Assembly (NCBI GenBank): GCA_041694815.1
Contig: JBGFSC010000047.1
Coordinates: forward strand, 23,362 to 87,361
From: Elusimicrobiota bacterium
GTDB lineage: Bacteria; Elusimicrobiota; Elusimicrobia; UBA1565; JACRDR01
DNA: 64,000 bases
Reading direction: 5' to 3'
In this document: positions 1-64,000 of the stretch, one piece after another
How the letters are laid out: every line of letters starts with the position of its first letter
How positions within the stretch are numbered: position 1 is the stretch's first letter
Notes under the pieces: generated by a model
The model's database searches: none
What the model was told of the DNA's origin: nothing
The model's input: only the letters and a program-made list of their open reading frames with translations
Position numbers and translations under genes: made by a program

Positions 1-75
1 GCCGCCGGACGCGCCTTTCTACCAGGCCACGCTTCACTCTCCGATTATACTAATTGTGCCACGAGCCCTAAACGC

Positions 76-3000
76 ATGAGCGGCAAGCCCGAATTCGTCC
101 ACCTGCACAACCATTCGGAGTATTCGCTGCTCGACGGGATCACCCGCTTCACGGACCATGACGGCGGCCCCTCCGAGCTGCTCAAATCCCTCGCGCACGA
201 GGGCGCGCGCGGCCTGGCCTTGACCGACCATGGCAACCTCTACGGGGCCGTCGAGTTCTACACGCAGTGCAACAAGGTAGGGCTCAACCCCATCATCGGC
301 TGCGAGATGTACATGGCCAAGGGCTCCCGGCTCGACCGCGGCGGCTCGCAGAAGGAGAACTGTCACCTCACGGTGCTCGCGCGTAACCTCGAGGGATACG
401 AGAACCTCATGCTGCTGAGCTCCAAGGGCTTCCTCGAGGGCTTCTACTACGACGCGCGCATCGACCGGGAGCTGCTGGCCAAGCATTCCAAGGGTCTCAT
501 CGTGCTCTCGGGCTGCCTCAAGAGCGAAATCTGCCAGGCCATCGCCTCGGGCGACCTGCAGGGGGCCTTGAAGCTGGTCGGGCAGTACCAGGAGATCCTC
601 GAGCCCGGCTCTTTCTACTTGGAGATCATGGACCATGGTTTAGAAAAGCAGCGCCAAGCTCTCAAGGCCCTGCTCGAGATCCACGAACGCACCAAGATCC
701 CGCTGGTGGCGACTAACGACTGCCATTACGCCAAGAAGTCCGACTTCGACGCCCAGGACGCGCGGGTCTGCATCGCGACGGGACGCAAGCTCGCCGACCT
801 CAACCGGCTCAAGTTCGAAAGCCACGAATTCTACTTCAAGACCCCCGCCGAGATGGCCAAGATCTTCGACTTCGCGCCGCAGGCCCTCTCGAACACGCTC
901 AAGATCGCCGAGATGTGCCATCTGAGGATACCGATGGACCAGCTCCTGCTACCGCATTACGCGGTGCCCGAGGGCCAAACCCAGGACAGCTACTTGGAGA
1001 AGCTCTGCCACGAGGGCCTGGCTCGGCTCGGGAAATCCGGCAAGCGGGAATACGAATCGCGCCTGCAATTCGAGTTGGGCACGATTAAAAAGATGGGCTT
1101 TTCGGGCTACTTCCTCATCGTCTGGGACTTCATCCGCTACGCCAAGATCCACGGGGTCCCCGTCGGCCCGGGACGCGGGTCGGGGGCGGGATCGCTGGTT
1201 TCCTACGCGCTCGACATCACCACGGTCGATCCCATCGAGCACGCCCTGCTCTTCGAGCGCTTCCTCAACCCGGACCGCCGTTCCATGCCTGACCTCGACA
1301 TCGACTTCTCCGACGAGGGCCGCGAGACCGTTATCGAATACGTCCGCCGGAAGTACGGCGACGAGAACGTGGCCCGCATCATCACCTTCTCCTCCATGGC
1401 CGCGCGCGCGGCCATCCGCGACGTGGGCCGCGTGCTCGGTACGCCGCTGGCCGAGGTCGACGCGCTGGCCAAGCTGATCCCCTTCGGGCAGACCATCCAC
1501 AAGACCCTCGAGACCTCGCCGGAGCTGGGCGAGGCCGCCAAGCGCCCCGATATCCGGCAGCTGCTGGAGCTAGCACAGAAGCTTGAGGGTCTCAAGCGCA
1601 ACACGAGCGTGCACGCCGCCGGCATCGTGATCACCAAGGAAGCCGTCGTCAAGTATACGCCGCTGTCGCAGGCCAACAACGGCGTGGTGACCACCCAATA
1701 CGACGGGGACATGCTGCCCAAGCTCGGGCTGCTCAAGATGGATTTCCTCGGCCTGCGCACGCTCTCGATCATCGAGCACACCGTCGAGAACATCCGCTCG
1801 CGCTCGCGAGGGGAGTTCGACATCACGCGCGTGCCGATGGACGACGCCAAGACCTTCGAGCTGCTTAAGTCCGGCAAGACGCTCGGGGTGTTCCAGCTCG
1901 ACTCCGAGGGGATCCGCGACCTCGTCCGGAAGCTCAAGCCGACCGAGTTCTCGGACGTCGTGGCCTTGGTCGCCCTCTACCGGCCCGGCCCCATGAAAAG
2001 CGGCATGGTGGACGACTTCGTGGCGCGCAAGCACGGCGCTAAAAAGATCGTCTACGAGCACCCGCGCCTGGAGCCCATTCTCAAGGACACCTACGGCTGC
2101 ATCGTCTATCAGGAGCAGGTGATGGAGATCTCCAAGTCCCTGGCCGGGTTCACGCCGGGACAGGCCGACGGCCTGCGCAAGGCCATGGGCAAGAAGATCC
2201 CCGCCGAGCTCGAGAAGCTGCGCGGCGATTTCCTGGCGGGCTGCAAGAACAATAAGATCGCCGACAGGCTGGCCAACAAGATCTACGACCAGATGGCGGA
2301 GTTCGGGGGCTACGGCTTCAACAAGAGCCACTCCTGCGCCTACGGGCTCATCGCCTACCAAACGGCCTACCTCAAGGCGAATTACCCCTTGGAATTCATG
2401 ACCGCCCTGCTCACCTCCGAAATCGGGCATAGCGCCATGGTCGAAGGCAAGGAAAACAAGCTCGTCACCTACCTCGACGACGCCAAGTCGATGGGCCTGG
2501 AGGTGCTGCCTCCCGACGTAGGCCGCTCGGAGCTGCTCTTCTCCATGGAGGGGCCTGCGATCCGCTTCGGACTCGTCGCTATCAAGAACGTGGGCTCCGG
2601 AGCCGCCGAGTCCATCCTGGCGGCCCGCAAGCTCGGCCCCTTCGCCTCCTTGGACGATTTCTGCAGGCGGGTGGACCTGCACGCGGTCAACCGGAAGGTG
2701 CTCGAGTCCTTAGTCAAGGCCGGCGCGATGGATTCGATGAATCCGGAGCGGCCGGTCGCCCAGGCGCGCGCCGATCTCTTGGCGGCGCTGGAATCCTCCA
2801 TGGACCGCCAAGCCAAGGTCAAGGAGGATTTGAGCCGAGGACAGGGGCTGCTCTTCGGTGCCGAGAACAGCGCGCCGGCGGCCCCCGAGGCCGCCGCGGA
2901 GCCGCTCAAGGAGCACGATCTCCTCAAGGCGGAAAAGGAAGTGCTCGGCTTCTACCTGTCAGGGCATCCCCTGCTGCGCTACCGCGACCGCCTCCATTGC

Positions 3001-3564
3001 GTGCGCACGCACGCCATCGACGCCTTAAAGCCCGAGGCGGCCGGGCCGGCGCGCCTGGCCGGGCTGATCAGCCAGATCAAGCGGCTGGTCACCAAGGAGA
3101 AGGGCGAGCAATACGCCCGGGCCGTGCTCGAGGACATGACGGGCGAAATTCCCCTCCTCGTCTTCCCCCGGGCCTACGCCTCGGGCCTCGGCAAGCAGCT
3201 CGCGCTCAACGCGATCGTCACGGTGTCCGGCCGGATCAATTTCCGCGGCGAGAGCGACCCGCCCATGCCGGAGATGATCGTCGAGGAGATACTCCCCATC
3301 GACATGGCCCTCTCCCGCTGGGCCCGCGGGCTGACCATCCCCTTTTCCACGGCGGCCCTCGAGAAGCCCTTGCTCGAGCAGCTGCGCGGCGTGCTCGAAC
3401 GCCACCCCGGCCGCTGCCCGGTCACGCTGCAGCTCGAGTCGCCCGCGCATGGGAGCTCGGTCATCGAGACCGACACCTCGGTCCGGCTAGAGGAATCCCT
3501 GTTCGAGGACTTAGAGAAGGTGCTGGGCGAACGGGCTTGGCGGATTGAAAGCGCCGTAAAATAA
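76..3564 (+). CDS. dnaE: DNA polymerase III alpha subunit
   Basis: 1162-aa ORF; N-terminal PHP motif FVHLHNHSEYSLLDG; collinear DnaE architecture over full length. Confidence 0.9.
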   Translation: MSGKPEFVHLHNHSEYSLLDGITRFTDHDGGPSELLKSLAHEGARGLALTDHGNLYGAVEFYTQCNKVGLNPIIGCEMYMAKGSRLDRGGSQKENCHLTVLARNLEGYENLMLLSSKGFLEGFYYDARIDRELLAKHSKGLIVLSGCLKSEICQAIASGDLQGALKLVGQYQEILEPGSFYLEIMDHGLEKQRQALKALLEIHERTKIPLVATNDCHYAKKSDFDAQDARVCIATGRKLADLNRLKFESHEFYFKTPAEMAKIFDFAPQALSNTLKIAEMCHLRIPMDQLLLPHYAVPEGQTQDSYLEKLCHEGLARLGKSGKREYESRLQFELGTIKKMGFSGYFLIVWDFIRYAKIHGVPVGPGRGSGAGSLVSYALDITTVDPIEHALLFERFLNPDRRSMPDLDIDFSDEGRETVIEYVRRKYGDENVARIITFSSMAARAAIRDVGRVLGTPLAEVDALAKLIPFGQTIHKTLETSPELGEAAKRPDIRQLLELAQKLEGLKRNTSVHAAGIVITKEAVVKYTPLSQANNGVVTTQYDGDMLPKLGLLKMDFLGLRTLSIIEHTVENIRSRSRGEFDITRVPMDDAKTFELLKSGKTLGVFQLDSEGIRDLVRKLKPTEFSDVVALVALYRPGPMKSGMVDDFVARKHGAKKIVYEHPRLEPILKDTYGCIVYQEQVMEISKSLAGFTPGQADGLRKAMGKKIPAELEKLRGDFLAGCKNNKIADRLANKIYDQMAEFGGYGFNKSHSCAYGLIAYQTAYLKANYPLEFMTALLTSEIGHSAMVEGKENKLVTYLDDAKSMGLEVLPPDVGRSELLFSMEGPAIRFGLVAIKNVGSGAAESILAARKLGPFASLDDFCRRVDLHAVNRKVLESLVKAGAMDSMNPERPVAQARADLLAALESSMDRQAKVKEDLSRGQGLLFGAENSAPAAPEAAAEPLKEHDLLKAEKEVLGFYLSGHPLLRYRDRLHCVRTHAIDALKPEAAGPARLAGLISQIKRLVTKEKGEQYARAVLEDMTGEIPLLVFPRAYASGLGKQLALNAIVTVSGRINFRGESDPPMPEMIVEEILPIDMALSRWARGLTIPFSTAALEKPLLEQLRGVLERHPGRCPVTLQLESPAHGSSVIETDTSVRLEESLFEDLEKVLGERAWRIESAVK

Positions 3565-3583
3565 AAGCTAAAATCGCCTTCTC

Positions 3584-4627
3584 ATGAGACATTTTTTATT
3601 ACTTGCTTGCTGCCTTACACTCGCTCAGGCGGCTCTTTGCGCGGATCGGCCATCCAAGACGCATCCCAAGGACGCCCAGAAGGCCGAGGAGCTCTATGAC
3701 GGCAACTTCGCCCTGATCGCCTCGACCAGCGAAGTCTTAAAGCCGATGTCCCCGGTCGATTCCGCCATCTCCCGCCTGTCTCATAAGGACCCCATGGTGC
3801 GCCGCCACGCCATCGACGAACTGGGACGCATCCGGGACATGAAGGCCGTGGAAGCCATCTTGCCGGCGCTCTCCGATGACAACCCCTTCGTGCGGGCCGC
3901 CGCGGCCGACGTGCTGGGGCTCTTGCGCGCCCCGCAATCGGCGCCCAAGATCGCGAAGCTCCTCGTCAAGGACCCGGACGCGCAGGTGCGCCAGAGCGCG
4001 GCGATCGCGCTCAATTACCTGGCGGATCCCTCCACCGACGAGGCCCTAATCGCGGCCCTCAAGGATTCCTCAGACGGGGTGCGTTTCGCGGCCGCGCGCA
4101 CGCTCGGCGCGCTGCGCTCGCCTAAGGGCGCAGCCCCACTGGCCGCGGCCCTCAAGGATCCCAATCCCAACATGCGGCGCGCCGCCGCCACGGCCCTCGG
4201 CCTGCTCGGCTCCGCCAGCGCGGCAGCCGCGCTCAAGGAGGCGGCCCAGGATCCGGACGCCGGTGTGCGCCAAGAAGCGGTCAAAAGCCTGGGCGCCACG
4301 AGCGACCCATCCATCGTCGAATTCCTCAAGGCGCGCTTGAGCGACCCGGACGCGCAGGTCAAGGTCCAGGCGGCCCTCGCCCTCGGGCGGATGAACGACG
4401 ACTCGGGGCTCGGCCTGGGGCTCGAGCTGCTGGCCAGCCCAGAAGCGGCCCTCCGGCGGCAGGGTGCCAGCATCGTGGCCCTGGCGGGAGACAAGGAGAA
4501 GGCCCTGCCCGCCCTGGAGAAGGCTCTTGCGGCCGAGAAGGACCCGCCCACCCGGCATATCCTTGGCTACTGCCTCGCCCAACTCAAGGGTCGATTGGGA
4601 ATCCGGGAAAAGAAAGGCAAACCTTAA
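3584..4627 (+). CDS. HEAT-repeat (PBS-lyase-like) protein with signal peptide
   Basis: N-terminal hydrophobic leader MRHFLLLACCLTLAQAALCA; tandem repeats of the DPDAQVRQ-AA-ALG type. Confidence 0.6.
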   Translation: MRHFLLLACCLTLAQAALCADRPSKTHPKDAQKAEELYDGNFALIASTSEVLKPMSPVDSAISRLSHKDPMVRRHAIDELGRIRDMKAVEAILPALSDDNPFVRAAAADVLGLLRAPQSAPKIAKLLVKDPDAQVRQSAAIALNYLADPSTDEALIAALKDSSDGVRFAAARTLGALRSPKGAAPLAAALKDPNPNMRRAAATALGLLGSASAAAALKEAAQDPDAGVRQEAVKSLGATSDPSIVEFLKARLSDPDAQVKVQAALALGRMNDDSGLGLGLELLASPEAALRRQGASIVALAGDKEKALPALEKALAAEKDPPTRHILGYCLAQLKGRLGIREKKGKP

Positions 4628-5415
4628 TGCAACGCGCCGGCGCCGTCCTGCTGCTCGCGCTTTACGCGCTGCCCGCCACGGCGAAGGAGCGCAAGCCCTT
4701 CTTCAGCTTCAAGCCGAAGGCGGAGGCCCAGGCGCGCAAAGGGGGCCATGACGCCCTCACGCAGCCGGACACCGAGCTCATCGACACCCCGACGGCGGCC
4801 GTGCTCGACTACGGGGGCTACTCCAGCCGGACTCGCTTCTTCTCCCAGGGCGGCCTGCTCGAATGGCTGAGCTTCGGCGTCTTCCAGCGGCTCAATATCG
4901 GCGCCTCGCTCAACGTGGACCGGCTCATCGGCACCGGCAGCCCCACGCAACTGACCCGCCCCGACCTGCAGATCAAATACCGCTTTTTCGACGGCGACCC
5001 GATCATCCCGGCGCTAGCCGTCGGCTTCGATGGGCAGGGCTACCTCTACAATCGCGTCGAGCAGCGATGGAACCATCGCCAGCGCGGCTTCTACCTCGTC
5101 GGCTCGCAGGAGATCGGACTGCCCGGCCTCCAGTTGCACGGCGGCGCGAACATATCGGATTTCAACAGCAACGCCATCTTCGGCACGGTATCCGCCAGCT
5201 ACGGCGTCTCCGACAAGGCCCTGCTCATGGCGGAGTGGGACAACATCAACAAGATCCTCAACAGCCGCTGCAATCTTGGCTTGCGAATATATATCACGCC
5301 GGCTTTCCACTTGGATTTTGCCGTCCGCAGCGTCGGCCAGGGAGGCGCCTTCACCAACGGCGTCCTCCGCGGCCCGGAGCGCGTCGTCAATCTCAAGTAC
5401 ACCGGCAATTTCTAG
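4627..5415 (+). CDS. outer-membrane beta-barrel protein (hypothetical)
   Basis: signal peptide MQRAGAVLLLALYALPATA; C-terminus ends in aromatic -KYTGNF typical of OM beta-barrels; TAATG overlap with upstream stop. Confidence 0.45.
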   Translation: MQRAGAVLLLALYALPATAKERKPFFSFKPKAEAQARKGGHDALTQPDTELIDTPTAAVLDYGGYSSRTRFFSQGGLLEWLSFGVFQRLNIGASLNVDRLIGTGSPTQLTRPDLQIKYRFFDGDPIIPALAVGFDGQGYLYNRVEQRWNHRQRGFYLVGSQEIGLPGLQLHGGANISDFNSNAIFGTVSASYGVSDKALLMAEWDNINKILNSRCNLGLRIYITPAFHLDFAVRSVGQGGAFTNGVLRGPERVVNLKYTGNF

Positions 5416-5425
5416 GAGGAGAATT

Positions 5426-6499
5426 ATGGCGCATATGAAAGCAAAGGATCATTTCGTCCGTTTGACCCCCGGCAAGTTGATGGGGCTTCGTCAGATCACC
5501 GACTCCAACAACCGCTTCAAGGTCCTCGCCCTGGACCAGTCGAATTCGTTCAAGAAGGCCCTGCGCGCCATGCATGAGAAGGCCGGCAAGCCAGCGGAGC
5601 CCTCCTACGAGGAGATCCGCGACGTGAAGGTCGAGATGGTCCGCGTTCTCGGCGAATACGCCAGCGCCACCCTGCTCGACGTCAATTTTGGGGCCCGCCA
5701 GGCCCTCAACTCCCTGGCCCTGCCCAAATCGGTGGGCCTGATCGTGCGCTCGGAGGCCTCTAAGGACGCGGGCCTACCCTCCGAATATGAGCCGGGCTGG
5801 AGCGTGGAGAAGATTAAGCGCATGGGGGCCGCGGCCGTGAAGCTGCTCGTTTACCTCGACACCGAGGACGCGGCCAACGTCAAGGCACAGATCGCCTTTG
5901 TCGAGAAGGTATCGAAGGCCTGCGCCGAGCAGGATATCCTGCTCATGACCGAGGAGCTCTCCTTCCCCCGCAAGGGCGAGGAAAAGTCCAGCCCCGCTTA
6001 CCAAGCGCGCAAGGTCAAGAATATCCTCGAGGCCACCCGCCTCATCGGCCCGCACACCGACATCCTCAAGCTGGAGTTTCCCGGCAATATCAAGGAGGAC
6101 CCGGCCTCTAAACTGCAGGAGAACCTCGGCAAGCTCGACGAGGCGGCGATCCGCCCATGGGTGCTGCTGTCGGCAGGCGAGAAATTCGACCTGTTCGTCA
6201 AGCAGGTGGAGCTGGCGATGAAGGCCGGCTGTTCGGGATACATGGCCGGGCGCGCCATCTTCAACGAATATTTCGAGCAACCGAACGCATCGGCGCGCGG
6301 CCAATTCCTCAACGGGACGGGGGTCGAGCGCATGCGCACCCTCAACAAGATCATCGACGCCCACGCCCAAAGCTGGCTGGACCGCTACGGGATCAAGCCG
6401 GCCGAGCTCGCCGCCGCGGTAGCGTCCGACTGGTATCTCGATGGACGCTCGCCCGCAGCCTCCCGCCAGCCCGCCGCGGCCGTCCACGGGGATTATTGA
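5426..6499 (+). CDS. class I aldolase of the tagatose-1,6-bisphosphate aldolase (LacD) family
   Basis: GGAGGA RBS 6 nt upstream of ATG 5426. Blocks VLALDQSNSFKKAL, AAAVKLLVYLDTEDA, LKLEFPGN, WVLLSAGEKFDLF align with LacD as recalled from memory. ORF-track start at 5030 is an upstream extension. Confidence 0.6.
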   Translation: MAHMKAKDHFVRLTPGKLMGLRQITDSNNRFKVLALDQSNSFKKALRAMHEKAGKPAEPSYEEIRDVKVEMVRVLGEYASATLLDVNFGARQALNSLALPKSVGLIVRSEASKDAGLPSEYEPGWSVEKIKRMGAAAVKLLVYLDTEDAANVKAQIAFVEKVSKACAEQDILLMTEELSFPRKGEEKSSPAYQARKVKNILEATRLIGPHTDILKLEFPGNIKEDPASKLQENLGKLDEAAIRPWVLLSAGEKFDLFVKQVELAMKAGCSGYMAGRAIFNEYFEQPNASARGQFLNGTGVERMRTLNKIIDAHAQSWLDRYGIKPAELAAAVASDWYLDGRSPAASRQPAAAVHGDY

Positions 6500-6501
6500 C
6501 C

Positions 6502-7563
6502 GTGCCAAAGCCCAAGCGCATCGGCATCCTCACCGGCGGTGGTGATTGCCCGGGGCTCAATCCGGCCATCCGCGGCGTCGTGCTCCAGGCACGGCAATTG
6601 GGTTTCGAATGCGTCGGCCTGCTCGACGGCTGGAAAGGGATGATTGAGGCGCGCTCGCGCCCCCTCTCGGCCCGCGACGTGGAGGAGATCGTCGGCAAGG
6701 GAGGGACGATACTGGGAACCTCCAGGACCAACCCCTACAAAAAGGACGGCGGCCCGGCCAAGTGCCTCGAGACGCTCCGCAATCTCGACCTCGCGGCCCT
6801 GGTGGCGATGGGTGGCGAGGATACCCTCGGGGTGGCGGCCAAGCTGCACAAGGAGCACCGCTTTCCGGTGATCGGGGTCCCCAAGACGATGGACAATGAT
6901 CTCTCCGCCACCGATTACACCTTCGGCTTCGACACCTCCGTGACCATCGCCGTCGACGCGGCTGAGCGCCTGCGCGATACCGGGCGCAGCCACAAGCGCA
7001 TCATGGTACTCGAGGTCATGGGACGCCACGCCGGGTGGGTGGCGCTGTTTACCGGCATCGCCGCGGGCGCCGACTACGTATGCCTGCCCGAGCGGCCCGT
7101 TGACGTCGAGGACATGACGGCCAAGCTCAAGGCGGCGCACGCCAGGAAGGGAGTGGCCCTGGTCGTCGCCAGCGAGGCGATCGAGCTGCCCGGTGACAAG
7201 AAGGAGGAAAAGCTCGACGAGTTCGGGCATATGATCCTCAAGGAGCGCGGCGTGGCGGAGCGCCTGACCTCCCTCATCGGCGAGAAGACGGGCATCGAGA
7301 CGCGCTCGGCCGTCATCGGCCACATCCAGCGCGGCGGCCCCCCCACCCTCTTCGACCGCATCCTGGGCACCCGGGTGGGCGTGAAGGCGGCGGAGCTCGT
7401 TTCCGCCGGAGATTTCGGCAAGATGGTGGCCCTCCAAGGCGACTCCGTCGTCGCCGTGCCGCTCGAGAAGGCCACCGGCGAGCTTAAGACCGTGCCTCCC
7501 CGGTGGCTGGCCCTGCTCGACGGCCTCACCGCCGCCGAGGCGCCCATGGGGGCCGGGGTCTAG
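6502..7563 (+). CDS. pfkA: 6-phosphofructokinase (PfkA family, possibly PPi-dependent)
   Basis: RIGILTGGGDCPGLN, MGGEDTLGVAAKL, GHIQRGGPPT motifs; GTG start at 6502 immediately after the aldolase stop. Confidence 0.8.
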   Translation: MPKPKRIGILTGGGDCPGLNPAIRGVVLQARQLGFECVGLLDGWKGMIEARSRPLSARDVEEIVGKGGTILGTSRTNPYKKDGGPAKCLETLRNLDLAALVAMGGEDTLGVAAKLHKEHRFPVIGVPKTMDNDLSATDYTFGFDTSVTIAVDAAERLRDTGRSHKRIMVLEVMGRHAGWVALFTGIAAGADYVCLPERPVDVEDMTAKLKAAHARKGVALVVASEAIELPGDKKEEKLDEFGHMILKERGVAERLTSLIGEKTGIETRSAVIGHIQRGGPPTLFDRILGTRVGVKAAELVSAGDFGKMVALQGDSVVAVPLEKATGELKTVPPRWLALLDGLTAAEAPMGAGV

Positions 7564-7569
7564 CCGAAC

Positions 7570-8145
7570 GTGGCCGAGAACCAAAAATTCCAGCGCCGCA
7601 CCATCCTGGTCAAGAAGTCGCTGCAGCTTAAGTACATCGCGGTGATCTTCGCCAGCGTGGTGGTCGCGGCACTGCTCATCGGAGGGGACATCTACTACAC
7701 CATGACGCGGCTGCTGCTCTCCGAAAACCCCGCGCTCAACTCGATGATCGCGGAGGTCAACCGCGTGATCTTGCTCAAGCTCGCCTTGTACCTGGGCATC
7801 ATCTTCCTCGTTTCCCTGTTCGTCTCGCACCGCTTCGCCGGGCCGATCTACCGGTTCGAGAAGTCGGCCCAGTCGGTCGCCGCGGGAGACCTCACGCACC
7901 GCGTCAGCCTGCGCACGGGCGACGAACTCCTCGAGCTGCAGGAGGAGTTCAACGCGATGGTCGCCGGGCTCCAGGGCCAGATACAGAAGGACCGCACCCT
8001 CATCGCCCACCTAGGCTCGCGGATCGAGGAGGCGATCAAGAAGTTGCCCGACGGGGACGCCCTGCCCGCCGCCGTCTTCCTGCGCGAGGAGCTGCGCTCG
8101 CTCAAGACGGAGCTGCAACACATCACCAGCAGCTTCAAGGTTTAA
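7570..8145 (+). CDS. small membrane protein with HAMP domain
   Basis: one TM segment (IAVIFASVVVAALLIGG) followed by a HAMP-like amphipathic region and coiled coil; GTG start. Confidence 0.5.
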   Translation: MAENQKFQRRTILVKKSLQLKYIAVIFASVVVAALLIGGDIYYTMTRLLLSENPALNSMIAEVNRVILLKLALYLGIIFLVSLFVSHRFAGPIYRFEKSAQSVAAGDLTHRVSLRTGDELLELQEEFNAMVAGLQGQIQKDRTLIAHLGSRIEEAIKKLPDGDALPAAVFLREELRSLKTELQHITSSFKV

Positions 8146-8224
8146 GGGCTTGTGACACAATGCTCCTTGGCTCGCTCCAAAATCGCCTCGGCCAGATCGT
8201 CCATATTATTGTGTCACAAGCCCT
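8145..8224. repeat. 17-bp perfect inverted repeat (AGGGCTTGTGACACAAT / ATTGTGTCACAAGCCCT) with 46-nt spacer
   Basis: arms at 8145-8161 and 8208-8224 read directly; sits exactly in the gap between the HAMP gene stop and the TolC-like gene ATG at 8226. Confidence 0.8.
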
Positions 8225-8225
8225 A

Positions 8226-9479
8226 ATGGCCGCGGCATTCGCCCTTTTCTGGATCGCCGCGGCGGCGGCCCAGGGCCCCTCCCCACTGGAGCGCGGCTAC
8301 ACCCTTGAGGAAGCGCAGCGCTTAGCGCAGCTCAACAACGCGGCCCTGCTCTCCTCGGAGCAGGACATCGTGGTAGCCCAGCAGCGCGTCCAGGAGGCTC
8401 GCTTCCAGTTCCTTCCCGAGCTGGGCCTGCAGGCCAGCGGCACCCGGTACAATGCCCGCTACCCGTTCGCCCTCGCCCCGGAGTTCCGTTCCATCCTGCT
8501 ATTCCCCTCGGACATAGATAATATCTATTCGGGCCGCACCTACCTGCGCCAGTCGCTCTACGAAGGAGGGCGCGTGGTCAATCTCCTGCGCCTGGCCCAA
8601 ACGGCTCTCAAGCAGGCCCAGACGCAATACGACACCGTCAAGCTCGACATCGCCTTCAACACAAAGACGGTCTTCTACCGCCTCGTGCTCGCGCAGGATA
8701 TGCACGCCGCGTTGACCGAGCGCCTGCGCGACGCCGAGCGGCTGCTGCAGCAGCCGGGCTTCTCGGATTTCGAGCGCATCGAGGCCGAGGGGATGCTCGC
8801 CGAGCTCCGCGTGCGCGAGGCGGCGGCCGGCCGCGCCGTCGAGGCGGCGCGCCTCGACTTCCGCAGGGGCCTCAACCTCGAGCTCGACACGCCCGTGCGC
8901 GTGCTCGGCAGCCTCGAGACCAAGCCCGCCGCCGTGGACTTAGACAAGGCCGTCGTCTGGGCCACCGAGCTTCGCCCCGAGCTCCAAGCGGAAACCTACA
9001 AGGCCCAGATGGACGCGATCGCCGTCAACCTGGCCATGGGGCGGCGCAACCCCACCCTGGTGCTGGCCGGGGACTACGAGGTGACGGGGCAGCGCTTCCC
9101 CCTGAGGCAGAACAATTGGGACCTGACCCTGGGGCTGCGCATCCCGTTCTCCTACGACTTCTGGACCCAATTGCGGCAGAAGAAGGCCGAGCAGCGCCAG
9201 GGCGAGGTCAAGCGCGCCGAGCTGCACGACCGCGTGCGCATGGAGGTGCGCCAGGCCTACGACGATCTCCAATTCTGGCAGAACGAGTGGCCCCTGCGCG
9301 AACGCGAGTACAAGCGGATCGCGGGATTGTTTAAGGCCGCGCGCGGCAAGGGAGGGATGTCCCTGCTGCGGGCGCAGAACGCGGTGCTCGGCGTTCAAGA
9401 GCGCTATTTCATCGCCGTCGGCGAGCATCTGCTGGCCCGCGCCAGGCTCGAGCGCGCCATTGGCCGCCCCCTTCCCTAA
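8226..9479 (+). CDS. TolC-like outer membrane efflux protein (OEP family)
   Basis: signal peptide MAAAFALFWIAAAAAQG; OEP-type repeats. Start moved from the ORF-track 8160 to ATG 8226 because 8160-8225 lies inside the hairpin element. Confidence 0.65.
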   Translation: MAAAFALFWIAAAAAQGPSPLERGYTLEEAQRLAQLNNAALLSSEQDIVVAQQRVQEARFQFLPELGLQASGTRYNARYPFALAPEFRSILLFPSDIDNIYSGRTYLRQSLYEGGRVVNLLRLAQTALKQAQTQYDTVKLDIAFNTKTVFYRLVLAQDMHAALTERLRDAERLLQQPGFSDFERIEAEGMLAELRVREAAAGRAVEAARLDFRRGLNLELDTPVRVLGSLETKPAAVDLDKAVVWATELRPELQAETYKAQMDAIAVNLAMGRRNPTLVLAGDYEVTGQRFPLRQNNWDLTLGLRIPFSYDFWTQLRQKKAEQRQGEVKRAELHDRVRMEVRQAYDDLQFWQNEWPLREREYKRIAGLFKAARGKGGMSLLRAQNAVLGVQERYFIAVGEHLLARARLERAIGRPLP

Positions 9480-10435
9480 TGGCACCAGGCAGCATTCTTT
9501 TATTTTTATTTCTCGCGGGCAACGCGGGCGCCCTGCCCGAAACCTCGCCGGATGATCTGCTGCGCGAGCACCTTTGGAGCGAACTGACGGCCCTGCCGGC
9601 GGGAGAGCGCCCCGTCGTAGGGCTGGCCCTCTCGGCCGGAGCCTTGCGCGGGCTGGGCCACGTCGGAGTGCTGCGCGTGCTCGAGGACAACGGCTTCCCG
9701 ATCGACGTCGTCGCGGGAACCTCGATGGGGGCGGTGATCGGCTCCTTCTACGCGGCTGGAGTGCCGGTCTCCAAGCTCTGGGAAATGCGCCACACCATGC
9801 GTTTGGATTTCGGCTCGAACTTCAATTGGGTGCGTCTGGTCTCGCTGATGCTGCGCGACCGTCTGCTCTCAACGAGGCCCCTGGAACGGCTACTCCGGGA
9901 AGAGCTGGGCGACCTCTACTTCCACCAGCTCCAGAAGCCCTTTGGATGCGTCGCCATGGACTTGAAGACCGGAGAGAAGATCGTCTTCCGACAAGGGCCC
10001 TTGGCGCCCGCCGTGCGGGCCAGCGCCAACCTCCCCGGGGTCTTCGCGCCGGTTGAATACCGCCACCGCTACCTGGTCGACGGGGGCGTGGTCGATTACG
10101 TGCCCGCCGACGTCGCGCGCCTGCTGGGAGCCGACTGGGTCATCGCCAGCGTCACCGAAGGGGACTTCACCTCGTTCGCGCCGACCAACGTGCTCGCGGC
10201 CCTCTCGCAGGTCATCGACATCCGGGGCTCGCTGCTCTCGCGGCAGCAGCGGCGCCTGGCCGACGCCCTGGTGGAACCGGCCGTCGGCGACATCGGCTTC
10301 TACGAGGTGGAGCGCGCGGCGGAGGCAATGGATAAGGGCGTCGTCGCAGCCCACAATAAAGTACGCCCGATACAACAGGATTATATCCTCCACTCGCTGC
10401 CGCGTCTTGTCCCGCGATGGAGAGGCAAGCTTTGA
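9479..10435 (+). CDS. patatin-like phospholipase
   Basis: GxSxG nucleophile elbow GTSMG, oxyanion GLALSAGALRG, catalytic DGG in LVDGGVVDY. Confidence 0.8.
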   Translation: MAPGSILLFLFLAGNAGALPETSPDDLLREHLWSELTALPAGERPVVGLALSAGALRGLGHVGVLRVLEDNGFPIDVVAGTSMGAVIGSFYAAGVPVSKLWEMRHTMRLDFGSNFNWVRLVSLMLRDRLLSTRPLERLLREELGDLYFHQLQKPFGCVAMDLKTGEKIVFRQGPLAPAVRASANLPGVFAPVEYRHRYLVDGGVVDYVPADVARLLGADWVIASVTEGDFTSFAPTNVLAALSQVIDIRGSLLSRQQRRLADALVEPAVGDIGFYEVERAAEAMDKGVVAAHNKVRPIQQDYILHSLPRLVPRWRGKL

Positions 10436-11367
10436 TGCGGCGCGGGTGGCTGGCGCTGCTGATGCTTCCATGCTGTTGCGGGGCCGCCGCGGCGGCCCCG
10501 CAACAAGGCCTGGCCGCGGCCCAGCAATCCTTCGCCGCGGGGCGCTACGCCGAGGTCGAGCGCCTCCTCGGGGGGCTCGAGCGGCACCGGCTCGGCTCCA
10601 AGGACCTGCGCGCGGCCTACGACCTGCTGGGCATGAGCCAGGAGCGCCTCAACGACCTAGACAAGGCGCTGGGCACCTATCAGCTGGGCGTCGCACTTTT
10701 CCCCAAGGACTTGAACCTCCTTACGCATCTGGCCGACCTCCTCCACCGCGTTGGCCTCGACGACCGGGCGCGCCCGTTTTACGAGCGCGTCTTGAATATC
10801 CATCCGAATAACGCGGCGGCCCACCAAGGATTGGCCGAAATCGACCGGGCCAGCGGGTTGCTCGAGCCCGCGCAAGCGCACTACGAGAAGGCGCTGGAGG
10901 AGCGCGCCGAGAACCCCTCGCTATGGCGCGACCTCAGCGAGATCCGCGCGCGCCGCGGAGACAACCAAGGAGCCGTCGCGGCCGCCGAGAAATCCCTCGC
11001 GCTAGCCTTCAGCGTCGACACCTTGCTCGTCCTGGCCCGCACCCATTACGCCGCCGGGCGGCGGCCCGAGGCCTATGCCTCCCTCCTGCGCGCGCAAGGG
11101 GCGGCGCCGGAGAGGCTCGAGCTCGGGCTGCAGCACGCGCTCTGGCTGCTCGACTCCAACGACCTTGAGGGAGCCCGCAAGGTCGCCGAGGGCCTGCTCC
11201 GCGCCCAGCCCGAGCATCCCCTCGCGCTCTGGATCCGCGGGAGGGCGGCCTTAGGCGAGGGCGAACTCTCCAAGGCCATAGCCGACTTCGAGAAGGCCGC
11301 CGAACAGACGGAGCATCCCTTCGTCGCTGCGGTGGCGCGCTCGATGATCCGGACGCTCAGGCCGTGA
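10417..11367 (+). CDS. TPR-repeat protein with signal peptide
   Basis: hydrophobic leader WLALLMLPCCCGAAAAAP; repeated TPR-like helical pairs (AYDLLGMSQERLNDLDKALGTYQ...). Confidence 0.6.
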   Translation: MERQALMRRGWLALLMLPCCCGAAAAAPQQGLAAAQQSFAAGRYAEVERLLGGLERHRLGSKDLRAAYDLLGMSQERLNDLDKALGTYQLGVALFPKDLNLLTHLADLLHRVGLDDRARPFYERVLNIHPNNAAAHQGLAEIDRASGLLEPAQAHYEKALEERAENPSLWRDLSEIRARRGDNQGAVAAAEKSLALAFSVDTLLVLARTHYAAGRRPEAYASLLRAQGAAPERLELGLQHALWLLDSNDLEGARKVAEGLLRAQPEHPLALWIRGRAALGEGELSKAIADFEKAAEQTEHPFVAAVARSMIRTLRP

Positions 11368-12155
11368 GGGCACGCCGCCTGCCTTTCGCGAAGATGTCGG
11401 GTGCCGGCAACGACTTTGTCCTGGTGGAGGAATCCAGCCTGCGCGGGCGCCCGCGCGCGCCCTTGGCGCGGCGGCTCTGCCTGCGCCGAGGCGGCGTGGG
11501 CGCCGACGGGCTATTGATCGTCGGCCGGAAGGATTCTTCCCCGACGGTGGACTACTACAACGCGGACGGCTCGCGGGCCTTCTGCGCCAACGGCGCGCGC
11601 TGCGCCGCGTGGTGGGCGCGCCGTCGCGGCTGGGTCGGTAAGCGCTTCACCCTGCGCTCCTCGCGCGGCGACATCGAGGCCGAGGTTCCCCGTCCCGGTC
11701 GCGCGCGCCTGCGCATGCCCGCGGCCCGTAGGGCCCGCTTCGGCCTGTCTCTGCGCGCCCTCGGCCGCCGCTGGAAGGCGCACTCAATCGATACGGGGGT
11801 CCCGCACGCCGTCGTGGAGGTCGAGGGTCTCGACCGCTTCCCGGTCGCGTCCGTGGGACGCGCCTTGCGCCGCCACCCCGCCTTCGGAAGGGCCGGGGCC
11901 AACGTGAATTTCATCTCGCGCCGGGGAAGGCTACTGCTCATCCGCACCTACGAGCGCGGCGTCGAAGACGAGACCCTGGCCTGCGGGACGGGCGCGGTGG
12001 CCGCCGCCCTATGCGCGCACCGACTCTACGGCCTCTCCTCTCCCATCCGGGTCCAGGCAGCCGGAGGGGAGCTCGCGGTCCGCTTCGATTCCTTCGAGCG
12101 GATCTGGCTGGAAGGCCCCGCCGAGGTCCTATTCGAGGGGGAGGCGCCGCTATGA
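11364..12155 (+). CDS. dapF: diaminopimelate epimerase
   Basis: MSGAGNDFVLVEE N-terminal motif and C-terminal active-site LACGTGAVAAA. Confidence 0.8.
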   Translation: MRARRLPFAKMSGAGNDFVLVEESSLRGRPRAPLARRLCLRRGGVGADGLLIVGRKDSSPTVDYYNADGSRAFCANGARCAAWWARRRGWVGKRFTLRSSRGDIEAEVPRPGRARLRMPAARRARFGLSLRALGRRWKAHSIDTGVPHAVVEVEGLDRFPVASVGRALRRHPAFGRAGANVNFISRRGRLLLIRTYERGVEDETLACGTGAVAAALCAHRLYGLSSPIRVQAAGGELAVRFDSFERIWLEGPAEVLFEGEAPL

Positions 12156-13048
12156 GGCTTCAAGGATCCTTTCCGGCGCTGATCACGCCGTTTAAGAACG
12201 GAGCGCTCGACGACCGGGCCCTGCGCCGCCTGGCCCGGTGGCTGCTGACGCAAGGATCGGCGGGCCTGGTACCCTGCGGCTCCACCGGCGAGGCGGCCAC
12301 CCTGAGCCCCGACGAGTACAAGCGCGTCGTCTCGCTCTGCGTCGAGGAGGCGCGGGCCCACGGGCGCCCCGTCATAGCCGGGGTGGGCACCAACGCCACC
12401 TCCAAGGCCGCGGAGACCGCCCAGGCGGCCGCGGGGCTGGGCGCCGACGCCTTGCTCGTGCTCTGCCCCTACTACAACAAGCCGACGCAGGAAGGCTTGT
12501 TCCTCCATTTCCGCGAGGTCGCCCGCTCCGTCAAGCTGCCCATCGTCGTCTACAACATTCCCGGCAGGACGGCCGTCAACCTGCTGCCTAAGACCCTGGC
12601 CAAGATCGCGCGGGAGTGCCGCAACGTCGTCGCCGTCAAGGAGGCCTCGGGCTCGCTCGATCAAGTCTCGGAAATCCTGAGCGTCTGCCCCGACGGCTTC
12701 ACCGTGCTCTCGGGAGATGATTCCCTGACCCTGCCGATGATCTCCATCGGCGCCAAGGGGGTCGTCAGCGTGATCGCCAATATATTGCCGCGCGAGACCT
12801 CAAGGCTCTGCGAGGCCGCGCTAGCCGGCCGGCGCGCCGAGGCCGAACGGCTGCACGCGCGCCTGTTCCCGCTGACCAAATCCCTCTTTATCGAGACGAA
12901 CCCGATCCCCATCAAGGCCGCGGCCGCCCAGCTGGGGCTCTGCTTGAACGAATTGCGCCTGCCTCTGACTCCGATGACGCGGCGCAATAAGTCCCTGCTG
13001 CTTCGCGAGCTTCGCCGCATCGGCGTCCGGAGGCCCCGGATCGCTTAG
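12152..13048 (+). CDS. dapA: 4-hydroxy-tetrahydrodipicolinate synthase
   Basis: ATG 12152 overlaps the dapF stop (ATGA). ALITPF, GSTGEAATLS and active-site K region VVAVKEASG present. ORF-track start 12011 is an extension. Confidence 0.85.
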   Translation: MRLQGSFPALITPFKNGALDDRALRRLARWLLTQGSAGLVPCGSTGEAATLSPDEYKRVVSLCVEEARAHGRPVIAGVGTNATSKAAETAQAAAGLGADALLVLCPYYNKPTQEGLFLHFREVARSVKLPIVVYNIPGRTAVNLLPKTLAKIARECRNVVAVKEASGSLDQVSEILSVCPDGFTVLSGDDSLTLPMISIGAKGVVSVIANILPRETSRLCEAALAGRRAEAERLHARLFPLTKSLFIETNPIPIKAAAAQLGLCLNELRLPLTPMTRRNKSLLLRELRRIGVRRPRIA

Positions 13049-13052
13049 AGCC

Positions 13053-13334
13053 TCACCGATAAAAGCGCCTCTCGCGCCGCCGTTCGGCTTCTTCTAAAAG
13101 AAGGTCGGCGACCTCTTCGGAGAGCTCCATGACGTCTAGCTGCAACTCATAACCCAGGCCTTCGAAAAGTTTATCCCAGGTCGATAAACGACAATCGCAC
13201 CCGCGCTCGGCACGGTTGACCACCGATGGGTTGACGTCCGCTTCGTCGGCGAGCTGAAATTGCGAAATTCCCCGTTCTTCACGCATCTGCTTGAGCAGCG
13301 CTGCCATGCGGGACACGGCGCTTTCGGAACCCAT
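13053..13334 (-). CDS. XRE-family helix-turn-helix transcriptional regulator
   Basis: 93 aa; HTH_XRE signature GISQFQLADEADVNPSVVNRAERG. Confidence 0.7.
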   Translation of the reverse strand: MGSESAVSRMAALLKQMREERGISQFQLADEADVNPSVVNRAERGCDCRLSTWDKLFEGLGYELQLDVMELSEEVADLLLEEAERRRERRFYR

Positions 13335-13414
13335 GCCATATATACGATTAGCTCCAGAAAAAGTTCCGTAATTCGGGCTACTTTGACGCCGGGACGCGGA
13401 TTAGTCCCATTCTT

Positions 13415-13498
13415 GTTCTTTGCTTTTGAGCAATCGGGAACGGAATAGATGCCTTTATTCGCAGTTTTCTTGGCCCATTTTGCTCAAAAGCAAAGAAC
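13415..13498. repeat. 19-bp perfect inverted repeat (GTTCTTTGCTTTTGAGCAA / TTGCTCAAAAGCAAAGAAC) with 46-nt spacer
   Basis: arms 13415-13433 and 13480-13498 read directly; lies 80-165 bp upstream of the XRE regulator start in an AT-rich gap. Confidence 0.8.
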
Positions 13499-13583
13499 GA
13501 ATACATCAACAATCACCCACCCGTCTTTCCCAGCTACGTAAATGGTATACTTCGGGCCGCGCGAATTAAAGAATCAAAAGACA

Positions 13584-13673
13584 ATGACAGAAGCCCTGAT
13601 AAATTTAGCCGTGGGAATAATCTTGATTTTGGGTCTTGCCAAGTTTTCCGCTAAATTCCGAAAAAACAGATAA
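13584..13673 (+). CDS. small hydrophobic peptide (29 aa) MTEALINLAVGIILILGLAKFSAKFRKNR
   Basis: ATG..TAA ORF below the 60-aa cutoff of the ORF track; single predicted TM helix with basic C-terminus; TATACT -10-like box about 35 nt upstream; followed 27 nt downstream by an intrinsic terminator. Confidence 0.4.
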   Translation: MTEALINLAVGIILILGLAKFSAKFRKNR

Positions 13674-13699
13674 TTGACGGAGGGACGTTAAGCTGCCCA

Positions 13700-13730
13700 G
13701 GTCCCGGGAAACGGGGCCTCTTATTTTTGG
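13700..13730 (+). terminator. rho-independent terminator (GGUCCCG-GGAAA-CGGGGCC + UCUUAUUUUUGG)
   Basis: 7-bp GC stem (one G.U) with 5-nt loop followed by a U-run on the plus strand. On the minus strand there is no U-run, so it serves the plus-strand small ORF. Confidence 0.6.
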
Positions 13731-13733
13731 CTC

Positions 13734-15098
13734 CTATTTAAGCGGCTGAAGCTCTTTTGAGGAGCGCGCTTCGGGCTTGGAGGCACGACCCAGCAGCCGC
13801 TCGGCGCAGCGCTTGCCGTCCAAAATGGTCTCTTCCATGAAGGAATACTTCCAGGCGCCGTATCTGCCGATGGATTCTATCTCGCGCTTGTTCAAGAAAT
13901 TAAAGATGGCGCGCACCGCCGGAGTGCGGTCGAAGTCGTAGACGACGTAGGCGCAGGGGATTGGGAGCCACAGAGCGGTCAGCAGCTTGTCGGAGGACTT
14001 GAGCAGCCCGCAGGATCGCAGCCCGGCCAATATCTGGTTCTCGAGGCGCTTGAGCTCGACCTTCTCGCCGGGCCTGCGCGAGACCTCGATGTACATCGAA
14101 CTGCTGCCCCGCGGGGCCACTTTTGGGGAGAAATTGCTGCAGAACCCGGCCCGGTAGAACGGGAAACGGTTTTCCGGGAAGTAAATCCAATGCTTATCCG
14201 ACATGCCGGGCCGGGCAACGCCGATATTCCAATTGTAAACGGAAACGTAGCGCAGCCGGCCCCGTGCACGACGAACGGCTTCGGGCAAAGGCGAAGCAAG
14301 GTCCAAAAAATGTGCCAACGGCAGGGTGTTGACCAGGCGCTCGTAACGGACCTCGCCGATGCCATCGATCTCGGCGACCCGCTCGGCCAGATGCACCCGC
14401 CGGACGGCGCAGCCGACCCGGACATGGCCCAGGCCGGAGGCCAGGGCGTCGGCGAGCGACTGGCTGCCCCCGCGGATCGGGTAGCGGAAGGTGGCGTTAT
14501 AGCCGAAGTATTTCTTTTGGTCGAACAACGCGCCGTAGAGCACCTCCTCGACCGACGGTTTGGGGACGAAGCGTCCCTGCCATTCCGTCGTCAGCCGGGA
14601 TAAGGGCGCGCGCCAGAGCTTCTCGTTATAGGGGAACATGAAATGCCGCGAGATCCCTTCCCCGAAGGTCCGTAAGCTCCATTCGCGGAAGGAAAGTCCG
14701 GGCACCGCGGGCTGCGGCCGGTGCACGGTTTTGAGAAATCCGACCACGCAGTCCTCGACCGTCTTGGGAGGCAACCCGCAGGTGTTGGCCTGGAAGGGAT
14801 AGCGCGTGAACACTCCTTTGGAATAGATCCAGGAATTGCGCCGGATCACCGAAAGGTTGCCGCGCAAGAGCCCGGTGATCAATTCTTTTCCGTAGGGGTC
14901 GTGCAGGTGCAGCAGGTGCCCCGTATGGTCGAAGGTGAAGCCGTCCTGCGTGACCGACCCGGCCAGACCGCCGACGCGGGCCTTCTTCTCCGCGATCAAC
15001 CAGGAAGGCCGCCGCCCTCCTCCGAGCCGCTCAAGATGGTAGGCCGTCGAGAGGCCGGCCAGGCCGCCGCCCAGGATCAATACGTCCGTGGCGACCAT
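13734..15098 (-). CDS. FAD-dependent oxidoreductase, UDP-galactopyranose-mutase (Glf)/amine-oxidase-like
   Basis: Rossmann LILGGGLAGLSTAYHL; Glf-like GHLLHLHDP and C-terminal GRYGAWKYSFMEETI. Confidence 0.55.
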   Translation of the reverse strand: MVATDVLILGGGLAGLSTAYHLERLGGGRRPSWLIAEKKARVGGLAGSVTQDGFTFDHTGHLLHLHDPYGKELITGLLRGNLSVIRRNSWIYSKGVFTRYPFQANTCGLPPKTVEDCVVGFLKTVHRPQPAVPGLSFREWSLRTFGEGISRHFMFPYNEKLWRAPLSRLTTEWQGRFVPKPSVEEVLYGALFDQKKYFGYNATFRYPIRGGSQSLADALASGLGHVRVGCAVRRVHLAERVAEIDGIGEVRYERLVNTLPLAHFLDLASPLPEAVRRARGRLRYVSVYNWNIGVARPGMSDKHWIYFPENRFPFYRAGFCSNFSPKVAPRGSSSMYIEVSRRPGEKVELKRLENQILAGLRSCGLLKSSDKLLTALWLPIPCAYVVYDFDRTPAVRAIFNFLNKREIESIGRYGAWKYSFMEETILDGKRCAERLLGRASKPEARSSKELQPLK

Positions 15099-15099
15099 G

Positions 15100-16140
15100 T
15101 CAGTGCATGCGCACGACGCCCATGCGCCGGCTCAGCAGCGCGATCTCGGCTATCAAGAAAGCGTAGATCCAAAGCGCCCACATGGAAGTGACGCGGGTGA
15201 CGATGAAGCCGCAGACCGACAGCAGGGCGGCCGCCACGGCCGCCAAGACCACGATCTGCTGGCGAGTGAAGCCCATCGCTTCCAAGCGTAGGGCGAAATG
15301 GTCCCGGGATCCCATGAAGGGCGACTGACCCTTGAGCATGCGCAGCACCATGACGAAGAACGTGTCGTACATCGGGACCATCAGTATGAAGAGCGGGGCG
15401 TACACGCCGAAGGGGTTGACCTTGGTGTAATCGGTGCCCAGCGAGATCGCGGCCAGGAGGAAGCCGAGCGGCATGCTGCCCGAATCGCCCATGAATATCT
15501 TGCGCTTTTCCGATAAGTTCCACGGGAGAAAGCCCAGGGCCGACCCGGCCACCGCCGCTGAGGCGAAATTGACGTAGATATGCTCGGAGGGCATGGCGAT
15601 GAGCAAAAATCCCAAGGCGGCGATCGCCGCCTGGCTGGAGCAAAGCCCGTCCATGATATCGATGATATTGAAGGCGTTGGTGATGCCGACTACCCAGAGT
15701 ACCGTCAAGGCGATCGCCAGGTAATCCGGTGTGATGAAGTGTATCCGGATCCCGTAGGACACGAGAACGATCGCGGCGAGCAATTGCCCCGCGAACTTGG
15801 TGCCCACGTGGAGACCCTCGGGCTTTTTCCAGTCGTCGATGAGGCCGAGCAGGAAGACGATCGCCGAGCCGATGACGAGCGCGCGCAGGCTGTAGAGGGT
15901 GCCCGTGGGAAAGGCGGTATAACGCCGCAACAGAAGAAGGCTCAAGGCGAAGCCGAGCCAGATGGCGACGCCGCCCATCATGGGTGTGGCGATCTTGTGC
16001 GTCTTGACGGAGCTCGAGGGGGCGTCCAGCCAGCCGAAGCGCAGGGCCGCCTGGCGCATCACGGGCGTGGCCAGCATCGACAAAAGCCCCGAGGCGGCGA
16101 TGGTCCCGATGTAGAGTTGAATCGTTCCCGTTTCTTTCAA
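15100..16140 (-). CDS. polyprenyl-phosphate N-acetylhexosamine-1-phosphate transferase (WecA/MraY family, GT4-type initiating enzyme)
   Basis: NAFNIIDIMDGL and MGDSGSMPLGF motifs; about 10 TM segments. Confidence 0.8.
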   Translation of the reverse strand: MKETGTIQLYIGTIAASGLLSMLATPVMRQAALRFGWLDAPSSSVKTHKIATPMMGGVAIWLGFALSLLLLRRYTAFPTGTLYSLRALVIGSAIVFLLGLIDDWKKPEGLHVGTKFAGQLLAAIVLVSYGIRIHFITPDYLAIALTVLWVVGITNAFNIIDIMDGLCSSQAAIAALGFLLIAMPSEHIYVNFASAAVAGSALGFLPWNLSEKRKIFMGDSGSMPLGFLLAAISLGTDYTKVNPFGVYAPLFILMVPMYDTFFVMVLRMLKGQSPFMGSRDHFALRLEAMGFTRQQIVVLAAVAAALLSVCGFIVTRVTSMWALWIYAFLIAEIALLSRRMGVVRMH

Positions 16141-18137
16141 TCCTTGATCGCCATTAGGGCGCAGGAATCGGACGCGTAAACGGGCTCCAGGAGCCCGGCG
16201 CGCTCAAGGCCCTCCCAATTCCTGATCCCCGCCGGGGAAAACGAGAAGATGCCGTAGCCAGAGAGGCGCCTCCCCTCCCGCGGGACGAGCAGCAGGTGGG
16301 TGAATTTTCCCTCGCTTTTGAGCAGCCCCGCGAGCTCCACGGGGCTCGATGAGCGGTCGGCCCATTCCACGAAGCGGTTGGGGGCCATGACGGTGGTGGC
16401 GACGTGATCCTGCTGGACGTAGTAACCCCGCTGCTCGCCCACGATGAGGATTCTATCATTTTTGCCCAAACGCTCCCTCGCCCGCAGCGCGCAAGGATAA
16501 TAGTCCAGGCGTCGCGAGAGGTACTCGTTGCGGCTCTCGGCGCCGGAGAGCAGCCGCCAGCTCGAGAGCACGGTGTGCACGTAGAAGAAAAAGCCCAGGT
16601 TGCAGAGGATAAACAAGGCGAGGGCCGCCGCCAGGAGGGTCTTGCCTCCGCGCTCAAAGGAGCGCCAGAGCCGGTGGAAGCCAGCCGCCGCCGGCAGGCT
16701 CAGCAGCGGCACCAGCACGGTCAAGAAGCGCAGCACCACGCCGGTCGAGAACCACACGGCGGCGTGGAAGGCGCAGTAGCCGAGCATGCGGCGCAGGCTG
16801 CGGTTGGCGAAGGCGGCCCATGCCGCCAGCGGCGTCAGCGCGAGGAGCAGCCCCCAGCCGAGATTGCCCAGCACATCGGCTCCACCGCCGAAACGCAGGT
16901 TTCCGGTGAAGGCCAGGAAGGGGAACGCGAGCAGGTCCGAGAAAAACTGGCCATGCCCGTGCCCGTAATCGGTCAGGGCCGAGAAATACCGCTTCGCGTT
17001 CTCGGGACCCCAACCGGTCCCACGATAAGGGAAATGCTGGTAGAGAAACGGAAAGAAGGGGTTGCCGAGGCTCAGCCAATTGCGGATGAGCCAGGGGCTG
17101 CCAACCACGGCGGCGCAAAGGCCGAAGCGCAGCGCCGGGCGCCAGGCGCGGCGGATCACAAGATATAGCCCAATGGCCGCTGGGCATATGCCGACGTAAT
17201 ACTTCGTCCCCACCCCGAGCCCGGCGAAAAGCGCCGAAAGCAGCAGCCAACCGTCGCGCGAACCCTCGATCTCCCTCCAGCGGCAAAAGCATAGGACGGA
17301 GGCCGTAACCCAGAGCATCGCCAGGGTCTCGACGTAGGTGATCGAAGACAGCAGCATTACCGCCGTGTGGGAGGCGGCGAGCACGCAGGCGAGCAAGGCG
17401 GCGTTGATCGGCATCTCGCGTTTGCCCATCTCGAACATCCACCATAAGGAAAGGGCGGTCGCCAGCCAGCTGAACATCTGCGCCAGGAGGTCGGAGCCGA
17501 GCATCAGGGCGAACATGAAGAGCATCTCGCCGTTCTGCGGGAAATGCCCGAAGAGCACCGGGGGTTGCGCCGTAAGCCCCCCATGGCGCAGGTAATAGGC
17601 CGGGAGCTCGAGATGGTAGACCAGCGAGTCGTACTGGTGCGGCGGCACCCAAGCCGTCCAAAAGGTCAGGCAGAGCAGGGCTGCCAAGAACGCCGTCCAC
17701 CCCGAGCGCCCTCGCAGCAGGCTGCGGTTGGCGGCCAAGGACAGCACGACGTCGCGCATCTCGGTGAAGCTCAATACCCAGAGTACGGAGAATAGGAGCA
17801 CGACGGCCACGGGCTTGAGCGCCCCGGTGGCGGCCAGCAGCAGCATGCCCTGGCTCAGTATGCCCAGGCCCAACGTGCAGCCGATGAGGGTCCTCTCGGA
17901 CTCGCTCATATGCGTCGCGACGTACATCTTCAGCGCCAGGCGCCCCATGCCGGTGCAGGTGAGCACGGTCAGCGCGAGCAGGACGGCGGCCGTCAGCCCC
18001 GCGGCGAGAGGCTGGGCGAAATGGCTCCAGCAGAGGTAGAGGGCCAGCCCCAGCAGCCCCAGCAGGTACGCCCACGCGGCCAGCGAGGGGCTGCCCCCCT
18101 CGCGTTCGACGCGCGCGCCTTCGCGGTGCTCAGCCAC
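16137..18137 (-). CDS. polytopic membrane protein, putative GT-C family glycosyltransferase (ArnT/PMT-like)
   Basis: 666 aa, >12 predicted TM helices, periplasmic-loop acidic/aromatic motif (YDSLVYHLE); ATGA-type overlap with neighbours. Confidence 0.4.
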
Positions 18138-18891
18138 CGTTCTTGGGGATGAACAGGGGGCTACGGATGAGCCCCATGCGATGGAGCCGGTACTGCAGCA
18201 TCACGCCCAGCGAGGAGAGCCCGTAGACCATGCTGCGCCGGAAATTGATCGAGGAGGCCTCGGGAAAATAGCGCGCGGCGACGGGGATGTCCCCGATGCG
18301 GAACTGCAGCGCCGCCGCCTGGTAGAGGAACTGCTGGTCGAAGACGAAATCGTCGGAATTTAGCTCCCAAGGGATGGTCTCGAGGACCTCGCGGGAATAG
18401 GCGCGCAAGCCGGAATGCCATTCTCCAAGGTTCTGCCCGGTCCAGGAATTCTCGAGCATCGTGAGCCCGCGGTTGGCCAGGTATTTCCACCACGGCATCC
18501 CGCCCATGAGCGCCTCGCGACGCGTGCGGATGCGGTTGCCCAGCACTACGTCGCAGACGTCGTTGGCGATGAGCCCCGTCATATGCGGTGTCAGGCGCGC
18601 GTCATATTGGTAGTCCGGATGGATCATCACGACAATGTCGGCGCCCCGGCGCAAGGCCTCCCGGTAGCAGGTCTTCTGGTTGCCGCCGTAGCCCTTGTTG
18701 CTCTCGTGCCGGATGGCCGTCAGCCCCAGGCGGCGCGCCAGCTCGAAAGTGCCATCCTTGGAGCAGTCGTCGACGAGGATGATCTCGGACACCGAGTCCT
18801 TGGGGATGTCGCGGACGGTCTTTTCGAGCGTCTGCTCCGCGTTGTAGGCGGGCATCACGACGATGGTGTTCACGAGTGCTGCGACCGACAT
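18130..18891 (-). CDS. GT2 glycosyltransferase (DPM1/ArnC-like polyprenyl-phosphate sugar synthase)
   Basis: [26 protein letters not shown] motifs. Start placed at MSVAALV (ATG 18891) rather than the ORF-track 18948. Confidence 0.7.
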
Positions 18892-19142
18892 ATAATGCCC
18901 GCTTTGGACGGGCGATTTTGAGGCGAGGCAAGGAGCGAGGAGCGCCACGTACCTGGAAGGTACGCAAGCGACGAGCGACGCAGCCGCAGCCCAAAAGCGA
19001 CCGAATACCGGCCTGAGCCCATCTTTGGCCGGCCGCGTCGTTGCGCCTCGCTCACAGGCCTACAGGCCTGCTCGCTCGGCGCGCCTAGCGGCCGTCTCAA
19101 AGCTAGGCTCCCAAAGCGAGCATTATATGTCGGTCGCAGCAC
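18876..19142. repeat. 32-bp inverted repeats (1 mismatch) flanking a 203-bp segment; invertible-promoter-like element or MITE
   Basis: left arm 18876-18907 (GTGCTGCGACCGACATATAATGCCCGCTTTGG) and right arm 19111-19142 are reverse complements except one C/T. Each arm carries a TATAAT box and an ATGTCGGTCGCAGC start segment. Confidence 0.75.
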
Positions 19143-19185
19143 AGTGCGAGTGTACATTATTTTATAGAATCAGGCGGCCCCCTCC

Positions 19186-20088
19186 ATGCCCCGAGACCTC
19201 GAATTCGTGCCCCCTGATAATTTGCTCGAGCATTTCCGCTCCTTCGGCAGGGGATTGGCCGTCACCCGCGGGGTCTACGAGCTGCGCAACCGGCACCAGG
19301 CCCAGGACCTGGCCTGGAACCACATGGACCAGATGCATCGCCCGCTGGTGCACAACACCTATCTGGAGGCCTCGCGCATCGCCCGCGGCAGGAATTTCGC
19401 CCTGTCATTGACGAAAATGACCCCCTTTTCTTTGCTCGTGCCGGTAATGGACGTGCAATTGGGCCCCGACTTATTCTACCAGTCCTTCACGCTGTTTAGC
19501 CTCGTGCACGTGCTCTGCCTCAACCGGATGGTTCCCGAGCCGGATGGGCGCTGCCTGCAGCGCACCGAGTGGTACATCACCTCGCATTGGCTGTTTAAGT
19601 TCCTGCACCCCCTCGTCCATCGCCGCTTCAGGAGGCTCGTCGAGTTCCAGAACGCCCAGGACATCCCGATCCGCGACCGGCGCCAGCAGCTGCGCGAGCG
19701 CGGCTATCGCTTCGGCAGCGACGACCCGGATTATCTGAGCTCCAACAGCCTGGAGCTGGCCGTGCGGCCGCCGCGGCTGGAGGGGACGCACCGCATCGAC
19801 GTGAGCGCGGTCGGCGCGGCGCTGGAGCAGAAAATGGCGGGGCCGATCGAGCTCCTGATCCGGCGCTCGGGCGGGACCGTCGAGGTCTGGCCCGGGGTCT
19901 GCCCGCATGAGGGAGGGCCGCTGCTCTGCGGCAAGCTGGAGGCCGGCCGGATCGAATGCCCTTGGCATGGATTGAATTTTTCCGGGGTTTCGCTTACCCC
20001 CTCCAAGCCCGACGGCCGGCTCGGCGAGCTGGCACTGACGCTCGAAGGCGAGTCGCTGCGCGTGCAGGCGGCATCATCAGCCGGGTGA
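19186..20088 (+). CDS. Rieske [2Fe-2S] domain protein with uncharacterised ~230-aa N-terminal domain
   Basis: C-terminal CPHEGGPLLCGKLEAGRIECPWHG (CxH-x16-CxxH); in-frame TAG at 19165 fixes the start at 19186; N-terminal domain contains an H-x4-H (NHMDQMH) patch. Confidence 0.6.
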   Translation: MPRDLEFVPPDNLLEHFRSFGRGLAVTRGVYELRNRHQAQDLAWNHMDQMHRPLVHNTYLEASRIARGRNFALSLTKMTPFSLLVPVMDVQLGPDLFYQSFTLFSLVHVLCLNRMVPEPDGRCLQRTEWYITSHWLFKFLHPLVHRRFRRLVEFQNAQDIPIRDRRQQLRERGYRFGSDDPDYLSSNSLELAVRPPRLEGTHRIDVSAVGAALEQKMAGPIELLIRRSGGTVEVWPGVCPHEGGPLLCGKLEAGRIECPWHGLNFSGVSLTPSKPDGRLGELALTLEGESLRVQAASSAG

Positions 20089-20121
20089 CGCCGGCCAAAG
20101 GCATTTGCTAACATTTTAGTA

Positions 20122-21012
20122 GTGAGCGCGCTGGAAATTAGCGCCATCGTCCCGGCCTACAATGAGCAGGGCGCTGTCGGCCCGGTCGTCTCCGGCCTCT
20201 CGGAGCTGTTGCGCAAGCATGCCGCGCGCTTCGAGATCATCGCCGTCGACGACGGCTCCACCGACTCCACCGCCGAGGCCGCCGAGAAGGCCGGGGCCGT
20301 CGTCCTCCGCCATCCCGTCAACCGCGGCTACGGCCGATCGCTTCTGACCGGCATCGAAAAAGCCCGCTATGAGTGGATACTCATCATCGACGGGGACGGC
20401 AGCTACCCCCCCGAGGAGGCCGAGCGCCTGCTCCCCAAGGCCCCGGCCTGCGACCTTATCATCGGCAAGCGGGAAGGAAAGTTCTTTTGGGGGAACCCCC
20501 TTCAGGCCTTCATGCGCTGGTGCTACCTCGCGATGGCGGGCTTCGTCACGGGCGAGAGCATCCCGGACGCCAATTCGGGGATGCGGCTCTTTCGAAAAAG
20601 CTCCTTGGACCGTTCCATGCCCTTCGTCTGCCTCGGCTACTCCTTTACCACCACCATGACGCTCTCCTTCATCGCCGCCGGACGCTTCGTCGCCTATGTT
20701 CCCATCCGCTTCGTCGAGCGCCGCGGCCACTCGAAGGTCAAGCCCCCGCGCGACATCCTACGCACGCTGCAGATCATGACGCAGATGCTGCTCTACTACA
20801 ACCCACTGAAGCTGGCCGTCAGCCTGTCGGCCGGCTCGGCGGTGGCTGCGCTCGCCATCTTCCTCTTCCTCAGCCCGCGCTGGGGCATCCATTCCGCCTT
20901 CTTTGCCGCCTGCGTGCCGGCCTCCCTCGCCGTGCTGATCTTTTTGGCCGGCTGCCTGATGGATGCCGTGCGCATGCATTTTCAGGCGCGCAACGGCGGC
21001 TACAAGATTTGA
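20122..21012 (+). CDS. GT2 glycosyltransferase, DPM1/ArnC-like with C-terminal TM anchor
   Basis: IVPAYNEQ, IIAVDDGSTDST, DGDGSYPP motifs; two C-terminal TM helices typical of ArnC/GtrB; GTG start. Confidence 0.75.
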   Translation: MSALEISAIVPAYNEQGAVGPVVSGLSELLRKHAARFEIIAVDDGSTDSTAEAAEKAGAVVLRHPVNRGYGRSLLTGIEKARYEWILIIDGDGSYPPEEAERLLPKAPACDLIIGKREGKFFWGNPLQAFMRWCYLAMAGFVTGESIPDANSGMRLFRKSSLDRSMPFVCLGYSFTTTMTLSFIAAGRFVAYVPIRFVERRGHSKVKPPRDILRTLQIMTQMLLYYNPLKLAVSLSAGSAVAALAIFLFLSPRWGIHSAFFAACVPASLAVLIFLAGCLMDAVRMHFQARNGGYKI

Positions 21013-22784
21013 TGCACTGGCCGTTCTACTTACTTGCCTTGGCGATAGCGGCCTTCTCCCTTTTCCTTTCGCCGGAAACGCTGGCCCGACAGTTCAGCCA
21101 GGACTCAAGCCTCGCCGGCTATGTCGTCTTCCGGCTGGGTGTCGCCCGCGCGCTCGGGGGACTGCTCGCCGTCTTACTGGCCGCTTGGGGATCGCTCGAC
21201 GCGCAGCGTCGGGTTCTCTGGCGGGCCCGCTGGGCGAGCTGGAGCCGGCACCCCGCGCTGGCCGCGCCGATACTCGCGGCCGCCGCGGCGCTGCTTTGGA
21301 CCGAAAACCATATTTTCGAGTCGGAAAGCTGCGCGGAGGGATTTCTGACCGTCGGGGCGTGGCGCATGGCCGCCGGAGATTTTCCCTACCGCGACTTCTT
21401 CGTGTTCATCCCGCCGGCCGGGCTCGCCTATCTCGGGGCCGCCTTCAAGCTGTTCGGGCCGTCGCTGGAGGTGGGCCGCCTCTTCGTCAACCTGATCCCC
21501 AAGCTCCTGATCGTGATCGTGCTCTGGCGGCTGGCCAAGCCGTATTTCTCGCCCTTGACGGCCCTGCTCCTGGGCTGCTTCAGCCTGATGTACACCAGCG
21601 GCAACGGCGACAACGCCCAGATCTACAACGGAGCCCTCTCGATGCTCCCCGCCTTCGCGACGCTGCCCCTGCTCGACCGGTTCGCCCGAAGCGGGAACGC
21701 GGCGCTCCTGCGCTGGGCCGGCGCGGCGGCGGCGGCAGCCGCGCTCGTGCGACAGGATTTCGGGGCCTTGGCCCTCGGCGCGAACCTCTCCTTCCTGCTG
21801 TGGCTTCCCGACGGCCGCAAGATCCGGCCACTGGCGAATTACCTGCTCCCGTGGGCCGGGGTCCTGGCCGCGGCCGGCCTGATCCTGCTCCTCACGGTTC
21901 CCTTCGACCGGCTCTACGAATGCTTCGTCCGCGCGCCGTACGAGTACATGCATTACAGCGGGATCGGGCGCCCCGCCTCCTTCCACGGGATTTATCTCAT
22001 CCCTTTCGCCGGCGTGGATCTCAAGGCCATCTCCTGGAAGGCGCTCGCCGCCAACGCCTGGATCTACCAGTCGAAGCTGCTGCTCTGCTACATCGCGATA
22101 CTAGGCGGATCGTGGTTTTTGCTCCGCCGGAAGGACGAGGCGCGGCGGCCCTCGGTGGCCCTGCTGGCGCTTTGGTGCATCTTCTTCATGGGCATCGTCT
22201 ATAAGCAGAGCTCCAATATCTACATCGGGGTGGCCCCCGCCGCCGTCATTCTGGCGGCGCTGCTCATCCGCCGCCCCTTGCCGGCCCTGCTTTTGGCCGC
22301 CCACGGCCTGACCCTTCTCTTCTTCCGGCCCTTCTCGGCGCCGGAGGGCTCGGTCTGGGCCGAGCTGGCCGTGGGTCGCTTCCGCTTCCCCGACCCGCTG
22401 GAGGGCCGAGAGATGATACGGCTCATCACACATGCCCAATCCATCGTACAGCCCTCCGAGCCCGTCTACATCCACAACAAGGAGCGCATGTGCAGCGACA
22501 CGCTGCTCTACTTCCTCGTTTCCCGCCGCCCGGCCACCCGCTACCACGAGTTCCTTAACGCCTACGCCCGCAAGCCCGAGATCCGCTCGCAGATCGAGGC
22601 CGAGCTCGAGAGCCGGCGTGCGCCGGCGGTCATCGAGCGGCTGCTCCCGCCGGACCTGTCGGAGACGCCGGGGGTAAGCATCGCGCAGGCGAAACAGCGC
22701 GACTCCTTGGACCAATACATCCTAGACCATTACCGCAGCGTCGGACGCTATGGCTCCTATATCCTATGGCAAAGACGGCGCTGA
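21012..22784 (+). CDS. polytopic membrane protein, putative GT-C glycosyltransferase
   Basis: 590 aa from ATG 21012 (TGATG overlap with the upstream stop). The ORF-track 20373 start is an out-of-context extension. Many TM helices. Confidence 0.4.
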   Translation: MHWPFYLLALAIAAFSLFLSPETLARQFSQDSSLAGYVVFRLGVARALGGLLAVLLAAWGSLDAQRRVLWRARWASWSRHPALAAPILAAAAALLWTENHIFESESCAEGFLTVGAWRMAAGDFPYRDFFVFIPPAGLAYLGAAFKLFGPSLEVGRLFVNLIPKLLIVIVLWRLAKPYFSPLTALLLGCFSLMYTSGNGDNAQIYNGALSMLPAFATLPLLDRFARSGNAALLRWAGAAAAAAALVRQDFGALALGANLSFLLWLPDGRKIRPLANYLLPWAGVLAAAGLILLLTVPFDRLYECFVRAPYEYMHYSGIGRPASFHGIYLIPFAGVDLKAISWKALAANAWIYQSKLLLCYIAILGGSWFLLRRKDEARRPSVALLALWCIFFMGIVYKQSSNIYIGVAPAAVILAALLIRRPLPALLLAAHGLTLLFFRPFSAPEGSVWAELAVGRFRFPDPLEGREMIRLITHAQSIVQPSEPVYIHNKERMCSDTLLYFLVSRRPATRYHEFLNAYARKPEIRSQIEAELESRRAPAVIERLLPPDLSETPGVSIAQAKQRDSLDQYILDHYRSVGRYGSYILWQRRR

Positions 22785-23788
22785 AGCTCCGCTCGTATTT
22801 CTCCGGAAAACGCACGCTCGTTACCGGCGGCACCGGCATGATCGGCCGCGCCCTCGTGGCACGGCTCGTCGATGCCGGCGCCAAGGTGCGCATCGCCTCG
22901 CTCGACGATCCCTCGCGGGCGCATCCCAAGGCCGAATTCCTCAAGGCGGACCTGACCCGCTTCGAGGAGTGCCGCCGGGCCTGCAAAGGTATCGAGCTGG
23001 TCTTCCATCTGGCCGGCGTCAAAGGCTCGCCCTTAATGACCTCTAAGAAACCGGCGAGCTTCTTCGTGCCCACCATCTCCTTCAACACGAACATGATGGA
23101 GGCAGCGCGGCAATGCGGCGCCGCTAAATACCTCTACACGAGCTCGATCGGGGTCTACGCGCCCGCGCCCGTCTTTCGGGAAGACGACGTCTGGAAGACC
23201 TTTCCCTCCGACAACGACAAGTTCGCCGGCTGGGCCAAGCGCATGGGCGAGCTTCAGGCTGATGCCTACCGGATCGAATATGGCTGGCAGGGGGTCGAGA
23301 TCGTCCGGCCCGCCAATGTCTACGGCCCCTACGACAATTTCGACCCGGACAACGCGATGGTGATTCCGTCCTTGATCCGCCGCGCGCTCGATGGCGAGGA
23401 TCCCCTAACGGTCTGGGGGGACGGCTCGACGGTGCGCGACTTCATCCATGCCGAGGACGTCGCCCGCGGCATGATGCTGGTGATGGAGAAAGGGCTAGGC
23501 AAACCCGTCAATCTCGGCAGCGGCGAGGGCGTGAGCATCCGGCGCCTGGTGGAGATCATCGTCTCGCGGCTCAAGCGGAAGCCGCGCGTGGTCTGGGACA
23601 GCTCCCGGCCCGCCGGCGACCGCACGCGGCTCATGGACATCTCGCGCGCCAAGGCCCTGGGGTTTGAGCCGCGCGTGCCCATAGAGGAGGGCGTCGCGCA
23701 GGTCATGGACTGGTACGCCGGCAACCGCAAGGCGGCGCTCAAGCGCTATAACGTCTTCACGGAGAAGTCGCCCATCCCCGAACATTGA
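22766..23788 (+). CDS. GDP-L-fucose synthase-like SDR (nucleotide-sugar 3,5-epimerase/4-reductase)
   Basis: VTGGTGMIG Rossmann; NVYGPYDNFDPDNAMVIPSLIRR and VWGDGSTVRDFIHAEDVA blocks match Fcl/WcaG as recalled. Confidence 0.65.
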   Translation: MAKTALKLRSYFSGKRTLVTGGTGMIGRALVARLVDAGAKVRIASLDDPSRAHPKAEFLKADLTRFEECRRACKGIELVFHLAGVKGSPLMTSKKPASFFVPTISFNTNMMEAARQCGAAKYLYTSSIGVYAPAPVFREDDVWKTFPSDNDKFAGWAKRMGELQADAYRIEYGWQGVEIVRPANVYGPYDNFDPDNAMVIPSLIRRALDGEDPLTVWGDGSTVRDFIHAEDVARGMMLVMEKGLGKPVNLGSGEGVSIRRLVEIIVSRLKRKPRVVWDSSRPAGDRTRLMDISRAKALGFEPRVPIEEGVAQVMDWYAGNRKAALKRYNVFTEKSPIPEH

Positions 23789-24546
23789 TGCGACTGCTCG
23801 TGACCGGCGCCGGCGGCGGGCTGGGCCGTTTTCTATTCGAGCGCCTGGGCGGCCTGGGGCTGACCCGGCAAAACGCCGCCTCCCTGCTGCCGCGGCTTAG
23901 GCGTTCGGGGGTCGGCACCATCCTCCACTGCGCGGCAAGCCCCGCGCGGCAGGCTCGGGCCAAGCCCTTGCGCGAGTTCTTGGATGACAACCTTTTCCTG
24001 ACCCGGCGCCTGCTCGAGCTGCCTCATCGCAAATTCGTCTATATCTCGACGGTGGACGTCTACCCCAAGAGCGGCTCCAGGCACGCGGAGTCGGATCCGA
24101 TACGCCCCGACAAGGTCGAGGGGCTCTATGCCATGACGAAATGGCTTTCGGAACGGCTGGTCCAAGACCGCGGCCGCGGCCCGCTCATCCTGCGCCCAAG
24201 CTCGCTGTTAGGCGAGCACGCGCGGCCGAACAGCCTTTCGCGCCTGCTCGATGGCGGGCTCGTCCGCCTAAGCGCCTCTGGCGATTCGCGCTTCAACTGC
24301 GTTCGACACGAGGACCTGCTCGAATTCCTGCGCATCGCGCTGCGCCGGGACCTCAGGGGGATATACAATCTGGCCTCCTCCTCGGATATTACGCTTCTCC
24401 GGACGGCTCGAAGCCTCGGCGCCAAGGCCATTTTCGGACGCCATCGTTATCGGGTCCCCCGAGTCGACAACCGCAAGGCCGCCGCGCTATGGCCGGCCTT
24501 CCAACTCGGCTCGCTCGAGACCCTGCGCCGGAGCAAAAAAGTATAA
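23785..24546 (+). CDS. short SDR-family NAD(P)-binding reductase
   Basis: VTGAGGGLG and YAMTKWLSE (YxxxK); shorter than typical epimerases. Confidence 0.45.
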   Translation: MMRLLVTGAGGGLGRFLFERLGGLGLTRQNAASLLPRLRRSGVGTILHCAASPARQARAKPLREFLDDNLFLTRRLLELPHRKFVYISTVDVYPKSGSRHAESDPIRPDKVEGLYAMTKWLSERLVQDRGRGPLILRPSSLLGEHARPNSLSRLLDGGLVRLSASGDSRFNCVRHEDLLEFLRIALRRDLRGIYNLASSSDITLLRTARSLGAKAIFGRHRYRVPRVDNRKAAALWPAFQLGSLETLRRSKKV

Positions 24547-24556
24547 TGAAAACGTC

Positions 24557-25222
24557 ATGAAAACGACATTGCTCATGCCGATTTTAAACGAGATCCACGG
24601 CATGAGGGCGGTGATGCCGCGCGTGCGCCGGGAATGGGTCGACGAGATGCTCGTCATCGACGGCGGCTCCACCGACGGCAGCCTCGAATACGCCCAAGAG
24701 CTCGGCTGCCGCGTGCTGCGCCAGAAGACCCCGGGCATCACCTACGCCTACCAGGAGGGTGTGGCCGCGGCGTCGGGGGAGGTGATCGTGGCCTTCTCCC
24801 CGGACGGAAACTCGGTTCCCGAGCGTATCCCGGAGCTGCTCGCCAAGATGCGCGAGGGCTACGACATGGTGATCGTCTCGCGCTACTTGGACGGCGCCAA
24901 GAGCGAGGACGATGACTGTGTCACCGCCATTGGCAACCGGATATTCACGGCCGCCATCAATTGGACCTTCGGAGGCCGCTACACCGATTGCTTGGTGATG
25001 TTCCGCGCCTTCCGCAAGGACGCGGTGGGCGATTTCCCCTCCGGCATTCCCCGGGCGGGACTAGAGCCATTGCTGGCGATCCGCTGCGCTAAGGCCAAGA
25101 GGCGGGTCGCCGAAATACCAGGCGACGAACCCAAGCGCATCGGCGGGCAGCGGAAGATGAGCCCCGTGCTCAACGGCATCGACATCATCCGCCTCATCGC
25201 GCGGGAGTATTTTTCGAGATGA
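24557..25222 (+). CDS. GT2 glycosyltransferase (soluble, DPM/GtrB-like catalytic domain)
   Basis: LMPILNE, LVIDGGSTDGS, SPDGNSVPE motifs. Confidence 0.6.
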   Translation: MKTTLLMPILNEIHGMRAVMPRVRREWVDEMLVIDGGSTDGSLEYAQELGCRVLRQKTPGITYAYQEGVAAASGEVIVAFSPDGNSVPERIPELLAKMREGYDMVIVSRYLDGAKSEDDDCVTAIGNRIFTAAINWTFGGRYTDCLVMFRAFRKDAVGDFPSGIPRAGLEPLLAIRCAKAKRRVAEIPGDEPKRIGGQRKMSPVLNGIDIIRLIAREYFSR

Positions 25223-26187
25223 GCTCTAAACCCTGGCTGCTCATCACGGGCGCCGCCGGCTTCATCGGCAGGAATCTCCTGGAGCGCTTCGCCAAGAACC
25301 CAGCCTACTCGGTCGCGGCCGTCTGGCATCAGTCGCCGCGGCCCCGGGAGCTCATCGGCGACCCCCGAATACGCTGGATACGCGCCGACCTGACGCAGCC
25401 GGCGCAGGTACGCGATGCCGTCTCGGGCGCGGACATCGTGCTGCACGCCGCCGCCACTACCTCGGGCTCCAAGGATATCGTCGAGCGGCCCAGCCGGCAC
25501 GTCACCGACAACGCCGTGATGAACTCCCTGTTGTTTCGGGCTTGCCACGAGCAGAAGGTCAAGCACGCGGTGTTCTTTAGCTGCAGCGTCATGTACTCCC
25601 CGCAGGACAAGCCGGTACGCGAGAGCGATTTCCGCTACGAGATCACCGCGCCTTATTTCGGCGTCGGCTGGACGAAGGTGTACTCGGAGAAGATGTGCGA
25701 GTTCTATTCCAGGCTCGGCACGACGCGCTTTACGGCGATCCGGCATTCGAATATCTACGGCCCTCACGATAAATACGACTTGGAGAAGTCCCATGTCTTC
25801 GGCGCCACGCTCGCCAAGGTGATGTCGGCCGAGCGCGAAATCGTCGTGTGGGGAGAAGGGACGGAGGAGCGCGACCTGCTGCATGTCGACGACCTGGCCG
25901 ACTTCGTTGAGAAACTCGTCACCCTCCAGAAGGAGCCCTTCGAGCTCATCAATGTGGGTTCGGGCCGCTCTGTCGCCGTTCGCGACCTAGCCGCCAAGAT
26001 CATCGAGCTCTCGGGACGCAAGCTCGAGATGCGCTTCGACCGCTCCAAGCCGAGCATTCCCTTCAAGCTGGCCTTGGATTCGGGGCGCGCCAAGAAGGTC
26101 TACGGCTGGTCACCGTCGGTGTCCCTAGAGGAGGGCATTCGCCGCAGCCTCCAGTGGTACCGGGAGCATGTGGGGGCCGCCGCATGA
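25219..26187 (+). CDS. GDP-fucose-synthase-like SDR epimerase/reductase (second copy)
   Basis: ITGAAGFIG; NIYGPHDKYDLEKSHVFGATLAKV; VWGEGTEERDLLHVDDLADF. Confidence 0.6.
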   Translation: MSSKPWLLITGAAGFIGRNLLERFAKNPAYSVAAVWHQSPRPRELIGDPRIRWIRADLTQPAQVRDAVSGADIVLHAAATTSGSKDIVERPSRHVTDNAVMNSLLFRACHEQKVKHAVFFSCSVMYSPQDKPVRESDFRYEITAPYFGVGWTKVYSEKMCEFYSRLGTTRFTAIRHSNIYGPHDKYDLEKSHVFGATLAKVMSAEREIVVWGEGTEERDLLHVDDLADFVEKLVTLQKEPFELINVGSGRSVAVRDLAAKIIELSGRKLEMRFDRSKPSIPFKLALDSGRAKKVYGWSPSVSLEEGIRRSLQWYREHVGAAA

Positions 26188-27161
26188 GCGCCAAGGCCGA
26201 CCGCGAGCTGCTCGGCAAGCTCTACCGGCTCATGCTCGGCATACGGCTCGCCGAGGAAAAGATCGTCGAGCTCTACCCCACCGACAAGATCCAGAGCCCG
26301 ATACACCTGTCCATCGGCCAGGAGGCGGTCTCGGCAGGCCTCGCCTTGGCGATGGGCGAGGCGGACAGGCTCTACGGGACCTACCGGGGCCACGGCCCCT
26401 ATATCGCGCTCGGGGGCGATCTCAAGAAGCTGTTCGCGGAGCTCTACGGCAAGGACACGGGCTGCGCCCGCGGCAAGGGAGGCTCCATGCACCTGGTAGC
26501 TCCCGAGGCTGGGCTCATGGGCTGCTCGGCCATCGTCGCGAGCACCATCCCCATCGCCACCGGCCACGCCCTGGCCTCCCAGATGCGCGGCCGGCGCTAC
26601 GCGGTGCTCTCCCTCTTCGGCGACGGCGGCGTCGACGAAGGCGTATTCTTCGAGAGCGTCAACTTCGCCGTGCTCAAGAACCTCCCCATTGTCTACGTGC
26701 TCGAGAACAACCGCTACGCGATCCATTCGACGGTTCCGGACCGGCACAAGCAGACCGAGCTTTTCCGCATCGCCGAGGGGCTGGGGCTTCGGGGAGAGCG
26801 CTTCGACGGCAACGACGCCTCGAATGTCTACGCCACGGCCAAGCGGGCGATCGACGCGGTGCGCGCGGGCTCGGTCCCGGCGCTGCTCGAGTACACGACC
26901 TACCGCTGGAGGGAGCATGTGGGCTCGCAGGAGGACTATGCGGCCGCCTACCGCGCCCCCGGCGAACGCGAGGAGGCGCTGGCCCACGACCCGCTCCAGA
27001 TAACCCGGAAGGCCTTGATCGAGGCGGGCGCCAGCCCGGTAGAGCTCGACGGGTGGCGCTCGCAGGTTCTCCAAGAAGTCGAGGAGGCCGTGCGCTTCGC
27101 CGAGCAAAGCCCCAGCCCCGCGCCCGGCCGACTTCTGGCCGACGTGTACGCCTCCCGATGA
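26184..27161 (+). CDS. ThDP-dependent dehydrogenase E1 component, alpha subunit (pyruvate/acetoin dehydrogenase type)
   Basis: GDGGVDEGVFFESVNFA ThDP-binding motif; YRGHG, GKGGSMHL. Confidence 0.8.
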   Translation: MSAKADRELLGKLYRLMLGIRLAEEKIVELYPTDKIQSPIHLSIGQEAVSAGLALAMGEADRLYGTYRGHGPYIALGGDLKKLFAELYGKDTGCARGKGGSMHLVAPEAGLMGCSAIVASTIPIATGHALASQMRGRRYAVLSLFGDGGVDEGVFFESVNFAVLKNLPIVYVLENNRYAIHSTVPDRHKQTELFRIAEGLGLRGERFDGNDASNVYATAKRAIDAVRAGSVPALLEYTTYRWREHVGSQEDYAAAYRAPGEREEALAHDPLQITRKALIEAGASPVELDGWRSQVLQEVEEAVRFAEQSPSPAPGRLLADVYASR

Positions 27162-28189
27162 AAACCCTCAACTACGGCCAGGCCATCCACCGCGCGCTTG
27201 AGTTCGCCATGGAGAAGGACCCTTCCGTCTTCGTCATGGGCATCGGCGTCGACGATCACAAGGCCGTCTTCGGCACCACCAAGGGCCTGCTCGAGAAATT
27301 CGGCAGGGAACGCGTATTCGACACGCCGATCTCCGAGGGGGCCATGACCGGCGTCGCCGTCGGGGCGGCCCTAGGCGGCATGCGCCCGGTGCATATCCAC
27401 ATCCGCTCGGATTTCCTATACCTGGCCATGGACCAATTGCTCAATATGGCCGCCAAGTGGCGCTCGATGTTCGGAGGTGCCGCGAGCGTGCCGATCGTCG
27501 TGCGCGCCGTCATCGGGCGGAGCTGGGGCCAGGGGGCGCAGCACTCGCAGAGCCTGCAGTCGCTCATCGCGCATGTGCCAGGGATCAAGGTCGGCATGCC
27601 CACGACGCCGGCCGACGCACAACAGATGCTGCTGGCGGCCATCGCCGACCCCAACCCCGTCGTGCTCTTCGAGCATCGACTGCTCTACGACATCGTCGGC
27701 GAATTGCCCGAGCCGGATTGGGCGGTGGAATTTAAGCGCGCCGTCGTCCGCCGCCCGGGCAAGGACCTCACCATCGTCGCCAACTCCTACATGGCCGTGG
27801 AGGCTCTCAAGGCCGCGGAGTTCCTCCAGGAGCACGGCATCGAGGCCGAAATCGTCGACCCGGTCACCGTGGTGCCGCTGGATGAGGCCGTTATCCTCGG
27901 CTCGATCCGCAAGACGGGGCGGCTCATCGTCATCGACACTAGCTGGACCTTCTGTGGCGTGAGCGCGGAGATTGCCGCCCTAGCCGCCGAAAAAGCCTTC
28001 TCGAGCTTGAAGCAGCCGGTTTTAAGGCTCGGCATGCAGCCAACCCCTTGCCCGGTGAGCAAGCCGCTCGAGAACCTCTTCTACCCCAACGCCGGCACCA
28101 TCGCCGACGCCGCCTTCAAGATGATGGAGCGCCGCTCGCCCGAGCTGCGCGCCCCGGTTCTGACCCACGCCTTCAAGGGGCCGTTCTGA
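27158..28189 (+). CDS. ThDP-dependent dehydrogenase E1 component, beta subunit
   Basis: ATG 27158 overlaps the alpha stop (ATGA); transketolase-like pyrimidine-binding and C-terminal domains. The ORF-track 26168 start is a frame extension through the alpha gene. Confidence 0.8.
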   Translation: MKTLNYGQAIHRALEFAMEKDPSVFVMGIGVDDHKAVFGTTKGLLEKFGRERVFDTPISEGAMTGVAVGAALGGMRPVHIHIRSDFLYLAMDQLLNMAAKWRSMFGGAASVPIVVRAVIGRSWGQGAQHSQSLQSLIAHVPGIKVGMPTTPADAQQMLLAAIADPNPVVLFEHRLLYDIVGELPEPDWAVEFKRAVVRRPGKDLTIVANSYMAVEALKAAEFLQEHGIEAEIVDPVTVVPLDEAVILGSIRKTGRLIVIDTSWTFCGVSAEIAALAAEKAFSSLKQPVLRLGMQPTPCPVSKPLENLFYPNAGTIADAAFKMMERRSPELRAPVLTHAFKGPF

Positions 28190-29355
28190 TGATCCGCTAT
28201 TACCTCGCCGAGGACACGATCGACCGCAAGGACGTCGACCGACTCGTCGACTGGCTCAAGACATACCCGAGGCTCACCCAGGGGCCGCTGGTCCGGCAAT
28301 TCGAGGAGAAATGGAGCCGCTGGCTTGGGGCCCCGCGCTCGGTGTTCTGCAACTCCGGGTCCTCGGCCAACCTGCTGATGTACTATGCCCTGCTGCTCTC
28401 GGGCAGGCTCAAGAACCGCGAGGTGGTCGTGCCCTCCGTCGGCTGGGGCACCTCCATCGCACCGGCGATACAGTTCGGTTTCGAGCCGCTGATCTGCGAG
28501 GCGGACAAGGACACCTTCGGCCTCGACTTGAACCATCTCGAGGCGCTGCTTAAAAAGCACAAGCCCTCCTCCGTCCTGCTGGTTCAGGTGTTGGGCGTCC
28601 CGCACAAGATGAAGGAGCTTATGGCCCTGAAGAAGAAATACAAGTTCTTCCTGATGGAGGACGCCTGTGCCGCGATCGGGGCCGCTTATCAAGGCCGCCA
28701 TGTCGGCACCTTCGGCGACATGGCGAGCTTCTCATTCTATTTCGGGCATCAGATGTCGACGATCGAAGGCGGCATGGTCTCGACCTCGGACAAGAAATTC
28801 GCCGACCTGCTGCGCTTGACTCGCGCCCACGGCTGGAGCAAGGACTTAGACGCCGAGGCTCATCAGGCCTTGGTCAAAAAGCATCGCATCGATGATTTCC
28901 ATACCCCATTCGTCTTCTACGAGCCTGGCTTCAATCTCCGATCGACCGATCTTAATGCCTTCCTGGGCCTGGGCCAGGTCGACAAGCTCGCCTGGATCAT
29001 CGAGACCAGGCAGCGCAACCATGCGATTTACTCCCGGTTGCTGGGCGCGCGCTTCTACACGCAGAAGCCGGAACCGGGGTCTACGGTGTGCAGCATTTCT
29101 TTCGGCATGCTGGCCGACGACGCCAAGCAGCGCCGAGCCATTGTGAGCGCCCTGGTGGAAAATGGGGTGGAGACGCGAATATTTTCCGCGGGCAACCTGG
29201 GCCTGCACCCCTTCTGGGTCAAGCGATTCGGCAAGGCGAGTTTTCCCATGGCCGATCGCATCCATCACACGGGACTATTTTTGCCCAATAATCCGTCGCT
29301 TTCTACGGATACGGTCGAAAGCATCGCCAAGATTGTCCTGGAGGCGGCCCGATGA
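28189..29355 (+). CDS. DegT-fold PMP-dependent nucleotide-sugar 3-dehydratase (ColD/E1-like; His replaces Schiff-base Lys)
   Basis: DegT/DnrJ/EryC1 fold; the PLP-lysine position reads SFSFYFGHQMSTIEGG (His, no Lys) as in ColD/AscC; ATG 28189 overlaps the E1-beta stop. Confidence 0.6.
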   Translation: MIRYYLAEDTIDRKDVDRLVDWLKTYPRLTQGPLVRQFEEKWSRWLGAPRSVFCNSGSSANLLMYYALLLSGRLKNREVVVPSVGWGTSIAPAIQFGFEPLICEADKDTFGLDLNHLEALLKKHKPSSVLLVQVLGVPHKMKELMALKKKYKFFLMEDACAAIGAAYQGRHVGTFGDMASFSFYFGHQMSTIEGGMVSTSDKKFADLLRLTRAHGWSKDLDAEAHQALVKKHRIDDFHTPFVFYEPGFNLRSTDLNAFLGLGQVDKLAWIIETRQRNHAIYSRLLGARFYTQKPEPGSTVCSISFGMLADDAKQRRAIVSALVENGVETRIFSAGNLGLHPFWVKRFGKASFPMADRIHHTGLFLPNNPSLSTDTVESIAKIVLEAAR

Positions 29356-30335
29356 CCCCCACGATCCGGCGGGTGTTGATCACGGGCATCACCGGCTCCG
29401 GCGGCAGTTACCTCGCCGATCACATACTCGAGGAGCATCCAAAGGTGGAGCTGCACGGCATTACGCGCTGGCATACCTCCTCGAGCCATCGCGATCTCTT
29501 CGGCGGCCGGGCGATACTGCATGAATGCGATCTTACCGATCTGCTCTCCGTGCTCAACGCCGTGGAGAAATCCAAGCCGGACGCCATCTTCCATCTGGCG
29601 GCGCACGCCAACGTGCGCGCCTCCTTCGACACCCCGGGCGCGGTTCTCACGAACAACATACTCGGGACCAGCAATCTCTTCGAGGCCGTGCGCCGGTGCA
29701 AGCTGAACCCGCTGATCCAGCTCTGCAGCACCTCCGAGGTCTACGGGCAGGTGGATCCCACGGACCTGCCCATTAAAGAAGACGCGCCTCTGCGACCCAT
29801 TAGCCCCTATGCGGTTTCGAAGACCGCCCAGGACCTTTTGGGCTGGGGCTATTTCAAGAGCTACGGCATGCGCATCATCCGCACGCGGATGTTCACCTAT
29901 TTCAATCCCCGGCGCACCGATCTGTTCGCCACCGCCTTCGCGCGGCAGATCGCCTGGATCGAGCAGGGGCTAGCCAAGGAATTGCGCCACGGGAACCTGA
30001 ACTCGGTGAGGACCTTCATCGACGTACGCGACGCGGTGCGCGCCTATTGGGAAGCGACCCTGCATTGCGTCCCCGGCGAGGCCTACAATATCGGCGGCCG
30101 CACGACGATGACGGTGGGCGACTGCCTCGAACGCCTCAAGGCCCTAGCCAAGGTGAAGATCCCGACTCGGCAGGACCCGGCGCTGATGCGCCCGGCCGAC
30201 GTGACCCTGCAGATCCCCTGCGTGGACAAATTCGTCAAGGCCACCGGCTGGCAGCCCCGATACGATTTTGACGACAGCCTGCGGCATCTCTTGGAGCACT
30301 GGCGCGCCGAGGCGAGGAGGGAGAAAGCGGCATGA
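29352..30335 (+). CDS. GDP-mannose 4,6-dehydratase-like enzyme (Gmd/DmhA family)
   Basis: VLITGITGSGGSYLADHILE matches the Gmd N-terminus ITGITGQDGSYLAE; YAVSKTAQD catalytic YxxxK. Confidence 0.7.
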   Translation: MTPTIRRVLITGITGSGGSYLADHILEEHPKVELHGITRWHTSSSHRDLFGGRAILHECDLTDLLSVLNAVEKSKPDAIFHLAAHANVRASFDTPGAVLTNNILGTSNLFEAVRRCKLNPLIQLCSTSEVYGQVDPTDLPIKEDAPLRPISPYAVSKTAQDLLGWGYFKSYGMRIIRTRMFTYFNPRRTDLFATAFARQIAWIEQGLAKELRHGNLNSVRTFIDVRDAVRAYWEATLHCVPGEAYNIGGRTTMTVGDCLERLKALAKVKIPTRQDPALMRPADVTLQIPCVDKFVKATGWQPRYDFDDSLRHLLEHWRAEARREKAA

Positions 30336-31273
30336 TCCAACGGGTGCTGGTCACGGGAGGCGCGGGCTATATCGGCTCGGTGCTGGTCCCGCTGCTTTTG
30401 GAGCGGGGCTTTAAGGTCACGGTGCTCGATAATTTCCTCTACGGGCAAAACAGCCTGCTCGACTGCTGCGGGCGCGAGGGATTCGAGATCGTGCGCGGCG
30501 ATTGCCGCGACGAGCGCCTTCTCTCCGAGCAGCTCAGGAACGCGGATATACTCATTCCCCTGGCCGCGCTGGTGGGCGTCCCGGCCTGCGACCGGGACCC
30601 CGTCGCCGCCGAGACCACCAACCTGGGGGCCGTGCGCTCACTCTGCAAGCTCGCCTCCAAATCGCAGCGGATGCTGTTCCCGGTAACCAACAGCGGCTAT
30701 GGGATCGGCGTGAAGGGCAAGGCCTGCACCGAAGAAAGCCCTCTCAAGCCGCTCTCGCTCTACGGCCGCACCAAGGTGCAGGCCGAGGAGGCGGTGCTCT
30801 CTCGCGGCAATTCCATCGCCTTCCGCCTGGCCACCGCCTTCGGCGCCTCGCCGCGCATGCGCATGGACCTGCTCGTCAACGATTTCGTCCACCGCGCCGT
30901 CAGCGACCGCGCCGTCGTGGTGTTCGAGGGGCATTTTCAGCGCAATTACATCCATGTCCGCGACATTGCCCGAGTCTTTTTGCACGGCATCGAGCGCTTC
31001 GACTCGATGCAGGGCAGGCCCTACAATGTCGGCCTCGAGGACGCCAATCTCTCCAAGCTCGAGCTCTGCGCCATGATCCAAAAAATCGTGCCGCAATTCG
31101 TGTTCGTCGAGGCCCCGGTGGGCGAGGACCCGGACAAGCGCGATTACATCGTCTCCAACGCGCGGCTTTTGTCGACGGGGTTTAAACCCGAGTGGAGCTT
31201 GGAGCGGGGGATACGGGAACTGGTTAAGGCGTATAAGATACTCAAGGGTTTTAATCCTTATGCCAACGCATAA
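30332..31273 (+). CDS. SDR nucleotide-sugar 4-ketoreductase/epimerase (RfbJ/ColC-like)
   Basis: VTGGAGYIGS; YGRTKVQAEE. Confidence 0.5.
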   Translation: MIQRVLVTGGAGYIGSVLVPLLLERGFKVTVLDNFLYGQNSLLDCCGREGFEIVRGDCRDERLLSEQLRNADILIPLAALVGVPACDRDPVAAETTNLGAVRSLCKLASKSQRMLFPVTNSGYGIGVKGKACTEESPLKPLSLYGRTKVQAEEAVLSRGNSIAFRLATAFGASPRMRMDLLVNDFVHRAVSDRAVVVFEGHFQRNYIHVRDIARVFLHGIERFDSMQGRPYNVGLEDANLSKLELCAMIQKIVPQFVFVEAPVGEDPDKRDYIVSNARLLSTGFKPEWSLERGIRELVKAYKILKGFNPYANA

Positions 31274-31282
31274 ACGGCGGCC

Positions 31283-32293
31283 ATGATCATCAGCCGAACC
31301 CCCTTCCGCATGTCCTTCTTCGGCGGCGGGACCGATTACCCCGCCTGGTTCCGCGAGAACGGCGGCTGCGTGCTGTCGACGACGATCAACAAGTACTGCT
31401 ACATTACCTGTCGCTACCTGCCCCCCTTCTTCGACTACCGCAGCCGCATCCTCTACTCCAAGGTCGAGACGGTGCAGGACAACGGAGACATCGAGCACCC
31501 GGCGGTGCGCGCCATCCTCAAGCATTTAGACATTAGCCAGGGAGTCGAAATCCATCATGACGGAGATCTTCCCGCCCGCACGGGACTGGGCTCCTCCTCT
31601 TCCTTCGCGGTCGGCCTGCTGCACGCCCTGCGCGCCATGCGGCATCAGCCCCGCGATAAGATGCAATTGGCGCAGGAGGCCATACACATCGAGCAGGAGA
31701 TCCTCCAGGAAAACGTCGGCTGCCAGGACCAGGTGATCGCCGCCGTAGGAGGCCTCAATCGCATCGATTTCCATCCCAACGGAAAGATCGATGTCGACCC
31801 CGTCACCATCAGCCCCGCGCGGCTCTGCGAACTACAGGAGCACCTCCTGCTCTATTTCACCGGCTTTTCCCGCATCGCCTCCCTGATCGTGAAGGAGCAG
31901 CTCAACCGCATACAGGACACGAAGGCCCAGCTCAAGCGCATGCAGGCCATGGTGCGCGAGTCGATCGACATACTCAGCGGCGGCGACCTCGCGGATTTCG
32001 GCCGGCTGCTCGATGAGGGTTGGTCACTCAAGCGCACGCTGAGCTCGAAGGTCTCCTCGCCCTTCATTGACGAGATTTACGAGAACGCCAAGGCCTGCGG
32101 CGCCCTGGGCGGAAAGCTGCTTGGAGCCGGGGGAGGTGGCTTCATGCTGATCTTCGCCCGCCCTCAGGACCAGCCGAAGATCAAGGAGCGCCTCAAGAAG
32201 CTCATGCGCATCCCTTTCCAGATCGAAGACGACGGAAGCCGCATCATCCTCTACCAACCGGACGCGCAAGACGGCGCACTTCCTGAATCTTGA
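31283..32293 (+). CDS. hddA: D-glycero-D-manno-heptose 7-phosphate kinase-like GHMP kinase
   Basis: MIISRTPFRMSFFGGGTDYP N-terminus and GLGSSSSFAVGLLHAL GHMP motif. Confidence 0.7.
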   Translation: MIISRTPFRMSFFGGGTDYPAWFRENGGCVLSTTINKYCYITCRYLPPFFDYRSRILYSKVETVQDNGDIEHPAVRAILKHLDISQGVEIHHDGDLPARTGLGSSSSFAVGLLHALRAMRHQPRDKMQLAQEAIHIEQEILQENVGCQDQVIAAVGGLNRIDFHPNGKIDVDPVTISPARLCELQEHLLLYFTGFSRIASLIVKEQLNRIQDTKAQLKRMQAMVRESIDILSGGDLADFGRLLDEGWSLKRTLSSKVSSPFIDEIYENAKACGALGGKLLGAGGGGFMLIFARPQDQPKIKERLKKLMRIPFQIEDDGSRIILYQPDAQDGALPES

Positions 32294-32976
32294 TGGTGGA
32301 TGCCGTTATCCTCTGCGGCGGGCTCGGCACGCGGCTGCGCGAGGCGGTGCCGGACCGGCCCAAGCCCATGGCCGACGTGGGCGGCAGGCCGTTTTTGGAG
32401 CTGTTGGTCGACTGGGTCGCCGGTCAGGGCTTTAATCGGATCATACTCTGCGTGGGCCATCGAGCGGACATGGTGCGGGCGCATTTTCGCTCGGACTCGC
32501 GCCGCGAGATCCTATTCTCCGAGGAAAGGGAGCCTCTAGGGACCGGAGGGGCCCTGCGCCTGTGCCGTCCGCATGGCGCGAGCGATCCTTTCCTGGTACT
32601 CAACGGCGATTCTTTCTGCGACATAGACCTTCACGCGATGCTTCAGTTCCACGCGGAGAAGAAGGCCGCTGCCACGGTGGCGGCGGTGCGCCCGGACGGG
32701 CGCGAGGATGGGGGCAATATCGCGGCGGGCACGGACATGCGGGTTTCGGCCTTCGCCGAGAAAAAGAAAACCGAAGGCGCCGCTTGGCTCAACGCCGGGG
32801 TCTACGCCTTGGGCTCCCGCGTATGGGACTTCATTCCTCCAGGGCGCAGCTCCTTAGAAACGGACGTGCTGCCCAAGATGCTCCTTGCCGGCGTCTACGT
32901 GTTCGCCACGAGCGCGACCCTCTTCGATATCGGCACTCCCGCGCGGCTGGAGGCCTTCCGCCGCTTGAGGTCATGA
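32290..32976 (+). CDS. hddC: heptose-1-phosphate guanylyltransferase-like nucleotidyltransferase
   Basis: AVILCGGLGTRLRE...PKPM nucleotidyltransferase signature; translationally coupled to hddA. Confidence 0.65.
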   Translation: MMVDAVILCGGLGTRLREAVPDRPKPMADVGGRPFLELLVDWVAGQGFNRIILCVGHRADMVRAHFRSDSRREILFSEEREPLGTGGALRLCRPHGASDPFLVLNGDSFCDIDLHAMLQFHAEKKAAATVAAVRPDGREDGGNIAAGTDMRVSAFAEKKKTEGAAWLNAGVYALGSRVWDFIPPGRSSLETDVLPKMLLAGVYVFATSATLFDIGTPARLEAFRRLRS

Positions 32977-34886
32977 ACCTACTCTTCATCTGCCACGAGC
33001 TTCCACCCATCGGGGGAGGCTCTGGCAACGCGGCCCTGGCCTTGGCCCGCGAGCTTGCCGTGGAGCACTCCGTGGTGCTGCTCACTTCCGGCTATCGCGA
33101 GTTGCCGGCTCAAGAACGGCATGGACAACTCCGCGTGCTGCGCTTGCCATCACCCAGGCGTCGCGTCGACGGAGCCAGCCCCATTGAACTCGTCGCCTTC
33201 GCGGCCCTCGCCGTCCGGGAGGCCTCGCGCCTGCATCGCGAACGACCCTTCGACGCCGCCGTCGCGGTGCACGCCACCGCGGCCGCATGGGCGGCGTGGC
33301 TCTTGCGCAAGCGGCGCGGCATTCCCTACGTGCTCGCTTTGAGGGGTGCCGACGTGCCAGGCTTCTTCCCGGAAATGTACGGCTGGATGCACCGAGCATC
33401 CTCCTGGCTCACTCGGCGATGTTGGGGCAGCGCCGCGGCGCTGGTGGCCAACAGCGAGGGCTTAAAACGGCTGGCCGAACGCACCGCCGCGCCCTTGGGA
33501 CGCGCCGTTAAGCTTATCGAAAACGGCGTCGACGCGGATTTCTTCACGCCCGCGGCTTCCATGCCCCAGGGGCAGGGCCTGTTCGTCGGAAGGCTGAGCC
33601 GGCAGAAGGGCCTCGAGCCGTTCTTCGAAGCGCTGCGCCTCGGCGCGCCGAGGCTGCGCGGCCGGCTGCGCCTTGAGATCGTAGGCGTAGGGGAATTGGC
33701 AAGCACATTAAGTCGCCTGGCCGAGGACGGCTTGGCCGACATCGTCTCTTTTTCCCCATGGATGGACAAGGAAGCGCTGCGTGAAAGATACCGGGCATCC
33801 TCCTTTTTCGTTTTTCCGTCGTTGGAGGAAGGCATGTCCAACGCCCTGCTCGAGGCGATGGCCTGCGGGCTCCCGGTACTGGCCGCCGACGTCTACGGCA
33901 ACAAGGGCTTGGTCGAAAACGGGGTCAACGGCTTCCTCATCCCGCCTGATGATCCGGCCGCCTGGGCCGAAGCCCTCTACCGCATGGCGGCCCTGGAACC
34001 CACCGCCCTTAAGTCCATGGGCCAAAAAAGCCGCCAGAAGGCGCTGGGCAAGAGTTGGGGAGAGGCGGCGCGCCGCTATGAATCACTGCTGCCCCATCCC
34101 GCCGCGTGGACCCCCGAGCGCGTCGCGCGTTTCTTCGACCTGTATCAGGCCCAGGGCGGGCTAGAGGATAACTATTTCGGGAGGCAGAGGGGAGCTGCCC
34201 TGCTGCGTTTCGTGCTCCGCCGAAGCCTCCTGCCGCAGCCGGCGCTCGATGTCGGCTGCGGTCCCGGCTATTTTCTCGAGTATCTGGTCGCCGCGCGGAT
34301 CCGCTGCGCCGGCGCCGACCTGTCGGCGGCCTCCGTCGAGCGGGCGAACCGGCGGCTGGGCGGAAATCCATATTTCCTGGGGGCGCACCGGATGGGCGAT
34401 GGCTTTGCGCTCCCCTTCGAGGACGGGGCCTTCCAAAGCGCCTTCCTGATGGAGACGGCCGAGCATCTGCTGCCGGAGTCGATTGCGGCCGTGTTCGGCG
34501 AGCTCCGCCGGGTATTGGCGCCGGGTGGCCGCCTGGTGGTCACTACGCCTTACCGCGAGGACCTGCGGGATTCCTCTTTGCTATGCCCGCATTGCGGCGC
34601 CACCTTCCACCAGATCCAGCATGTCTCTTCCTTCGACGAACGCAACCTGCCGGAGCTGCTCGAGAGCCACGGCTTTTCCTGCGAGCTGGCCGAGGCACCA
34701 GCGCTTCTTCCAGACTGGCGCATCTGGCTTCGGGCGCAGGGTGGACTCGGGGCATCGGCGGCGGCATGCCCCGAATGCGGGAAGGCCTTCGCGCCGCCCG
34801 CTCCGGGCCTCCTAAAACGGGCGCGGATGCTGCTTCGGGAGCTGCGCCATCTAGTCTGCGTGGCGCACCGGGCGCCTGGCAAGTAG
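32973..34886 (+). CDS. GT4 glycosyltransferase fused to a C-terminal SAM-dependent methyltransferase domain
   Basis: EGMSNALLEAMACGLPVLAADV GT4 signature; later LDVGCGPGYFLEYL SAM motif; ATG 32973 (ATGA overlap with hddC). Confidence 0.7.
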   Translation: MNLLFICHELPPIGGGSGNAALALARELAVEHSVVLLTSGYRELPAQERHGQLRVLRLPSPRRRVDGASPIELVAFAALAVREASRLHRERPFDAAVAVHATAAAWAAWLLRKRRGIPYVLALRGADVPGFFPEMYGWMHRASSWLTRRCWGSAAALVANSEGLKRLAERTAAPLGRAVKLIENGVDADFFTPAASMPQGQGLFVGRLSRQKGLEPFFEALRLGAPRLRGRLRLEIVGVGELASTLSRLAEDGLADIVSFSPWMDKEALRERYRASSFFVFPSLEEGMSNALLEAMACGLPVLAADVYGNKGLVENGVNGFLIPPDDPAAWAEALYRMAALEPTALKSMGQKSRQKALGKSWGEAARRYESLLPHPAAWTPERVARFFDLYQAQGGLEDNYFGRQRGAALLRFVLRRSLLPQPALDVGCGPGYFLEYLVAARIRCAGADLSAASVERANRRLGGNPYFLGAHRMGDGFALPFEDGAFQSAFLMETAEHLLPESIAAVFGELRRVLAPGGRLVVTTPYREDLRDSSLLCPHCGATFHQIQHVSSFDERNLPELLESHGFSCELAEAPALLPDWRIWLRAQGGLGASAAACPECGKAFAPPAPGLLKRARMLLRELRHLVCVAHRAPGK

Positions 34887-35684
34887 GACCGCAGACGTAA
34901 CTTTCAAAGACTCGTCCTTTGGGTTAAAGTCTGTGCTCAAATAGGGCCGAATCCGCTCGAAGGCCTCTTCGTCGCTGGCACGCTCAAGGACTTCCACCAC
35001 GAATCCTTCAGACGACAGCAGGCGCAAGTGATCTGAAAGCCGCCAGCGAGGGAGATCGCCGGGATCGAGCCAACGACCCCAATGTTTCCGGGAGAACTGA
35101 AGAAAATGATAGGGATATTTGAAGAAGTGATCGCGATAGTCGACGATGTGAAGCATGAAGCCGTCTAACTTAAGCACCCGCCGAAGCTCGACGAAGAGGT
35201 CTCGAGGATCCCTCACGTGCTCGAGCACCGAATGAGAGAGCGCGACATCTATGCTTTCGCTGGCAATGGCGCGAATGGAGTCCAGCCGGCGCACTTTAGA
35301 ACCCAACGCCGACTCCGTCAAGCCATGACGCTCACACGCTTTCGAAAGCAGGCTCCGGTCCAGGCGCGCGTCTAATTCGGCCGTGGGCTCTAGCCCCCAT
35401 ACGGCTAGAGCGTCGCGCGCTGCCAATTCGTAGGCGGTGCCATTGGCATGCCCCGCCCCGATTTCCAGCACGCTCAGGCCTCGGAACGACAATCCGGCAG
35501 CAGTCAGGTGCTTCTCGTAGAGCGAAACCACCTCTTCCGGGACGCTCTCACCGAGGCTGGGCTCATAATAAGGCAGAAACGAGGAGAGCCTGCGGACGGC
35601 ATGCTCGCTCAAAAGAAACTTGCGAACCAGTCGGAGAGCGATATACTCGGCATTTTCCACGATTCTCACTTGGAGGCAGCCCAA
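34851..35684 (-). CDS. class I SAM-dependent methyltransferase
   Basis: VLEIGAGHANGTAYELA motif I. Confidence 0.6.
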   Translation of the reverse strand: MGCLQVRIVENAEYIALRLVRKFLLSEHAVRRLSSFLPYYEPSLGESVPEEVVSLYEKHLTAAGLSFRGLSVLEIGAGHANGTAYELAARDALAVWGLEPTAELDARLDRSLLSKACERHGLTESALGSKVRRLDSIRAIASESIDVALSHSVLEHVRDPRDLFVELRRVLKLDGFMLHIVDYRDHFFKYPYHFLQFSRKHWGRWLDPGDLPRWRLSDHLRLLSSEGFVVEVLERASDEEAFERIRPYLSTDFNPKDESLKVTSAVLLARRPVRHAD

Positions 35685-36889
35685 GGAAGGGATTCGGTGG
35701 AACGCCGCTCCGACAACGCCCAGGCGCCCAGGATCCAGAAGAAAGGCAGAGCTGAAAGATGGTAGCGTGGGATCGCCCAGTCGTTGGTGATATGGAGCGA
35801 CGCGTATAGAATGGGGCCCCCCAAGAGGAGTTGCTCACGCCAGCGACGTCGCAGCCGCCAGGCCCCCCATAGGCCGAAGGCCAGGGTCACCGACTGTAGG
35901 ATGAGCAGGGCCCCTTTAAAGGCCAGCGGGAGCCAGCGGTGCGCGGTGAAATACTCTTGGTTAGTGAGATTGATGCGGAATATCCCGCAGTGGCTCGTAA
36001 TCCAGAACTTGGCCAGGCGATAGGGCATCAACGACAGCAGCCTCGGCCAATTCGAGCTCCAATTACGGATCGCGAGCTCGCGGAAATGACGGTCGCCATC
36101 GGCGCTGTTGAAGTCCCCTTGTGGTCGAGCAGCGAGCGTCTCTTGGAAGTCGTAAGGGTAGTGCTCGAGAGAGCCGATCCACCAGGCATGGCCGGCGTCA
36201 CCGCTTACGGAAGTCCAGCTATGAAAGCGCAGGCGGTTGCGGACGGCCCACGGGGCGAGCGTAGACAGAAAACATATGAAGAAAACCGCCCAGAGCGCTG
36301 CACGCCGCCGCCAGGCTCCCCCCAACGATAAGAGGGGCAATAGACCCAGGGCGTAGAATTGATGCGCGGGCCGGCAGAGCACGGCGGCGCCAAGGAGCAG
36401 CCCCGCCATGGCGTAGAGCGACGCCTTCTCGCGCTTGGCGGCGCGGACGATGACAACGGTGAAGAGTAACCAAAGATTGAAGAATAAGGTCTCCGAGAGC
36501 AGATAGGCGCTCATACCCACAAAGAGGGGATGCAAGGCATAGATAAGGCCGCAGGCCAAGGCCGGTCCCCAAGCCATGAAGGCGGCGGCGATCAGCGCGA
36601 CCCAGATCGTGCTCAGGGAGTCGACGACCGCCTGAGCACCCAGGACGGGCTCGATCCGGCCGCCGGCCAGGCGGAAAAAGCAGGAGACGAACAACGGGTA
36701 AAGCGGAGGGCGGCGCAGGGTAGGCGCCGTGCCGTCGATCGTAAATCCCTGCCCTTGGGCCAGATGCACCCCTATGCGGACGTAGTCGTAGCTGTCGGGC
36801 ATGAGCGGGTCGATCGCCCGCGAGCCGATGACGGCGACGCGCACGGAAAAAGCGACCAGAAAGAGAAGGGCGGCGCGTTTAAACGGCAC
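35666..36889 (-). CDS. GT-C family membrane glycosyltransferase (ArnT/GT39-like)
   Basis: N-terminal TM then periplasmic DSYDYVRIG loop motif; about 10 TM helices. Confidence 0.5.
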   Translation of the reverse strand: MPFKRAALLFLVAFSVRVAVIGSRAIDPLMPDSYDYVRIGVHLAQGQGFTIDGTAPTLRRPPLYPLFVSCFFRLAGGRIEPVLGAQAVVDSLSTIWVALIAAAFMAWGPALACGLIYALHPLFVGMSAYLLSETLFFNLWLLFTVVIVRAAKREKASLYAMAGLLLGAAVLCRPAHQFYALGLLPLLSLGGAWRRRAALWAVFFICFLSTLAPWAVRNRLRFHSWTSVSGDAGHAWWIGSLEHYPYDFQETLAARPQGDFNSADGDRHFRELAIRNWSSNWPRLLSLMPYRLAKFWITSHCGIFRINLTNQEYFTAHRWLPLAFKGALLILQSVTLAFGLWGAWRLRRRWREQLLLGGPILYASLHITNDWAIPRYHLSALPFFWILGAWALSERRSTESLPWAASK

Positions 36890-38645
36890 GGGAGACGCTC
36901 CTGGCGGGGCGGGGCTTGGGCTGCGCGGACGGATTGACGGCGATGAAATCGCCGAGGGCCAACACGTCGAGATGGCCCTGCGAGAAGGCGCGCAACGCGT
37001 CGGAGGGCGAGCATACGATGGGCTCCTCGTGCATGTTGAAGCTGGTGTTGATGAGCACGGACAGCCCGGAACGTTTCTTGTACTCTTGGAGCACCTTAGC
37101 CATCGACGGGTTGATCCGCTCCTCGACCACTTGGGGACGCGCCGTCCCGTCGATATGCACCGTCGCCGGCGCCTCCTTTCTGCAGCGCTCCGTCGTATCG
37201 TAGGTGATCGTCATGAACTCGGCGGGATAGGCCGTCTTCTCGCCGTAACCCTTGAGGTATTTGCCGGCATCCTCCCGCAGCAGTATCGGAGCAAAGGGCA
37301 TGAACTCGGAGCGCTTGAGCCGGTCGTTGAGCCAGTCATTGATGGAGGGATCTGTGCCGTGGCAAAGGATGGAACGGTTGGCCAGCGCCCGAGGACCGTA
37401 CTCCATCCTTCCAGCCACCCGCGCCACCACCTTCCCGGAGGCGAGCTGCTCGGCGATCTCCCGCTCCACCTCTGGGGATTTGTGGAACGGAAATGGGTTG
37501 CGCCGCAGCTCTTCCTCGATCGCCTTGTCGGAATACTCCGAACCCAGGTAGACGTCCTTGAGCCGAAAGGGCCTGGCCTTCGCGCCCGCCTTGTTCATCA
37601 GCTCTGCGTTATGCCCCAGCGCGGCGCCCAACGGGATCCCACCGTCGCCCATGTTGGGGTGTATGAAAACGCTCTCTACCCCGTCTATTTCCGCGACCCG
37701 CTGGTTGAGCCGCACATTGGCGAAGACGCCTCCCGCCAGGACCAGATCGTGGATACCCGCGTCGGCGATCATCGTCTTGAGGTAGGCGGTGACCAATTCC
37801 TCGAGATGGGCCTGTATCCCCGCGGCGATATCCTCGCGGCTGAACCCCTTGAGCAGCTTTTTGAGCCTCTCGGTCTCGTGGCGGAAGAATCGACCTTGAT
37901 TAAAAAACGAGCGCCGACTAGGGTCGTAGCGGATCTCCGCCTCGAAAATCTTCTTGGTGGCCGCAGGGTCGCCGGCGGCGGCCAAGCCCGTGATCTTGCC
38001 CTCGTGCCGGCCGGGGATGAAGCCGCAGAGATAGGTAACGTACAGGTAGTAAAAGCCGATCGAATGGAACTCCGGGATCTGGAAGAACGGGGTCATGGCG
38101 CCATCCTGGCCCAGGAAGACGCGCGAACAGTAGCCGTCCCCGGCCCCGTCTACCGTCACGACGAGCGCGCGGTCCTTAGCCCCCGTGTAATAGGCCGAAT
38201 AGGCGTGCGCCGTGTGATGGTCATGGAAGGAGATCGGCGCCGAGATGCCGAAGCCGCGACGGATGAGCTCCTCGAAGCCCTCCCAGCGCTTGTTGGGCGC
38301 GGCGCGGTAGAGCGCGTTGCATACCTCGATGCCCCACACCGTGCCGAACATGTACTTGAGCAGCCCGAGCCGCTCGAAGAAATCGACCGCCTGAAAGCCC
38401 TTGGTCTTAAAATCGCCGAGGATGAAATCTTCCCAGGCCTGATTCTTGCCGGCGATGACCACGTGCTCGACCTCGGACGGCTTGATCCCGGTGTGGCGGA
38501 AGGCCTCGGCCAGGCACTTCTCTGGGAAGCCCGCGTAGCCCTTGACGCGGTTGTAGCGCTCCTCGTTGGCCGCGAAGAGTATGCCCATGCCGTCGACTAA
38601 CGCGACCCCAGCCTCGTGGCCGAAATGCAGGCCGAGCGTGATCAT
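36879..38645 (-). CDS. carbamoyltransferase (NodU/CmcH family)
   Basis: MITLGLHFGHEAGVALV N-terminus, Kae1/YgjD-like fold blocks; start moved to ATG 38645 (ATGA overlap) because the ORF-track extension overlaps the upstream gene. Confidence 0.7.
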   Translation of the reverse strand: MITLGLHFGHEAGVALVDGMGILFAANEERYNRVKGYAGFPEKCLAEAFRHTGIKPSEVEHVVIAGKNQAWEDFILGDFKTKGFQAVDFFERLGLLKYMFGTVWGIEVCNALYRAAPNKRWEGFEELIRRGFGISAPISFHDHHTAHAYSAYYTGAKDRALVVTVDGAGDGYCSRVFLGQDGAMTPFFQIPEFHSIGFYYLYVTYLCGFIPGRHEGKITGLAAAGDPAATKKIFEAEIRYDPSRRSFFNQGRFFRHETERLKKLLKGFSREDIAAGIQAHLEELVTAYLKTMIADAGIHDLVLAGGVFANVRLNQRVAEIDGVESVFIHPNMGDGGIPLGAALGHNAELMNKAGAKARPFRLKDVYLGSEYSDKAIEEELRRNPFPFHKSPEVEREIAEQLASGKVVARVAGRMEYGPRALANRSILCHGTDPSINDWLNDRLKRSEFMPFAPILLREDAGKYLKGYGEKTAYPAEFMTITYDTTERCRKEAPATVHIDGTARPQVVEERINPSMAKVLQEYKKRSGLSVLINTSFNMHEEPIVCSPSDALRAFSQGHLDVLALGDFIAVNPSAQPKPRPARSVSRAV

Positions 38646-39727
38646 TTGTAGTTGGGGCAGCCGACGCACTCCGGTGGCTGCTTGTCGTAGAAGTCCGCCC
38701 GGAAGCGTCGGAAGGCCTCCGAATTCCATATCTCCGAGAACGGGGTCTCGAAGATGTTGCCCATATTGAGCACCGAGGGGTTGTAGATCGTGCAGCAGGG
38801 GGTCACGTAGCCCTCGGCGGTCACCAGAGGGCTGAACCAGGGAAGCTGGCATTGGCCGAGATCGTTGGAGGACTCGCCGAAGGCCTCGGTGATGATCTCG
38901 ATGCGACGCCCGACCCTCCACCCGCGCAATTTATCGAGGAAGGCCTCGACCTCCGGCCGGCTTAGGCAGGACTCGCCGACCACGGCGTCTCCCAGCGTGT
39001 TGTTGAGCAGCTGGACGTAGAGCACGTCGACGCCGATCTGCTCAGAGCGAGCCACGAGATCCTCCATGGCCGGGGCCGTCTCCTTCATGAGTATCGCACG
39101 AAAGGAAAGCAGTGGCCTACGCGCGCCGGCCGCGCGGCGCAACTCCACGAAGCGCGCGACGTTCTCGGCGATCTTCTTGATCGAGGCACCGGCGCGGGTG
39201 TAGGCGAATATCTCCTCGTCGAAGCTATTGACCGAGACGGAGAGGTTCGTCAAGCCGGCCTCGATCATCTCCCGGGACTTGTTCTCGGTCAGGGCGGTGC
39301 CGTTGCTGTTGAAATAGGTCGATATGCCGCGCTCAGTGCAGTAACGGATGATGCGGGCTGTGTCCTTGTTGAGCAGCGGCTCGCCGATACCCTGCACGAC
39401 CACGTAGACGAGGTTGGGAAATTGATCGAGGACATGCCTGGCCTGCTCGAAGCTCATGTCCGCCTTCTGGTAGCCGTTGTAGGCCAGGCTGGGGGTCCCG
39501 AGAGGGCAGGTATTGCAGGTGAGGTTGCAGCGGTTGGTGACCTCCAGAAATAGGCATGGGGGCGAATACCCGACGCTGGGCGGGTGGCGCCGCCGCGCCA
39601 CCTGCGCCGAAACGCGGGCCAGATTGAGCAGTCCCGACACTCCCTGATGCGCGACGACGCGAGTCAGAAGACCCGGACCGACCTGCCGGTCGAGCTTCTC
39701 CTTGAGCCGCAGCAGATAGCCGATCAT
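38642..39727 (-). CDS. radical SAM protein with SPASM/twitch C-terminal domain
   Basis: CNLTCNTC (CxxxCxxC) cluster motif; C-terminal Cys-rich TPCCTIY...ECVGCPNY. Confidence 0.75.
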   Translation of the reverse strand: MIGYLLRLKEKLDRQVGPGLLTRVVAHQGVSGLLNLARVSAQVARRRHPPSVGYSPPCLFLEVTNRCNLTCNTCPLGTPSLAYNGYQKADMSFEQARHVLDQFPNLVYVVVQGIGEPLLNKDTARIIRYCTERGISTYFNSNGTALTENKSREMIEAGLTNLSVSVNSFDEEIFAYTRAGASIKKIAENVARFVELRRAAGARRPLLSFRAILMKETAPAMEDLVARSEQIGVDVLYVQLLNNTLGDAVVGESCLSRPEVEAFLDKLRGWRVGRRIEIITEAFGESSNDLGQCQLPWFSPLVTAEGYVTPCCTIYNPSVLNMGNIFETPFSEIWNSEAFRRFRADFYDKQPPECVGCPNYK

Positions 39728-39753
39728 CGACTAATCGGTATAGTACCAAATCG

Positions 39754-41397
39754 CTAACGGCGGGGCAGGGCGTAGAGGCGTATCGCGGGGCCGGTGCGCC
39801 GCCCACGCTCCGGGAAGAACTCGGCCAGAAGCCGTCCCTGGCGCTCGAGCCCCCCGACGAAAGCGAAGAATTCCGATAGGCCCCAAGCCCCGAAGCCCGT
39901 AAGCGCCACGTACTCGACTCCAGCCTTTTTGGCCGCCGCGAGGCCGCCACGCACGTCGAGCACCGGCTGCGCCGCCGCCGAGAAGGCGGCGTGGCCGGGA
40001 TAGGAACGCAGGTCCCGGTAATCACGCGCGACGCGGTATATGTCGTAACCCCCACCCGGATGCCCCGCCAGCATCATCTCGTAAAGCTTCTTCTTCGGAT
40101 GGCCCGCGCGCGCGGTCTGCTCGAGCAGGCGCTCGAGCATCGCACGGCTGAGGGGCAGGCGGGGCGAGGCGTGCTCCTGGTCGAGCAGTAGCACCGACGG
40201 CTGGGGGATATGCTCGAGCATCCAGGCGGCCGAGAGCGTTCTCGTGTCGGGGAGAAGCAACACCCGGTCGAAGGCCGCGCTGGCCCAAAACCCAGGCAGG
40301 GACGCGGCGAGCGCGACGGCTGCCGGCCACAGGCGATGCCGGGTCCAGGAAGGGCCGCGCGCCGCCCAGGACAGGACGGCGTCGACGCCCGCGGAGGCGG
40401 CGAAAGCGAGCCCGCCGAAGCAGGCGATGAGATACCGGAGCCAGGAACCGTCCGGCGAGCCAGAAAGCGCCAGCACGAAGGCGCCGATCGGCAGCAGCAC
40501 GAGCAAGGCCCATTCGCGGCGCGCGCGCAGCATGGTCAGGACGCCGAGCAATAAAAGCGCTCCGCCCGTCGGCCAAGGCCCGGAAAAGAGCCATATATTG
40601 CGCAGCACCGTCTTGGCCCCCACCGGCTCTCCGACGCGGCCTAACGCCATCATATCCTCCACGGCGAGGCGGAAGGCCGGGAAATCAAGGAACAGGTAGG
40701 GAGAACCGATGAAAAGCGCCGCCGCGAGAAAACCATAGGCCGCGGCCAGGTCACGGAATTTGGCGGCCCCGGCGCGCAGCCGCCGCGACAGGAATGCCGC
40801 CAGGGGCAGCGCCCCCAACGGCAGGGCGGTGTATTGCGTCGCGAAGCAGAAGCCGACGAAAGCCCCGCATAGCCACAGGTCCCGCCGCTTTCCGTCGAGG
40901 ACGAAGCGCAGCGCGAAGGCCCAAGCGCAGGCCGACAGGAAAAAGAGCATCGACTCCGGCTTGCTCGCGTGCGCCGCCTCCACCAGCACCGGCGCGGCGG
41001 CCAGGAGCGCTGCCGCCGTCCACGCCGCGGTCCGGCCCCAGGCGCGGCGGCAGCTTGAATAGACGACGGCGATGGCCGCCACGGAAAACGAGGCGGCGAG
41101 CACACGCCCGATCAGCACGAAGGAACCCGGATCCCAGGCGAACAGGACGCCGAAATCCCGCACGCTCCTGAGGAGACCAAGGCCGGACCAGATTAGGTAG
41201 TAGATGCCGTAGGCGGCGAATAGCACGTACATCCACAACGTCGGATACTTGAAGAGATGGGGATGGAGGTTGCCGCCGCCGAAGGATACCGCGATGCTGA
41301 CGAAATGGGGCTCGTCGGCGTTAAAAATCGCGGGAAGGCCGTAATGGATCGCCGTCAGGCGCAGCGCTGCCGCGACGGCGAGGATCGCCCAAAACAT
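39754..41397 (-). CDS. GT-C family membrane glycosyltransferase (ArnT-like)
   Basis: FNADEPHF periplasmic-loop motif, >10 TM helices; start either 41397 (MFWAIL) or 41454. Confidence 0.5.
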   Translation of the reverse strand: MFWAILAVAAALRLTAIHYGLPAIFNADEPHFVSIAVSFGGGNLHPHLFKYPTLWMYVLFAAYGIYYLIWSGLGLLRSVRDFGVLFAWDPGSFVLIGRVLAASFSVAAIAVVYSSCRRAWGRTAAWTAAALLAAAPVLVEAAHASKPESMLFFLSACAWAFALRFVLDGKRRDLWLCGAFVGFCFATQYTALPLGALPLAAFLSRRLRAGAAKFRDLAAAYGFLAAALFIGSPYLFLDFPAFRLAVEDMMALGRVGEPVGAKTVLRNIWLFSGPWPTGGALLLLGVLTMLRARREWALLVLLPIGAFVLALSGSPDGSWLRYLIACFGGLAFAASAGVDAVLSWAARGPSWTRHRLWPAAVALAASLPGFWASAAFDRVLLLPDTRTLSAAWMLEHIPQPSVLLLDQEHASPRLPLSRAMLERLLEQTARAGHPKKKLYEMMLAGHPGGGYDIYRVARDYRDLRSYPGHAAFSAAAQPVLDVRGGLAAAKKAGVEYVALTGFGAWGLSEFFAFVGGLERQGRLLAEFFPERGRRTGPAIRLYALPRR

Positions 41398-42703
41398 GAA
41401 GACGTTATTATACAATTTGCCCGTGCAACGCCTGGCGGCGGCCGCCGCGCGCATCCCCGAGACGGCCTCTTTCGCCCTGGCCCTGATCCTGCGGCTGGCC
41501 TTCGCGGCGGCGTTGGGGCATCGCCTCTATCAGATCGACGAAGGCGCCTTCGACGCGGCCGCGAGAAGCTTGGCGGCCTCGGGAACCCTCGGCCCTACGC
41601 CGACGGTGCTCGCCCCGCTGCCCCCTCTTTTCTTCTCGCTTTTCTATCGGCTCGCCTCGACCCCCCTGGCCCCCCGCCTGGCCCAAGCCGCGCTCGGGGC
41701 GCTGTTCGTGCTCTTGCTGGGCCGGGCGGTCCGGGACATCTCCCGCTCCGAGGCGGCGGGGAGAATCGCCGCGGCGCTCGCCGCTATCTACCCCTTTTAC
41801 GTCTACTATTGCGGGATGCTCATGAGCGAGACCCTTTATCTTTTCTTCTCGGTCGCCGGGCTCTGGGCCTTCTGCCGCCTGCTGCGCGGCGGCGGGAGGA
41901 TGCTCGACGCCTTGGGGGCGGGAGGCGGGCTGGCGGCGGCTGCCCTCTGCCGCACCGAGGCTGCGCCGATCGCGGTACTCGTGTTCGCCGCGGCCGCGGG
42001 ATTCTGCGCGCGGCGCCTGCTTTCCCGCAGGCTTTGGGCCGCGGCGCTTTTCGCCTGGCTGCTGCCGCTGTCCTTATGGTGCGCCCGAAACCGCGCCGAA
42101 ACCGGGAGATTCACGCTCGATACGCACGGAGGCATCACGCTGCTGCACGGCACGCTGCTCTTCGAGCATAATGAGATCGATACCGAGGAAGCCATGCGGA
42201 TTTTTCGCCAAACACCCTTATACCAGGCGACGCGCGGACTGCCCGAGGCTGATCAGGACGCGGCCTTCCGGCGCGCGGCTTTCGAGCATATGCTCGAGAA
42301 CCCGCGCCGCACCCTGGGCCAGTGGGCACGCAAAAGCGTGAGTTTCTGGCGCTTCTACCCGCGCGTGGATAAGGCCTACGCCCAAAGCCCCACCAGCAAA
42401 CCGGACATGGGGCTGGGCCGCTGGGCCTTGGTGGCCGTCAGCCTACTTTTTGAGCCCTGGCTGATATTGCTGGGGGCCTTCGGCTTCTGGGCCCGCGGCC
42501 GGAAGGCGGAGTGGCTGCCTTTGTGGCTGTTCGTGCTGGCCACGATGGGCATACACGTGCTCAGCGTCAGTCAGATGCGTTACCGGCTGGCGGTGACACC
42601 CTGGTTGATGCTCGCCTGCGCTACCATGGCCACCAGCGCTCCCGGCGCGCGGGAGTCGCCAGGGCCGAGTGGAGCGCATCAAGAACGGAAGAGATCTTGG
42701 TGA
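41396..42703 (+). CDS. GT-C family membrane glycosyltransferase (ArnT-like)
   Basis: YQIDEGAFD loop motif; multiple TM helices; divergent from the previous gene with overlapping CATG start codons. Confidence 0.45.
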   Translation: MKTLLYNLPVQRLAAAAARIPETASFALALILRLAFAAALGHRLYQIDEGAFDAAARSLAASGTLGPTPTVLAPLPPLFFSLFYRLASTPLAPRLAQAALGALFVLLLGRAVRDISRSEAAGRIAAALAAIYPFYVYYCGMLMSETLYLFFSVAGLWAFCRLLRGGGRMLDALGAGGGLAAAALCRTEAAPIAVLVFAAAAGFCARRLLSRRLWAAALFAWLLPLSLWCARNRAETGRFTLDTHGGITLLHGTLLFEHNEIDTEEAMRIFRQTPLYQATRGLPEADQDAAFRRAAFEHMLENPRRTLGQWARKSVSFWRFYPRVDKAYAQSPTSKPDMGLGRWALVAVSLLFEPWLILLGAFGFWARGRKAEWLPLWLFVLATMGIHVLSVSQMRYRLAVTPWLMLACATMATSAPGARESPGPSGAHQERKRSW

Positions 42704-43619
42704 CATCCTCTCCCCGACATCCGTCCTGGGGACAGACCTTCGACACCATGCAATCGCTGTTGGCATAGCGGTAATCGGGCTCACCGCGCACAAGGACTCC
42801 TTCGATCTGCAGCGTCCTGGCGTTGAATACGGCGCTGCCTGAGTTGCCGTGATAGGTATCCAGATCGGTGACAAAATATCCCCGCGGGGAGGAGTCCCGC
42901 ACGGAGGCGCCTCCCGATACCTTGGTCGGGATGCCGGAAGGATGGCCGATGACGAGCAGGGGCGTCCCGTTTTCGATATGCCCGGTTTCGTTGACTCCGA
43001 GAGGCGCATGACCCTTCACGGGACGGTCCAAACGAACGAGCGCCCAATCGGACCCGTCCTCATAGATTCCCGTAAGATAATCGTACTCGTCCCTGCCGTA
43101 CTGGGGGAAACGGGTGCTGACCAGCCCGGCGCAGCCGTAGACCTCGCTCAACGGCACGGCCAGAGGGGCGTACCCCCTCTTTTTGATTTCGAAGCCGAAC
43201 ACGAATTTCGTGCGATAGCAGCTGTCTTGCGTCGGCACGCAATGGCCCGCCGTCAGCACCAGGTCCGGCCCGACCAGCGCGCCGGAGCAGAACGCCCCCG
43301 TCGGCTGGTCGAAAAACGGCTCCTCCGAGCATAGCCTGAATTCATGCCCGAAGACGTCCGTCTTAAGGAAAGCCCAAAAATCGCCCGGGATCATGGGACT
43401 CGAGAATCGGCGCGGGCGTCTCTGCGTCACGTTATCGGCGTTGAATAAGGCGACCGTCGAATCCGCCAGCCTTCGGATTTCTGGGTCGTCGATCTCGTAG
43501 AGGTCCTTGCGGTCATCCTGCCCGTAAATGACGGGCGGCGGCCTTTTCGGCTCCGAAAGCTCCTGCGCCGAAGCCCCGAAGTCCATCATAAACGCTAATG
43601 CCGCAAACAAGGTTCTCAT
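42621..43619 (-). CDS. secreted trypsin-like (S1B, V8/glutamyl-endopeptidase-like) serine protease, paralog 1
   Basis: signal peptide MRTLFAALAFMMDFGASA; catalytic LTAGHC (His), DWALVRLD (Asp), GNSGSAV (Ser). Confidence 0.7.
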   Translation of the reverse strand: MRTLFAALAFMMDFGASAQELSEPKRPPPVIYGQDDRKDLYEIDDPEIRRLADSTVALFNADNVTQRRPRRFSSPMIPGDFWAFLKTDVFGHEFRLCSEEPFFDQPTGAFCSGALVGPDLVLTAGHCVPTQDSCYRTKFVFGFEIKKRGYAPLAVPLSEVYGCAGLVSTRFPQYGRDEYDYLTGIYEDGSDWALVRLDRPVKGHAPLGVNETGHIENGTPLLVIGHPSGIPTKVSGGASVRDSSPRGYFVTDLDTYHGNSGSAVFNARTLQIEGVLVRGEPDYRYANSDCMVSKVCPQDGCRGEDVTKISSVLDALHSALATPARRERWWPW

Positions 43620-43620
43620 A

Positions 43621-44643
43621 TCAATCACACATGAGCGCCTGACCCGTCTCGCAATCGTGATGACAGCCATGGGCGAAATAGGTCTTCGAACCCTCCAGGC
43701 ACATACGCGGCAGGCCGAGCGCCTCGATGGCCCCCAGCCGAACCACCCCGATGCCAGTCCCGCCATCCGGGTCGTAGGCCTTGAAGGTCCAGCAGTCCCT
43801 GCCGGCGTCATACGCGTAATCGCCGTCGTAGCTAAACGAGATAATCCCCTCGATTAAACCCGTATTCCGGTTGAACACCCCGCTGCCCGAGTTTCCGTGA
43901 AAAGCATCGATCGCCGCCATGAAATGGTTTACTGGGCTGTCGTCTCGCACCGCTCCATTGTCGGCGATCTTGGTGGGCAGGCCCGAGGGATGGCCGATGA
44001 CGACGAGCGGCGTGCCGACCGGGATATGCGCGCTGACGTTCATGCCGATCGGCTCATGGCCTGCGACGGGCCGATCCAAGCGTATGAGCGCGTAATCCTT
44101 CTTGACGGCCCAGTCCATTTGGCGCTCGACCAGCTCGGCGCAATCGTACACCTCCTCGGTCGGCGCGGTCGAGGGGTATTCCCCTTCGCGCCTGACCGCG
44201 AAGCCGAATACGAATTTGGTGGCTGCGCATTCCTCCTGGTCGCGGACGCAATGGCCCGCGGTCAGGATCCGGTCCGGGGCGATCAAGAAACCCGAGCAGA
44301 ACGGCCCCAGGGGTTGGTCGTAGAAGCGCTCTCCCTGGCAAAGGGGGTGCCCTTCCCACAACGGAAGCTGATCGTCGGCCGGCAGGTCGGGGTTGAAAAC
44401 GGGCATGTAAAGCGTAGCCGCGCTGTAGAGCTCCGTCTTGAGCGCCCACCCACCCTCGATCGGCATCAATTCCTCGGCATCGAAAAGCCCCACCGTGGAG
44501 TCGGCCAAGCGCAGCAGCATGGGGTCACGGACTTCATATAGGTCCTTGCGATCGTCGACCCCGTAAATCACCTTGGGGGGCCTGGCTTGCGCCGAGGCGG
44601 CCAGAATCGCGAGCGCCCCGAGCGCTCCGAAAACCCTCACCAC
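43621..44643 (-). CDS. secreted S1B serine protease, paralog 2
   Basis: TAGHCV, DYALIRLD, GNSGSGV; GTG start at 44643 gives signal peptide MVRVFGALGALAILAASAQA. Confidence 0.65.
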   Translation of the reverse strand: MVRVFGALGALAILAASAQARPPKVIYGVDDRKDLYEVRDPMLLRLADSTVGLFDAEELMPIEGGWALKTELYSAATLYMPVFNPDLPADDQLPLWEGHPLCQGERFYDQPLGPFCSGFLIAPDRILTAGHCVRDQEECAATKFVFGFAVRREGEYPSTAPTEEVYDCAELVERQMDWAVKKDYALIRLDRPVAGHEPIGMNVSAHIPVGTPLVVIGHPSGLPTKIADNGAVRDDSPVNHFMAAIDAFHGNSGSGVFNRNTGLIEGIISFSYDGDYAYDAGRDCWTFKAYDPDGGTGIGVVRLGAIEALGLPRMCLEGSKTYFAHGCHHDCETGQALMCD

Positions 44644-45551
44644 GGCCCCCGATGCGGCCACGGCGGGCTCTGGGGCCATAAGGCGCTGACGGTGGAAGCC
44701 CGATTGACCCCGATACCCGAACCCTCCCCCGGCCCGTACACCTTCGCCGCGTAGCACTCGCGGTATTCGTCGAACTCGTAATCGTTGTCGTAGCTAAACG
44801 AGATGATACCCTCGATCCAACCCGTGTCGCGGTTGATGACGGGGCTGCCGGAATTCCCGTGGAAGGCGTCGACATCCGCCAAAAAATAGCTCGAGATCCC
44901 ATAGCCCGGCCGCGCGACGCGTACCGTCCCGTTCTCGGCCACCTTCGCCGGCAGGCCCGAGGGATGGCCGATGACCACCAGTCGAGCGTCGTCCGGTACC
45001 ACGCCGCCGAGATTAGTCGACAACGACTCACGACCTTGGACGCGCCGGTCCAAGCGCACCAGGGCCCAATCGGCCGATTGCACCTCGCTGAAGGCGTGGT
45101 CGATGAGCTCCGCGCAACGATACACCTCGGAGCTGGGGAACTCGGTGGGATACTCGCCCGCCCGCTTCACGTGGAAGCCGAAGACGAATCTCAGTCCGTC
45201 ACAGACCGTCTGGGAAGGAACACAATGCCCGGCCGTCAAAACCAGGGCGGGACCGACCAGCGCCCCGGAGCAATAGGAAGCCGAGGGTTGCTGGTAGAAA
45301 CGCTCCTTTTGGCATAGGAAGCGCGCGTCTCCGTAGCGAGTGGCGGTGAAGCCCCAAGCCCCGTCCGGCTTCTGGGTCAAGGCGTCCGCTTGGAAAAGGG
45401 CCACGGTCGAGTCCGCCCAGCGCAGGATGCGCGGGTCGCGGACCTGATACAAATCGAGCCGATCATCCTGTCCGTAAATGACAGGCGGCGGCCCCTTGGG
45501 CTCGGCCTCAAGCGGAGCGGCAATAAGGCCCAGCAGCCAAAGGGGGTTCAT
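44637..45551 (-). CDS. secreted S1B serine protease, paralog 3
   Basis: TAGHCV, DWALVRLD, GNSGSPV; start overlaps the paralog-4 stop (ATGA). Confidence 0.7.
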   Translation of the reverse strand: MNPLWLLGLIAAPLEAEPKGPPPVIYGQDDRLDLYQVRDPRILRWADSTVALFQADALTQKPDGAWGFTATRYGDARFLCQKERFYQQPSASYCSGALVGPALVLTAGHCVPSQTVCDGLRFVFGFHVKRAGEYPTEFPSSEVYRCAELIDHAFSEVQSADWALVRLDRRVQGRESLSTNLGGVVPDDARLVVIGHPSGLPAKVAENGTVRVARPGYGISSYFLADVDAFHGNSGSPVINRDTGWIEGIISFSYDNDYEFDEYRECYAAKVYGPGEGSGIGVNRASTVSALWPQSPPWPHRGPW

Positions 45552-46618
45552 CGGGGCCGCCCTCGCTGGAAAATCGGGTCGTCGGGGTCGGGTATATAGG
45601 GTGCGACAGCAGCGATCTTCGTGGCCCCTTCGCCGCTGCAGCCGTTTAGGGCACAGGTCTTGACCCGGGCGCAGCGGTCCTCGCCGTACGGGTAGTCATA
45701 ATCCGACTCACCGTCGACCAAAATTCCCTCCACCTCGAGCGTCCGGGCGTTGAGGACAGGGCTGCCGGAATTGCCGTGGAAGCTGTCGAGGGTGGTCGTG
45801 AAGCGGTTTAGGTCCTGCACGTCCCGTGCGACAGCGTTGCCGGCGATCTTGGTCGGCAGGCCAGCCGGATGGCCGATGATGAGTATGGGGGCTCCGGGTT
45901 CGATGTAACCCGTCCGGTTGATCCTCAGCGGCGCATGGTCCGGGACCGAGCGGTCCAGGCGGATCAGCGCCCAGTCGGGCAGGGATGCCGGCTGGGGCGG
46001 CGTGGGGTCGGGATACGGCTCTATCTTGCGGCGTGTCGGGCTGTAGGTCCCGCCGCCGAAGCCGCCGCCAGTGACCGGGCCTTCCACATAACCGCGCGCG
46101 ACGACGGAGCGGCAGGCGTAGACCTGGTCGCCCGGCGCGCCGCGGGGGTATTCCCCCTCCTTCTTAACGCTGAACCCGAATACGAAACGGATCATCTCGC
46201 AGGCCGCTTCGGAGGCGACGCAATGCCCCGCCGTCAGTACCAGGTCCGGGGCCACGAGAAAGCCGGAGCAGAAGGGACCCACCGGCTGATCGGCAAAGCG
46301 CTCCCCTTCGCAGAGGAAGGCGTAATCCCGATATACGCGCGTATCTAGGTCGAACCAGTCGACGTAACCTGGGTCCAGGCGCGGGGTGCGGTCATCGGCG
46401 GGCGCCTTCCAGCGGCGCACGTTATAGGTCCAAAAAAGCCCGACCGTCGAATCCGCCAGGCGGCGAAGCGCCGGGTCTTCTATTTCGTAAAGGTCTTTAC
46501 GATCGTCTTGCCCGTATATGGTCGGCCCGGGCCGGGACGGCGGGGCCCCGGTCGGGGCGCTATATAAAGGAGAGCCTGCCAATAAAAAGGCTAGCGCGCG
46601 CAGGATAGGGGGGGGCAC
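45548..46618 (-). CDS. secreted S1B serine protease, paralog 4
   Basis: TAGHCV, DWALIRLD, GNSGSPV; signal peptide MPPPILRALAFLLAGSPLYSA. Confidence 0.7.
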   Translation of the reverse strand: MPPPILRALAFLLAGSPLYSAPTGAPPSRPGPTIYGQDDRKDLYEIEDPALRRLADSTVGLFWTYNVRRWKAPADDRTPRLDPGYVDWFDLDTRVYRDYAFLCEGERFADQPVGPFCSGFLVAPDLVLTAGHCVASEAACEMIRFVFGFSVKKEGEYPRGAPGDQVYACRSVVARGYVEGPVTGGGFGGGTYSPTRRKIEPYPDPTPPQPASLPDWALIRLDRSVPDHAPLRINRTGYIEPGAPILIIGHPAGLPTKIAGNAVARDVQDLNRFTTTLDSFHGNSGSPVLNARTLEVEGILVDGESDYDYPYGEDRCARVKTCALNGCSGEGATKIAAVAPYIPDPDDPIFQRGRPR

Positions 46619-46678
46619 CTCCCGAGTATAGACCCGGTTCCGCTATGGCGCAAGGCCCATTCTCGCGAGAAACCTAGA

Positions 46679-46703
46679 ACTCGTCGCGCGAAGCGCGACG
46701 AGT
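46679..46703 (-). terminator. GC-rich hairpin (11-bp stem ACTCGTCGCGC/GCGCGACGAGT, GAA loop), putative terminator after the OMP gene
   Basis: perfect palindrome read directly; on the minus strand followed by a UCUAGGUUUCUC U-rich stretch; a second short hairpin sits at 46706-46721. Confidence 0.35.
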
Positions 46704-46746
46704 CACGCGCCCGAGGCGCGTAAAAGCCGCCGTTCAGACTCGAGGA

Positions 46747-47790
46747 CTACTCGTCCAAGCTGAACGCCTTGATACCGGCCGGGTCGCGCTTTTGCGCGAG
46801 GAAGCGCAGGTTCACGCTGAACCAATGCGTGTTGTAGAGGGAATCGATGCTGTACTGGAAGGCGTAGTCGATCGAGATGCCGGCCGAGCGCGTATCCCAC
46901 GCGTAGCCGAAGCCCGCGGTCGGGTCGTAGGCGTTGGCGCCGGCTCGCAGCCAGAACCCCTTGTAAGCCTTCCACTCCCCGCCCAGGTGCACCTTTAGGT
47001 TCTGGTCCCGCGCCTTGACGAAGTCCAGGGCAAGGCTCCATTTCGGATTCGGCGAATAGGCGGTCCCTAACACGTACTTGGTCGTGACCGGCTCGCTGTA
47101 GCTATACTCCGCGCCGATATTATCGTCGCTCAATTTCCAGTCCAGCGCGCCGCTCAGGTCACGGACCAAGAAACCTAGGTCGAATTTTCCCCACCGCGTC
47201 TGCGGCAGACGGTAAATCGCCCCGACGTCGAAGGAATTGCCGTCGGCGGAGGCGGCGTGCAGTTTCTGCGTCAGGATCTTGCCCGTGAACCCGACTGAAA
47301 AATTCTCGATCGCCTGCAGGCCCAGCGAGAAATAGTAGGCGTGCTCGGAGTTCTCGAAGTTGCTTTGCGGCTGGCCGAACTCGCTGCGTCCCTCGATGTT
47401 CTTGGTGGCGAAGGAGGCGAGGCCCCCTGCCAGCGCGATGTAGATGCTCTGGGAGCCTTGGCGGAAATCCCAACCCTCGTGCCGGATCGTCCAAGGCAGC
47501 AGGTAGCCGACGAAGTACAGCGACCGGTCGATTCCGAGCACGCCGGAATTCGTCGCCAAGGAATGGGCGGGCACGAAGGTCATCAGCCCGGGGTTGGCGA
47601 GCAAAGCCGTCGCGTCCATGGGCTCCAGTGCGGCGCGGGCCTGGCCCATGGCGATGGCCCTCGCCCCGGCGACCAGGTCAAGGTAGGCCGCAGCCCCCTT
47701 GGCGTACCCGGAATCCTCGGCAAGAGCGGTGCCGGCGGACAGCAAAAGAACCGCGGACGCGGCGGCAAGTCCTTTCAACGCCCGACCCAT
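46747..47790 (-). CDS. outer-membrane beta-barrel protein (possibly PorP/SprF- or PorV-like)
   Basis: signal peptide MGRALKGLAAASAVLLLSAGTALA, alternating beta-strand pattern, C-terminal aromatic; directly downstream of a T9SS-CTD cargo gene. Confidence 0.4.
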   Translation of the reverse strand: MGRALKGLAAASAVLLLSAGTALAEDSGYAKGAAAYLDLVAGARAIAMGQARAALEPMDATALLANPGLMTFVPAHSLATNSGVLGIDRSLYFVGYLLPWTIRHEGWDFRQGSQSIYIALAGGLASFATKNIEGRSEFGQPQSNFENSEHAYYFSLGLQAIENFSVGFTGKILTQKLHAASADGNSFDVGAIYRLPQTRWGKFDLGFLVRDLSGALDWKLSDDNIGAEYSYSEPVTTKYVLGTAYSPNPKWSLALDFVKARDQNLKVHLGGEWKAYKGFWLRAGANAYDPTAGFGYAWDTRSAGISIDYAFQYSIDSLYNTHWFSVNLRFLAQKRDPAGIKAFSLDE

Positions 47791-49601
47791 TTGAGCACCG
47801 CGATCTTGCCGGTAGCCGAACGCTCGCCCATGCTGACGCGGTAGAGGTAGACCCCGTTGGCGACGTCCGCGATCGGCCAATTCACTTCCTGCCAGCCGGC
47901 GCCCGGGGCATTGACGCTCAGGGTTCGGATGGCGCGGCCCGCGGTAGTAAAGAGCTGGATCTCGGCGGAGCCGGCGGACTCGGCGTAAAAGGTTATTTTG
48001 GCGCTTCCCTGATGCACGGGATTCGGGTAGGAAAAGCTCTGTAATTGATTGCCGGCCGAGAGGACGGAAGGGTTCGTCGAGGCTCCTGCCTCAGTCGTGT
48101 CCGTCACGATGGCCTGGAAGTAGGAGTCGGCGCGCCCGGCCGCGACGATCCGGACGGTGTAGGTCCCAGCGGGGAGGCTGCCCACCGCGTAGGTCCCGTC
48201 GGTCTGCGTCGTGGCGGCGCCGATCTGCACGCCTCCGTTGAGCACCGTCACCGCGGCGCCGGCGATGGGGACGCCGTAGATGTCTGTCGCCTGGCCGTAG
48301 ACCGCGTTGGGAATATTGGTGAGGAAAACGTTGCGTAGCACGTTCACGGAGCTGGCTCCTACCTGCGTAATCACACTGAAAGTCTGAGTACCCAGGTTGC
48401 GGCCCACGGCCTTCACCCTCCAGTCCACCTCGGCGGTGGCCGAGGACGCCACCACTCCGCTGCCGGCGACTACCTCGATCGGCTTGGTGGCCGTCTCGCC
48501 CGTATCCAAGGAGAAGCCCGGCCTAAGGCGCAGCGTGGCCTGCGCGCCTGAAACGGCCGAAGCGGTGACGTTCGAGAAGAAAGCCGATACGACGAAGGGG
48601 GATGGATGATACACGTACGAATTCCCCTGCACCTCGCCCGTGAGTTCGGCCGGGGCAAACAGCCCTATCTGGAAAGGCGACCAGTTCTGGAAGGTGTAAT
48701 CCCCCAGCCCATAGAGGATGGCGAAGCTGGTGGTGCCCCCCGGCAGGAGATTGATCGCCTTGGCGTCTGGATACCCCCACCAAACGATCACCGAACTGTC
48801 GCTGTCGGGGCTGGATCCGGAGATCTTGCCGTCGTTGTTGTTGTCGAGGAAGGAGCGCGTGGGATCGACCGTATAATCCCAAGCGCCGCTCGAGATGGGC
48901 CAGTAACCGAATACCAGCCGATCCGGAGTCTTGTAGCCGATATTATTAAAGGTAAACAGCCCGATCGCCGTCGGGTTGGCCAGGCTGTCGAAAACGAGGG
49001 TCGTCAATGGGATGCTGCTGACGTTCACGGTGGCCGGGTCGTTGTCGAACTGCCTGTCCTTGGTGATCTCCCCTACGAAAGGGACCCGGAAAGGCGCGCC
49101 GTCGTTGGATCCCAGCATCGTGTCGAGCTGCACGCGCAGGCCGACGTTGTGGGCGACGCTATCGAGATTAGTCAATTGGTAGAAGATCTCCACCGTATCC
49201 TGGTTCCGGGTGCCCCTAGACTTAACGATGCTTAAGCGCTCGGTGACGCGGATATTCGCCGTCGTGATGTTCACCGTGCCGACCATGCCGCTCAAGATCG
49301 CGCCGGTGCTCGAGCCGGTATGGATGGAGTAGGAGGTCGCGTCCACACGGAGCATCGTGTCGCTCGTCGAGGCGCCGGGGTGCCCGAAGAGCAGCTTGCG
49401 CCCCGCCCCGTCGCCGATGGTGAATTTGCCGTCGTCCTTGAGCGTGACCTGAATGAAAGAGTTATTGTTGGTGACTGTGGCGGCCGGGGCGAAGGCGGTC
49501 CGCGCCGATTGCGTCGCGTAGGACGACTTGGATTGGACGGGAGCGTTTTGGGCCCAAAGAGGCGACGCGCAGAGCAGCCAAAGCACGGGAGCCGGTCGCA
49601 T
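47775..49601 (-). CDS. cell-surface protein with T9SS-type C-terminal sorting domain and CarboxypepD_reg-like domain
   Basis: C-terminus SYPNPV...LFTTAGR...GVYLYRV...KIAVLK matches the Por-secretion CTD pattern; signal peptide MRPAPVLWLLCASPLWAQ (start 49601). Confidence 0.6.
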   Translation of the reverse strand: MRPAPVLWLLCASPLWAQNAPVQSKSSYATQSARTAFAPAATVTNNNSFIQVTLKDDGKFTIGDGAGRKLLFGHPGASTSDTMLRVDATSYSIHTGSSTGAILSGMVGTVNITTANIRVTERLSIVKSRGTRNQDTVEIFYQLTNLDSVAHNVGLRVQLDTMLGSNDGAPFRVPFVGEITKDRQFDNDPATVNVSSIPLTTLVFDSLANPTAIGLFTFNNIGYKTPDRLVFGYWPISSGAWDYTVDPTRSFLDNNNDGKISGSSPDSDSSVIVWWGYPDAKAINLLPGGTTSFAILYGLGDYTFQNWSPFQIGLFAPAELTGEVQGNSYVYHPSPFVVSAFFSNVTASAVSGAQATLRLRPGFSLDTGETATKPIEVVAGSGVVASSATAEVDWRVKAVGRNLGTQTFSVITQVGASSVNVLRNVFLTNIPNAVYGQATDIYGVPIAGAAVTVLNGGVQIGAATTQTDGTYAVGSLPAGTYTVRIVAAGRADSYFQAIVTDTTEAGASTNPSVLSAGNQLQSFSYPNPVHQGSAKITFYAESAGSAEIQLFTTAGRAIRTLSVNAPGAGWQEVNWPIADVANGVYLYRVSMGERSATGKIAVLKWVGR

Positions 49602-49689
49602 GCCGCTAATACGTAACAGGAACTTCAAAAAAATGCAATACATTCTTAGGTGCCTGGGCGAAAGTCAATCCCTGGCACCTAGGCCACGC

Positions 49690-50418
49690 TTAATCGAAAA
49701 CGCGGTAGCGGAGTATGGCGATAAGCACCCGGATTCCATCGCGCCAGAAGCGGATCTTCTTGCCCTCAGCCCTTGAGCGGGCCTTATAGGAGACGGGGAC
49801 TTCCTCGATGCGGCAGCCGCTTCTGACCAGTTTGGCCGAGATTTCCCAATCATAGTCGAAGCCGTCGCTCTTAAACGTGATCCGTTTGAGCCGGTCGGCC
49901 TTGAATACCTTGAACATCGTCGCCCCGTCGCTTAAGCGGGTGCCGTAGAGCAGATTAAAAAGCGTGGTGAATAAGACCCCGCCCAGGTTGACGAAGAAGC
50001 CGTAGAAGCGCTCGAGCCCCTTGAATCTCCTGAACTGCCAGTGCTGGGGTGAGGTGAGTACGCGGGAGCCGAAAACCATCTCGCAGCGCTCTTTTAGGAT
50101 CGGCTCGAGCACAGCGGAATAATCGTCGGTCGAGTACTCCAGGTCCCCGTCCTGGACCAGCACCACGTCGCCGGTGACGAGCTCCAGCCCCGAACGCACG
50201 GCCGCCCCCTTGCCACGCGGACGGTCCTCGAAAACGACGCGCACCCCCTGGCGACCCTCGTAGGAGCGGACGATCTCGCGGGTGCCGTCGCTCGAGTGGC
50301 CCTCGACGATGATGATCTCTTTCTCCACCCCGTGGATTTGAGTCGCGAGCACCCGGTCCAAAAGCGCGCCCACCGTCGCTCGCTCGTTGTAAACGGGGAC
50401 GATGATGGAAAACTTCAC
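49690..50418 (-). CDS. GT2 glycosyltransferase (DPM1-like)
   Basis: FSIIVPVYNE, DGDLEY motifs; GTG start at 50418 (GTGA overlap with the gmhA stop). ORF-track N-terminal 170 aa is a low-complexity extension. Confidence 0.65.
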   Translation of the reverse strand: MKFSIIVPVYNERATVGALLDRVLATQIHGVEKEIIIVEGHSSDGTREIVRSYEGRQGVRVVFEDRPRGKGAAVRSGLELVTGDVVLVQDGDLEYSTDDYSAVLEPILKERCEMVFGSRVLTSPQHWQFRRFKGLERFYGFFVNLGGVLFTTLFNLLYGTRLSDGATMFKVFKADRLKRITFKSDGFDYDWEISAKLVRSGCRIEEVPVSYKARSRAEGKKIRFWRDGIRVLIAILRYRVFD

Positions 50419-51044
50419 CGGTGCTGCTTCAGGAAAAAGGTCAGTATGTGGCCGATGCTCAGGTGCAGGTCCTCGATGACGCCGTACTGGTCGGAGGCGA
50501 CGAGTATCGGCAGCTCGACGAGGCGCTTGAGCTTGCCGCCGTCGAATCCCAAGAGGGCAGCGGTCTTGGCGCCCCGCGCCCGGGCCAGGCGGGCGGCGCG
50601 CAGCAGGTTGGGCGAGTTCCCGCTGCCGCTGACGAGGAGCACCACGTCTCCCCGGCCCACGAGATTCTCCATCTGCCGCGAGAATATCTCGTCGAAGGAT
50701 AGATCGTTGCCGATGGCGGTGATGAGAGAGGTATTGTCGGCTAGGGATAGGCAGCGCAGCTGCTCGCGTCCCGGCACGGACGCCGTTTTCGAGAGGTCGG
50801 TGGCGATATGCGAGGCGGTGGCCGCCGAGCCGCCGTTTCCCATGACGAACACCGTGCGCTTCGAGCGTCGCGCGGCGAGCACCCATTCCGCAAGCCTGCC
50901 GACTCCCTCGAAATCGAGCTCCTCCCATTGGGCTAGAGCCTGGTTGCGGTACCAGCGGGCAAAGCCCTCGGGCGAAAGCCCCCCAGGCCCGGTCTTGTGG
51001 ATACGGCCGGGCAGAGTCCCTCGAATCCTGTTATTGGCTGACAT
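50415..51044 (-). CDS. gmhA: sedoheptulose-7-phosphate isomerase (SIS domain)
   Basis: GNGGSAATASH and VLLVSGSGNS SIS motifs; ATG 51044. Confidence 0.75.
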   Translation of the reverse strand: MSANNRIRGTLPGRIHKTGPGGLSPEGFARWYRNQALAQWEELDFEGVGRLAEWVLAARRSKRTVFVMGNGGSAATASHIATDLSKTASVPGREQLRCLSLADNTSLITAIGNDLSFDEIFSRQMENLVGRGDVVLLVSGSGNSPNLLRAARLARARGAKTAALLGFDGGKLKRLVELPILVASDQYGVIEDLHLSIGHILTFFLKQHR

Positions 51045-52002
51045 AGATGATTTTGGAGCCCTCCGGCTCGAAGCGGAACGGGATCTCGCGCCAGCCGCGC
51101 AGCACGCGCACGACCTTGGCCCGCTTGGCCGGCGGGCAGAAGAGCAGGAGGAACCCTCCGCCCCCCGCGCCGAGTATCTTGCCCCCCACGGCCCCGGCGC
51201 GCCGGGCCGCCTGGTAGGCCGCGTCGATGTGCGGCGTGCTGATGCCTCCGGCGAGGCTTTTCTTGAGTTCCCAGCCCTCGCGCAGCGTCTCGCCGACGGC
51301 CTCGACGCGCCCTGCCTGCAGCTCGCGACGCAGGGACTCCGCCTGGCGGCGCATGGCCTCGAGCGTCTCCTCATGCGCCTTGTACTGCGCCCGCGCGCGG
51401 CGCAACAACGGTGCCGCCCGTCGGGTGACGCCGGAGTACAGCAGCGCGAGGTGCTCGCCCAGGCGCTGGAAGGTACGCACCGGGCAGATTAGGGGATCGA
51501 CGCGCACGCTCTCGTCCGGCATGAACTCCATGAATTGGAAGCCGCCGTAGGCGGCGATGTACTGGTCCTGCTTGCCGATGGGCTCCTTGAGCCGCTCGAT
51601 TTCAACTTCGCAGGCCTCGCGGGCCAGTTGCTCGGCCGTCCTAAACTCTCCCTTGAAGGCGTGCAGGGCGTGGAGCACGCCCACCGTAAAGCTCGAGGAG
51701 GATCCCAGCCCCGTCCCGCCGACCACGTCGGCCATCGAGGTGATCTCCACGCCCTTTTCGATGCCCGCTTTGCGCAGGCATTCCCGCAGCAGGGGGTGCT
51801 GCACCTCGTCGACCTTCGACACGAGCTCGGTGCGCGAATACTTCAGGATGATATGGTCGTCGAAATAGCGGTTGACCGTTACGTACATGTACTTGTCGAT
51901 AGCGGTCGACACCACCGCCCCGGCCGAGCTGCGGTAGAATTCGGCCAGATCCGTGCCGCCGCCGGCGAAGCTCACCCGAAACGGCGTCCTCGAAATAATC
52001 AT
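51031..52002 (-). CDS. hddA: heptose 7-phosphate kinase-like GHMP kinase (second copy)
   Basis: MIISRTPFRVSFAGGGTDL and GLGSSSSFTVGVLHAL; ATGA overlap with the upstream gene. Confidence 0.7.
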   Translation of the reverse strand: MIISRTPFRVSFAGGGTDLAEFYRSSAGAVVSTAIDKYMYVTVNRYFDDHIILKYSRTELVSKVDEVQHPLLRECLRKAGIEKGVEITSMADVVGGTGLGSSSSFTVGVLHALHAFKGEFRTAEQLAREACEVEIERLKEPIGKQDQYIAAYGGFQFMEFMPDESVRVDPLICPVRTFQRLGEHLALLYSGVTRRAAPLLRRARAQYKAHEETLEAMRRQAESLRRELQAGRVEAVGETLREGWELKKSLAGGISTPHIDAAYQAARRAGAVGGKILGAGGGGFLLLFCPPAKRAKVVRVLRGWREIPFRFEPEGSKIIYVSQ

Positions 52003-53279
52003 GCCCGCGCCGTCCGTCGACTGTCTTCGATCACCCATTCGGCGGCACGCAGCACGTCATCGCAGATGCTGTCGGGCTTGGCCGGGAAGCGGCCGTCCTT
52101 GCCGGCGTTTCCCGTGCGCACAAGGACGGCGCGGCAGCCCGCGTTGCGGGCGGTTTGGATGTCGCGGGTCGAGTCGCCGATGAAATAGGACCGGGAGATG
52201 TCGATGCCCAGCCGCCGCGCCGCCGCGCCGAGCATTCCCGTCTTGGGCTTGCGGCAATCACAGTCGCGCCGGTAGCGGGGGTCGCTGGCCTCCGGGTGAT
52301 GCGTCTCGGGGTGGTGCGGGCAGTAGTAAAGGGCGTCTAGCTCGGCCCCGCCTTCCTTGAGCAGGGCCTTGAGCCGCTCATGGATGCGGCCGAGCCCTTC
52401 CTCGTCGACGAGCCCCCGGGCGACCACCGGCTGATTGGTCGCGAGCACGACCAGCGCCCCAGCCTCGCGCAACCGGCGCACCGCCTCGGCGGCGCCGGGG
52501 AGCAGGCGCAGGTCCTCCGGCCGTGACACTAGCCCGAGATCGTCGGTGAGCACGCCGTCGCGGTCGAGGAAGGCGGCCCATTTGCGGCTGCGCGCGAAGG
52601 ATTCGGCGCGCTCCGGAGTGCCGATGTCGACGATCTCCTCGCCGCAGCGGTAGGCCATTAGCTCCAGCCCCTGCGCGAGCGCCGCGGGAAAAATGTCGCG
52701 CCCGAAATCGCTGGGGGCATCCTTGGGGACCAGCTCGAGCAGACTCGGACGAAGCACCCAAACAGCGGCGCAGGCCAAGTTCTCGAAGGCCTCGCCGGGG
52801 GCGGCCCGAAAGAAAGCGGTGATTCGGTCACCCTCGGTCCGGACCAGGTCGGAATCGAGTGGGTGCCCGCTGGGATGGACAACGAGGGTGGCGGCGGCGG
52901 CGTGGCTTTCATGGAAGCGCAGCAGCTTGGCGCAGTCGAGGGCGACATAGAGGTCTCCATAGACGACAAGTACGTCGCTCGAGAGCCCCAAATCGCGCAC
53001 CGCGCCGGCCGTCCCCCGCGGCTCCTTTTCGACCTGGTAGCGAAGCTTGAGCCCCCAGCGTGAGCCGTCGCCGCAGTGCGAACGGATCATCTCGGCCTTG
53101 TAACCGAGGCACAGGCATACGTCCCGCACGCCAGAGCTCTGGAGCCACTCCAATTGATGCTCGAGCAACGGCTTGCCGGCGAGCGGCAGCATGGGCTTGG
53201 GAACCTGGTCGGTCGCCGGGCGCATGCGAACGCCGCGGCCGCCGGCTACGATGGCCGCTGGCAGCATTCCGGAACCCAT
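51999..53279 (-). CDS. bifunctional nucleotidyltransferase (HddC-like) / HAD heptose-bisphosphate phosphatase (GmhB-like) fusion
   Basis: N-terminus AAIVAGGRGVRMRP...PKPM nucleotidyltransferase; C-terminal HAD motifs FLDRDGVL...DD and IGDSTRD. Confidence 0.65.
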   Translation of the reverse strand: MGSGMLPAAIVAGGRGVRMRPATDQVPKPMLPLAGKPLLEHQLEWLQSSGVRDVCLCLGYKAEMIRSHCGDGSRWGLKLRYQVEKEPRGTAGAVRDLGLSSDVLVVYGDLYVALDCAKLLRFHESHAAAATLVVHPSGHPLDSDLVRTEGDRITAFFRAAPGEAFENLACAAVWVLRPSLLELVPKDAPSDFGRDIFPAALAQGLELMAYRCGEEIVDIGTPERAESFARSRKWAAFLDRDGVLTDDLGLVSRPEDLRLLPGAAEAVRRLREAGALVVLATNQPVVARGLVDEEGLGRIHERLKALLKEGGAELDALYYCPHHPETHHPEASDPRYRRDCDCRKPKTGMLGAAARRLGIDISRSYFIGDSTRDIQTARNAGCRAVLVRTGNAGKDGRFPAKPDSICDDVLRAAEWVIEDSRRTARA

Positions 53280-53287
53280 CTTAGCAA

Positions 53288-54940
53288 TTAAGGAGTGGGC
53301 GGGGGCAGAACCATCGGCCTTTCTGGTTTTAACTCCGAGCGCTGCAGCTCCACTTCCTGGAGCAGCAGGCTGGGGTTCACCGTGGAGGTCGGCAAGGATC
53401 CCGACGCATGTTCCGAGAGGGAGTCAGTAACTTCGAAATCGTCGCCGGCCGCGAGTATGCGGCCCGCCAGATCGAGCGGAGTGCCGACCAAGTCGAGATC
53501 GCGGACGAGAGTCTGCCGCCCGCTGTCGGTCTCGACGAGGTAAACGCGCGTCGGGACCAAGCGCAGGGCTTGCTGCTGCCCAGTCTTATCCTGCTGCCTC
53601 CAGCTGCGCACTCCCTGGATGTAGACCCCGTACGGCTTGCCGCGGCGGCGGCATTCCTCACGCAAGAGTTCCAGCAGGTGGGGCTTGGAAAGAGGCCGAT
53701 TCGAACGGAGAAATAGATTACCCGCCCGGCCCGTCGGCATCAGGCCGGGCGCCGCGCGCCCATGCCCGTTGGAGCGGCCGAATCCAATGACAGGGTGCCG
53801 CGAGAGCAGAAAGCCGCGCAATACCCCATTCTCCACTAATACGGTTCTGCGCGGCTCCACGCCTTCCTCGTCGACGTGATAATGCCCGAGCAGGGCGCGT
53901 CCTCGGAATTCACGCAGGGTCGGATCGTCCTCGAGACTGAGGAATGGCGGCATCACCGCCTTGCCCAATTTGTCGCGGAATGTCTGGGCCCCATCCGGAT
54001 CGCGCTGCTGCTCGCCCGAAAGCCGCAGGGCGAAGGCCTGCAGGACGGCGGCCCCCACGGACGGGTCGAGCAGGGCGGGGGCGTTGAAGGGAGACGTGGA
54101 AGAAGCCTCCGTGAGGGCGGCCATGTCTTCGGCCATGGCCTGGATCTCGGCGGAAAGTCGTTCTCCCTGGGGCAGGCCCGAGGCGTCACGGGCCATGTAG
54201 GAACGCGCTAGTTTCGTACGCATGCCCTCGGGGCTCAGGCCTTCCGCCTCCAGCTGCAAACGGAACCAAGAATCCCCATAGCGCACACGGCTTCCCTCGG
54301 AATCGATGTGCAGGTTGCCCAACGCCTGCCAGCTGAGCTCGGCCTGGGAATCGAGCACGTGTGTCCTGCCGGCCAAACCTCGCGACGCCTCCAGGCACGC
54401 CTGCCGGCCCGCCCCCTCGAAGGCCTCCCGCTCGCGCTCGAGATCCGGCCTTGGGAAATCACGGCGCAGCGGCGTCTGGCGGCTGCGGTCATCGGTGTCG
54501 TATTCCGTCGGCCCACGGCGCACGCGCAACGCCTGCTTGCGCAGCAGGGCCGCCGCGGCCTTCTTGTATTCCGCGTCCAGGTGGAACCACGTGAAGTGCC
54601 TTACGGAAAGTTCGTCCGCCCCGTCGGGCATCTCGCGTCCCTTGAAACCCTCCGAGGCGCCTAAGGGATGGTTATCGAGCTCGTAGCCGCCAACCCGCAG
54701 CTCGGGCGTCAACAGGCGCTGGCGGCTGGCGGCGGAGCTTTTCAATCCTCCCGCCGAGCAGCGATGCTCGCCCGAGAGCACGTCGGACACTCGAAGCCCG
54801 ATGTAATACGGAAGTGGGTATCCCTCCTGCCGCAGCGAGCTCGTCGAGCGGGCGATCTCGCGCGCGAGGGCTTCCTCCAGATCCGCGGAGGCAGGAGCGG
54901 CCAGCACGCAGCAGAGCAAGAAGGAGAGGCTACTTCTCAT
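53288..54940 (-). CDS. TldE/PmbA-like (peptidase U62 family, no HExxxH) protein with signal peptide
   Basis: signal peptide MRSSLSFLLCCVLAAPASA; TldD/PmbA-fold C-terminal blocks (GHYHVDEEGV, GVLRGFL, GRSNGHGR) but no HExxxH. Confidence 0.55.
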   Translation of the reverse strand: MRSSLSFLLCCVLAAPASADLEEALAREIARSTSSLRQEGYPLPYYIGLRVSDVLSGEHRCSAGGLKSSAASRQRLLTPELRVGGYELDNHPLGASEGFKGREMPDGADELSVRHFTWFHLDAEYKKAAAALLRKQALRVRRGPTEYDTDDRSRQTPLRRDFPRPDLEREREAFEGAGRQACLEASRGLAGRTHVLDSQAELSWQALGNLHIDSEGSRVRYGDSWFRLQLEAEGLSPEGMRTKLARSYMARDASGLPQGERLSAEIQAMAEDMAALTEASSTSPFNAPALLDPSVGAAVLQAFALRLSGEQQRDPDGAQTFRDKLGKAVMPPFLSLEDDPTLREFRGRALLGHYHVDEEGVEPRRTVLVENGVLRGFLLSRHPVIGFGRSNGHGRAAPGLMPTGRAGNLFLRSNRPLSKPHLLELLREECRRRGKPYGVYIQGVRSWRQQDKTGQQQALRLVPTRVYLVETDSGRQTLVRDLDLVGTPLDLAGRILAAGDDFEVTDSLSEHASGSLPTSTVNPSLLLQEVELQRSELKPERPMVLPPPTP

Positions 54941-56588
54941 GGAACGGAGAGGGAAGGAGGGGTGGGCGCGAGCGCTCCTCGGGCAGGCGCTGCAGCTCCA
55001 CCTCCGACAACAGCAGGCTCGGGGCGATCTGGTTGACGGCGACCGAGCCCGATTCGGCGCCGCAATTGAACGGATTGGAGAGCTTGCTGTCGTCTCCGGC
55101 GGAAAGTATCCGGCTGAGCACCACGAGGGGGGTGCCCACCATCTTAACGCCGCGCACGGGCGTCTCCTCGCCCGTCTTAGCGTCTACGCGGAACACCAGC
55201 CGCGGGCGAACCTCCAAGGTTTGCGCCGCGCGACGGTTGTTAGGGTTCTCGCCGCCGGAGGAGCCAACCAGCCGCAGGCCGTATGGTTTTCCCCGCGCAC
55301 GGCAGAGGGCCATCAGGCGGCGCTTGAGCTCCGCGGGGCTGACGGGCTCATGCGGGATCACCATCAAGTTCCCCATCCGCCCGCTCGCATGATGCACCGC
55401 GTCGGCACGCCCGTGCCCGTTGGAGCGCGCAAAGCCACGGATCGGCCAGCGGGACATGAGGAAATTCCTCAGAACGCCGCGCTCTACGAGCGTCACGCGC
55501 TGTGCGGGCACTCCCTCGTCGTCGTAGGTGTAATGCCCGTGCAGGGCCTGTCCGTGGAACTCCTCGAGAGTGGGGTCGTCGACCACACTCAAGAACGGGG
55601 GCAGGATGGTCGAGCCCACCTGATCGCGGAATACCTGGCTCTCGTTCGGATCCCTCTGCCTCTGGCCCTCGAGCTTATGCCCGAGGGCCTCGTGGAAAAA
55701 TACCCCGGCGAACTCGGGGTCCATGATGGCGGGAGCCGAGAACGGGGCTTGGACCGGGGCCTGCCTCGCGGCAGAGAGCTCCGCGGCCAAGGTGTCGACT
55801 TCCCGCTCCAAAGCCGCCGTCGCGGGAAGCTCGGAAGCCTCGCGCACCGTCCACGCGCGGCGATTATCTAGGCGCATGCCATCGGCCGCGCGCGTCCAAG
55901 CGCTGAGCACGAACAATAACGGCGTATGCTCGCTCGGTGCCGCGATGCGGGTCCCCTCGCTGGTAAGCAGGTAGCGCCGCGAACGGCTCAGCGAAGCGAA
56001 GGCGTAGCTGCCGTAGACGAACGGGTAGCGTTTGAAGCGCGCACTGGCGGCCTCCAAGGCAGGCCGTAGCGAGTCGATATCGGCCTCGGGAGCCTGCGGC
56101 AGGAAGGCCTCGCTCGGGGGCTCCGCGGAAAAATCGTCCAAGCGCTCGCGGTCGAGCTCCGTGGCCTTGCGGGCCTTCTTGTCGAGATAATCGGCCACGG
56201 CTGATTTATAGGATTCGTCGGTAAGTTGCCAGAGCTGGTGGCGCAGCACGCCGGCATCTATCGAGGCGGGACCCGATCGCCCATGGTAGCTGAGGTCGGT
56301 GTTATCGAAAGCGGGAGAGCCAAAGCGCGTCTCCACGTAGAGCGTGCGGTCGCGTTCTACGCCGCCGCGCAGCTGGGCCCCGAGCGCGTAGACCAGGCGT
56401 TGGGAACTCTCATCGCTTAAGCGGTAAGCGATGAAATAAGGAGGGCCGAAGGAGTCCAAGCGCAGGCGCTCGATCGATCGATCCATCTCCGCGCGCATCG
56501 CTGAGAAGATCGCGAGGTCGGCGGCCGTCGGCGTGGAAGCGGCCGAGGCCGGGCAGGCCAGGACCGCGATGAGGAACGCGAGGCGCAT
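54930..56588 (-). CDS. TldD-like zinc metalloprotease (U62) with signal peptide
   Basis: signal peptide MRLAFLIAVLACPASA; HEALGH (HExxxH) motif; GHYTYDDEGV, GFARSNGHGR blocks. Confidence 0.6.
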   Translation of the reverse strand: MRLAFLIAVLACPASAASTPTAADLAIFSAMRAEMDRSIERLRLDSFGPPYFIAYRLSDESSQRLVYALGAQLRGGVERDRTLYVETRFGSPAFDNTDLSYHGRSGPASIDAGVLRHQLWQLTDESYKSAVADYLDKKARKATELDRERLDDFSAEPPSEAFLPQAPEADIDSLRPALEAASARFKRYPFVYGSYAFASLSRSRRYLLTSEGTRIAAPSEHTPLLFVLSAWTRAADGMRLDNRRAWTVREASELPATAALEREVDTLAAELSAARQAPVQAPFSAPAIMDPEFAGVFFHEALGHKLEGQRQRDPNESQVFRDQVGSTILPPFLSVVDDPTLEEFHGQALHGHYTYDDEGVPAQRVTLVERGVLRNFLMSRWPIRGFARSNGHGRADAVHHASGRMGNLMVIPHEPVSPAELKRRLMALCRARGKPYGLRLVGSSGGENPNNRRAAQTLEVRPRLVFRVDAKTGEETPVRGVKMVGTPLVVLSRILSAGDDSKLSNPFNCGAESGSVAVNQIAPSLLLSEVELQRLPEERSRPPLLPSPFHEK

Positions 56589-56591
56589 GAC

Positions 56592-58022
56592 TTACTCTAC
56601 CAAATAAAGCGTTCTGCCCTCGGCGACGGCCCTCGGAGCCATGCGCAGCGGCAGAGAGAAGGGGCGCCAATCGGGAGGTAGGCGTTCGGGCACCACGGCC
56701 ACCGGCTCGCCCGAGCGACGCAGGGCATCGATACGCTTGGCCAGCGAGGCCCGGTCGTGGTAGCGCAGGCTGAGCGTCTTGCGGTGGGCGAAATAGGGGA
56801 CGTAGACGCGGTCGACCCCTTCGGCTAGAATCCAAGTATCCTCACTAGTCTCGCGCCCGACCCAAAGACTGTATTGCAGATCGGCGTTGAGCGCAGGATC
56901 CGCGCCCGGACGTATCACACGGGCCCAGTTCCATAAGCCCAAGGCCGCCGCGGCTAGGCACGCGAGTAGCGGGGCCCGGTCGAAGGGGAGGCCGGAGAGG
57001 CCCAACGCGATCAAAAGCCACAACGGCGCCAGGTCGCTGTAGCGGTAGACAACGGTTCCCGACTCCCAGGAAAGATAGAGCAAGGCGTAGCCTGCCAGCC
57101 AGGCCACGGCGAGTCGGACGGGCTTAGATCCCAGCCCCCCCTTGATCGCTCCCCATGCCGCCAGGCACCAACCGAGCGCGCCCGCCCAGACGCCGGCGCC
57201 GAAAAGCTGCAGCGAGCGCGTTAGCCAAGTGAGTAGGTTGGGCATCGAATAGCCGCCATGCCAGTCGAATTGGCGGTCGACCGTGAGCGCCGCGCTGCCC
57301 AAAAGCCATACCCGAAGCTCCTCCCACGAGCCTGGCCGCATGATGAACGCGCCCGCCGCGAGATACGCCGCGCCTACGGTGGAACCGAGGGCCAGGAGGT
57401 ATCGCCGCCGGGCGCAGGTATCCTTAAGCAGCCAAATCGCCGCCGGAGCGAGCATCAAATGCCCCACATGCCCCAGGACGGCGCCAGCCTGGAGCAGCCC
57501 GATTATGATGGGCCTCTGGCTTGGCCGCAACAGCTCTACCGCGGCGCAGAACGCGAAAAAGGCGCCCAGGGGATAGACCTGCGCCTCCAGCGACCAGCGC
57601 CAGTAGACATCCGACACCGCCAGACACGCGGCGACGCACGCTGAGAATCGCCGGTCAAAGCCAGAGCGGCGCATCATGAGGAAAAAAGCTCCCACCCCCG
57701 CCGCTCCCAGAAGGGAGCTCAATGCCTGCAGCGAGAGGAGCGCCGGCCCCGAGTACCCCAAGATCTTCCAGAATTCGAAGAAGAGCCAGCCTAAGAATCC
57801 GTAGGCGAGATGGTTGCCGTGCACGAGATGCTTGAGATCCCCCAACTCCACGGCGATGGCGCAGGCCACCCCGTCGTAATTGTAACGGGCGGCCGGGAAA
57901 CTCAAGTACAGTCCCGCCACTAGCACGAAGAGGAGCGCGGCCCAACGGACGGGCCGGTCTAGCGGAGACACCGTCGAATTTCGCGACCTGGATGAATCGC
58001 GACCCCGTCGATCATGTAGCAA
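56592..58022 (-). CDS. polytopic membrane protein, putative GT-C/GT87-like glycosyltransferase
   Basis: about 12 TM helices; first ~25 residues of the ORF are low-complexity, so the true start is probably internal. Confidence 0.35.
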   Translation of the reverse strand: MLHDRRGRDSSRSRNSTVSPLDRPVRWAALLFVLVAGLYLSFPAARYNYDGVACAIAVELGDLKHLVHGNHLAYGFLGWLFFEFWKILGYSGPALLSLQALSSLLGAAGVGAFFLMMRRSGFDRRFSACVAACLAVSDVYWRWSLEAQVYPLGAFFAFCAAVELLRPSQRPIIIGLLQAGAVLGHVGHLMLAPAAIWLLKDTCARRRYLLALGSTVGAAYLAAGAFIMRPGSWEELRVWLLGSAALTVDRQFDWHGGYSMPNLLTWLTRSLQLFGAGVWAGALGWCLAAWGAIKGGLGSKPVRLAVAWLAGYALLYLSWESGTVVYRYSDLAPLWLLIALGLSGLPFDRAPLLACLAAAALGLWNWARVIRPGADPALNADLQYSLWVGRETSEDTWILAEGVDRVYVPYFAHRKTLSLRYHDRASLAKRIDALRRSGEPVAVVPERLPPDWRPFSLPLRMAPRAVAEGRTLYLVE

Positions 58023-58119
58023 GCGCGCGGCGATACCAGGCGATGGTCGCGCGCAGGACGCGGTCGGTCATCTCGGAGAGGCGGGTGCCCATGCCCCCCG
58101 CCAGGATGGCGACTTTCAT
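58012..58119 (-). pseudogene. 35-codon remnant of a sugar-1-phosphate nucleotidyltransferase (RfbF/RmlA-like) N-terminus
   Basis: MKVAILAGGMGTRLSEMT matches the G-x-G-T-R-L nucleotidyltransferase N-terminus, then diverges and stops; ATG overlaps the upstream gene stop (ATGA), i.e. positioned like a former full-length gene. Confidence 0.45.
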
Positions 58120-59339
58120 CGAAGGGAGATTTTAGCAATTCTCACCGCGGCGCGCTCCGCGGCGAGGGCGGCGAAAAGGATGATCCAGGTCATGACGGGA
58201 ATGCGGTAGCGCAACATGGTAAATATCAAAGAAAAAGTGAAGGCGACCGAAGCCACGAAGAGAAGCGGGACGATGCTCTCTTTTTTGCGGCGCAAGCCCA
58301 AAACCGCACCCAGCAGCCCCAATGGGATGATCCAGCCGTCCGACAGCATGCCTACCAGGCGCACCTGCCCGTATGAATGGCCGGAGCCGTACGACCGCGG
58401 CCTGGGCCAAAGCCGCCAGAAGTCCACGAAAAACCGCCACGCCCAGATGCGCAGGTAGCCGAGCGGGTGCTCGCCCACCCAGTTGAGCCCCGCCTTCCAG
58501 AAGTACTTCTCCCGTTCGATGGGATCGAGTCCCCCGCTGTTCTGGAACACGGAATCGTTTTTGATGATCTCTTGGTGCTCGGCAAGCCCTCCCAATTCCT
58601 GAGGGACAACGAGGTATTCGTAAAAGTTTCCGCCCGCACCGCAGGTGTTGCCAAAAACGAAGCGTTGGAAATGGATGTAATTGCGAATGGGCCAGAGCGC
58701 GTACAGCGGAATCAACGCCGACAAGAACAGCCCAGCCCTCCGCCATTGCCATCCGCACTTGAAGTCCCACGCCAAGAGCAGGAGCGGCGCGAGGATCAAG
58801 CCGAAGGGCAAGAGCGTCGTATCCGTCAGCGCGCCCAAGGCATTGATGATCCCGGAGAGCCAAACCCAACGGGGCCGCTCGAGCGATTCCAATAAACTCC
58901 AAACTCCCGCCACACCGAAGAACACAAGCAGGGATTGGCGCATCGCCTGGGCGTTGTAAAAAATGAAGGGAGGGTACAGTGCCGCTATCGCCATCGCCAG
59001 GGTAGCGGCGCGCTCGCCGAACAGCCGGCGGCCGCAGAGGAACAAAAGCCCGATGCCCAAGGCCTGCGCCAGCGTGTTGACGACGAGCACCGCCGCGTAA
59101 TTCTTTCCAAGCAGTTTGAAGCCCAAGCCCAGGTATACCGGATATCCGGGTTCGCGCCAGGCCGTCACCTTGCCGTCGGACCCCTTTAAGGTCCAGGAAT
59201 CGGCGAAGGCGGAGGCGATGGTCGCGTAATCGTCCGGGTGGGCCAAAGGGGCGCCATGCGGCTGCGGCGGGCGCGCCCATCCGTAAAAGAGGCGTGCGGC
59301 GACGGCCAGGCCGAGCAGGGCCCAATGCAGCCGGCTCAC
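58116..59339 (-). CDS. GT-C family glycosyltransferase (ArnT-like)
   Basis: GYPVYLGLGF...YPPFIFYNAQAMRQS ArnT-like periplasmic loop; GTG start 59339 (GTGA overlap with the aminotransferase stop) preferred over ORF-track 59573, which would overlap by 238 nt. Confidence 0.55.
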   Translation of the reverse strand: MSRLHWALLGLAVAARLFYGWARPPQPHGAPLAHPDDYATIASAFADSWTLKGSDGKVTAWREPGYPVYLGLGFKLLGKNYAAVLVVNTLAQALGIGLLFLCGRRLFGERAATLAMAIAALYPPFIFYNAQAMRQSLLVFFGVAGVWSLLESLERPRWVWLSGIINALGALTDTTLLPFGLILAPLLLLAWDFKCGWQWRRAGLFLSALIPLYALWPIRNYIHFQRFVFGNTCGAGGNFYEYLVVPQELGGLAEHQEIIKNDSVFQNSGGLDPIEREKYFWKAGLNWVGEHPLGYLRIWAWRFFVDFWRLWPRPRSYGSGHSYGQVRLVGMLSDGWIIPLGLLGAVLGLRRKKESIVPLLFVASVAFTFSLIFTMLRYRIPVMTWIILFAALAAERAAVRIAKISLR

Positions 59340-60439
59340 GCCTTGAATTTCCTCAAAGAGGATAGGATTTTCTCTACGTCGGCGTCGGAGAGGCCCGGGT
59401 GCAGGGGAATGCTCAGGGCTTCTTCGTTCAAACGCTCGCAGACCGGCAATTTTGCTTTGGAGCCGTAAATGGGATTTAAGTGCAGCGGATGATAGCGCAG
59501 CGTGGTATAGATGCCCTCTTGATAGAGGAATTTGGCCAGCATGTCCCGACGACCGCCCGGCACCCGGATGCAATAGGTGAAATAGGAATGCCTGTCTCCG
59601 GCCGGGACATCCTTAGGGAGCTTGAGCCAGGAAAGCCCCGCGAGCTCTTTTTGATACAGCTCCCATATCCAGCGACGCCGGGATTGCATCGCGTCGAGCT
59701 TGCGCAATTGGGCCAGGCCTATGGACGCGGCGATGTCGTTGGGCAGCATCTTGGGGAAGAAATCGGTAACGCTGTATTCCCACCAGCGGTCTTTGTTGGC
59801 GGAGGCTTCGAATCCCGATTTGCCGATCCCGCAATAGCGCAACTGCCTCGCCCGAACGAGCCGGGCCGGGTCCTTGGCCGTCAGCCCGCCTCCCTCTCCC
59901 ATAGCCAGGTTCTTGATCGCGTCGAAGCTGTAAATGCCGATGTCGCCCAAGGAGCCGCAAGCCTTGCCCGCCCTGCGGGAGTCCACGGCGTGCGCGGAGT
60001 CCTCGATGATGGGCAACCCCAAATCCGCGATGGGCTCGAACTCGACCGGAAGCCCGCCGTAATGGACCACCATCACCGCCCTGGTCTTGGGGGTCCGCGC
60101 CTTCTCGATGCATTCGCGTGTCACATTCTGGGTTTCGTAATCGACGTCGCAGAACACGGGCGCGCAGCCGCAGAGCACCACCGCGTGCGCGCAGGAGATC
60201 CAGGTGAAGGAAGGAACGATCACCTCGGAGCCCTGAGGCAGGTCCAGGAGCTTCACGGCCAGGTGCAGGCTGTTGGAGCCGGAATCCAGCAGCACGAAGC
60301 CCGGCAGGCCCAGCCGGGCCGCGAACTGCCTCTCGAAAGAGGCTGTCTTGGGACCAATGCCCATCCACTGCGCCTCGAGGCTGCTGCGCACCTCCTCGAG
60401 CTCCTCCTTTCCGACCAAGGATCCGAATACGTTGATCAC
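59336..60439 (-). CDS. DegT/ArnB-family PLP-dependent sugar aminotransferase
   Basis: SFDAIKNLAMGEGG with the conserved PLP lysine; GTG start 60439 (GTGA overlap). Confidence 0.7.
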   Translation of the reverse strand: MINVFGSLVGKEELEEVRSSLEAQWMGIGPKTASFERQFAARLGLPGFVLLDSGSNSLHLAVKLLDLPQGSEVIVPSFTWISCAHAVVLCGCAPVFCDVDYETQNVTRECIEKARTPKTRAVMVVHYGGLPVEFEPIADLGLPIIEDSAHAVDSRRAGKACGSLGDIGIYSFDAIKNLAMGEGGGLTAKDPARLVRARQLRYCGIGKSGFEASANKDRWWEYSVTDFFPKMLPNDIAASIGLAQLRKLDAMQSRRRWIWELYQKELAGLSWLKLPKDVPAGDRHSYFTYCIRVPGGRRDMLAKFLYQEGIYTTLRYHPLHLNPIYGSKAKLPVCERLNEEALSIPLHPGLSDADVEKILSSLRKFKA

Positions 60440-60948
60440 GCCCCCCCCTTCGCATAGGCGCACGGGGAGAATACGTACCAGTCAAGACGCATCTGGTAGT
60501 AGTCCCCCTTGTCCTCGGCGATGCTGAAACCGCATTTCTGATACCAGCCGACGGCGGGATTGCCACAAAGCACCTTGCAGCCGATCTCCCGGGTATGCTC
60601 GGCGGCGATGAAGCTGCACATCAGGGTCATGGCGCGGCGCAGCACGCCGCGCCCAGTCGCCTGGGGCGTGCCAATGATATTGTAGCAGTCGGCCGCACCG
60701 CCCAAGAGCCTAAAGCCCATGCATCCCGCCTTGAGGTTTTCCCACTCGACGACGAACATGTGATCGTCCGGGCGCGCCAGAAAGCCCTCGTACCAGCGCC
60801 GCTGCATCTCGGGCGTAATCTCGTCCTTGAAGAAAAAGGCCCGGCGGTTGGCGTTCTTCCAGACTCGAAGATCTTCCAAGTCGGACTCGTCGATGGAGCG
60901 CAGCGATACGTCCAAGGAGGGTCCCTCGAGGACCAGGCGGGCTTTCAC
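60436..60948 (-). CDS. GNAT-family N-acetyltransferase
   Basis: GNAT-like core (FVVEWENLKAGCMGF...GRGVLRRAM); GTG start 60948 overlapping the upstream stop. Confidence 0.45.
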   Translation of the reverse strand: MKARLVLEGPSLDVSLRSIDESDLEDLRVWKNANRRAFFFKDEITPEMQRRWYEGFLARPDDHMFVVEWENLKAGCMGFRLLGGAADCYNIIGTPQATGRGVLRRAMTLMCSFIAAEHTREIGCKVLCGNPAVGWYQKCGFSIAEDKGDYYQMRLDWYVFSPCAYAKGGA

Positions 60949-62648
60949 GAGCCCGGGCCTCCGCGCTCGTAAATCGTGAACGCCATATTCGCGAAGACGG
61001 AATTGTCCCTTGCCTTGGCCCAGCCCGGCTCCCAAGGCCTGAACTCGGCCGCCTTACGGTAGCCCGCCTTCGAGGGGTCCCCCAAGGCCTCGCGTCCACT
61101 TTCGCCAAGAACAAGGAAACGAGGAGACTGTCCGGGCTTGAGGGACTCCAGCCGGTCCGTGATCACCCAATGGTAGCGGTCGAAACGCAGCGGCGGCGTA
61201 TGCGCCGGCTCGGGGTAGCGGGAAAGCCCGACCCTGCTGCCGGCGGGCACATGCGCCTCGATCCAAGCGGCCGCCCGAGCCCGAGTCGATGACGGCCCGG
61301 AGTCCAGCCGCATATTTTCCAGGGCGGCGACGCCGCGCAGGCCGGTATCGGCTAAGAGCAGCGCCGCGGCCAGCGCGCGCCAGCGCGGCTTAAGGCGCCA
61401 GAGCAGATCGACGCCTAAGAGCACGGCCACGGCGACGAGGGGATAGTAGAGCCGCAAGAACCCGGGAGCGGTGAAAAAACCGAACCGCACGAAGATCGGT
61501 ACGGCGCAGCCCAGCACCGTCGCCGCAAGCAGGCGGCGGCCGCCCACGCCGGAGGCGAGCGAGCCAAGCACCCCGGCGGCGGCCACTATCGCCAAAAACG
61601 GACCCATGCCGATCCAGAACGCCGGCAGGAATGCCAAGAGATGCTCGGGTCTGCCGCGCATGTCGACTCCTCGGGTCTCCCAGATGAAATCCTCGAAGGC
61701 GAAAACCAGGTACGGGTTAAATAGCAAGGCGACGGCCGCGGCGGCCAAGCATCCCGCGGCAGCCGGCCGCCATTCGCCGGGCTCGGCCTCGCCCGACGCC
61801 TTGCGGCCGGCCAATAGGAGCAACGGAAGTGCGAGCAAAAACACCAGCGAAAAGTTCGCGCCGACAGCCATCCCAGCGCAGGCTCCGCAGAGCCAATAGC
61901 CGCGGCGCCGCCGGAAGGATACGAGGAACCAGCAGGCCGACAGCGTCCAGAACGCGGCGAATGGATGCGGCTTGACCACATGCGAATTGTCGACGATGTT
62001 CGGGCACAGCGCGAAGAGCAGCGCGGCCAGGACTCCCGCGGCCGGCGAGGCCAGGCGCCGGCCCATGGAGTAGATCACCCAGAGACAACCGATCTGAAAC
62101 AGGAGAACGAAGAGGCGTCCGCAGAGGTAGAGCAGGCCCATTTCCTCGGGCCGAAGCAGATAATATTCCACCTCCGGCACCAGTCGGCAGGCGCCGAGCC
62201 AGGAGACTGCCTTCAAGAAAGCGCCCAGCGGGTAGATGAAGGCGCCGCCGTACTGCACGTACAGCGGCTTGAATTCCAGTTTCCAAGGGCGCATATGCGC
62301 CAGGATAATGAACGATTTCTTCTCGTCCGGGTGCTCCGACTGCAGGAGCATCGCCCGGCAGGAGTTGAGCAGGTTTCCGGGAGGGAAGCGCCATCCCGCG
62401 CGGAATTCTTCGACGCCGCGGCTGTAGGTGATCGGCTCCTCGGCGCGTAATTCGCGGTGGGCCTGCGCGATGCCTTCATAGAGCCGCCTCCAGCTCTCCG
62501 AAAATTCGCGCATCGCCTCCGGAGAGCGGCGGAGATGCTCGGGTAGGACATGCCAGCGCGCGGGTCCCGGCAGACCCCAACGCAGGCCCCAGAGCCCGAT
62601 GCAAAGGCCCGACAGCAGGACGCAGGAAGCGGCTAGTTTATCGCGCAT
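60945..62648 (-). CDS. GT-C family membrane glycosyltransferase (ArnT/PMT-like)
   Basis: 567 aa, >12 TM helices, periplasmic-loop EHPDEKKSF / FIYPLGAFLK region. Confidence 0.45.
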   Translation of the reverse strand: MRDKLAASCVLLSGLCIGLWGLRWGLPGPARWHVLPEHLRRSPEAMREFSESWRRLYEGIAQAHRELRAEEPITYSRGVEEFRAGWRFPPGNLLNSCRAMLLQSEHPDEKKSFIILAHMRPWKLEFKPLYVQYGGAFIYPLGAFLKAVSWLGACRLVPEVEYYLLRPEEMGLLYLCGRLFVLLFQIGCLWVIYSMGRRLASPAAGVLAALLFALCPNIVDNSHVVKPHPFAAFWTLSACWFLVSFRRRRGYWLCGACAGMAVGANFSLVFLLALPLLLLAGRKASGEAEPGEWRPAAAGCLAAAAVALLFNPYLVFAFEDFIWETRGVDMRGRPEHLLAFLPAFWIGMGPFLAIVAAAGVLGSLASGVGGRRLLAATVLGCAVPIFVRFGFFTAPGFLRLYYPLVAVAVLLGVDLLWRLKPRWRALAAALLLADTGLRGVAALENMRLDSGPSSTRARAAAWIEAHVPAGSRVGLSRYPEPAHTPPLRFDRYHWVITDRLESLKPGQSPRFLVLGESGREALGDPSKAGYRKAAEFRPWEPGWAKARDNSVFANMAFTIYERGGPGS

Positions 62649-64000
62649 CCGCCAGCTTCCGAGCGAGCCTCTCGGCTGCCTCGTAGCCCATCTTCATGGC
62701 GACATGGGTGTTGACGTACTGGAAGCGCCCCTGCCGGCCCGCCGTTTCCAGGTTCGCGATCCGGCCAAAAGCCTCCAACAACCTCCCTAAAGCCTCTTCA
62801 TAACCCAACGTGTATATCGGGTGGGCGTGACGCGCCCGGAAAACGTTCATCGCCACGACTTCATCGCGCGCGACGATTCCCTCGCGGAGCAGGTCGCCCA
62901 GCACGGCCTCCTTGACGAAGGCCTCGTCAGTCCATAGCCGCTCGCCCGGGTCGCAGGTCACCTCGGCGACGAGCAGCGTGCTGCCCGCCGGCTCTATCTT
63001 GAAGCGGAACTGGGCTAGGTCTGTGATGCGGTTGAAGGAATGCTCCCGGAAATACATGAAGGAGGCGGGCAGGACCCTCGGACGCCGGACCTTGATCCCA
63101 ACGAAGACGATGGCGCGAAAGCGCAGGGCGCCGGCGGCGCGCTCGGCCTCCACGCCGAGACCCGGCTCGAACATGCGCGCGGCCTCGTTGATGGGCAATG
63201 TGTTGACTATGGCCGAGCAGGGGATCCTTTTTTCGATACCCTCCACGCGCGCGGAGACCGAAATGGCGCGCCCGCCTTCCCGCGCGATCTCGAACACCTC
63301 GGCGCGGTAGAGGATCTCGCCGCCCCGCAACGCGAGCCGCTCGGCCATGCGGCGGGTGATCAGCGAGAAGCCCTGACGGGTCGTATAGAGCTCGCCTTCG
63401 ACCTTCTCGACGTATCCTTCGGTGCGCAGCTCCCTTTTGCCGAAAAAGGAGCTGCGCAGCACCTCCTTGAGCTTGTCCAAAAAATCCAGCAGGCTCAGAC
63501 GGGGGATGCGCTCGCGCGCGAAGGCCGGCGAGAATCCGGACGGAGGGATGCCCCAAACCCGCTCAATATAATCCTTGAAAAAAATCTTGTAGAGGACATC
63601 GCCGTAGTAGCGCACGAGCACCGTCTCGGAGTTTTCCACCGGGGGCTTGTAAAAGAAACCGTGGAGGAAACAGTACGCGAAGCTTGCCGCCGCCCGACAC
63701 ACGGTCGTGAAGGGCAGCTTGAAGAGCACGTCCGCCACCGAGAGCGGGAACTTAAAGTAATTGCCGAGGAAGCGGATCTGGATCGTGCGCTTGTAGGGAA
63801 GCAATTCGGAACCCATGAGCTCCTTGACATCGGCCAGTATCTGCGGGTCGGTGGTATGGAACACATGCGGGCCGTATTCGTAGACGTCGCCGCCCAACGT
63901 CACGCCCCCGGCCAGGCCGCCAGGATGATCCTCCTTTTCCAGCACCAGCACGGAGTGGCCGAGCTTCTGTAGTCGAAAGGCCGCGGACAGCCCGGCGCAG
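62638..64000 (-). CDS. UDP-galactopyranose mutase (Glf)-like FAD-dependent nucleotide-sugar pyranose/furanose mutase (5' end beyond window)
   Basis: YGPHVFHTTDP and C-terminal GRQGRFQYVNTHVAMKMGYEAAERL match Glf blocks; upstream in-frame sequence GAGLSAAFRLQKLGHSVLVLEK (Rossmann) continues past position 64000. Confidence 0.6.
   Translation of the reverse strand, partial: CAGLSAAFRLQKLGHSVLVLEKEDHPGGLAGGVTLGGDVYEYGPHVFHTTDPQILADVKELMGSELLPYKRTIQIRFLGNYFKFPLSVADVLFKLPFTTVCRAAASFAYCFLHGFFYKPPVENSETVLVRYYGDVLYKIFFKDYIERVWGIPPSGFSPAFARERIPRLSLLDFLDKLKEVLRSSFFGKRELRTEGYVEKVEGELYTTRQGFSLITRRMAERLALRGGEILYRAEVFEIAREGGRAISVSARVEGIEKRIPCSAIVNTLPINEAARMFEPGLGVEAERAAGALRFRAIVFVGIKVRRPRVLPASFMYFREHSFNRITDLAQFRFKIEPAGSTLLVAEVTCDPGERLWTDEAFVKEAVLGDLLREGIVARDEVVAMNVFRARHAHPIYTLGYEEALGRLLEAFGRIANLETAGRQGRFQYVNTHVAMKMGYEAAERLARKLADAR

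Follow-up and report, generated by a model that had tools for sequence, protein, structure and literature searches.

A modular glycosylation island with candidate lipid-phosphate-sugar synthases and GT-C glycosyltransferases in an uncultured Elusimicrobiota genome

Introduction

Do eight membrane glycosyltransferases of the GT-C type, encoded within a single locus, build one surface glycan or serve several pathways? This question is raised by a window of 64,000 nt, the whole stretch of DNA analyzed here, from an uncultured Elusimicrobiota genome. A 51-kb stretch of it, from position 13053 to the window end at 64000, carries eight GT-Cs, four GT2 glycosyltransferases and an 11-gene core operon. 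The three-component logic in which a lipid-phosphate-sugar synthase, a flippase and a GT-C act together is already known (PMC11127046), and the island is a variant of it; what is new here is its modular make-up, a conserved core with added modules. It is plausibly a lipid-phosphate-sugar-based system that acts outside the cytoplasm to decorate the cell surface, maybe with heptose.

Results

Extent and content of the island

The genes listed in an initial annotation of this DNA were all present where it had placed them (Table 1), in three long co-directional blocks. Its suggestion of the FCB group, possibly Gemmatimonadota, was wrong: the organism belongs to Elusimicrobiota, as does every homolog that bears a name. 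No GT-C gene was found among the 12 genes upstream of 13053, and subsets of the island genes are syntenic in at least six other Elusimicrobiota contigs; the clustering of GT-C genes is thus not due to chance. That nearly every gene is glycan-related proved an overstatement, since about 10 of the 44 genes between 13053 and the window end have no evident link to glycans (the XRE regulator, the Rieske protein, four S1 peptidases, the PorV-like protein, the T9SS-CTD cargo and two TldD/PmbA-like proteins). The longest gap in the gene map is 399 nt and the island contains no flippase gene of the GtrA, SMR, MATE or Wzx type, so one defining part of the three-component system is missing from the locus. 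An acceptor, ligase, Wzy or exporter gene is likewise not encoded there.

Table 1 Features of the island, with coordinates in the window.
Feature	Position	Strand	Evidence
XRE-type HTH regulator	13053..13334	-	HTH_3 30.4 bits
UGM1, eukaryote-type UDP-galactopyranose-mutase homolog (core)	13734..15098	-	PDB 3uka/3ute E 7e-50; 4dsg E 2e-46
WecA-like polyprenyl-phosphate HexNAc-1-P transferase (core)	15100..16140	-	PF00953 112.6 bits
GTC1, 666-aa GT-C with C-terminal alpha/beta domain (core)	16137..18137	-	PMT_2 38.4 bits
GT2a, Dpm1/PpgS-like (core)	18130..18948, likely ATG 18891	-	PF00535 70.5 bits
Rieske-domain protein, first gene of insertion 1	19186..20088	+	PF00355 37.4 bits
GT2b, ArnC/GtrB-like	20122..21012	+	PF00535 94.5 bits
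GTC2, GT-C	21012..22784	+	PMT_2 32.3 bits
Fcl-like SDR	22766-23788	+	profile match
Short SDR	23785-24546	+	profile match
GT2c, Dpm1/AglJ-like, 221 aa	24557-25222	+	PF00535 64.4 bits; DPMS 1.2e-10
Second Fcl-like SDR	25219-26187	+	profile match
Thiamine-diphosphate E1 alpha	26154-27161	+	E1_dh 207 bits
Thiamine-diphosphate E1 beta	~27164-28189	+	Transket_pyr, Transketolase_C
RfbH/PseC-like PLP enzyme	28048-29355	+	profile match
Gmd-like 4,6-dehydratase	29352-30335	+	profile match
SDR	30332-31273	+	profile match
HddA-like kinase	31283-32293	+	profile match
HddC-like nucleotidyltransferase	32290-32976	+	profile match
GT-B (GT4-family) glycosyltransferase::methyltransferase fusion	32973..34886, start approximate	+	profile match
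Methyltransferase	34851..35684	-	Methyltransf_11 37.7 bits
GTC3, 407-aa GT-C	35666..36889	-	PMT_2 40.2 bits
NodU-type carbamoyltransferase	36879 to true start probably near 38640	-	profile match
Radical SAM/SPASM protein	38642-39727	-	profile match
GTC4, GT-C (core)	39754..41454	-	PMT_2 38.2 bits
GTC5, GT-C (core)	41396..42703	+	paralog of GTC7; identical P0241 carries PF13231
Four tandem secreted trypsin-like S1 peptidases (insertion 2)	42621..46618	-	Trypsin_2 53-64 bits; signal peptides
PorV/PorQ-like outer-membrane protein	46747-47880	-	NF033709 74.9 bits, under cutoff 90
622-aa cargo, CarboxypepD_reg + Por_Secre_tail C-terminal domain	47775-49643	-	PF18962 32.6 bits
GT2d, DPMS-like, 242 aa (core)	49690..50418	-	PF00535 97.4 bits
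Core segment adjoining GT2d	50415..53279	-	orthologs 50-75% identity
Two TldD/PmbA-like proteins with signal peptides	53288..56588	-	PF19289 89 and 93 bits
GTC6, GT-C of unannotated Elusimicrobiota family	56592..58022	-	AlphaFold model, structural matches
GTC7, GT-C	58116..59573	-	PMT_2 45 bits
ArnB/WecE-like sugar aminotransferase	59336-60463	-	DegT 286.8 bits
GNAT acetyltransferase	60436-61035	-	profile match
GTC8, GT-C	60945..62648	-	PMT_2 31.6 bits
UGM2, second, divergent UGM-family flavoenzyme	62638..64000	-	24/24 PDB matches are UDP-galactopyranose mutases

GT-C glycosyltransferases

Six of the eight GT-C candidates pass the Pfam PMT_2 cutoff of 26.1 bits (31.6-45 bits), and GTC1 also matches the PMT family (32.6 bits). 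GTC5 had no match in our own Pfam scan; it aligns with GTC7 over 384 aa (E 9e-16), is a paralog of GTC3 (E 5e-5), has homologs named as GT39/ArnT family and is 100% identical to the database protein P0241, on which PF13231 is found. GTC6 matched nothing in the Pfam and NCBIfam scans. Its AlphaFold model (pLDDT 90.0, pTM 0.90) matches ArnT (5f15, E 1e-6, TM 0.59) as well as ALG12, PglB, STT3, DPY19 and Pmt4. Folds other than GT-C matched with probabilities of at most 0.21; as modeled, GTC6 has a GT-C fold. ArnT 5f15 is also the best structural match of the GTC1 model (E 1e-7, pLDDT 89.8). The initial count of about eight large polytopic GT-C proteins is thus borne out for all eight by Pfam, paralogy, PF13231 on the identical copy and the structure model, and the Wzy, ligase or transporter folds named there as contrary outcomes were absent.

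The loop that follows the first TM helix carries conserved acidic residues in GTC1, GTC4, GTC5 and GTC6. D170 of GTC1, whose motif is preceded by extra N-terminal helices, did not vary among 42 sequences and was kept in at least 95% of 81; at least 95% conservation was also found for D48-E49 of GTC5 (42 sequences) and for D50 of GTC6, an invariant residue. The motif GLP..(F/Y)N.DEP is invariant in 8/8 orthologs of GTC4. Identities between GTC4 and its orthologs are 38-48%. GTC8 shares 31% identity with the GT-C portion of a GT2::GT-C fusion protein of 819 aa in a relative (locus L007), with a conserved PDE/ADE motif. For GTC7 the start is uncertain, as its reading frame runs 237 nt into the next gene.

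GT2 enzymes and their coupling to GT-C genes

The four GT2s (PF00535, 64-97 bits) are all of the Dpm1/ArnC/GtrB type, as initially annotated, judging by PDB matches and NCBIfam relatives. Solved-structure matches were exclusively DPMS and ArnC for GT2a and GT2c, and DPMS or ArnC came top for GT2b and GT2d; the structures matched were DPMS 5mlz, ArnC 9bhc/8vxh/9hwj and GtrB 5ekp. The best NCBIfam models were PpgS (for GT2a, 1.7e-18), Dol-P-hexose transferase, AglJ and ArnC, with scores all far below the equivalog cutoffs, so that donor sugars are guesses. GT2b aligns with ArnC 9bhc over residues 5-265 (E 5e-15) and has two C-terminal TM helices (231-249 and 261-279); none was predicted in GT2a, GT2c or GT2d.

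A TGATG overlap couples the translation of GTC2 to that of GT2b, and GT2a, whose orthologs are 69-77% identical and always upstream of GTC1, overlaps the GTC1 gene by 8 nt. Such gene pairs, the conserved operons and the GT2::GT-C fusion show that GT2 and GT-C are coupled in function.

A conserved core operon with insertions

The core has the order HddC-GmhB-HddA-GmhA-GT2d-GTC5-GTC4-GT2a-GTC1-WecA-like-UGM-like. All 11 genes are contiguous and co-directional in another Elusimicrobiota MAG, GCA_043827405.1 (L010/L011), and partial versions occur at six further loci (L007, L008, L009, L012, L013 and L032). In our genome the order is intact, but it is interrupted by insertions of 21 kb and 7 kb, and an 11-kb extension has been added. 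Three of the eight GT-Cs (GTC1, GTC4, GTC5) and two of the four GT2s (GT2a, GT2d) belong to the core; the remaining five GT-Cs are found in insertions that vary between lineages, in segments missing from L010/L011. The XRE regulator is not present in the syntenic loci L007 or L010 and is specific to this window. UGM1 orthologs in L007, L009 and L010 are 56-70% identical. The WecA-like initiating transferase anticipated at the outset is present, with orthologs of 58-64% identity and a TIGR02380 score of 114 bits, under the equivalog cutoff.

Within the added segments, the E1 alpha/beta pair lies in the sugar operon (PDH E1 alpha/beta models, 295 and 304 bits), and the GT-B::methyltransferase fusion is the sole cytoplasmic Leloir glycosyltransferase of the island besides the GT2s. 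The best PDB match of UGM2 is 2e-10, and its 5' end lies beyond the window, the frame being open to the window end.

GT2d and heptose genes

GT2d aligns with DPMS 5mlz over residues 1-220 (E 5.6e-14). It retains E12, R117, R131, R202 and K208, which in PfDPMS hold the Dol-P phosphate and the acceptor loop, as well as D89 and D91 of the metal motif, roles taken from PMC5526996. It lacks the base-reading Asp of DPMS and GtrB (Gly stands at the position of PfDPMS D39), and H94 and S135 are replaced by Tyr and Asn. The GT2d and GmhA genes overlap by 4 nt; GT2d orthologs have a heptose gene immediately upstream in 17/19 informative metagenome loci, and in 8 of 13 a GT-C gene lies downstream at a distance of up to 600 nt. 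A distant GT2d relative is found in a PMT_2-HddC-HddA-GmhA-GmhB-transaldolase-SDR-MT::GT2 cluster (L055). Since heptose genes adjoin GT2d and the phosphate-binding residues are kept, a polyprenyl-phosphate-heptose donor is predicted, and we propose that GT2d may be a polyprenyl-phosphate heptose synthase. We found no report of such a donor in the literature.

Discussion

Our favored reading, to which we give a probability of about 0.6, sees the island as several periplasmic glycosylation systems combined in modular fashion. They would use lipid-phosphate sugars, with the logic of GtrB/GtrC, ArnC/ArnT, and Ppm1 or PpgS with mycobacterial GT-Cs. The four Dpm1-like GT2s would work at the cytoplasmic face, moving sugar from nucleotide sugars to polyprenyl (undecaprenyl) phosphate. 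The lipid-phosphate sugars would be flipped by a flippase encoded outside the island, and on the periplasmic face the eight GT-Cs would pass the sugars to acceptors by means of the conserved Asp or Asp-Glu after the first TM helix. The core would have two donor lines: GT2d may make polyprenyl-phosphate-heptose for the transferases GTC5 and GTC4, while the UGM-like mutase and GT2a may supply a second lipid-phosphate sugar, possibly a furanose, for transfer by GTC1. The WecA-like enzyme would provide a polyprenyl-PP-HexNAc primer. Our genome has three modules beyond this core: a 15-gene operon, putatively for a modified heptose (branched, 6-deoxy or 3,6-dideoxy), that includes GT2b, GT2c and GTC2; a carbamoyltransferase and radical SAM enzyme with GTC3 and a methyltransferase; and amino-sugar genes with GTC6, GTC7, GTC8 and UGM2. 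The resemblance to actinobacterial envelope synthesis drawn initially is a fair analogy for the mechanism, but it is no proof of family membership.

That all eight GT-Cs instead act in sequence on one WecA-primed lipid-linked glycan, yielding one complex surface polymer, was the initial interpretation. Parallels would be mycobacterial arabinogalactan/LAM and the ALG steps in the ER lumen. The co-directional blocks holding all the genes speak for it, as does the core operon joining a priming PGT, two GT2s and three GT-Cs; since the island has a single such PGT and a single cytoplasmic GT-B, elongation would mostly need to take place in the periplasm. However, the segments missing from L010/L011 contain five of the eight GT-Cs, and a polymer exporter, a ligase and a Wzx to handle a PP-linked intermediate are all absent from the island. 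Moreover, GTC6 homologs in other genomes sit at unrelated sites, in a carbamoyltransferase-SxtJ-DUF5989 cassette, so the eight GT-Cs need not all serve one product. Stepwise assembly of one glycan is thus not supported, and we consider it doubtful. Protein O-glycosylation, in which PMT- or TMEM260-like GT-Cs would modify secreted or surface proteins (for example an S-layer protein or, close by, the T9SS-CTD cargo and the S1 peptidases), is also rather unlikely. The PMT match of GTC1, a weak match of the GTC6 family profile to TMEM260 (E 0.037), PF11028 on one GTC6 homolog and the eight secreted-protein genes inside the island point this way, and S-layer glycans in other bacteria use GDP-D,D-heptose. 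Against this, the protease and T9SS block is missing from the syntenic loci, PMT_2 membership does not predict the acceptor, and no TPR or MIR acceptor-binding domains were found.

An Arn-like role, with some or all GT-Cs as ArnT-type enzymes adding amino sugars to lipid A or core for cationic-peptide resistance, appears improbable to us. ArnT is the best structural match of both models, ArnC is the closest match of GT2b, genes for a GNAT and an ArnB/WecE-like aminotransferase adjoin GTC7 and GTC8, and homologs are often automatically named "ArnT family". Yet STT3, ALG12 and PglB score nearly the same, so the ArnT match reflects only the shared GT-C fold. ArnD, ArnE/F and an ArnA-type formyltransferase/decarboxylase are missing from the island, the ArnB model reached 214 bits against a cutoff of 631, and the links of the conserved core are with heptose and a UGM-like mutase rather than with Ara4N. 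We hold it to be just as improbable that the GT2s are ordinary enzymes elongating a lipid-PP-oligosaccharide in the cytoplasm, with the GT-Cs using PP-linked donors as polymerases, ligases or OTases. The breadth of PF00535, the three GT2s without a TM helix, the NCBIfam scores under cutoff and the OTases STT3 and PglB among the GT-C matches would fit such a scheme. The DPMS and ArnC structure matches of all four GT2s, the Dol-P-phosphate-binding arginines of GT2d, the GT2::GT-C fusion and the lack of any STT3, Wzy_C or O-antigen-ligase Pfam match in the window speak against it.

As a separate observation, TldD/PmbA-like genes repeatedly adjoin GT-C genes in relatives.

A conserved core operon inside the glycan island

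Reading frames were chosen by third-position GC because the window has a GC content of 61-71%, and every chosen frame was scanned against Pfam and NCBIfam. From 13053 to the window end we found 44 genes, with a longest gap of 399 nt. The initial annotation had described nearly every gene of this stretch as glycan-related, which holds for most of them, but about 10 of the 44 are not glycan genes.

Homologous loci in other genomes and metagenomes (labelled L001, L002 and so on) revealed a core common to relatives. In assembly GCA_043827405.1 (L010/L011; JBDRPD010000034.1, L010 6392-18072), eleven closely spaced genes, all read in one direction, make up a single operon in the order HddC-GmhB-HddA-GmhA-GT2-GT-C-GT-C-GT2-GT-C-WecA-like-UGM-like. 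Its 242-aa GT2 is 66% identical to GT2d and its second GT2 77% identical to GT2a, the GT-C proteins are 50%, 48% and 53% identical to GTC5, GTC4 and GTC1, respectively, and the WecA-like and UGM-like proteins are 59% and 64% identical to those of the window. This operon adjoins dapA, dapF, TPR, patatin, OEP and HAMP genes, the same flank that is found in the window at 7570-13048. Partial versions of the core were found in L007 (GT2a-GTC1-WecA-UGM with the same flank), in the complete genome CP096137.1 (L008; GT2d-GTC5-GTC4 ... GT2a-GTC1-WecA-UGM), in L009 (heptose genes, SDR, GT2, GTC5/GTC4, UGM-WecA-GTC1-GT2a) and in L012, L013 and L032. The core genes of the window hold the operon order along the minus strand, with other blocks interrupting and extending them.

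Table. Features of the glycan island and its flank (window positions; GT2a-GT2d, small glycosyltransferases; GTC1-GTC8, large GT-C membrane proteins).
Feature	Position (nt)	Strand	Content or remark
Housekeeping genes	1-13048		dnaE, HEAT-repeat protein, DeoC-family aldolase, PFK, HAMP protein, OEP protein, patatin-like, TPR protein, dapF, dapA
Co-directional block 1	18948 down to 13053	minus	
Co-directional block 2	19186 up to 34886	plus	
Co-directional block 3	64000 down to 42621 and 41454 down to 34851	minus	GTC5 (plus) lies between both runs
Core: heptose genes, GT2d	53279 down to 49690	minus	
Core: GTC5, GTC4	42703-39754		GTC5 plus, convergent with GT2d as in many relatives
Core: GT2a, GTC1, WecA, UGM1	18948 down to 13734	minus	
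Interrupting block, 21 kb (insertion 1)	19186-39727		
Interrupting block, 7 kb (insertion 2)	42621-49643		four tandem secreted S1 peptidases, PorV/PorQ-like outer-membrane protein, cargo with Por_Secre_tail C-terminal domain
Extending block, 11 kb	53288-64000		
XRE regulator gene	13053-13334		
AT-rich gap	13335-13733		399 bp, between XRE gene and UGM1
Inverted repeat arms	13415-13433 and 13480-13498		perfect, 19 nt each, 46 nt apart
43-aa ORF	13542-13673	plus	one hydrophobic helix
Terminator-like hairpin and T-run	near 13690-13727		
UGM1	13734-15098		'amine oxidase'
WecA-like	15100-16140		
GTC1	16137-18137		
GT2a	18130-18948		
GT2b	20122-21012		
GT2c	24557-25222		
ThDP E1 alpha/beta pair	26154-28189		
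Carbamoyltransferase	36879-38921		NodU type
GTC5	41396-42703	plus	
GT2d	49690-50418		
Heptose enzyme families	50415-53279		contiguous
TldD/PmbA-like pair	53288-56588		N-terminal signal peptides
GTC6	56592-58022		
GTC7	58116-59573		
GTC8	60945-62648		
UGM2	62638-64000		cut by window end

Eight GT-C glycosyltransferases

Membership in the GT-C superfamily by sequence was defined as a PF13231 or PF02366 match above the gathering score. Six of the eight large membrane proteins matched Pfam PMT_2 directly, scoring 31.6-45 bits against a gathering score of 26.1. The Pfam scan gave no match for GTC5; this protein aligns over 384 residues with GTC7 (E 9e-16) and also with GTC3, the protein at 35666 (E 5e-5), a 100%-identical database entry (P0241) bears PF13231, and homologs with 45-53% identity are named GT39 or ArnT family. 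GTC6, with more than 250 homologs, had no match in Pfam, NCBIfam or PDB sequences, and a profile built from 40 members of its family matched TMEM260 with an E-value of only 0.037. Sequence searches of GTC5 and GTC6 against solved structures returned nothing useful.

GTC6 was thus placed by its predicted fold and not by sequence. Its AlphaFold model (pLDDT 90.0, pTM 0.90) matches ArnT (E 1e-6, TM 0.59), ALG12, PglB, STT3, DPY19, Pmt4, PimE and AftB, and the first non-GT-C fold among its matches appears at a probability of 0.21. The model of GTC1 (pLDDT 89.8) matches ArnT, STT3, AftA and ALG9/12. For these two proteins, the ones that were modelled, nearly all of the top 40 (GTC6) and top 35 (GTC1) PDB matches are GT-C enzymes.

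Acidic residues directly after the first TM helix are conserved, with the motif of GTC1 preceded by extra N-terminal helices. Conservation was examined for GTC1, GTC4, GTC5, GTC6 and GTC8, in sets of 8 to 101 homologs for all but the last. D170 of GTC1 shows no variation among 42 sequences and is conserved to at least 95% in a set of 81, and the same level of at least 95% was found for D48-E49 of GTC5 (42 sequences) and D50 of GTC6 (101 sequences). In GTC4, D47-E48 is conserved and the motif GLP..(F/Y)N.DEP is invariant in all eight orthologs, and the DE of GTC8 is kept in its single available homolog. Judging from the basic N-termini alone, this acidic loop would be periplasmic. Based on the PMT_2 matches, the homology of GTC5, the structural matches of GTC6 and the conserved acidic residues, we conclude that all eight proteins are GT-C enzymes, as the initial annotation had proposed. 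Pairwise BLASTP E-values among them reach 1e-9 to 1e-16 at best, and by this measure they are old paralogs.

GTC1 carries a C-terminal alpha/beta domain (residues about 560-666), which is Pfam DUF8201 in its homologs. This domain weakly resembles the C-terminal globular domain of the archaeal oligosaccharyltransferase AglB-S2 (3vu0; TM 0.53 normalised to the target, E 0.1), and no WWDYG-type motif was seen in it.

Putative lipid-phosphate sugar synthases and their coupling to GT-C enzymes

All four small GT2s match PF00535 (64-97 bits), and dolichol-phosphate-mannose synthase (DPMS) and ArnC are the top PDB matches for each of them, in agreement with their earlier description as Dpm1/ArnC-type enzymes. 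Against all solved structures, GT2a and GT2c matched solely the P. furiosus Dol-P-Man synthase and ArnC. The closest structure to GT2b is ArnC (E 5e-15), with an alignment over the full length that includes two C-terminal TM helices, and the closest to GT2d is DPMS (5mlz, E 5.6e-14), aligned over the whole catalytic domain. The best NCBIfam models were PpgS (the best for GT2a), Dol-P-hexose transferase, AglJ and ArnC. Ranked in this way by PDB and NCBIfam matches, the closest characterised relatives of the small GT2s appear to be lipid-phosphate transferases. Their NCBIfam scores of 27-127 bits lie far under the equivalog cutoffs of 325-529, and they are thus orthologs of no named enzyme (ArnC, PpgS or AglJ).

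In the alignment of GT2d with DPMS, residues E12, D89, D91, R117, R131, R202, E206 and K208 are conserved; the conserved set comprises the metal motif and residues that hold the Dol-P phosphate and the acceptor loop (PMC5526996). Relative to the P. furiosus enzyme, GT2d has D39 replaced by Gly, H94 by Tyr and S135 by Asn, and a 9-residue insertion after R131. It thereby keeps four of the five acceptor-phosphate and loop residues (R117, R131, S135, R202 and K208), the exception being S135; GT2a-c were inspected by eye only. The metal motif, likewise read by eye, is DGDLEY in GT2d and DGDGSY in GT2b, while GT2a (HPDYQY) and GT2c (SPDGNS) retain the second Asp only.

Several GT2 genes overlap their neighbors. 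The stop codon of GT2b overlaps the start codon of GTC2 (TGATG), and overlaps of 8 nt and 4 nt were found for GT2a/GTC1 and GmhA/GT2d, respectively. In L007 (GCA_016194745.1, JACQBA010000011.1, 1906-4365), an uninterrupted ORF of 819 residues encodes a GT2::GT-C fusion, in which residues 2-231 are a Dpm1-like GT2 and the GT-C part is 31% identical to GTC8 (E 4e-56). This fusion would be a Rosetta-stone joining of a donor synthase and the user of that donor. The WecA-like initiating transferase and the XRE gene are present as previously described, the former with PF00953 at 112.6 bits, about 8 TM segments and a score of 114 bits to the WecA equivalog model, for which the cutoff of 326 is not reached.

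A predicted lipid-linked heptose donor

Upstream of GT2d lie contiguous heptose enzyme families: GmhA (113 bits), HddA (153 bits), a GmhB domain (164 bits) and an HddC/ManC-like domain (144 bits), all scoring under the equivalog cutoffs. A scan of metagenome contigs for GT2d returned 80 loci. Counting as orthologs those with at least 58% identity and, for the upstream count, requiring at least 1 kb of upstream sequence, HddA or GmhA was directly upstream and co-directional in 17 of 19 loci, and of the 13 loci whose downstream sequence was long enough, 8 had a GT-C gene no more than 600 nt downstream. Among 38 loci of a second tier of relatives, from soil metagenomes (45-52% identity), 13 had heptose genes upstream. 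This tier is represented by L055 (Ga0207675_100000001, 106-7711), which reads PMT_2 GT-C-HddC-HddA-GmhA-GmhB-transaldolase-SDR-methyltransferase::GT2, with the GT2 being GT2d-like, and about a dozen loci resemble it. Given these loci in a more distant lineage, the linkage of heptose genes with a Dpm1-like GT2 and a GT-C appears not to be confined to Elusimicrobiota. An ORF of L055 considered as a membrane partner (7629-8903) was rejected as a spurious frame, since it is arginine-rich and has no TM helix.

The nearest solved relative of GT2d uses a related donor, because DPMS takes GDP-mannose and the GDP-heptose predicted here is also GDP-linked and manno-configured. We infer from this gene content that GT2d would make a polyprenyl-phosphate-heptose donor. 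Our literature search found no report of a lipid-phosphate (lipid-linked) heptose donor. We give a probability of roughly one in three to the broader reading, that heptose-specific extracytoplasmic glycosylation takes place in Elusimicrobiota and in one or more other uncultured soil lineages and, with the eukaryote-type UGM, GT2a and GTC1, would constitute a phylum-wide, ER-like route to a core surface glycan (PGT, lipid-phosphate sugars and several GT-Cs).

A furanose is a possible second donor. UGM1 is closely homologous to UDP-galactopyranose mutases of the eukaryote type, aligning with those of A. fumigatus (E 7e-50, residues 2-335) and T. cruzi (2e-46, residues 4-441), so that a furanose donor may serve the GT2a/GTC1 line. 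UGM2, a divergent second copy which adjoins GTC8, gave a weak UGM match (2e-10, N-terminal 150 residues). A literature search for lipid-linked galactofuranose returned nothing directly relevant.

Comparison with known glycosylation systems

Glycosylation by a synthase and a GT-C usually takes the form of a single accessory module, and the sugars for which it is known are glucose, galactose, GlcNAc, mannose, aminoarabinose, GalN and pentofuranoses. It follows a three-component logic in which a lipid-phosphate-sugar synthase acts together with a flippase and a GT-C (PMC11127046). Our first comparator is Gtr O-antigen glycosylation (GtrA flippase, GtrB Und-P-Glc synthase, GtrC-type GT-C), together with its pentofuranose variant (PMC11127046). 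As in Gtr, small GT2s that would charge polyprenyl phosphate are found beside GT-Cs, the predicted periplasmic users of the charged lipid, and GT2b shares two C-terminal TM helices with GtrB and ArnC. Unlike the phage-borne Gtr seroconversion modules, the island systems are chromosomal and phylum-conserved, with eight GT-Cs and four synthases instead of one each, predicted donors that are heptose and possibly a furanose, and no flippase. No window gene had a Pfam match to a flippase of the GtrA, SMR or MATE type, no gap in the window exceeds 399 nt, and the compact L010/L011 operon has none either. By the same scan of all genes, Wzx, Wzy, ligase and ABC exporter genes are absent from the window.

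The other comparators each share parts of the island. With DPMS (P. furiosus, PDB 5mlz; eukaryotic Dpm1), GT2d has in common the whole-domain alignment and the conserved residues, but it has no TM domain and shares its operon with heptose instead of mannose genes. Mycobacterial envelope assembly (WecA, Glf, Ppm1/PpgS and the GT-Cs PimE, EmbA-C, AftA-D and Rv3779) likewise brings together a primer enzyme of the WecA type, a UGM, synthases resembling Dpm1/PpgS and multiple GT-C paralogs, and AftA, AftB, AftD, PimE and Emb are among the structural matches of the modelled GT-Cs. The island differs in having a eukaryotic-type UGM, other sugars and no DprE1/E2, PRPP-based arabinose genes or GlfT-type galactan polymerase; Elusimicrobiota are, moreover, presumably diderm. 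The ArnC/ArnT pathway for lipid A aminoarabinose shows the same GT2 and GT-C pairing and an ArnB-like aminotransferase, with ArnT the best structural match and ArnC the best for GT2b, but the island lacks ArnA, ArnD and ArnE/F, and every score falls well short of the equivalog cutoffs. Finally, the GDP-heptose pathways of the C. jejuni capsule share GmhA, HddA, GmhB, HddC, a GDP-heptose 4,6-dehydratase-like enzyme, a PLP C3-dehydratase-like enzyme and Fcl-like epimerases/reductases (PMC10440746, PMC10680097). In C. jejuni the GDP-heptoses go to cytoplasmic transferases (PMC10440746, PMC10680097), whereas in the island the pathway is linked to Dpm1-like GT2s and GT-Cs, and a ThDP E1 alpha/beta pair belongs to it as well.

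The island fits the known synthase/flippase/GT-C logic in a multiplied and modular form, with LPS, protein or another polymer as candidate acceptors. To our knowledge, the envelope chemistry of Elusimicrobiota is essentially unstudied, and a literature search for GT-C work in Elusimicrobia returned nothing directly relevant. Here, a phylum-conserved core operon with several GT-Cs is tied to GDP-heptose synthesis and a eukaryote-type pyranose-furanose mutase. If the prediction is true, the polyprenyl-phosphate-heptose donor would be a new sugar class in extracytoplasmic glycosylation, and families now called 'hypothetical' or generic 'GT39' (GTC6 and its more than 250 homologs, GTC5 and GTC1) would gain a function. 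The chief interest lies in the conserved, compact and testable core operon with its predicted lipid-linked heptose donor, as the 11-gene operon of GCA_043827405.1 suits heterologous expression and makes the heptose-donor idea directly testable.

Origin of the island and its additional modules

Two alternatives concern where this DNA comes from. The initial annotation, right about the enzymology, had suggested the FCB group, possibly Gemmatimonadota. A T9SS marker pair is present in the window (CTD 32.6 bits; PorV-like 74.9 bits, under its cutoff of 90). Against that suggestion, all named homologs of GTC1, GTC5 and GTC6 are from Elusimicrobia/Elusimicrobiota, the sole match to GTC4 in a scan of genome contigs (GTDB) is a 38%-identical locus in an Elusimicrobia MAG, and the syntenic contigs are Elusimicrobiota assemblies. 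The genome is that of an Elusimicrobiota despite the CTD cargo and the PorV-like protein, and the T9SS cue therefore fails as a taxonomic marker for FCB. Horizontal acquisition of the island was also considered and rejected for lack of a compositional sign of foreign origin: GC is alike (63-68%) in the core, insertions and flank, and the window holds no tRNAs, no Rfam families and no element marking a segment boundary.

It was the occurrence of T9SS-type sorting parts outside the FCB group that led the taxonomic assignment astray. A literature search for T9SS in Elusimicrobia found nothing.

The sugar genes of insertion 1 encode a further HddA/HddC pair, a 4,6-dehydratase resembling Gmd, an RfbH/PseC-like PLP enzyme and SDRs resembling Fcl. 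In C. jejuni, 6-deoxy- and 3,6-dideoxy-heptoses are the products of this same enzyme set (PMC10440746). This insertion also carries the ThDP E1 pair, GT2b-GTC2, GT2c and a GT-B::methyltransferase fusion. The E1 pair scores 295 and 304 bits to PDH E1 models and lies within a sugar-nucleotide operon, and neither an E2 nor an E3 gene is close to it. By analogy, it may add a two-carbon branch onto a keto-sugar; such branches are attached in the aldgarose and eurekanate pathways.

Downstream of GTC4 are a radical SAM/SPASM enzyme, the NodU-type carbamoyltransferase, GTC3 and a methyltransferase. The 11-kb extension encodes GTC6, GTC7, GTC8 and UGM2 in addition to the secreted TldD/PmbA-like pair, an ArnB/WecE-like aminotransferase and a GNAT. 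Elsewhere, GTC6 homologs are found in a four-gene cassette of carbamoyltransferase, SxtJ-like membrane protein, DUF5989 and GT-C (L001/L004 7600-11400; also L002, L003, L005 and L006), which suggests a carbamoylated substrate for the GTC6 family. The SxtJ/DUF5989 cassette is absent from the window, where the carbamoyltransferase (31% identical to that of the cassette) is 18 kb from GTC6. The occurrence of GTC6 homologs in a separate cassette in other genomes argues against all eight GT-Cs serving one product, and the single assembly line of the initial annotation is a candidate reading only.

TldD/PmbA-like homologs lie beside or flanking a GTC7-like GT-C in L012 (4516-9048), L018 (9974-14500), L013 (19256-21217) and L009 (1595-3118), and the association between secreted TldD-like proteins and GT-Cs is conserved across these Elusimicrobiota loci.

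The XRE gene and the gap that follows it are absent from syntenic loci. In the window, this gap contains the 43-aa ORF, then the terminator-like hairpin, and an inverted repeat (GTTCTTTGCTTTTGAGCAA / TTGCTCAAAAGCAAAGAAC) that may be an operator.

What the first reader, a model, noticed from the sequence alone, without database searches (positions are those of the whole stretch)
18876..19142. 32-bp inverted repeats flanking a 203-bp segment between divergent glycosylation genes: candidate invertible promoter (phase-variation switch) or MITE
The arms differ by one base, and each contains a TATAAT box plus the sequence ATGTCGGTCGCAGC. The left arm supplies the actual start codon and first five codons (MSVAA) of the minus-strand GT2 gene. 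The right arm carries the same ATG in a dead-end frame upstream of the Rieske gene. IR pairs of 20-30 bp bracketing ~200-bp promoter segments upstream of polysaccharide loci are the signature of recombinase-driven invertible promoters (Bacteroides capsule loci, fimS). Here the element sits exactly between two divergent glycan operons, so inversion could toggle expression between them. No recombinase gene is present in the window, so one would have to act in trans.
Basis: partly seen in the sequence, partly recalled or inferred. Interest (0 to 1): 0.7.

Follow-up and report, generated by a model that had tools for sequence, protein, structure and literature searches.

The report
Small mobile inverted-repeat element, not a switch
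The 267-bp inverted-repeat segment is one copy of a small, apparently undescribed mobile DNA repeat found scattered in many environmental bacterial genomes; it landed at the front of a glycosyltransferase gene and is most likely not a flip-flop promoter switch.

Summary
There are 32-nt arms (31/32 complementary) at 18876-18907 and 19111-19142, 203 nt apart, and this is the best inverted repeat in the window. The annotated ATG of the minus-strand GT2 gene lies inside the left arm.

The element belongs to a dispersed family of 267-376 bp foldback elements that I recovered from 13 other metagenome contigs. A profile built without the window matches 19142->18875 end to end (E 7.5e-51).

- Every member has 31-40 bp terminal inverted repeats, mostly flanked by TA (often CTA...TAG), and a conserved multi-hairpin core.
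- Copies 97-98% identical sit at unrelated loci, and the similarity stops at the repeat ends.
- Many copies lie between convergent genes, next to unrelated genes, with no recombinase or transposase beside them.
- Assemblies break inside the element.
- An 80-bp derivative sits at 8145-8224 in the same window.

The best model is a non-autonomous TA-targeting transposon inserted at the 5' end of GT2. The TATAAT boxes are this copy's version of an AT-rich patch that all members carry in their arms.

The family has no Rfam, plasmid, phage or literature match. Its core is more conserved than its arms and shows strong covariation, so an RNA or single-stranded DNA function remains open.

The parts
19111..19142 (-). 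5' terminal inverted repeat of the element. The element reads on the minus strand, the strand on which the family profile matches best. It contains the AT-rich patch, here TATAAT at 19127-19122, pointing into the core.
18908..19110 (-). Conserved core of the element. It holds several hairpins, including 19055-19070 (CAGGCC/GGCCTG) and 18948-18964 (CGTACC/GGTACG), and invariant blocks such as AGGCGCG..GAGCGAG and GAGCGAGG.GCAACGA. This copy lacks the apical CCTCCCCC/GGGGG hairpin that most members have.
18876..18907 (-). 3' terminal inverted repeat. Its outer 16 nt (18891-18876) supply the annotated ATG and codons MSVAA(L) of the GT2 gene.
19143..19155 (-). Possible outer extension of the 5' end (GTACACTCGCACT on the minus strand). 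TACACT is shared with the sequence just outside the repeat in L100/L102 and L103 (GATACACTA). The exact terminus of this copy is therefore uncertain by up to about 13 nt.
18870..18875 (-). 3' junction, TCGTGA on the minus strand. The TC corresponds to the TA that flanks most family members. GTG (18872-18870) is an alternative GT2 start that would give [11 protein letters not shown], the N-terminal length seen in relatives.
18133..18891 (-). GT2-family glycosyltransferase gene. It is the first gene of a conserved GT2-PMT-GT4-amine oxidase block. Its annotated 5' end lies in the element.
19143..19185 (.). The remaining 43-bp divergent intergenic region. TAGAAT (19165-19170, + strand) lies 15 nt before the Rieske ATG. 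TAAAAT/AATAAT (19164-19156, - strand) would have lain about 14-18 nt before the GT2 GTG if the element were removed.
   Evidence: the reconstruction is inference
19186..20088 (+). A 300-aa protein with a C-terminal Rieske domain, the first gene of the plus-strand glycan operon. It has its own -10 box and is not part of the element.
8145..8224 (+). 80-bp short derivative of the same family in the same genome. It has 17-nt perfect arms (AGGGCTTGTGACACAAT) around a 46-nt piece that matches the 3' module of the family, with TA on its left flank.
   Evidence: 28/33 identities, 0/300 shuffles; E 6.7e-4

Best explanation
The 267-bp segment is one copy of a non-autonomous, foldback-type mobile repeat (a bacterial MITE). 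It has long terminal inverted repeats and a conserved multi-hairpin core.

The family most likely moves by cut-and-paste into TA dinucleotides, often within CTAG. It would use a transposase of the IS630/Tc1-mariner type that is encoded elsewhere and was not identified here.

In this genome a copy landed in a very short divergent promoter region, between the -10 box and the start codon of the GT2 gene. As a result:
- the annotated ATG and first five codons of GT2 are element sequence;
- the old GT2 promoter is displaced about 270 bp upstream;
- any transcript crossing the element can fold into a 32-bp stem that includes that ATG.

Shown: family membership, discrete mobile-unit behaviour, TA/CTAG-flanked ends across the family, covarying stems, and the absence of a recombinase.

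Inferred: the type of transposase, the pre-insertion sequence, and any effect on GT2 or Rieske expression.
For: 1. Relatives exist. A phmmer search with the 95-aa pseudo-ORF spanning the element found two metagenomic 'proteins'. Their DNA (L099, L100) shows homologous terminal repeats (GTGCTCCGACCGCATAATTACGG versus GTGCTGCGACCGACATATAATGC) and collinear conserved blocks.

2. A scan of JGI metagenomes gave 13 more loci. A profile built from 11 elements without the window matches window 19142->18875 over its full length at E 7.5e-51.

3. It behaves as a discrete mobile unit. Three pairs of copies (L105/L106, L104/L110, L111/L112) are 97-98% identical over exactly 272-377 bp, with unrelated flanks and neighbouring genes.

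4. It behaves as a repeat in assemblies. Contigs end inside it (L103, L108). Contigs also diverge at or inside it (L100 vs L102, L107 vs L113). L106 carries an extra fragment.

5. A second copy lies in the same 64 kb: an internally deleted 80-bp derivative that keeps both termini.

6. Ends: TA flanks 24 of 32 ends, and the other 8 differ from TA by one base. CTA...TAG occurs in most members, and the sequence beyond that is variable. TA duplication is the signature of IS630/Tc1-mariner elements (PMC2170065). It is also typical of bacterial MITEs (PMC2229807).

7. No ORF, and no conserved neighbour. Neighbours include SecG, a GH1 glycosidase, cobalamin adenosyltransferase, ThiF and radical SAM enzymes.

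8. The AT-rich patch that reads TATAAT here is present in the arms of most members with different sequences.
Against: - No autonomous partner with the same ends was found, and the rest of the source genome could not be searched.
- In the window copy both flanking dinucleotides are degenerate (CT and TC, not TA), although the arms are 31/32 identical.
- TA and CTAG are palindromic, so target duplication cannot be told apart from a longer inverted repeat. No filled/empty site pair was available.
- The arms are much less conserved between members than the core (49% versus 76% mean identity). This is the reverse of what is usual for MITEs.
- Stems show extensive compensatory change, which suggests selection on a folded RNA or single-stranded DNA beyond what transposase binding alone explains.
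- The exact arm 21-mer has no other match in 185,579 species-representative genomes or in JGI metagenomes.
Confidence: 0.75

Rival explanations
1. The element is mainly a gene for a structured non-coding RNA, or a single-stranded DNA structure, that happens to be mobile or horizontally spread. The conserved core is the functional part. The long terminal stem serves as a processing or stability stalk, for example an RNase III substrate that releases the core from read-through transcripts. Alternatively the arms carry its promoter.
For: - The core is more conserved than the arms (76% versus 49%).
- 97 predicted pairs are 95.8% paired. 65 pairs show changes on both sides, against 37 +/- 3 in shuffles (0/500) and 14-22 in slid controls.
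- Extra hairpins are inserted at fixed positions in some members. In L099/L100 these are capped by cUUCGg and cUACGg loops on this strand.
- The profile matches one strand far better than the other.
- A -10-like hexamer often lies 0-8 nt before the start of the core in the 5' arm (read).
Against: - There is no conserved gene neighbourhood, and orientation shows no bias relative to tandem neighbours (3 co-directional, 2 opposite).
- Near-identical copies sit at unrelated loci, and a deletion derivative retains both ends.
- Pairs are almost exclusively Watson-Crick. In pairs common to both strands there are 16 G-U against 8 A-C among about 1060 cells, and both strands fold equally well (-133.6 versus -132.8 kcal/mol). 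This is unlike typical functional RNAs and does not identify a transcribed strand.
- No Rfam family matches.
Confidence: 0.15
2. It is an invertible promoter (inverton). A site-specific recombinase encoded elsewhere flips 18908-19110 between the 32-bp repeats and toggles expression between the GT2 operon and the Rieske-led glycan operon.
For: The geometry (repeats of about 30 bp around a segment of about 200 bp, between two divergent glycan operons) resembles Bacteroides capsule switches and fimS. A globally acting invertase can serve dispersed sites, as known for Bacteroides Mpi (from established knowledge).
Against: - There is no promoter-like site inside the segment. The only consensus-like promoter uses the arm's TATAAT together with flanking GT2 sequence.
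- Because the arms are nearly identical, inversion would leave both -10 boxes unchanged.
- Homologous elements lie mostly at gene 3' ends or between convergent genes, not upstream of operons.
- Arm sequences differ between the two copies in this same genome, which is awkward for a single invertase.
- No recombinase is present in the window or beside any copy.
- Loci sampled twice show one orientation.
Confidence: 0.04
3. It is a locus-specific feature. Either it is a local inverted duplication of the GT2 promoter and 5' end, made when the 21-kb glycan cluster was inserted, or it is a pair of operator sites for a looping regulator.
For: The element sits exactly at a synteny breakpoint. In relative L081 the PMT_2 gene is followed directly by GT2. 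In the window about 20.8 kb of glycan genes (19186-39727) lie between them.
Against: The whole 267 bp, arms and core, is homologous to elements at unrelated loci in other metagenomes. It was therefore not generated from local sequence. The GT2 N-termini of relatives (MAAKTIVV, MKIIAV) do not share the arm-encoded MSVAAL.
Confidence: 0.02

Closest known systems
Correia elements (NEMIS/CREE) of Neisseria
   Same: - Small, non-coding and dispersed, with long terminal inverted repeats of about 24-26 bp and TA at the termini.
- The repeats carry promoter-like -10 sequences.
- Insertions occur close to gene starts, including fusions to ORFs.
- Short and long variants differ by an internal block.
- Transcripts fold into long hairpins that RNase III can cut (PMC2229807).
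- Both start TAGTG after the flanking T/TA (the Correia sequence is from memory).
   Different: - Our family is longer (267-376 bp against 105-155 bp) and GC-rich.
- It was recovered from environmental metagenome contigs whose GC content ranges from 49 to 64%, which points to varied hosts.
- It has a multi-hairpin core that is more conserved than its repeats.
- No sequence similarity to Correia elements was tested or claimed.
RUP of Streptococcus pneumoniae and other IS630-derived MITEs; the IS630/ISY100/Tc1-mariner superfamily
   Same: Insertion at TA with TA at both ends. IS630 itself is reported to target CTAG (from memory). Mobilisation in trans by a transposase that recognises the terminal repeats (PMC2229807, PMC2170065).
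   Different: No IS630-family element with matching ends was found, so the link rests on the TA/CTAG ends alone. The terminal repeats here (31-40 bp) are longer than those of ISY100 (24 bp) or RUP (9 bp).
ERIC/IRU and Bacillus bcr1-type repeats (structured interspersed repeats)
   Same: Imperfect palindromes conserved across species, with variants carrying insertions at fixed internal sites, and predicted stable RNA structures with compensatory changes (PMC2229807 for ERIC; bcr1 from memory).
   Different: Those repeats are shorter (about 127-155 bp) and have short or no terminal repeats. They are confined to one bacterial family or group, whereas the contigs carrying our family span 49-64% GC.
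Invertible promoters (Bacteroides capsule promoters, E. coli fimS)
   Same: A pair of inverted repeats bracketing a segment of about 200-300 bp next to surface-glycan genes.
   Different: - Those segments contain an outward-reading promoter and are served by a dedicated or global recombinase.
- They are found in both orientations in populations.
- None of these was seen here, and most homologues are not upstream of operons.

Membership tests
Bacterial MITE (non-autonomous inverted-repeat transposable element) | Terminal inverted repeats at both ends | tested here: met
   31-40 bp repeats in all 12 complete members, and 32 bp (31/32) in the window copy.
Bacterial MITE (non-autonomous inverted-repeat transposable element) | Small size and no coding capacity | tested here: met
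   Members are 267-376 bp. The only ORFs are frame-accidental, indels between members are not multiples of three, and substitutions follow base pairing rather than codons.
Bacterial MITE (non-autonomous inverted-repeat transposable element) | Several copies dispersed at unrelated sites, with similarity ending at the element ends | tested here: met
   Three pairs are 97-98% identical over the element only. L105 and L106, from one metagenome (Ga0118677), are near-identical copies with unrelated flanks. There are two copies in this window, one of them truncated. The copy number in the source genome could not be counted.
Bacterial MITE (non-autonomous inverted-repeat transposable element) | Target-site duplication shown by filled versus empty sites | tested here: inconclusive
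   TA flanks 24/32 ends and CTA..TAG is common. But TA is palindromic, no empty site was available, and the window copy has CT/TC.
Bacterial MITE (non-autonomous inverted-repeat transposable element) | A related autonomous element with the same ends and a transposase | not testable with these tools
   There is no transposase in the window or in 13 loci.
Invertible promoter / inverton | Promoter inside the invertible segment, reading out through one repeat | tested here: not met
   No promoter-like site lies in 18908-19110. The segment is 66-68% GC, and the -10 boxes lie in the arms and face inward.
Invertible promoter / inverton | Site-specific recombinase, adjacent or in the genome | tested here: inconclusive
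   None in the 64-kb window or beside any homologue. The rest of the genome was not available.
Invertible promoter / inverton | Both orientations present in a population | not testable with these tools
   No reads were available. The only re-sampled loci (L100/L102, L107/L113) share one orientation.
Any Rfam 15 RNA family | Match to a curated covariance model | tested here: not met
   No hit at E<=1 in window 18000-20000 or in seven loci carrying family members. The only hit was an unrelated tRNA.
REP/BIME elements (RAYT-mobilised) | Short (20-40 nt) palindromes with a conserved 5' GTAG-type tetranucleotide, clustered, with a RAYT gene in the genome | not tested
   Considered only because GTAG occurs in the CTAGTGTAGTG termini. 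The size and architecture (about 270 bp, long terminal repeats, single units) do not resemble REPs. No Y1 transposase was seen in the window.

The most novel reading that the evidence does not exclude
The family is not just transposon debris. It would be a mobile carrier of a conserved structured nucleic acid, either a non-coding RNA transcribed from the -10-like patch in the arm or a single-stranded DNA fold used during transposition. Its core has been kept by selection in metagenomic hosts of differing GC content, while the terminal stems evolve freely under a pairing constraint. That would make it an undescribed class of mobile structured-RNA element in environmental bacteria, and the copy at GT2 could modulate expression of a conserved glycosylation operon.
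Probability: 0.2. Interest if true: 0.7.

Novelty: new member of a known kind. Interest (0 to 1): 0.4.

Why it matters
For this locus, the result removes a tempting but unsupported phase-variation story. It shows that the annotated start of a conserved glycosyltransferase gene is transposon-derived, so both the start codon and the promoter assignment need care.

More broadly, it brings to light a repeat family with no match in Rfam 15, plasmid or phage records, or the searchable literature. The family occurs in Elusimicrobia-like and other environmental genomes. It has strikingly strong structural covariation and a core that is better conserved than its ends.

Such elements break metagenome assemblies, create spurious ORFs (two are in public protein databases), and can rewire the expression of neighbouring genes. 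If the core proves functional, the family would be a useful new case of a mobile structured RNA or DNA element.

Tried and rejected
- Exact searches with a 21-mer of the arm found nothing in 185,579 representative genomes or in JGI metagenomes. A 16-mer in viral contigs gave 15 chance matches with no extension.
- Exact-sequence look-ups of the GT2 and Rieske proteins found no retrievable contig. The source is an NCBI contig of 148,544 bp that could not be fetched.
- Close relatives for a DNA-level comparison of the intergenic region do not exist in the databases. The best GT2 relative is 86% identical and the best Rieske relative 49%. The GT2 relatives lack the Rieske neighbour.
- Rfam searches were negative. 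blastn against plasmids and phages was negative. A 32-base degenerate core pattern found nothing in viral contigs.
- Literature searches for terminal and core sequence strings returned only chance primer matches or nothing.
- A strand test by G-U versus A-C counts was inconclusive once restricted to pairs predicted on both strands.
- An apparent 5-bp direct repeat (AGTGC) at the window junctions was rejected as a target duplication. It overlaps the repeat itself and is not seen in other members.
- The idea that the two internal hairpins are copies of each other was rejected.
- The 84-bp inverted repeat at 13415-13498 was tested against the family and is unrelated.

Full report
**1. The observation**

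Reading the sequence and running the repeat finder confirm two 32-nt arms, 18876-18907 and 19111-19142. They are complementary at 31 of 32 positions and 203 nt apart. This is the longest and best inverted repeat in the whole window. A 23-mer of the arm occurs only at these two places, with none expected by chance.

The arms each contain TATAAT, but both boxes face inward: 18891-18896 on the + strand and 19127-19122 on the - strand.

With this start the product begins MSVAAL and equals a 253-aa NCBI protein model. An alternative GTG at 18872 would give [11 protein letters not shown], the N-terminal length seen in many relatives.

The plus-strand neighbour is a 300-aa protein with a C-terminal Rieske domain. 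It heads an operon of epimerases, dehydratases, an aminotransferase and glycosyltransferases. No recombinase or transposase domain was found in about 56 ORFs covering most of the window.

**2. Context**

The closest GT2 relatives are high-GC Elusimicrobia MAGs at about 70-86% amino-acid identity. They keep the GT2-PMT-GT4-amine oxidase order but lack the Rieske neighbour.

In relative L081 a PMT_2 gene is followed directly by GT2. In the window the homologues of these two genes are separated by about 20.8 kb of glycan genes (19186-39727). The element therefore sits at a synteny breakpoint.

In this genome and its relatives a -10-like box lies 6-15 nt before many start codons and there is no Shine-Dalgarno sequence. 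This points to leaderless or very short-leader mRNAs. The Rieske gene has such a box (TAGAAT, 19165-19170). GT2 has none directly upstream on its own strand.

**3. The turn: the element is not unique**

Exact searches with the arm found nothing. I then translated the frame-accidental 95-codon ORF that spans the element and searched 1.84 billion representative proteins. Two weak hits came back (E about 1e-4).

Their contigs (L099, L100) carry homologous DNA elements. The terminal repeats are GTGCTCCGACCGCATAATTACGG and GTGCTTCGACCGGATAATTATGG..., against GTGCTGCGACCGACATATAATGC in the window. The internal blocks are collinear, and two internal hairpins keep their pairing through different sequences.

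A metagenome scan seeded with the three pseudo-peptides returned 13 further loci. A profile built from 11 elements, excluding the window, matches window 19142->18875 end to end at E 7.5e-51 on the minus strand, against 8.5e-14 on the plus strand. It also picks up 8160-8211 at E 6.7e-4.

That second site is an 80-bp element (8145-8224) with 17-nt perfect arms around a 46-nt piece of the family's 3' module. It had been found independently as the only significant similarity to the 267-bp element inside the window (28/33 identities, 0 of 300 shuffles).

**4. Anatomy of the family (alignment A4, 12 complete members, 267-376 bp)**

- Every member has 31-40 bp terminal inverted repeats.
- The arms differ greatly between members: mean pairwise identity is 49%, against 76% for the core. 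Within each member the arms stay complementary.
- The arms share an outer motif (CTAGTGTAGTG..., TAGTGCT... or CTACTGAG...) and an AT-rich patch. That patch happens to read TATAAT in the window copy.
- The core holds invariant blocks (AGGCGCG..GAGCGAG, GAGCGAGGAGCAACGA, TCGCTT, CGCTC) and several hairpins. Some members carry extra hairpins at fixed positions.
- RNAalifold predicts 97 pairs. Of the cells, 95.8% are paired, and 65 pairs show changes on both sides. The controls give 37 +/- 3 in shuffles (0/500 reach the observed value) and 14-22 when partners are slid.
- The pairs are almost all Watson-Crick.
- Both strands fold equally well. In pairs common to both strands, G-U outnumbers A-C only 16 to 8. 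The data therefore do not say whether the fold matters in RNA or in single-stranded DNA, or on which strand.

**5. Evidence for mobility**

- Three pairs of copies (L105/L106, L104/L110, L111/L112) are 97-98% identical over exactly the element (272-377 bp), while flanks and neighbouring genes are unrelated.
- Contigs end inside the element (L103, L108).
- Two pairs of contigs share the 5' flank and then diverge at or inside the element (L100/L102, L107/L113). This is what recombination between copies, or assembly confusion at a repeat, would produce.
- L106 holds an extra 58-nt fragment 1.7 kb away from its full copy.
- Neighbours are unrelated housekeeping genes: SecG, a GH1 glycosidase, cobalamin adenosyltransferase, a MoCF domain protein, ThiF and radical SAM enzymes. 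Several copies lie between convergent genes, and none is beside a transposase or recombinase.
- The ends are flanked by TA at 24 of 32 termini, and the other 8 are one base away from TA. Usually the pattern is CTA...TAG, with variable sequence beyond.
- TA duplication is the hallmark of the IS630/Tc1-mariner superfamily (PMC2170065). TA termini, long stem-loops, promoter-like sequences in the repeats, ORF fusions and RNase III processing are recurrent properties of bacterial MITEs such as Correia elements and RUP (PMC2229807).

**6. Most likely mechanism at this locus**

A non-autonomous TA-targeting element inserted into a divergent promoter region of about 45 bp. Removing it would join ...TATAAAATAATGTACACTCGCAC(TA)GTGAACACC... 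on the minus strand. That would put a -10-like TAAAAT/AATAAT about 14-18 nt before a GTG start, which resembles the arrangement of other genes here. This reconstruction is inference.

The window copy's junctions are degenerate (CT and TC). The shared TACACT just outside the 5' arm in the window, L100 and L103 leaves its exact termini uncertain by up to about 13 nt.

Consequences that follow from the sequence:
- the annotated ATG and codons 1-5 of GT2 are element-derived;
- the former promoter is about 270 bp away;
- a transcript crossing the element can form a 32-bp stem containing that ATG (fold z-score about -9).

The left arm's TATAAT together with a TTCACG in the GT2 coding sequence scores 10/12 as a sigma-70-type promoter reading toward the Rieske gene. 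Whether these features raise, lower or do not affect expression is unknown.

**7. Rivals**

The invertible-promoter reading fails on the features that could be tested:
- there is no internal promoter;
- near-identical arms mean that inversion would not move the -10 boxes;
- the homologues are mostly not upstream of operons;
- arm sequences differ between the two copies in this genome;
- no recombinase was found.

Inversion as such cannot be excluded without reads.

A purely local origin (inverted duplication, or operator pair) is contradicted by homology of the whole 267 bp to elements elsewhere.

The serious alternative, or complement, is that the conserved core is a functional RNA or single-stranded DNA structure carried by a mobile shell. 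The conservation pattern and covariation favour this. The lack of wobble pairs, of strand asymmetry, of synteny and of any Rfam match leaves it open.

**8. Novelty and score**

MITE-like repeats are a well-known kind, so the finding itself is a new member of that kind rather than a new mechanism. The phase-variation idea that made it attractive is not supported.

The family does appear to be undescribed. It has no Rfam 15 match, no plasmid or phage similarity, no viral contig match, and no hit in searchable papers for its motifs. It also has unusual features: a core more conserved than the ends, and very strong covariation.

I therefore score interest at 0.4. There is about a one-in-five chance that it is a mobile structured RNA or DNA element of real interest.

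Noticed in passing
window 8145-8224: 80-bp element with 17-nt perfect inverted arms (AGGGCTTGTGACACAAT), lying between the stop of a HAMP-domain gene and an outer-membrane efflux (OEP) gene. It is a short derivative of the same family. The first ATG of the ORF (8160) lies inside it, so the real OEP start is probably the ATG at 8226.
   Followed up: yes
window 13415-13498 (and 13049-13733): 84-bp inverted repeat with 19-nt perfect arms and a 46-nt spacer. It lies inside a 685-bp low-GC intergenic stretch next to a 93-aa ORF (13053-13334, minus strand) that looks like an XRE-type helix-turn-helix protein. The profile search found no relation to the family. It may be another small mobile or regulatory element.
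   Followed up: partly
window-wide, e.g. 3565-3583, 20106-20121, 24538-24556, 39728-39748, 53286, 58137; also L001-L017, L081-L083: A -10-like box (TAnnAT, often TGnTAnnAT) lies 6-15 nt upstream of many start codons, with no Shine-Dalgarno sequence. This suggests that leaderless or very short-leader mRNAs are the norm in this Elusimicrobia-like lineage.
   Followed up: partly
window 19186-39727 versus L081 3263-5777: About 20.8 kb of glycan-biosynthesis genes separates the PMT_2 and GT2 genes that are adjacent in a relative. They include the Rieske protein, GT2s, epimerases, a transketolase-like protein, DegT aminotransferase, GHMP kinase, nucleotidyltransferase, a GT1-methyltransferase fusion, carbamoyltransferase and a radical SAM/SPASM enzyme. 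The Rieske protein is rare: only 45 homologues were found, the best at 49% identity.
   Followed up: partly
window 42621-46618: Four tandem paralogous trypsin-like serine peptidase genes, which show up as the largest direct-repeat families in the window.
   Followed up: no
L100 versus L102; L107 versus L113: Contigs from different samples share the 5' flank and the element. They then continue differently from exactly the 3' terminus (L100/L102) or from inside the element (L107/L113, whose 3' half is L109-like). This indicates recombination between copies or assembly chimeras at the repeat.
   Followed up: partly
public protein databases (P0166, P0167): Two 'proteins' in public collections (89 and 161 aa) are translations of copies of this non-coding element, that is, spurious gene calls.
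   Followed up: yes

Follow-up and report, generated by a model that had tools for sequence, protein, structure and literature searches.

The open reading frame at positions 19186-20088 of the window (the whole 64,000-nucleotide stretch of Elusimicrobiota DNA analysed here) encodes what is most likely a domain-swapped, or circularly permuted, Rieske non-heme iron oxygenase, because a C-terminal Rieske domain is found together with the oxygenase iron signature in the N-terminal domain. That the product is a Rieske-type oxygenase can be stated with good confidence, and a permuted Rieske oxygenase is the best reading, preferred over a Rieske domain joined to a new domain. Judging from conserved gene neighbourhoods, the enzyme likely uses O2 for a tailoring oxidation within a pathway for lipid-linked glycans, and it is probable that the oxygenase acts on an intermediate of that pathway.

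The ORF lies on the plus strand, starts with ATG, encodes 300 amino acids without internal stops, and is confirmed to be a real and intact gene. It consists of the following parts:

19186..20088, plus strand: whole gene, most likely a domain-swapped Rieske non-heme iron oxygenase in the order catalytic domain, linker, Rieske domain (ORF, full-length homologues, AF2 model)
19186..19698, plus strand: predicted helix-grip (SRPBCC) catalytic domain, aa 1-171 (AF2 model)
19306..19353, plus strand: candidate mononuclear-iron motif, aa 41-56, DLAWNHMDQMHRPLVH, with D41, N45, D48, H51 and H56 (invariance in 50 sequences)
19654..19695, plus strand: long-helix segment, aa 157-170, AQDIPIRDRRQQLR, with the invariant residues D159 (predicted third Fe ligand) and R163 (conservation; helix from the AF2 model)
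19699..19785, plus strand: ordered and conserved linker, aa 172-200, with G173, F176, D179, P181, N187 and P196 (conservation, pLDDT)
19786..20070, plus strand: Rieske [2Fe-2S] domain, aa 201-295 (PF00355, PDB sequence matches, hhalign)

The window has a GC content of approximately 65% and holds many long spurious ORFs, such as the antisense ORF 19471..19968, a setting that would favour reading the gene as an artefact, namely a pseudogene, two genes fused by a frameshift, or an ORF that arose by chance in GC-rich sequence. This reading is effectively refuted. Among 5.8 billion proteins, 44 full-length homologues of 291-324 amino acids were found with an architecture identical to that of the window protein, and they align to it from end to end without a frameshift. 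A profile search with the N-terminal domain retrieved 225 family members among 1.84 billion representatives, and the structure of the 300-residue protein was predicted with high confidence across its entire length (AF2 model, pLDDT of 93.7, pTM of 0.87). The mis-fused pseudogene or internal frameshift that the preliminary description had allowed for is therefore not supported by the intact homologues and the wider set of relatives. No Rfam families were found within the 64-kb window.

Analysis of the C-terminal region bore out the earlier assignment of a C-terminal Rieske domain with the pattern CPH-x16-CPWH. Pfam PF00355 matches residues 222-266 with an E value of 2.5e-9 (37.4 bits against a cutoff of 20.3), and the ligand motif C239-P-H241-x16-C258-P-W-H261 occupies nt 19900-19968, beginning with the TGC codon of Cys239 (19900-19902). 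The motif has the CXH-x15-17-CXXH form of Rieske oxygenases within a Rieske fold, and the residues C239, H241, G243, C258, and H261 do not vary across 50 sequences (16-48% identity). Searches of the PDB sequences with phmmer and hmmsearch returned the oxygenase Rieske domains of SxtT (1.7e-8), GxtA, KshA, and DdmC as the best matches, with these alpha3-type oxygenases scoring above the Rieske ferredoxins, and hhalign aligned the domain to VanA-like oxygenases with a probability of 96.5% (E value of 9.7e-10). Among the other genome matches to the CPHEG pattern, most are small Rieske proteins of the NirD type or fusions to nitrite reductase, unrelated to the N-terminal domain, and two (L050 and L071) are distant full-length members of the family.

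In the AF2 model, the N-terminal domain begins with a helix, continues with a beta-sheet over residues 24-134, and ends in a long helix formed by residues 135-171. It is predicted to adopt the helix-grip (SRPBCC / RHO_alpha_C) fold that Rieske oxygenases have in their catalytic domain. A Foldseek search of the PDB returned GxtA/SxtT as the best matches, with an E value of 3e-6. The linker that follows (residues 172-200) has pLDDT values of 88-93. The preliminary description regarded this region as an unknown domain of 230 residues. It indeed has no Pfam or NCBIfam match, as a scan of the window protein and 50 relatives found the Rieske domain alone, but according to the AF2 model and Foldseek its fold is a familiar one, and a known non-catalytic domain, the other outcome considered there, is not what emerged. 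The figure of 230 residues corresponds to the stretch before the CPH motif and not to one domain, since the fold extends to about residue 171 and the Rieske domain begins near residue 201.

At the level of sequence, the homology of the N-terminal domain to oxygenase catalytic domains is not demonstrable beyond the iron motif of approximately 14 residues. The catalytic-domain models of Pfam and NCBIfam (Ring_hydroxyl_A, VanA_C, PaO, KshA_C, and similar) gave no significant match to the window protein, and VanA_C gave one match, with an E value of 0.19, among 50 family members. Against the PDB sequences, the significance of the phmmer and hmmsearch matches was confined to the Rieske domain, and the iron motif was aligned to SxtT and DdmC insignificantly. 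Comparison of the N-terminal domain with VanA-like catalytic domains (44-sequence alignment) by hhalign yielded a probability of approximately 1% and an E value of 0.047, a weak negative in view of the narrow profile (Neff ~2.5), and profile-profile comparison with E. coli YeaW alone aligned just the iron motif, with a probability of approximately 1% or less. The Pfam family DUF5914 (PF19299) was rejected as an identity for the domain: 3 of the 50 members match it, the best with an E value of 0.0017, which does not reach the cutoff, and the one match with a known position, in P0156, covers residues 276-308 in the C-terminal Rieske part.

Comparison of 50 homologues (16-48% identity) revealed that the only invariant residues of the N-terminal domain are D41, N45, D48, H51, H56, D159, and R163, with P161, R166, L169, and R170 being near-invariant on the long helix. 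Among these residues are N45-x2-D48-x2-H51-x4-H56 and, on the long helix, D159, which together make up the oxygenase iron signature and have the form of a putative 2-His-1-carboxylate site (D/E-x2-H-x4-H plus a distal Asp). H51, H56, and D159 are the predicted Fe ligands and D48 is the predicted bridging carboxylate. HMMER and hhalign aligned this motif with the corresponding Fe motifs in SxtT, DdmC, YeaW, and VanA-like oxygenases. In the local alignments, N45/D48/H51/H56 fall on N/D/H/H of DdmC, on the motif of SxtT, and on N/E/H/H of YeaW, and the motif is the second-best hhalign alignment against the VanA-like oxygenases. The spacing from the second histidine to the acidic residue on the helix is 103 here, compared with 117 to the invariant E-D in the canonical VanA-like enzymes. 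An iron-binding His-x4-His patch had been proposed within NHMDQMH (aa 45-51, nt 19318-19338). The N-terminal domain does hold a candidate iron site, but the conserved pair is H51/H56 (HRPLVH), one off from the proposed H46/H51, and H46 varies in the wider family. R163, R166, and R170, which are invariant or near-invariant, could be compatible with an anionic substrate that carries phosphate.

Canonical Rieske oxygenases carry the Rieske domain at the N-terminus and the catalytic domain at the C-terminus (PMC9615114). The opposite order of the window protein, pointed out in the preliminary description, holds in the AF2 model and among the relatives: of the 146 family members that are 280 residues or longer, 140 have the Fe motif ahead of the Rieske motif, and none has the canonical order. 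A tandem double-unit protein (P0046) also exists. The family is rare, small, and uncharacterised. Its nearest homologues come from Planctomycetales and Verrucomicrobia MAGs (44-48% identity), its loci span Planctomycetota, Verrucomicrobiota, Elusimicrobiota, Bdellovibrionota, Alphaproteobacteria, and Gammaproteobacteria, and all the members found are metagenome- or MAG-derived. The family models miss the N-terminal domain and the source labels of the homologues are just "hypothetical" or "ferredoxin subunit", and the enzymes are therefore invisible to annotation. Literature searches on C-terminal-Rieske or permuted oxygenases, including those with polyprenyl phosphate, nucleotide sugar/O-antigen, or SRPBCC, found no description, in agreement with the earlier statement that the function is undescribed for this architecture, and no experimental study of any family member was found. 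A multi-phylum family with the opposite domain order and a minimal catalytic domain of approximately 170 residues would be a natural experiment on the architecture that an oxygenase requires, as well as a compact engineering scaffold.

The oxygenase gene is flanked by GT2 genes on both sides, with 33 nt between its stop codon and the start codon of the downstream GT2. The neighbouring genes in the window are as follows:

13734-15098, minus strand: flavin amine-oxidase-like protein in the minus-strand array (Pfam/NCBIfam similarity)
15100-16140, minus strand: GT4/WecA-like protein in the same array (Pfam/NCBIfam similarity)
16137-18137, minus strand: GT-C in the same array (Pfam/NCBIfam similarity)
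18130..18948, minus strand: GT2, divergently transcribed, heading this array (PF00535, E 2.1e-19)
20122..21012, plus strand: GT2 with two C-terminal TM segments, directly downstream of the oxygenase gene (PF00535, E 9.2e-27; TM count)
21009-22784, plus strand: PMT_2-type GT-C membrane transferase (Pfam)
24557..25222, plus strand: small soluble GT2 of 221 aa, in the same plus-strand array as the oxygenase (PF00535)
25219..26187, plus strand: SDR epimerase/dehydratase-family gene (~47-57% identical copies in other loci)
~26202-27152, plus strand: ThDP-dependent E1 alpha-like member of a pair (tblastn, Pfam)
27161-28189, plus strand: E1 beta/transketolase-like member of the pair (tblastn, Pfam)

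The placement between two Dpm1-like GT2 genes noted in the preliminary description was thus confirmed, and these genes are closest to polyprenyl/dolichyl-phosphate sugar synthases, under the curated cutoffs. The small GT2 (24557..25222) has its best NCBIfam similarities to AglJ, dolichyl-phosphate hexose transferase, ArnC, and PpgS, all under cutoff, and the GT2 genes of the window stay far under the curated family cutoffs despite their similarity to AglJ, dolichyl-P hexose transferase, PpgS, and ArnC. Two large membrane proteins of the locus match PMT_2. The E1 pair (26202..28189) contains Transket_pyr and Transketolase_C according to Pfam, and tblastn aligned it to the corresponding pair of another locus (L005) with 42% and 49% identity; such a pair recurs at 11 loci of the family. 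SDRs, DegT, a GHMP kinase, and an NTP transferase are located further downstream in the window.

Neighbour clusters were counted over 49 family loci, and orthologues of the small GT2 were surveyed by tblastn over 42 genome loci. These orthologues are the most consistent neighbours of the oxygenase family, with one located within 6 kb in 24 of the 42 loci. The co-occurrence with GT2 and GT-C genes recurs elsewhere: 27 of the 49 loci contain the GT2 cluster, which is directly adjacent to the oxygenase in 14, and GT-C-like membrane proteins form two clusters of 9 loci each. The remaining clusters comprise SDR proteins (26/49), SAM methyltransferases (14/49, adjacent in 10), B12-radical-SAM genes (14/49), a flippase-like LPG_synthase_TM protein (12/49), and an E1/transketolase-like protein (11/49). 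One natural fusion of the oxygenase with a GT2 domain was found (P0077), and a distant subfamily member adjoins a methyltransferase and a GT87 GT-C. The neighbourhoods vary between loci and point to no particular substrate. No reductase or ferredoxin cluster was found among the conserved neighbours in the 49 loci, which is not decisive, because many Rieske oxygenases use unlinked reductase or ferredoxin partners. The redox tailoring step in a glycan island suggested earlier fits these neighbourhoods, which are conserved across phyla. The association with GT2, methyltransferase, and GT-C genes, together with the one covalent fusion of oxygenase and GT2, suggests that bacteria include an oxidative tailoring step when they synthesise surface glycans; a step of this kind was not found described in the searchable literature.

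The account we consider reasonably probable is that of a functional Rieske oxygenase of reversed order (helix-grip domain first, Rieske domain last) that tailors a lipid-linked-glycan intermediate. We infer its metal binding, electron path, reaction type, and substrate as follows. By analogy with known Rieske oxygenases, the Rieske cluster (C239, H241, C258, and H261) would receive electrons one at a time from a ferredoxin or reductase of the cell that is encoded elsewhere, and the electrons would pass via the conserved carboxylate D48 to the mononuclear Fe(II) at H51, H56, and D159. The Fe(II) would then activate O2 and oxidise the substrate in the helix-grip pocket, with C-H hydroxylation as the most likely reaction. 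The substrate is probably a modified nucleotide sugar, or a polyprenyl-phosphate sugar produced by the small GT2 that accompanies the oxygenase, and a GT-C enzyme would subsequently move the sugar onto a cell-surface glycan.

It is unlikely that the substrate of the oxygenase is unrelated to the glycan genes, being a hydrophobic small molecule or lipid (polyprenol carrier, quinone, or hopanoid-like), or that the reaction is a non-hydroxylating one such as O/N-demethylation or desaturation. Such activities are represented among the closest solved Rieske relatives, which include the demethylases DdmC and NdmA and the sterol hydroxylase KshA, and the tblastn survey found no recognisable glycan partner in the loci L010, L013, L014, L017, and L026. 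However, the covalent GT2 fusion in P0077 and the GT2 or methyltransferase genes directly adjacent to the oxygenase in many loci of different phyla speak against an unrelated substrate, as may, from their conservation, the three arginines that could suit an anionic substrate. The methyltransferase neighbour also speaks against demethylation.

It is very unlikely that the N-terminal domain is a non-catalytic, START-like binder of a ligand or lipid carrier, with the Rieske domain solely supplying a separate enzyme with electrons or sensing redox state on its behalf, so that the protein would not itself be an oxygenase. This arrangement would account for the lack of a significant sequence match to the oxygenase catalytic-domain models, and similar Rieske domains with the CPHEG pattern do occur in small NirD-like ferredoxins and nitrite-reductase fusions. 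However, the invariant residues of the N-terminal domain comprise D41, R163, and the oxygenase iron signature only, and a pure ligand-binding domain would have no reason to fix these residues. The Rieske domain is moreover closer to oxygenase Rieske domains than to Rieske ferredoxins.

Comparison with known systems places the product nearest to the alpha3-type (phthalate-family) oxygenases SxtT/GxtA, DdmC, KshA, NdmA, VanA, and CntA/YeaW, which provide the best sequence matches. They share the Rieske motif CXH-x16-CXXH, the helix-grip catalytic fold (predicted here), the N-x2-D-x2-H-x4-H motif with the long-helix Asp, an overall size of approximately 300-350 residues, and the lack of a nearby beta subunit gene. 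In contrast to these enzymes, the family has the reversed domain order, with no member in the canonical order, a smaller catalytic domain (~171 versus ~210 residues) that matches no catalytic-domain model such as PF19112 or PF00848, no dedicated reductase gene nearby, and a setting of glycan biosynthesis instead of catabolism or secondary metabolism. Canonical Rieske oxygenases assemble head to tail as alpha3 or alpha3beta3, with the Rieske cluster within approximately 12 Å of the iron of the neighbouring subunit, and their electrons are understood to pass from one subunit to the next. A bolder proposal, which we regard as quite unlikely, is that the permutation represents a new structural class, in which the C-terminal Rieske domain would pack against the iron site within the same polypeptide, electron transfer would be intramolecular, and the head-to-tail trimer would be unneeded, combined with an undescribed O2-dependent hydroxylation of a branched sugar, polyprenyl-phosphate-linked or nucleotide-activated. 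In many loci the hydroxylated sugar would next be O-methylated, and a GT-C would then transfer it to the cell surface.

The chlorophyllide a oxygenase of Micromonas pusilla, a Rieske oxygenase split over two polypeptides, is comparable in that its Rieske and mononuclear-iron domains are separable and rearrangeable in nature (PMC9615114), whereas the domains are fused in reverse order here, and the substrate and lineage are unrelated. START/SRPBCC polyketide aromatase-cyclases and lipid-transfer domains are also among the closest known systems. The Rieske-domain monooxygenases CMP-Neu5Ac hydroxylase (CMAH) and mycobacterial NamH act on nucleotide sugars, with an N-terminal Rieske domain and another catalytic fold, and provide a precedent for the Rieske-dependent hydroxylation of an activated sugar that alters a surface glycan. 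To our knowledge, no Rieske oxygenase is known in three-component polyprenyl-phosphate-sugar glycosylation systems. Those systems, represented by ArnC/ArnD/ArnEF/ArnT, GtrA/B/C, and PpgS/Rv3779, consist of a GT2 synthase, a flippase, and a GT-C, and they allow modification of the lipid-linked sugar ahead of its transfer. The loci of the present family resemble them in combining a small GT2, flippase-like membrane proteins, and a GT-C of the PMT_2, YfhO, or GT87 type.

The oxygenase gene (19186..20088, + strand) is an uninterrupted ORF of 300 aa with an ATG start codon. The C-terminal CPH-x16-CPWH Rieske domain recognized in the preliminary description was confirmed by Pfam (Rieske [2Fe-2S], aa 222-266, E 2.5e-9, 37.4 bits) and by the ligand motif C239-P-H241, 16 residues, C258-P-W-H261; the NCBIfam scan of the protein gave nothing. 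The best PDB sequence matches of the Rieske part were the Rieske domains of SxtT (1.7e-8), GxtA, KshA, and DdmC, with lower scores for the Rieske ferredoxins T4moC and CarAc, and hhalign gave 96.5% against the VanA-like oxygenases. By these comparisons, the Rieske domain is oxygenase-like. Other CPHEG(G/A)PL Rieske proteins were seen at Acidobacteria loci (L051-L087, mostly Terracidiphilus), where they are small (~100-145 aa) and NirD-like, and at Planctomycetota loci (L062, L069, L075, and L077), where they are large (~730-1000 aa); read by eye, those of L062, L069, and L075 resemble nitrite/sulfite reductases with an internal Rieske domain and an apparent C-terminal FNR-like reductase domain.

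Among 5.8 billion proteins, 45 homologues were found, one identical and 44 at 34-49% identity, all of 291-324 aa, aligning end to end and carrying a C-terminal Rieske domain. The N-terminal domain (N-domain) profile matched only 225 proteins (E <= 1e-3) in 1.84 billion cluster representatives, nearly all of ~290-330 aa with the N-domain at the N-terminus. D-x2-H-x4-H precedes the Rieske motif in 140 of the 146 retrieved family proteins of at least 280 aa, and the Rieske-first order occurs in none of them. A frameshifted pseudogene had been considered in the preliminary description; the full-length homologues and the fixed domain order exclude a pseudogene as well as a fusion created in assembly, and with the 225 relatives and the confident AF2 model also refuting an artefact, the probability of such an origin is negligible. 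The scan of species-representative genomes found ~44 loci with family members (42 close and two distant, L050 and L071) in Planctomycetota, Verrucomicrobiota, Elusimicrobiota, Bdellovibrionota, Alphaproteobacteria (Reyranella, Rhodospirillales, Stellaceae, and Rickettsiales), and Gammaproteobacteria, with all records except L021 labelled MAG. Members of this rare family are spread over several phyla, and nearly all known ones come from metagenome-assembled genomes. An antisense ORF (19471-19968, - strand, 165 aa) lies inside the oxygenase gene, and similar ORFs form a "conserved" cluster in 17 loci; we attribute them to conservation of the sense strand in GC-rich DNA and do not regard the antisense ORF as a gene.

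Rieske oxygenases carry the signature N-x2-D-x2-H-x4-H and, on the long helix, a further Asp; the Fe is held by two His and one Asp, while the first Asp forms the bridge to the partner subunit's Rieske cluster. In the close family, D41, W44, N45, M47, D48, H51, R52, H56, D159, R163, and R166 are among the N-domain residues that never vary. In a wide alignment of 50 sequences, with a distant subfamily added (16-48% identity to the window protein), this set shrinks to D41, N45, D48, H51, H56, D159, and R163, and C239, H241, G243, C258, and H261 are invariant in the Rieske part. N45/D48/H51/H56 together with D159 constitute a predicted Rieske-oxygenase iron signature. E/Q-D159 lies 103 residues past H56 in the family, and the VanA-like set has an invariant E-D 117 residues past the second His. 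The motif was aligned by HMMER to SxtT 158-188 (NSIDVSHFPFIH) and DdmC 144-167 (DNLMDLGHAQYVH), and by hhalign to YeaW DNYLECYHCGPAH and to DVAHFAWIH of VanA-like oxygenases; each alignment is insignificant alone, and the four local alignments agree with the putative iron site. An iron-binding His-x4-His had been proposed within NHMDQMH (aa 45-51); the N-domain does carry a candidate site, but the proposed pair H46/H51 is shifted by one His, since H51 and H56 belong to the signature and the H46 position is occupied by Tyr, Asn, Gln, or other residues in the wider family.

Structure prediction of the N-terminal domain, a check proposed in the preliminary description, returned a confident AF2 model of the window protein (pLDDT 93.7, pTM 0.87; 45-sequence alignment as input), with GxtA and SxtT as the top-ranked Foldseek matches (E 3e-6).

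Elements of the AF2 model
aa 24-134, beta-sheet wrapped round the long helix
aa 135-171, long helix
aa 172-200, ordered linker
aa 201-295, Rieske beta-domain

The sheet and the long helix form a predicted helix-grip fold, the one that Rieske-oxygenase catalytic domains adopt. Structural comparison placed such domains a little behind the leading matches, with scores of 13.5 for SxtT, 12.6 for DdmC, 11.7 for NdmA and KshA, 11.5 for guaiacol demethylase, and 10.3 for CntA. Non-catalytic START domains match the N-domain fold equally well in structural comparison. The Pfam scan of 50 family members gave no catalytic-domain matches except one VanA_C at E 0.19, and hhalign of the N-domain against the VanA-like catalytic profile, which is narrow (44 sequences), gave a probability of ~1%; outside the iron motif, homology to canonical catalytic domains has no demonstrable sequence support in Pfam or hhalign. 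The N-domain might accordingly be read as a START-like binding domain joined to a Rieske electron carrier, but the iron signature is conserved exactly, and we consider this reading improbable.

For the neighbourhoods, every ORF up to 7 kb from the oxygenase gene was taken from 49 loci and clustered, ignoring prior annotation.

Recurrent neighbours of the oxygenase family
Small GT2, 27/49 loci, directly adjacent 14 times
SDR epimerase/dehydratase, 26/49 loci
B12-binding radical SAM protein, 14/49 loci
SAM methyltransferase of ~220 aa, 14/49 loci, adjacent 10 times, usually just upstream on the same strand
LPG_synthase_TM-like membrane protein, 12/49 loci
E1 beta/transketolase-like protein, 11/49 loci
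NTP transferase, 11/49 loci
GT-C-like membrane proteins of ~620-650 aa, 9 + 9 of 49 loci, two separate clusters

Co-occurrence with GT2 and GT-C genes in other genomes, a check proposed in the preliminary description, was observed, and the annotated contexts of family-encoding contigs agree with this picture. Some loci hold heptose-type nucleotide-sugar genes (SIS, GHMP kinase, HAD hydrolase, and NTP transferase). The gene of the distant-subfamily member P0120 directly follows a methyltransferase and a GT87 GT-C. No conserved reductase or ferredoxin was found within 7 kb at the 49 loci.

Within the window, the gene does lie between two GT2 genes, as previously described.

Genes near the oxygenase gene
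18130..18948, - strand, flanking GT2
20122..21012, + strand, flanking GT2, downstream
24557..25222, + strand, orthologue of the linked small GT2, 46% identical to the copy at locus L002
~26202-27152, + strand, E1 alpha-like gene (tblastn; frame of ORF 26154..27161)
27161-28186, + strand, E1 beta/transketolase-like gene (tblastn)

The oxygenase gene heads a long + strand array of GT2, PMT_2-type GT-C, two SDRs, the small GT2, the linked SDR, an E1 alpha/beta-like ThDP pair, DegT aminotransferase, GMD-like SDR, another SDR, GHMP kinase, NTP transferase, and a GT4-methyltransferase fusion. The 673-aa ORF 26168..28189 (+) is split by tblastn into the two E1 genes and is probably not a single gene. 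At 11 loci, a ThDP-dependent E1 pair within a glycan cluster stands beside the family; this suggests that a branched-chain sugar (two-carbon branch) is made. The genes at 28048-34886 (+), from DegT through the GDP-mannose-4,6-dehydratase-like SDR to the fusion, together resemble a pathway leading to a modified deoxy-amino hexose or heptose. A flavin amine-oxidase/PRK07208-like oxidoreductase (13734-15098, - strand) is the last gene of the divergent GT2/GT-C/GT4 array; a tblastn survey of 42 other loci showed no copy of it in the vicinity of the oxygenase, which makes a role as the dedicated reductase of this enzyme unlikely.

The divergent region that separates the oxygenase gene from the - strand GT2 holds a 32-nt inverted repeat (arms 18876-18907 and 19111-19142, 97% complementary, 203 nt apart), of which the window has no further copy. 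TATAAT is present in both arms, a sigma-70-like match lies at 18869-18896 (+), and the predicted folding of the 321-nt region is much stronger than that of shuffled sequences (z = -6.7). Two readings of the repeat are possible: paired divergent promoters or operators, or an insert of ~267 bp resembling a MITE. Since the left arm is contained in the 5' end of this GT2's longest ORF, the true start of the gene is probably further in, e.g., at the Met of MSVAALVNT.

In the proposed and most likely mechanism, an unlinked cellular donor would supply electrons to the Rieske cluster, D48 would relay them to Fe(II) at H51/H56/D159, and activated O2 would hydroxylate a substrate C-H bond in the helix-grip pocket. 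The fusion of one family member to a GT2 domain and the GT2 adjacency suggest that the substrate is the nucleotide sugar used by the GT2 or the polyprenyl-phosphate sugar that it makes. The frequent upstream methyltransferase is compatible with hydroxylation followed by O-methylation, and the conserved R163, R166, and R170 might, speculatively, suit a phosphate-bearing substrate. A Rieske oxygenase acting on a lipid or small molecule, or catalyzing a non-hydroxylating reaction, has a small but appreciable likelihood.

In the window protein, the predicted catalytic domain comes first and the Rieske domain second, and both are complete; such a swap amounts to a circular permutation made where the two domains meet.

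Unusual architectures in the family
P0046, 631 aa, tandem double unit (Cat-Rieske-Cat-Rieske)
P0122, 408 aa, two N-domains, no Rieske domain
P0077, 618 aa, permuted oxygenase covalently fused to a C-terminal GT2 domain

Permutation via duplication and truncation would be expected to pass through an intermediate like P0046. P0077 is preceded by a methyltransferase and followed by an 871-aa protein, and L091 4532-6388 is listed with these architectures. Canonical Rieske oxygenases are described as having the Rieske domain N-terminal and the catalytic domain C-terminal, and the Micromonas chlorophyllide a oxygenase (CAO) as split into two chains (PMC9615114). Our literature search found no paper on reversed domain order in Rieske oxygenases. 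More speculative possibilities are that the permutation allows electron transfer inside one chain, or that the reaction is an oxidative tailoring, of a new kind, that acts on lipid-linked sugars. The predicted chemistry and both folds are common to the window protein and known Rieske oxygenases, whereas it differs from every described member that we found in its domain order, its minimal and highly divergent catalytic domain, an N-domain without any family model, and its glycan-locus setting.
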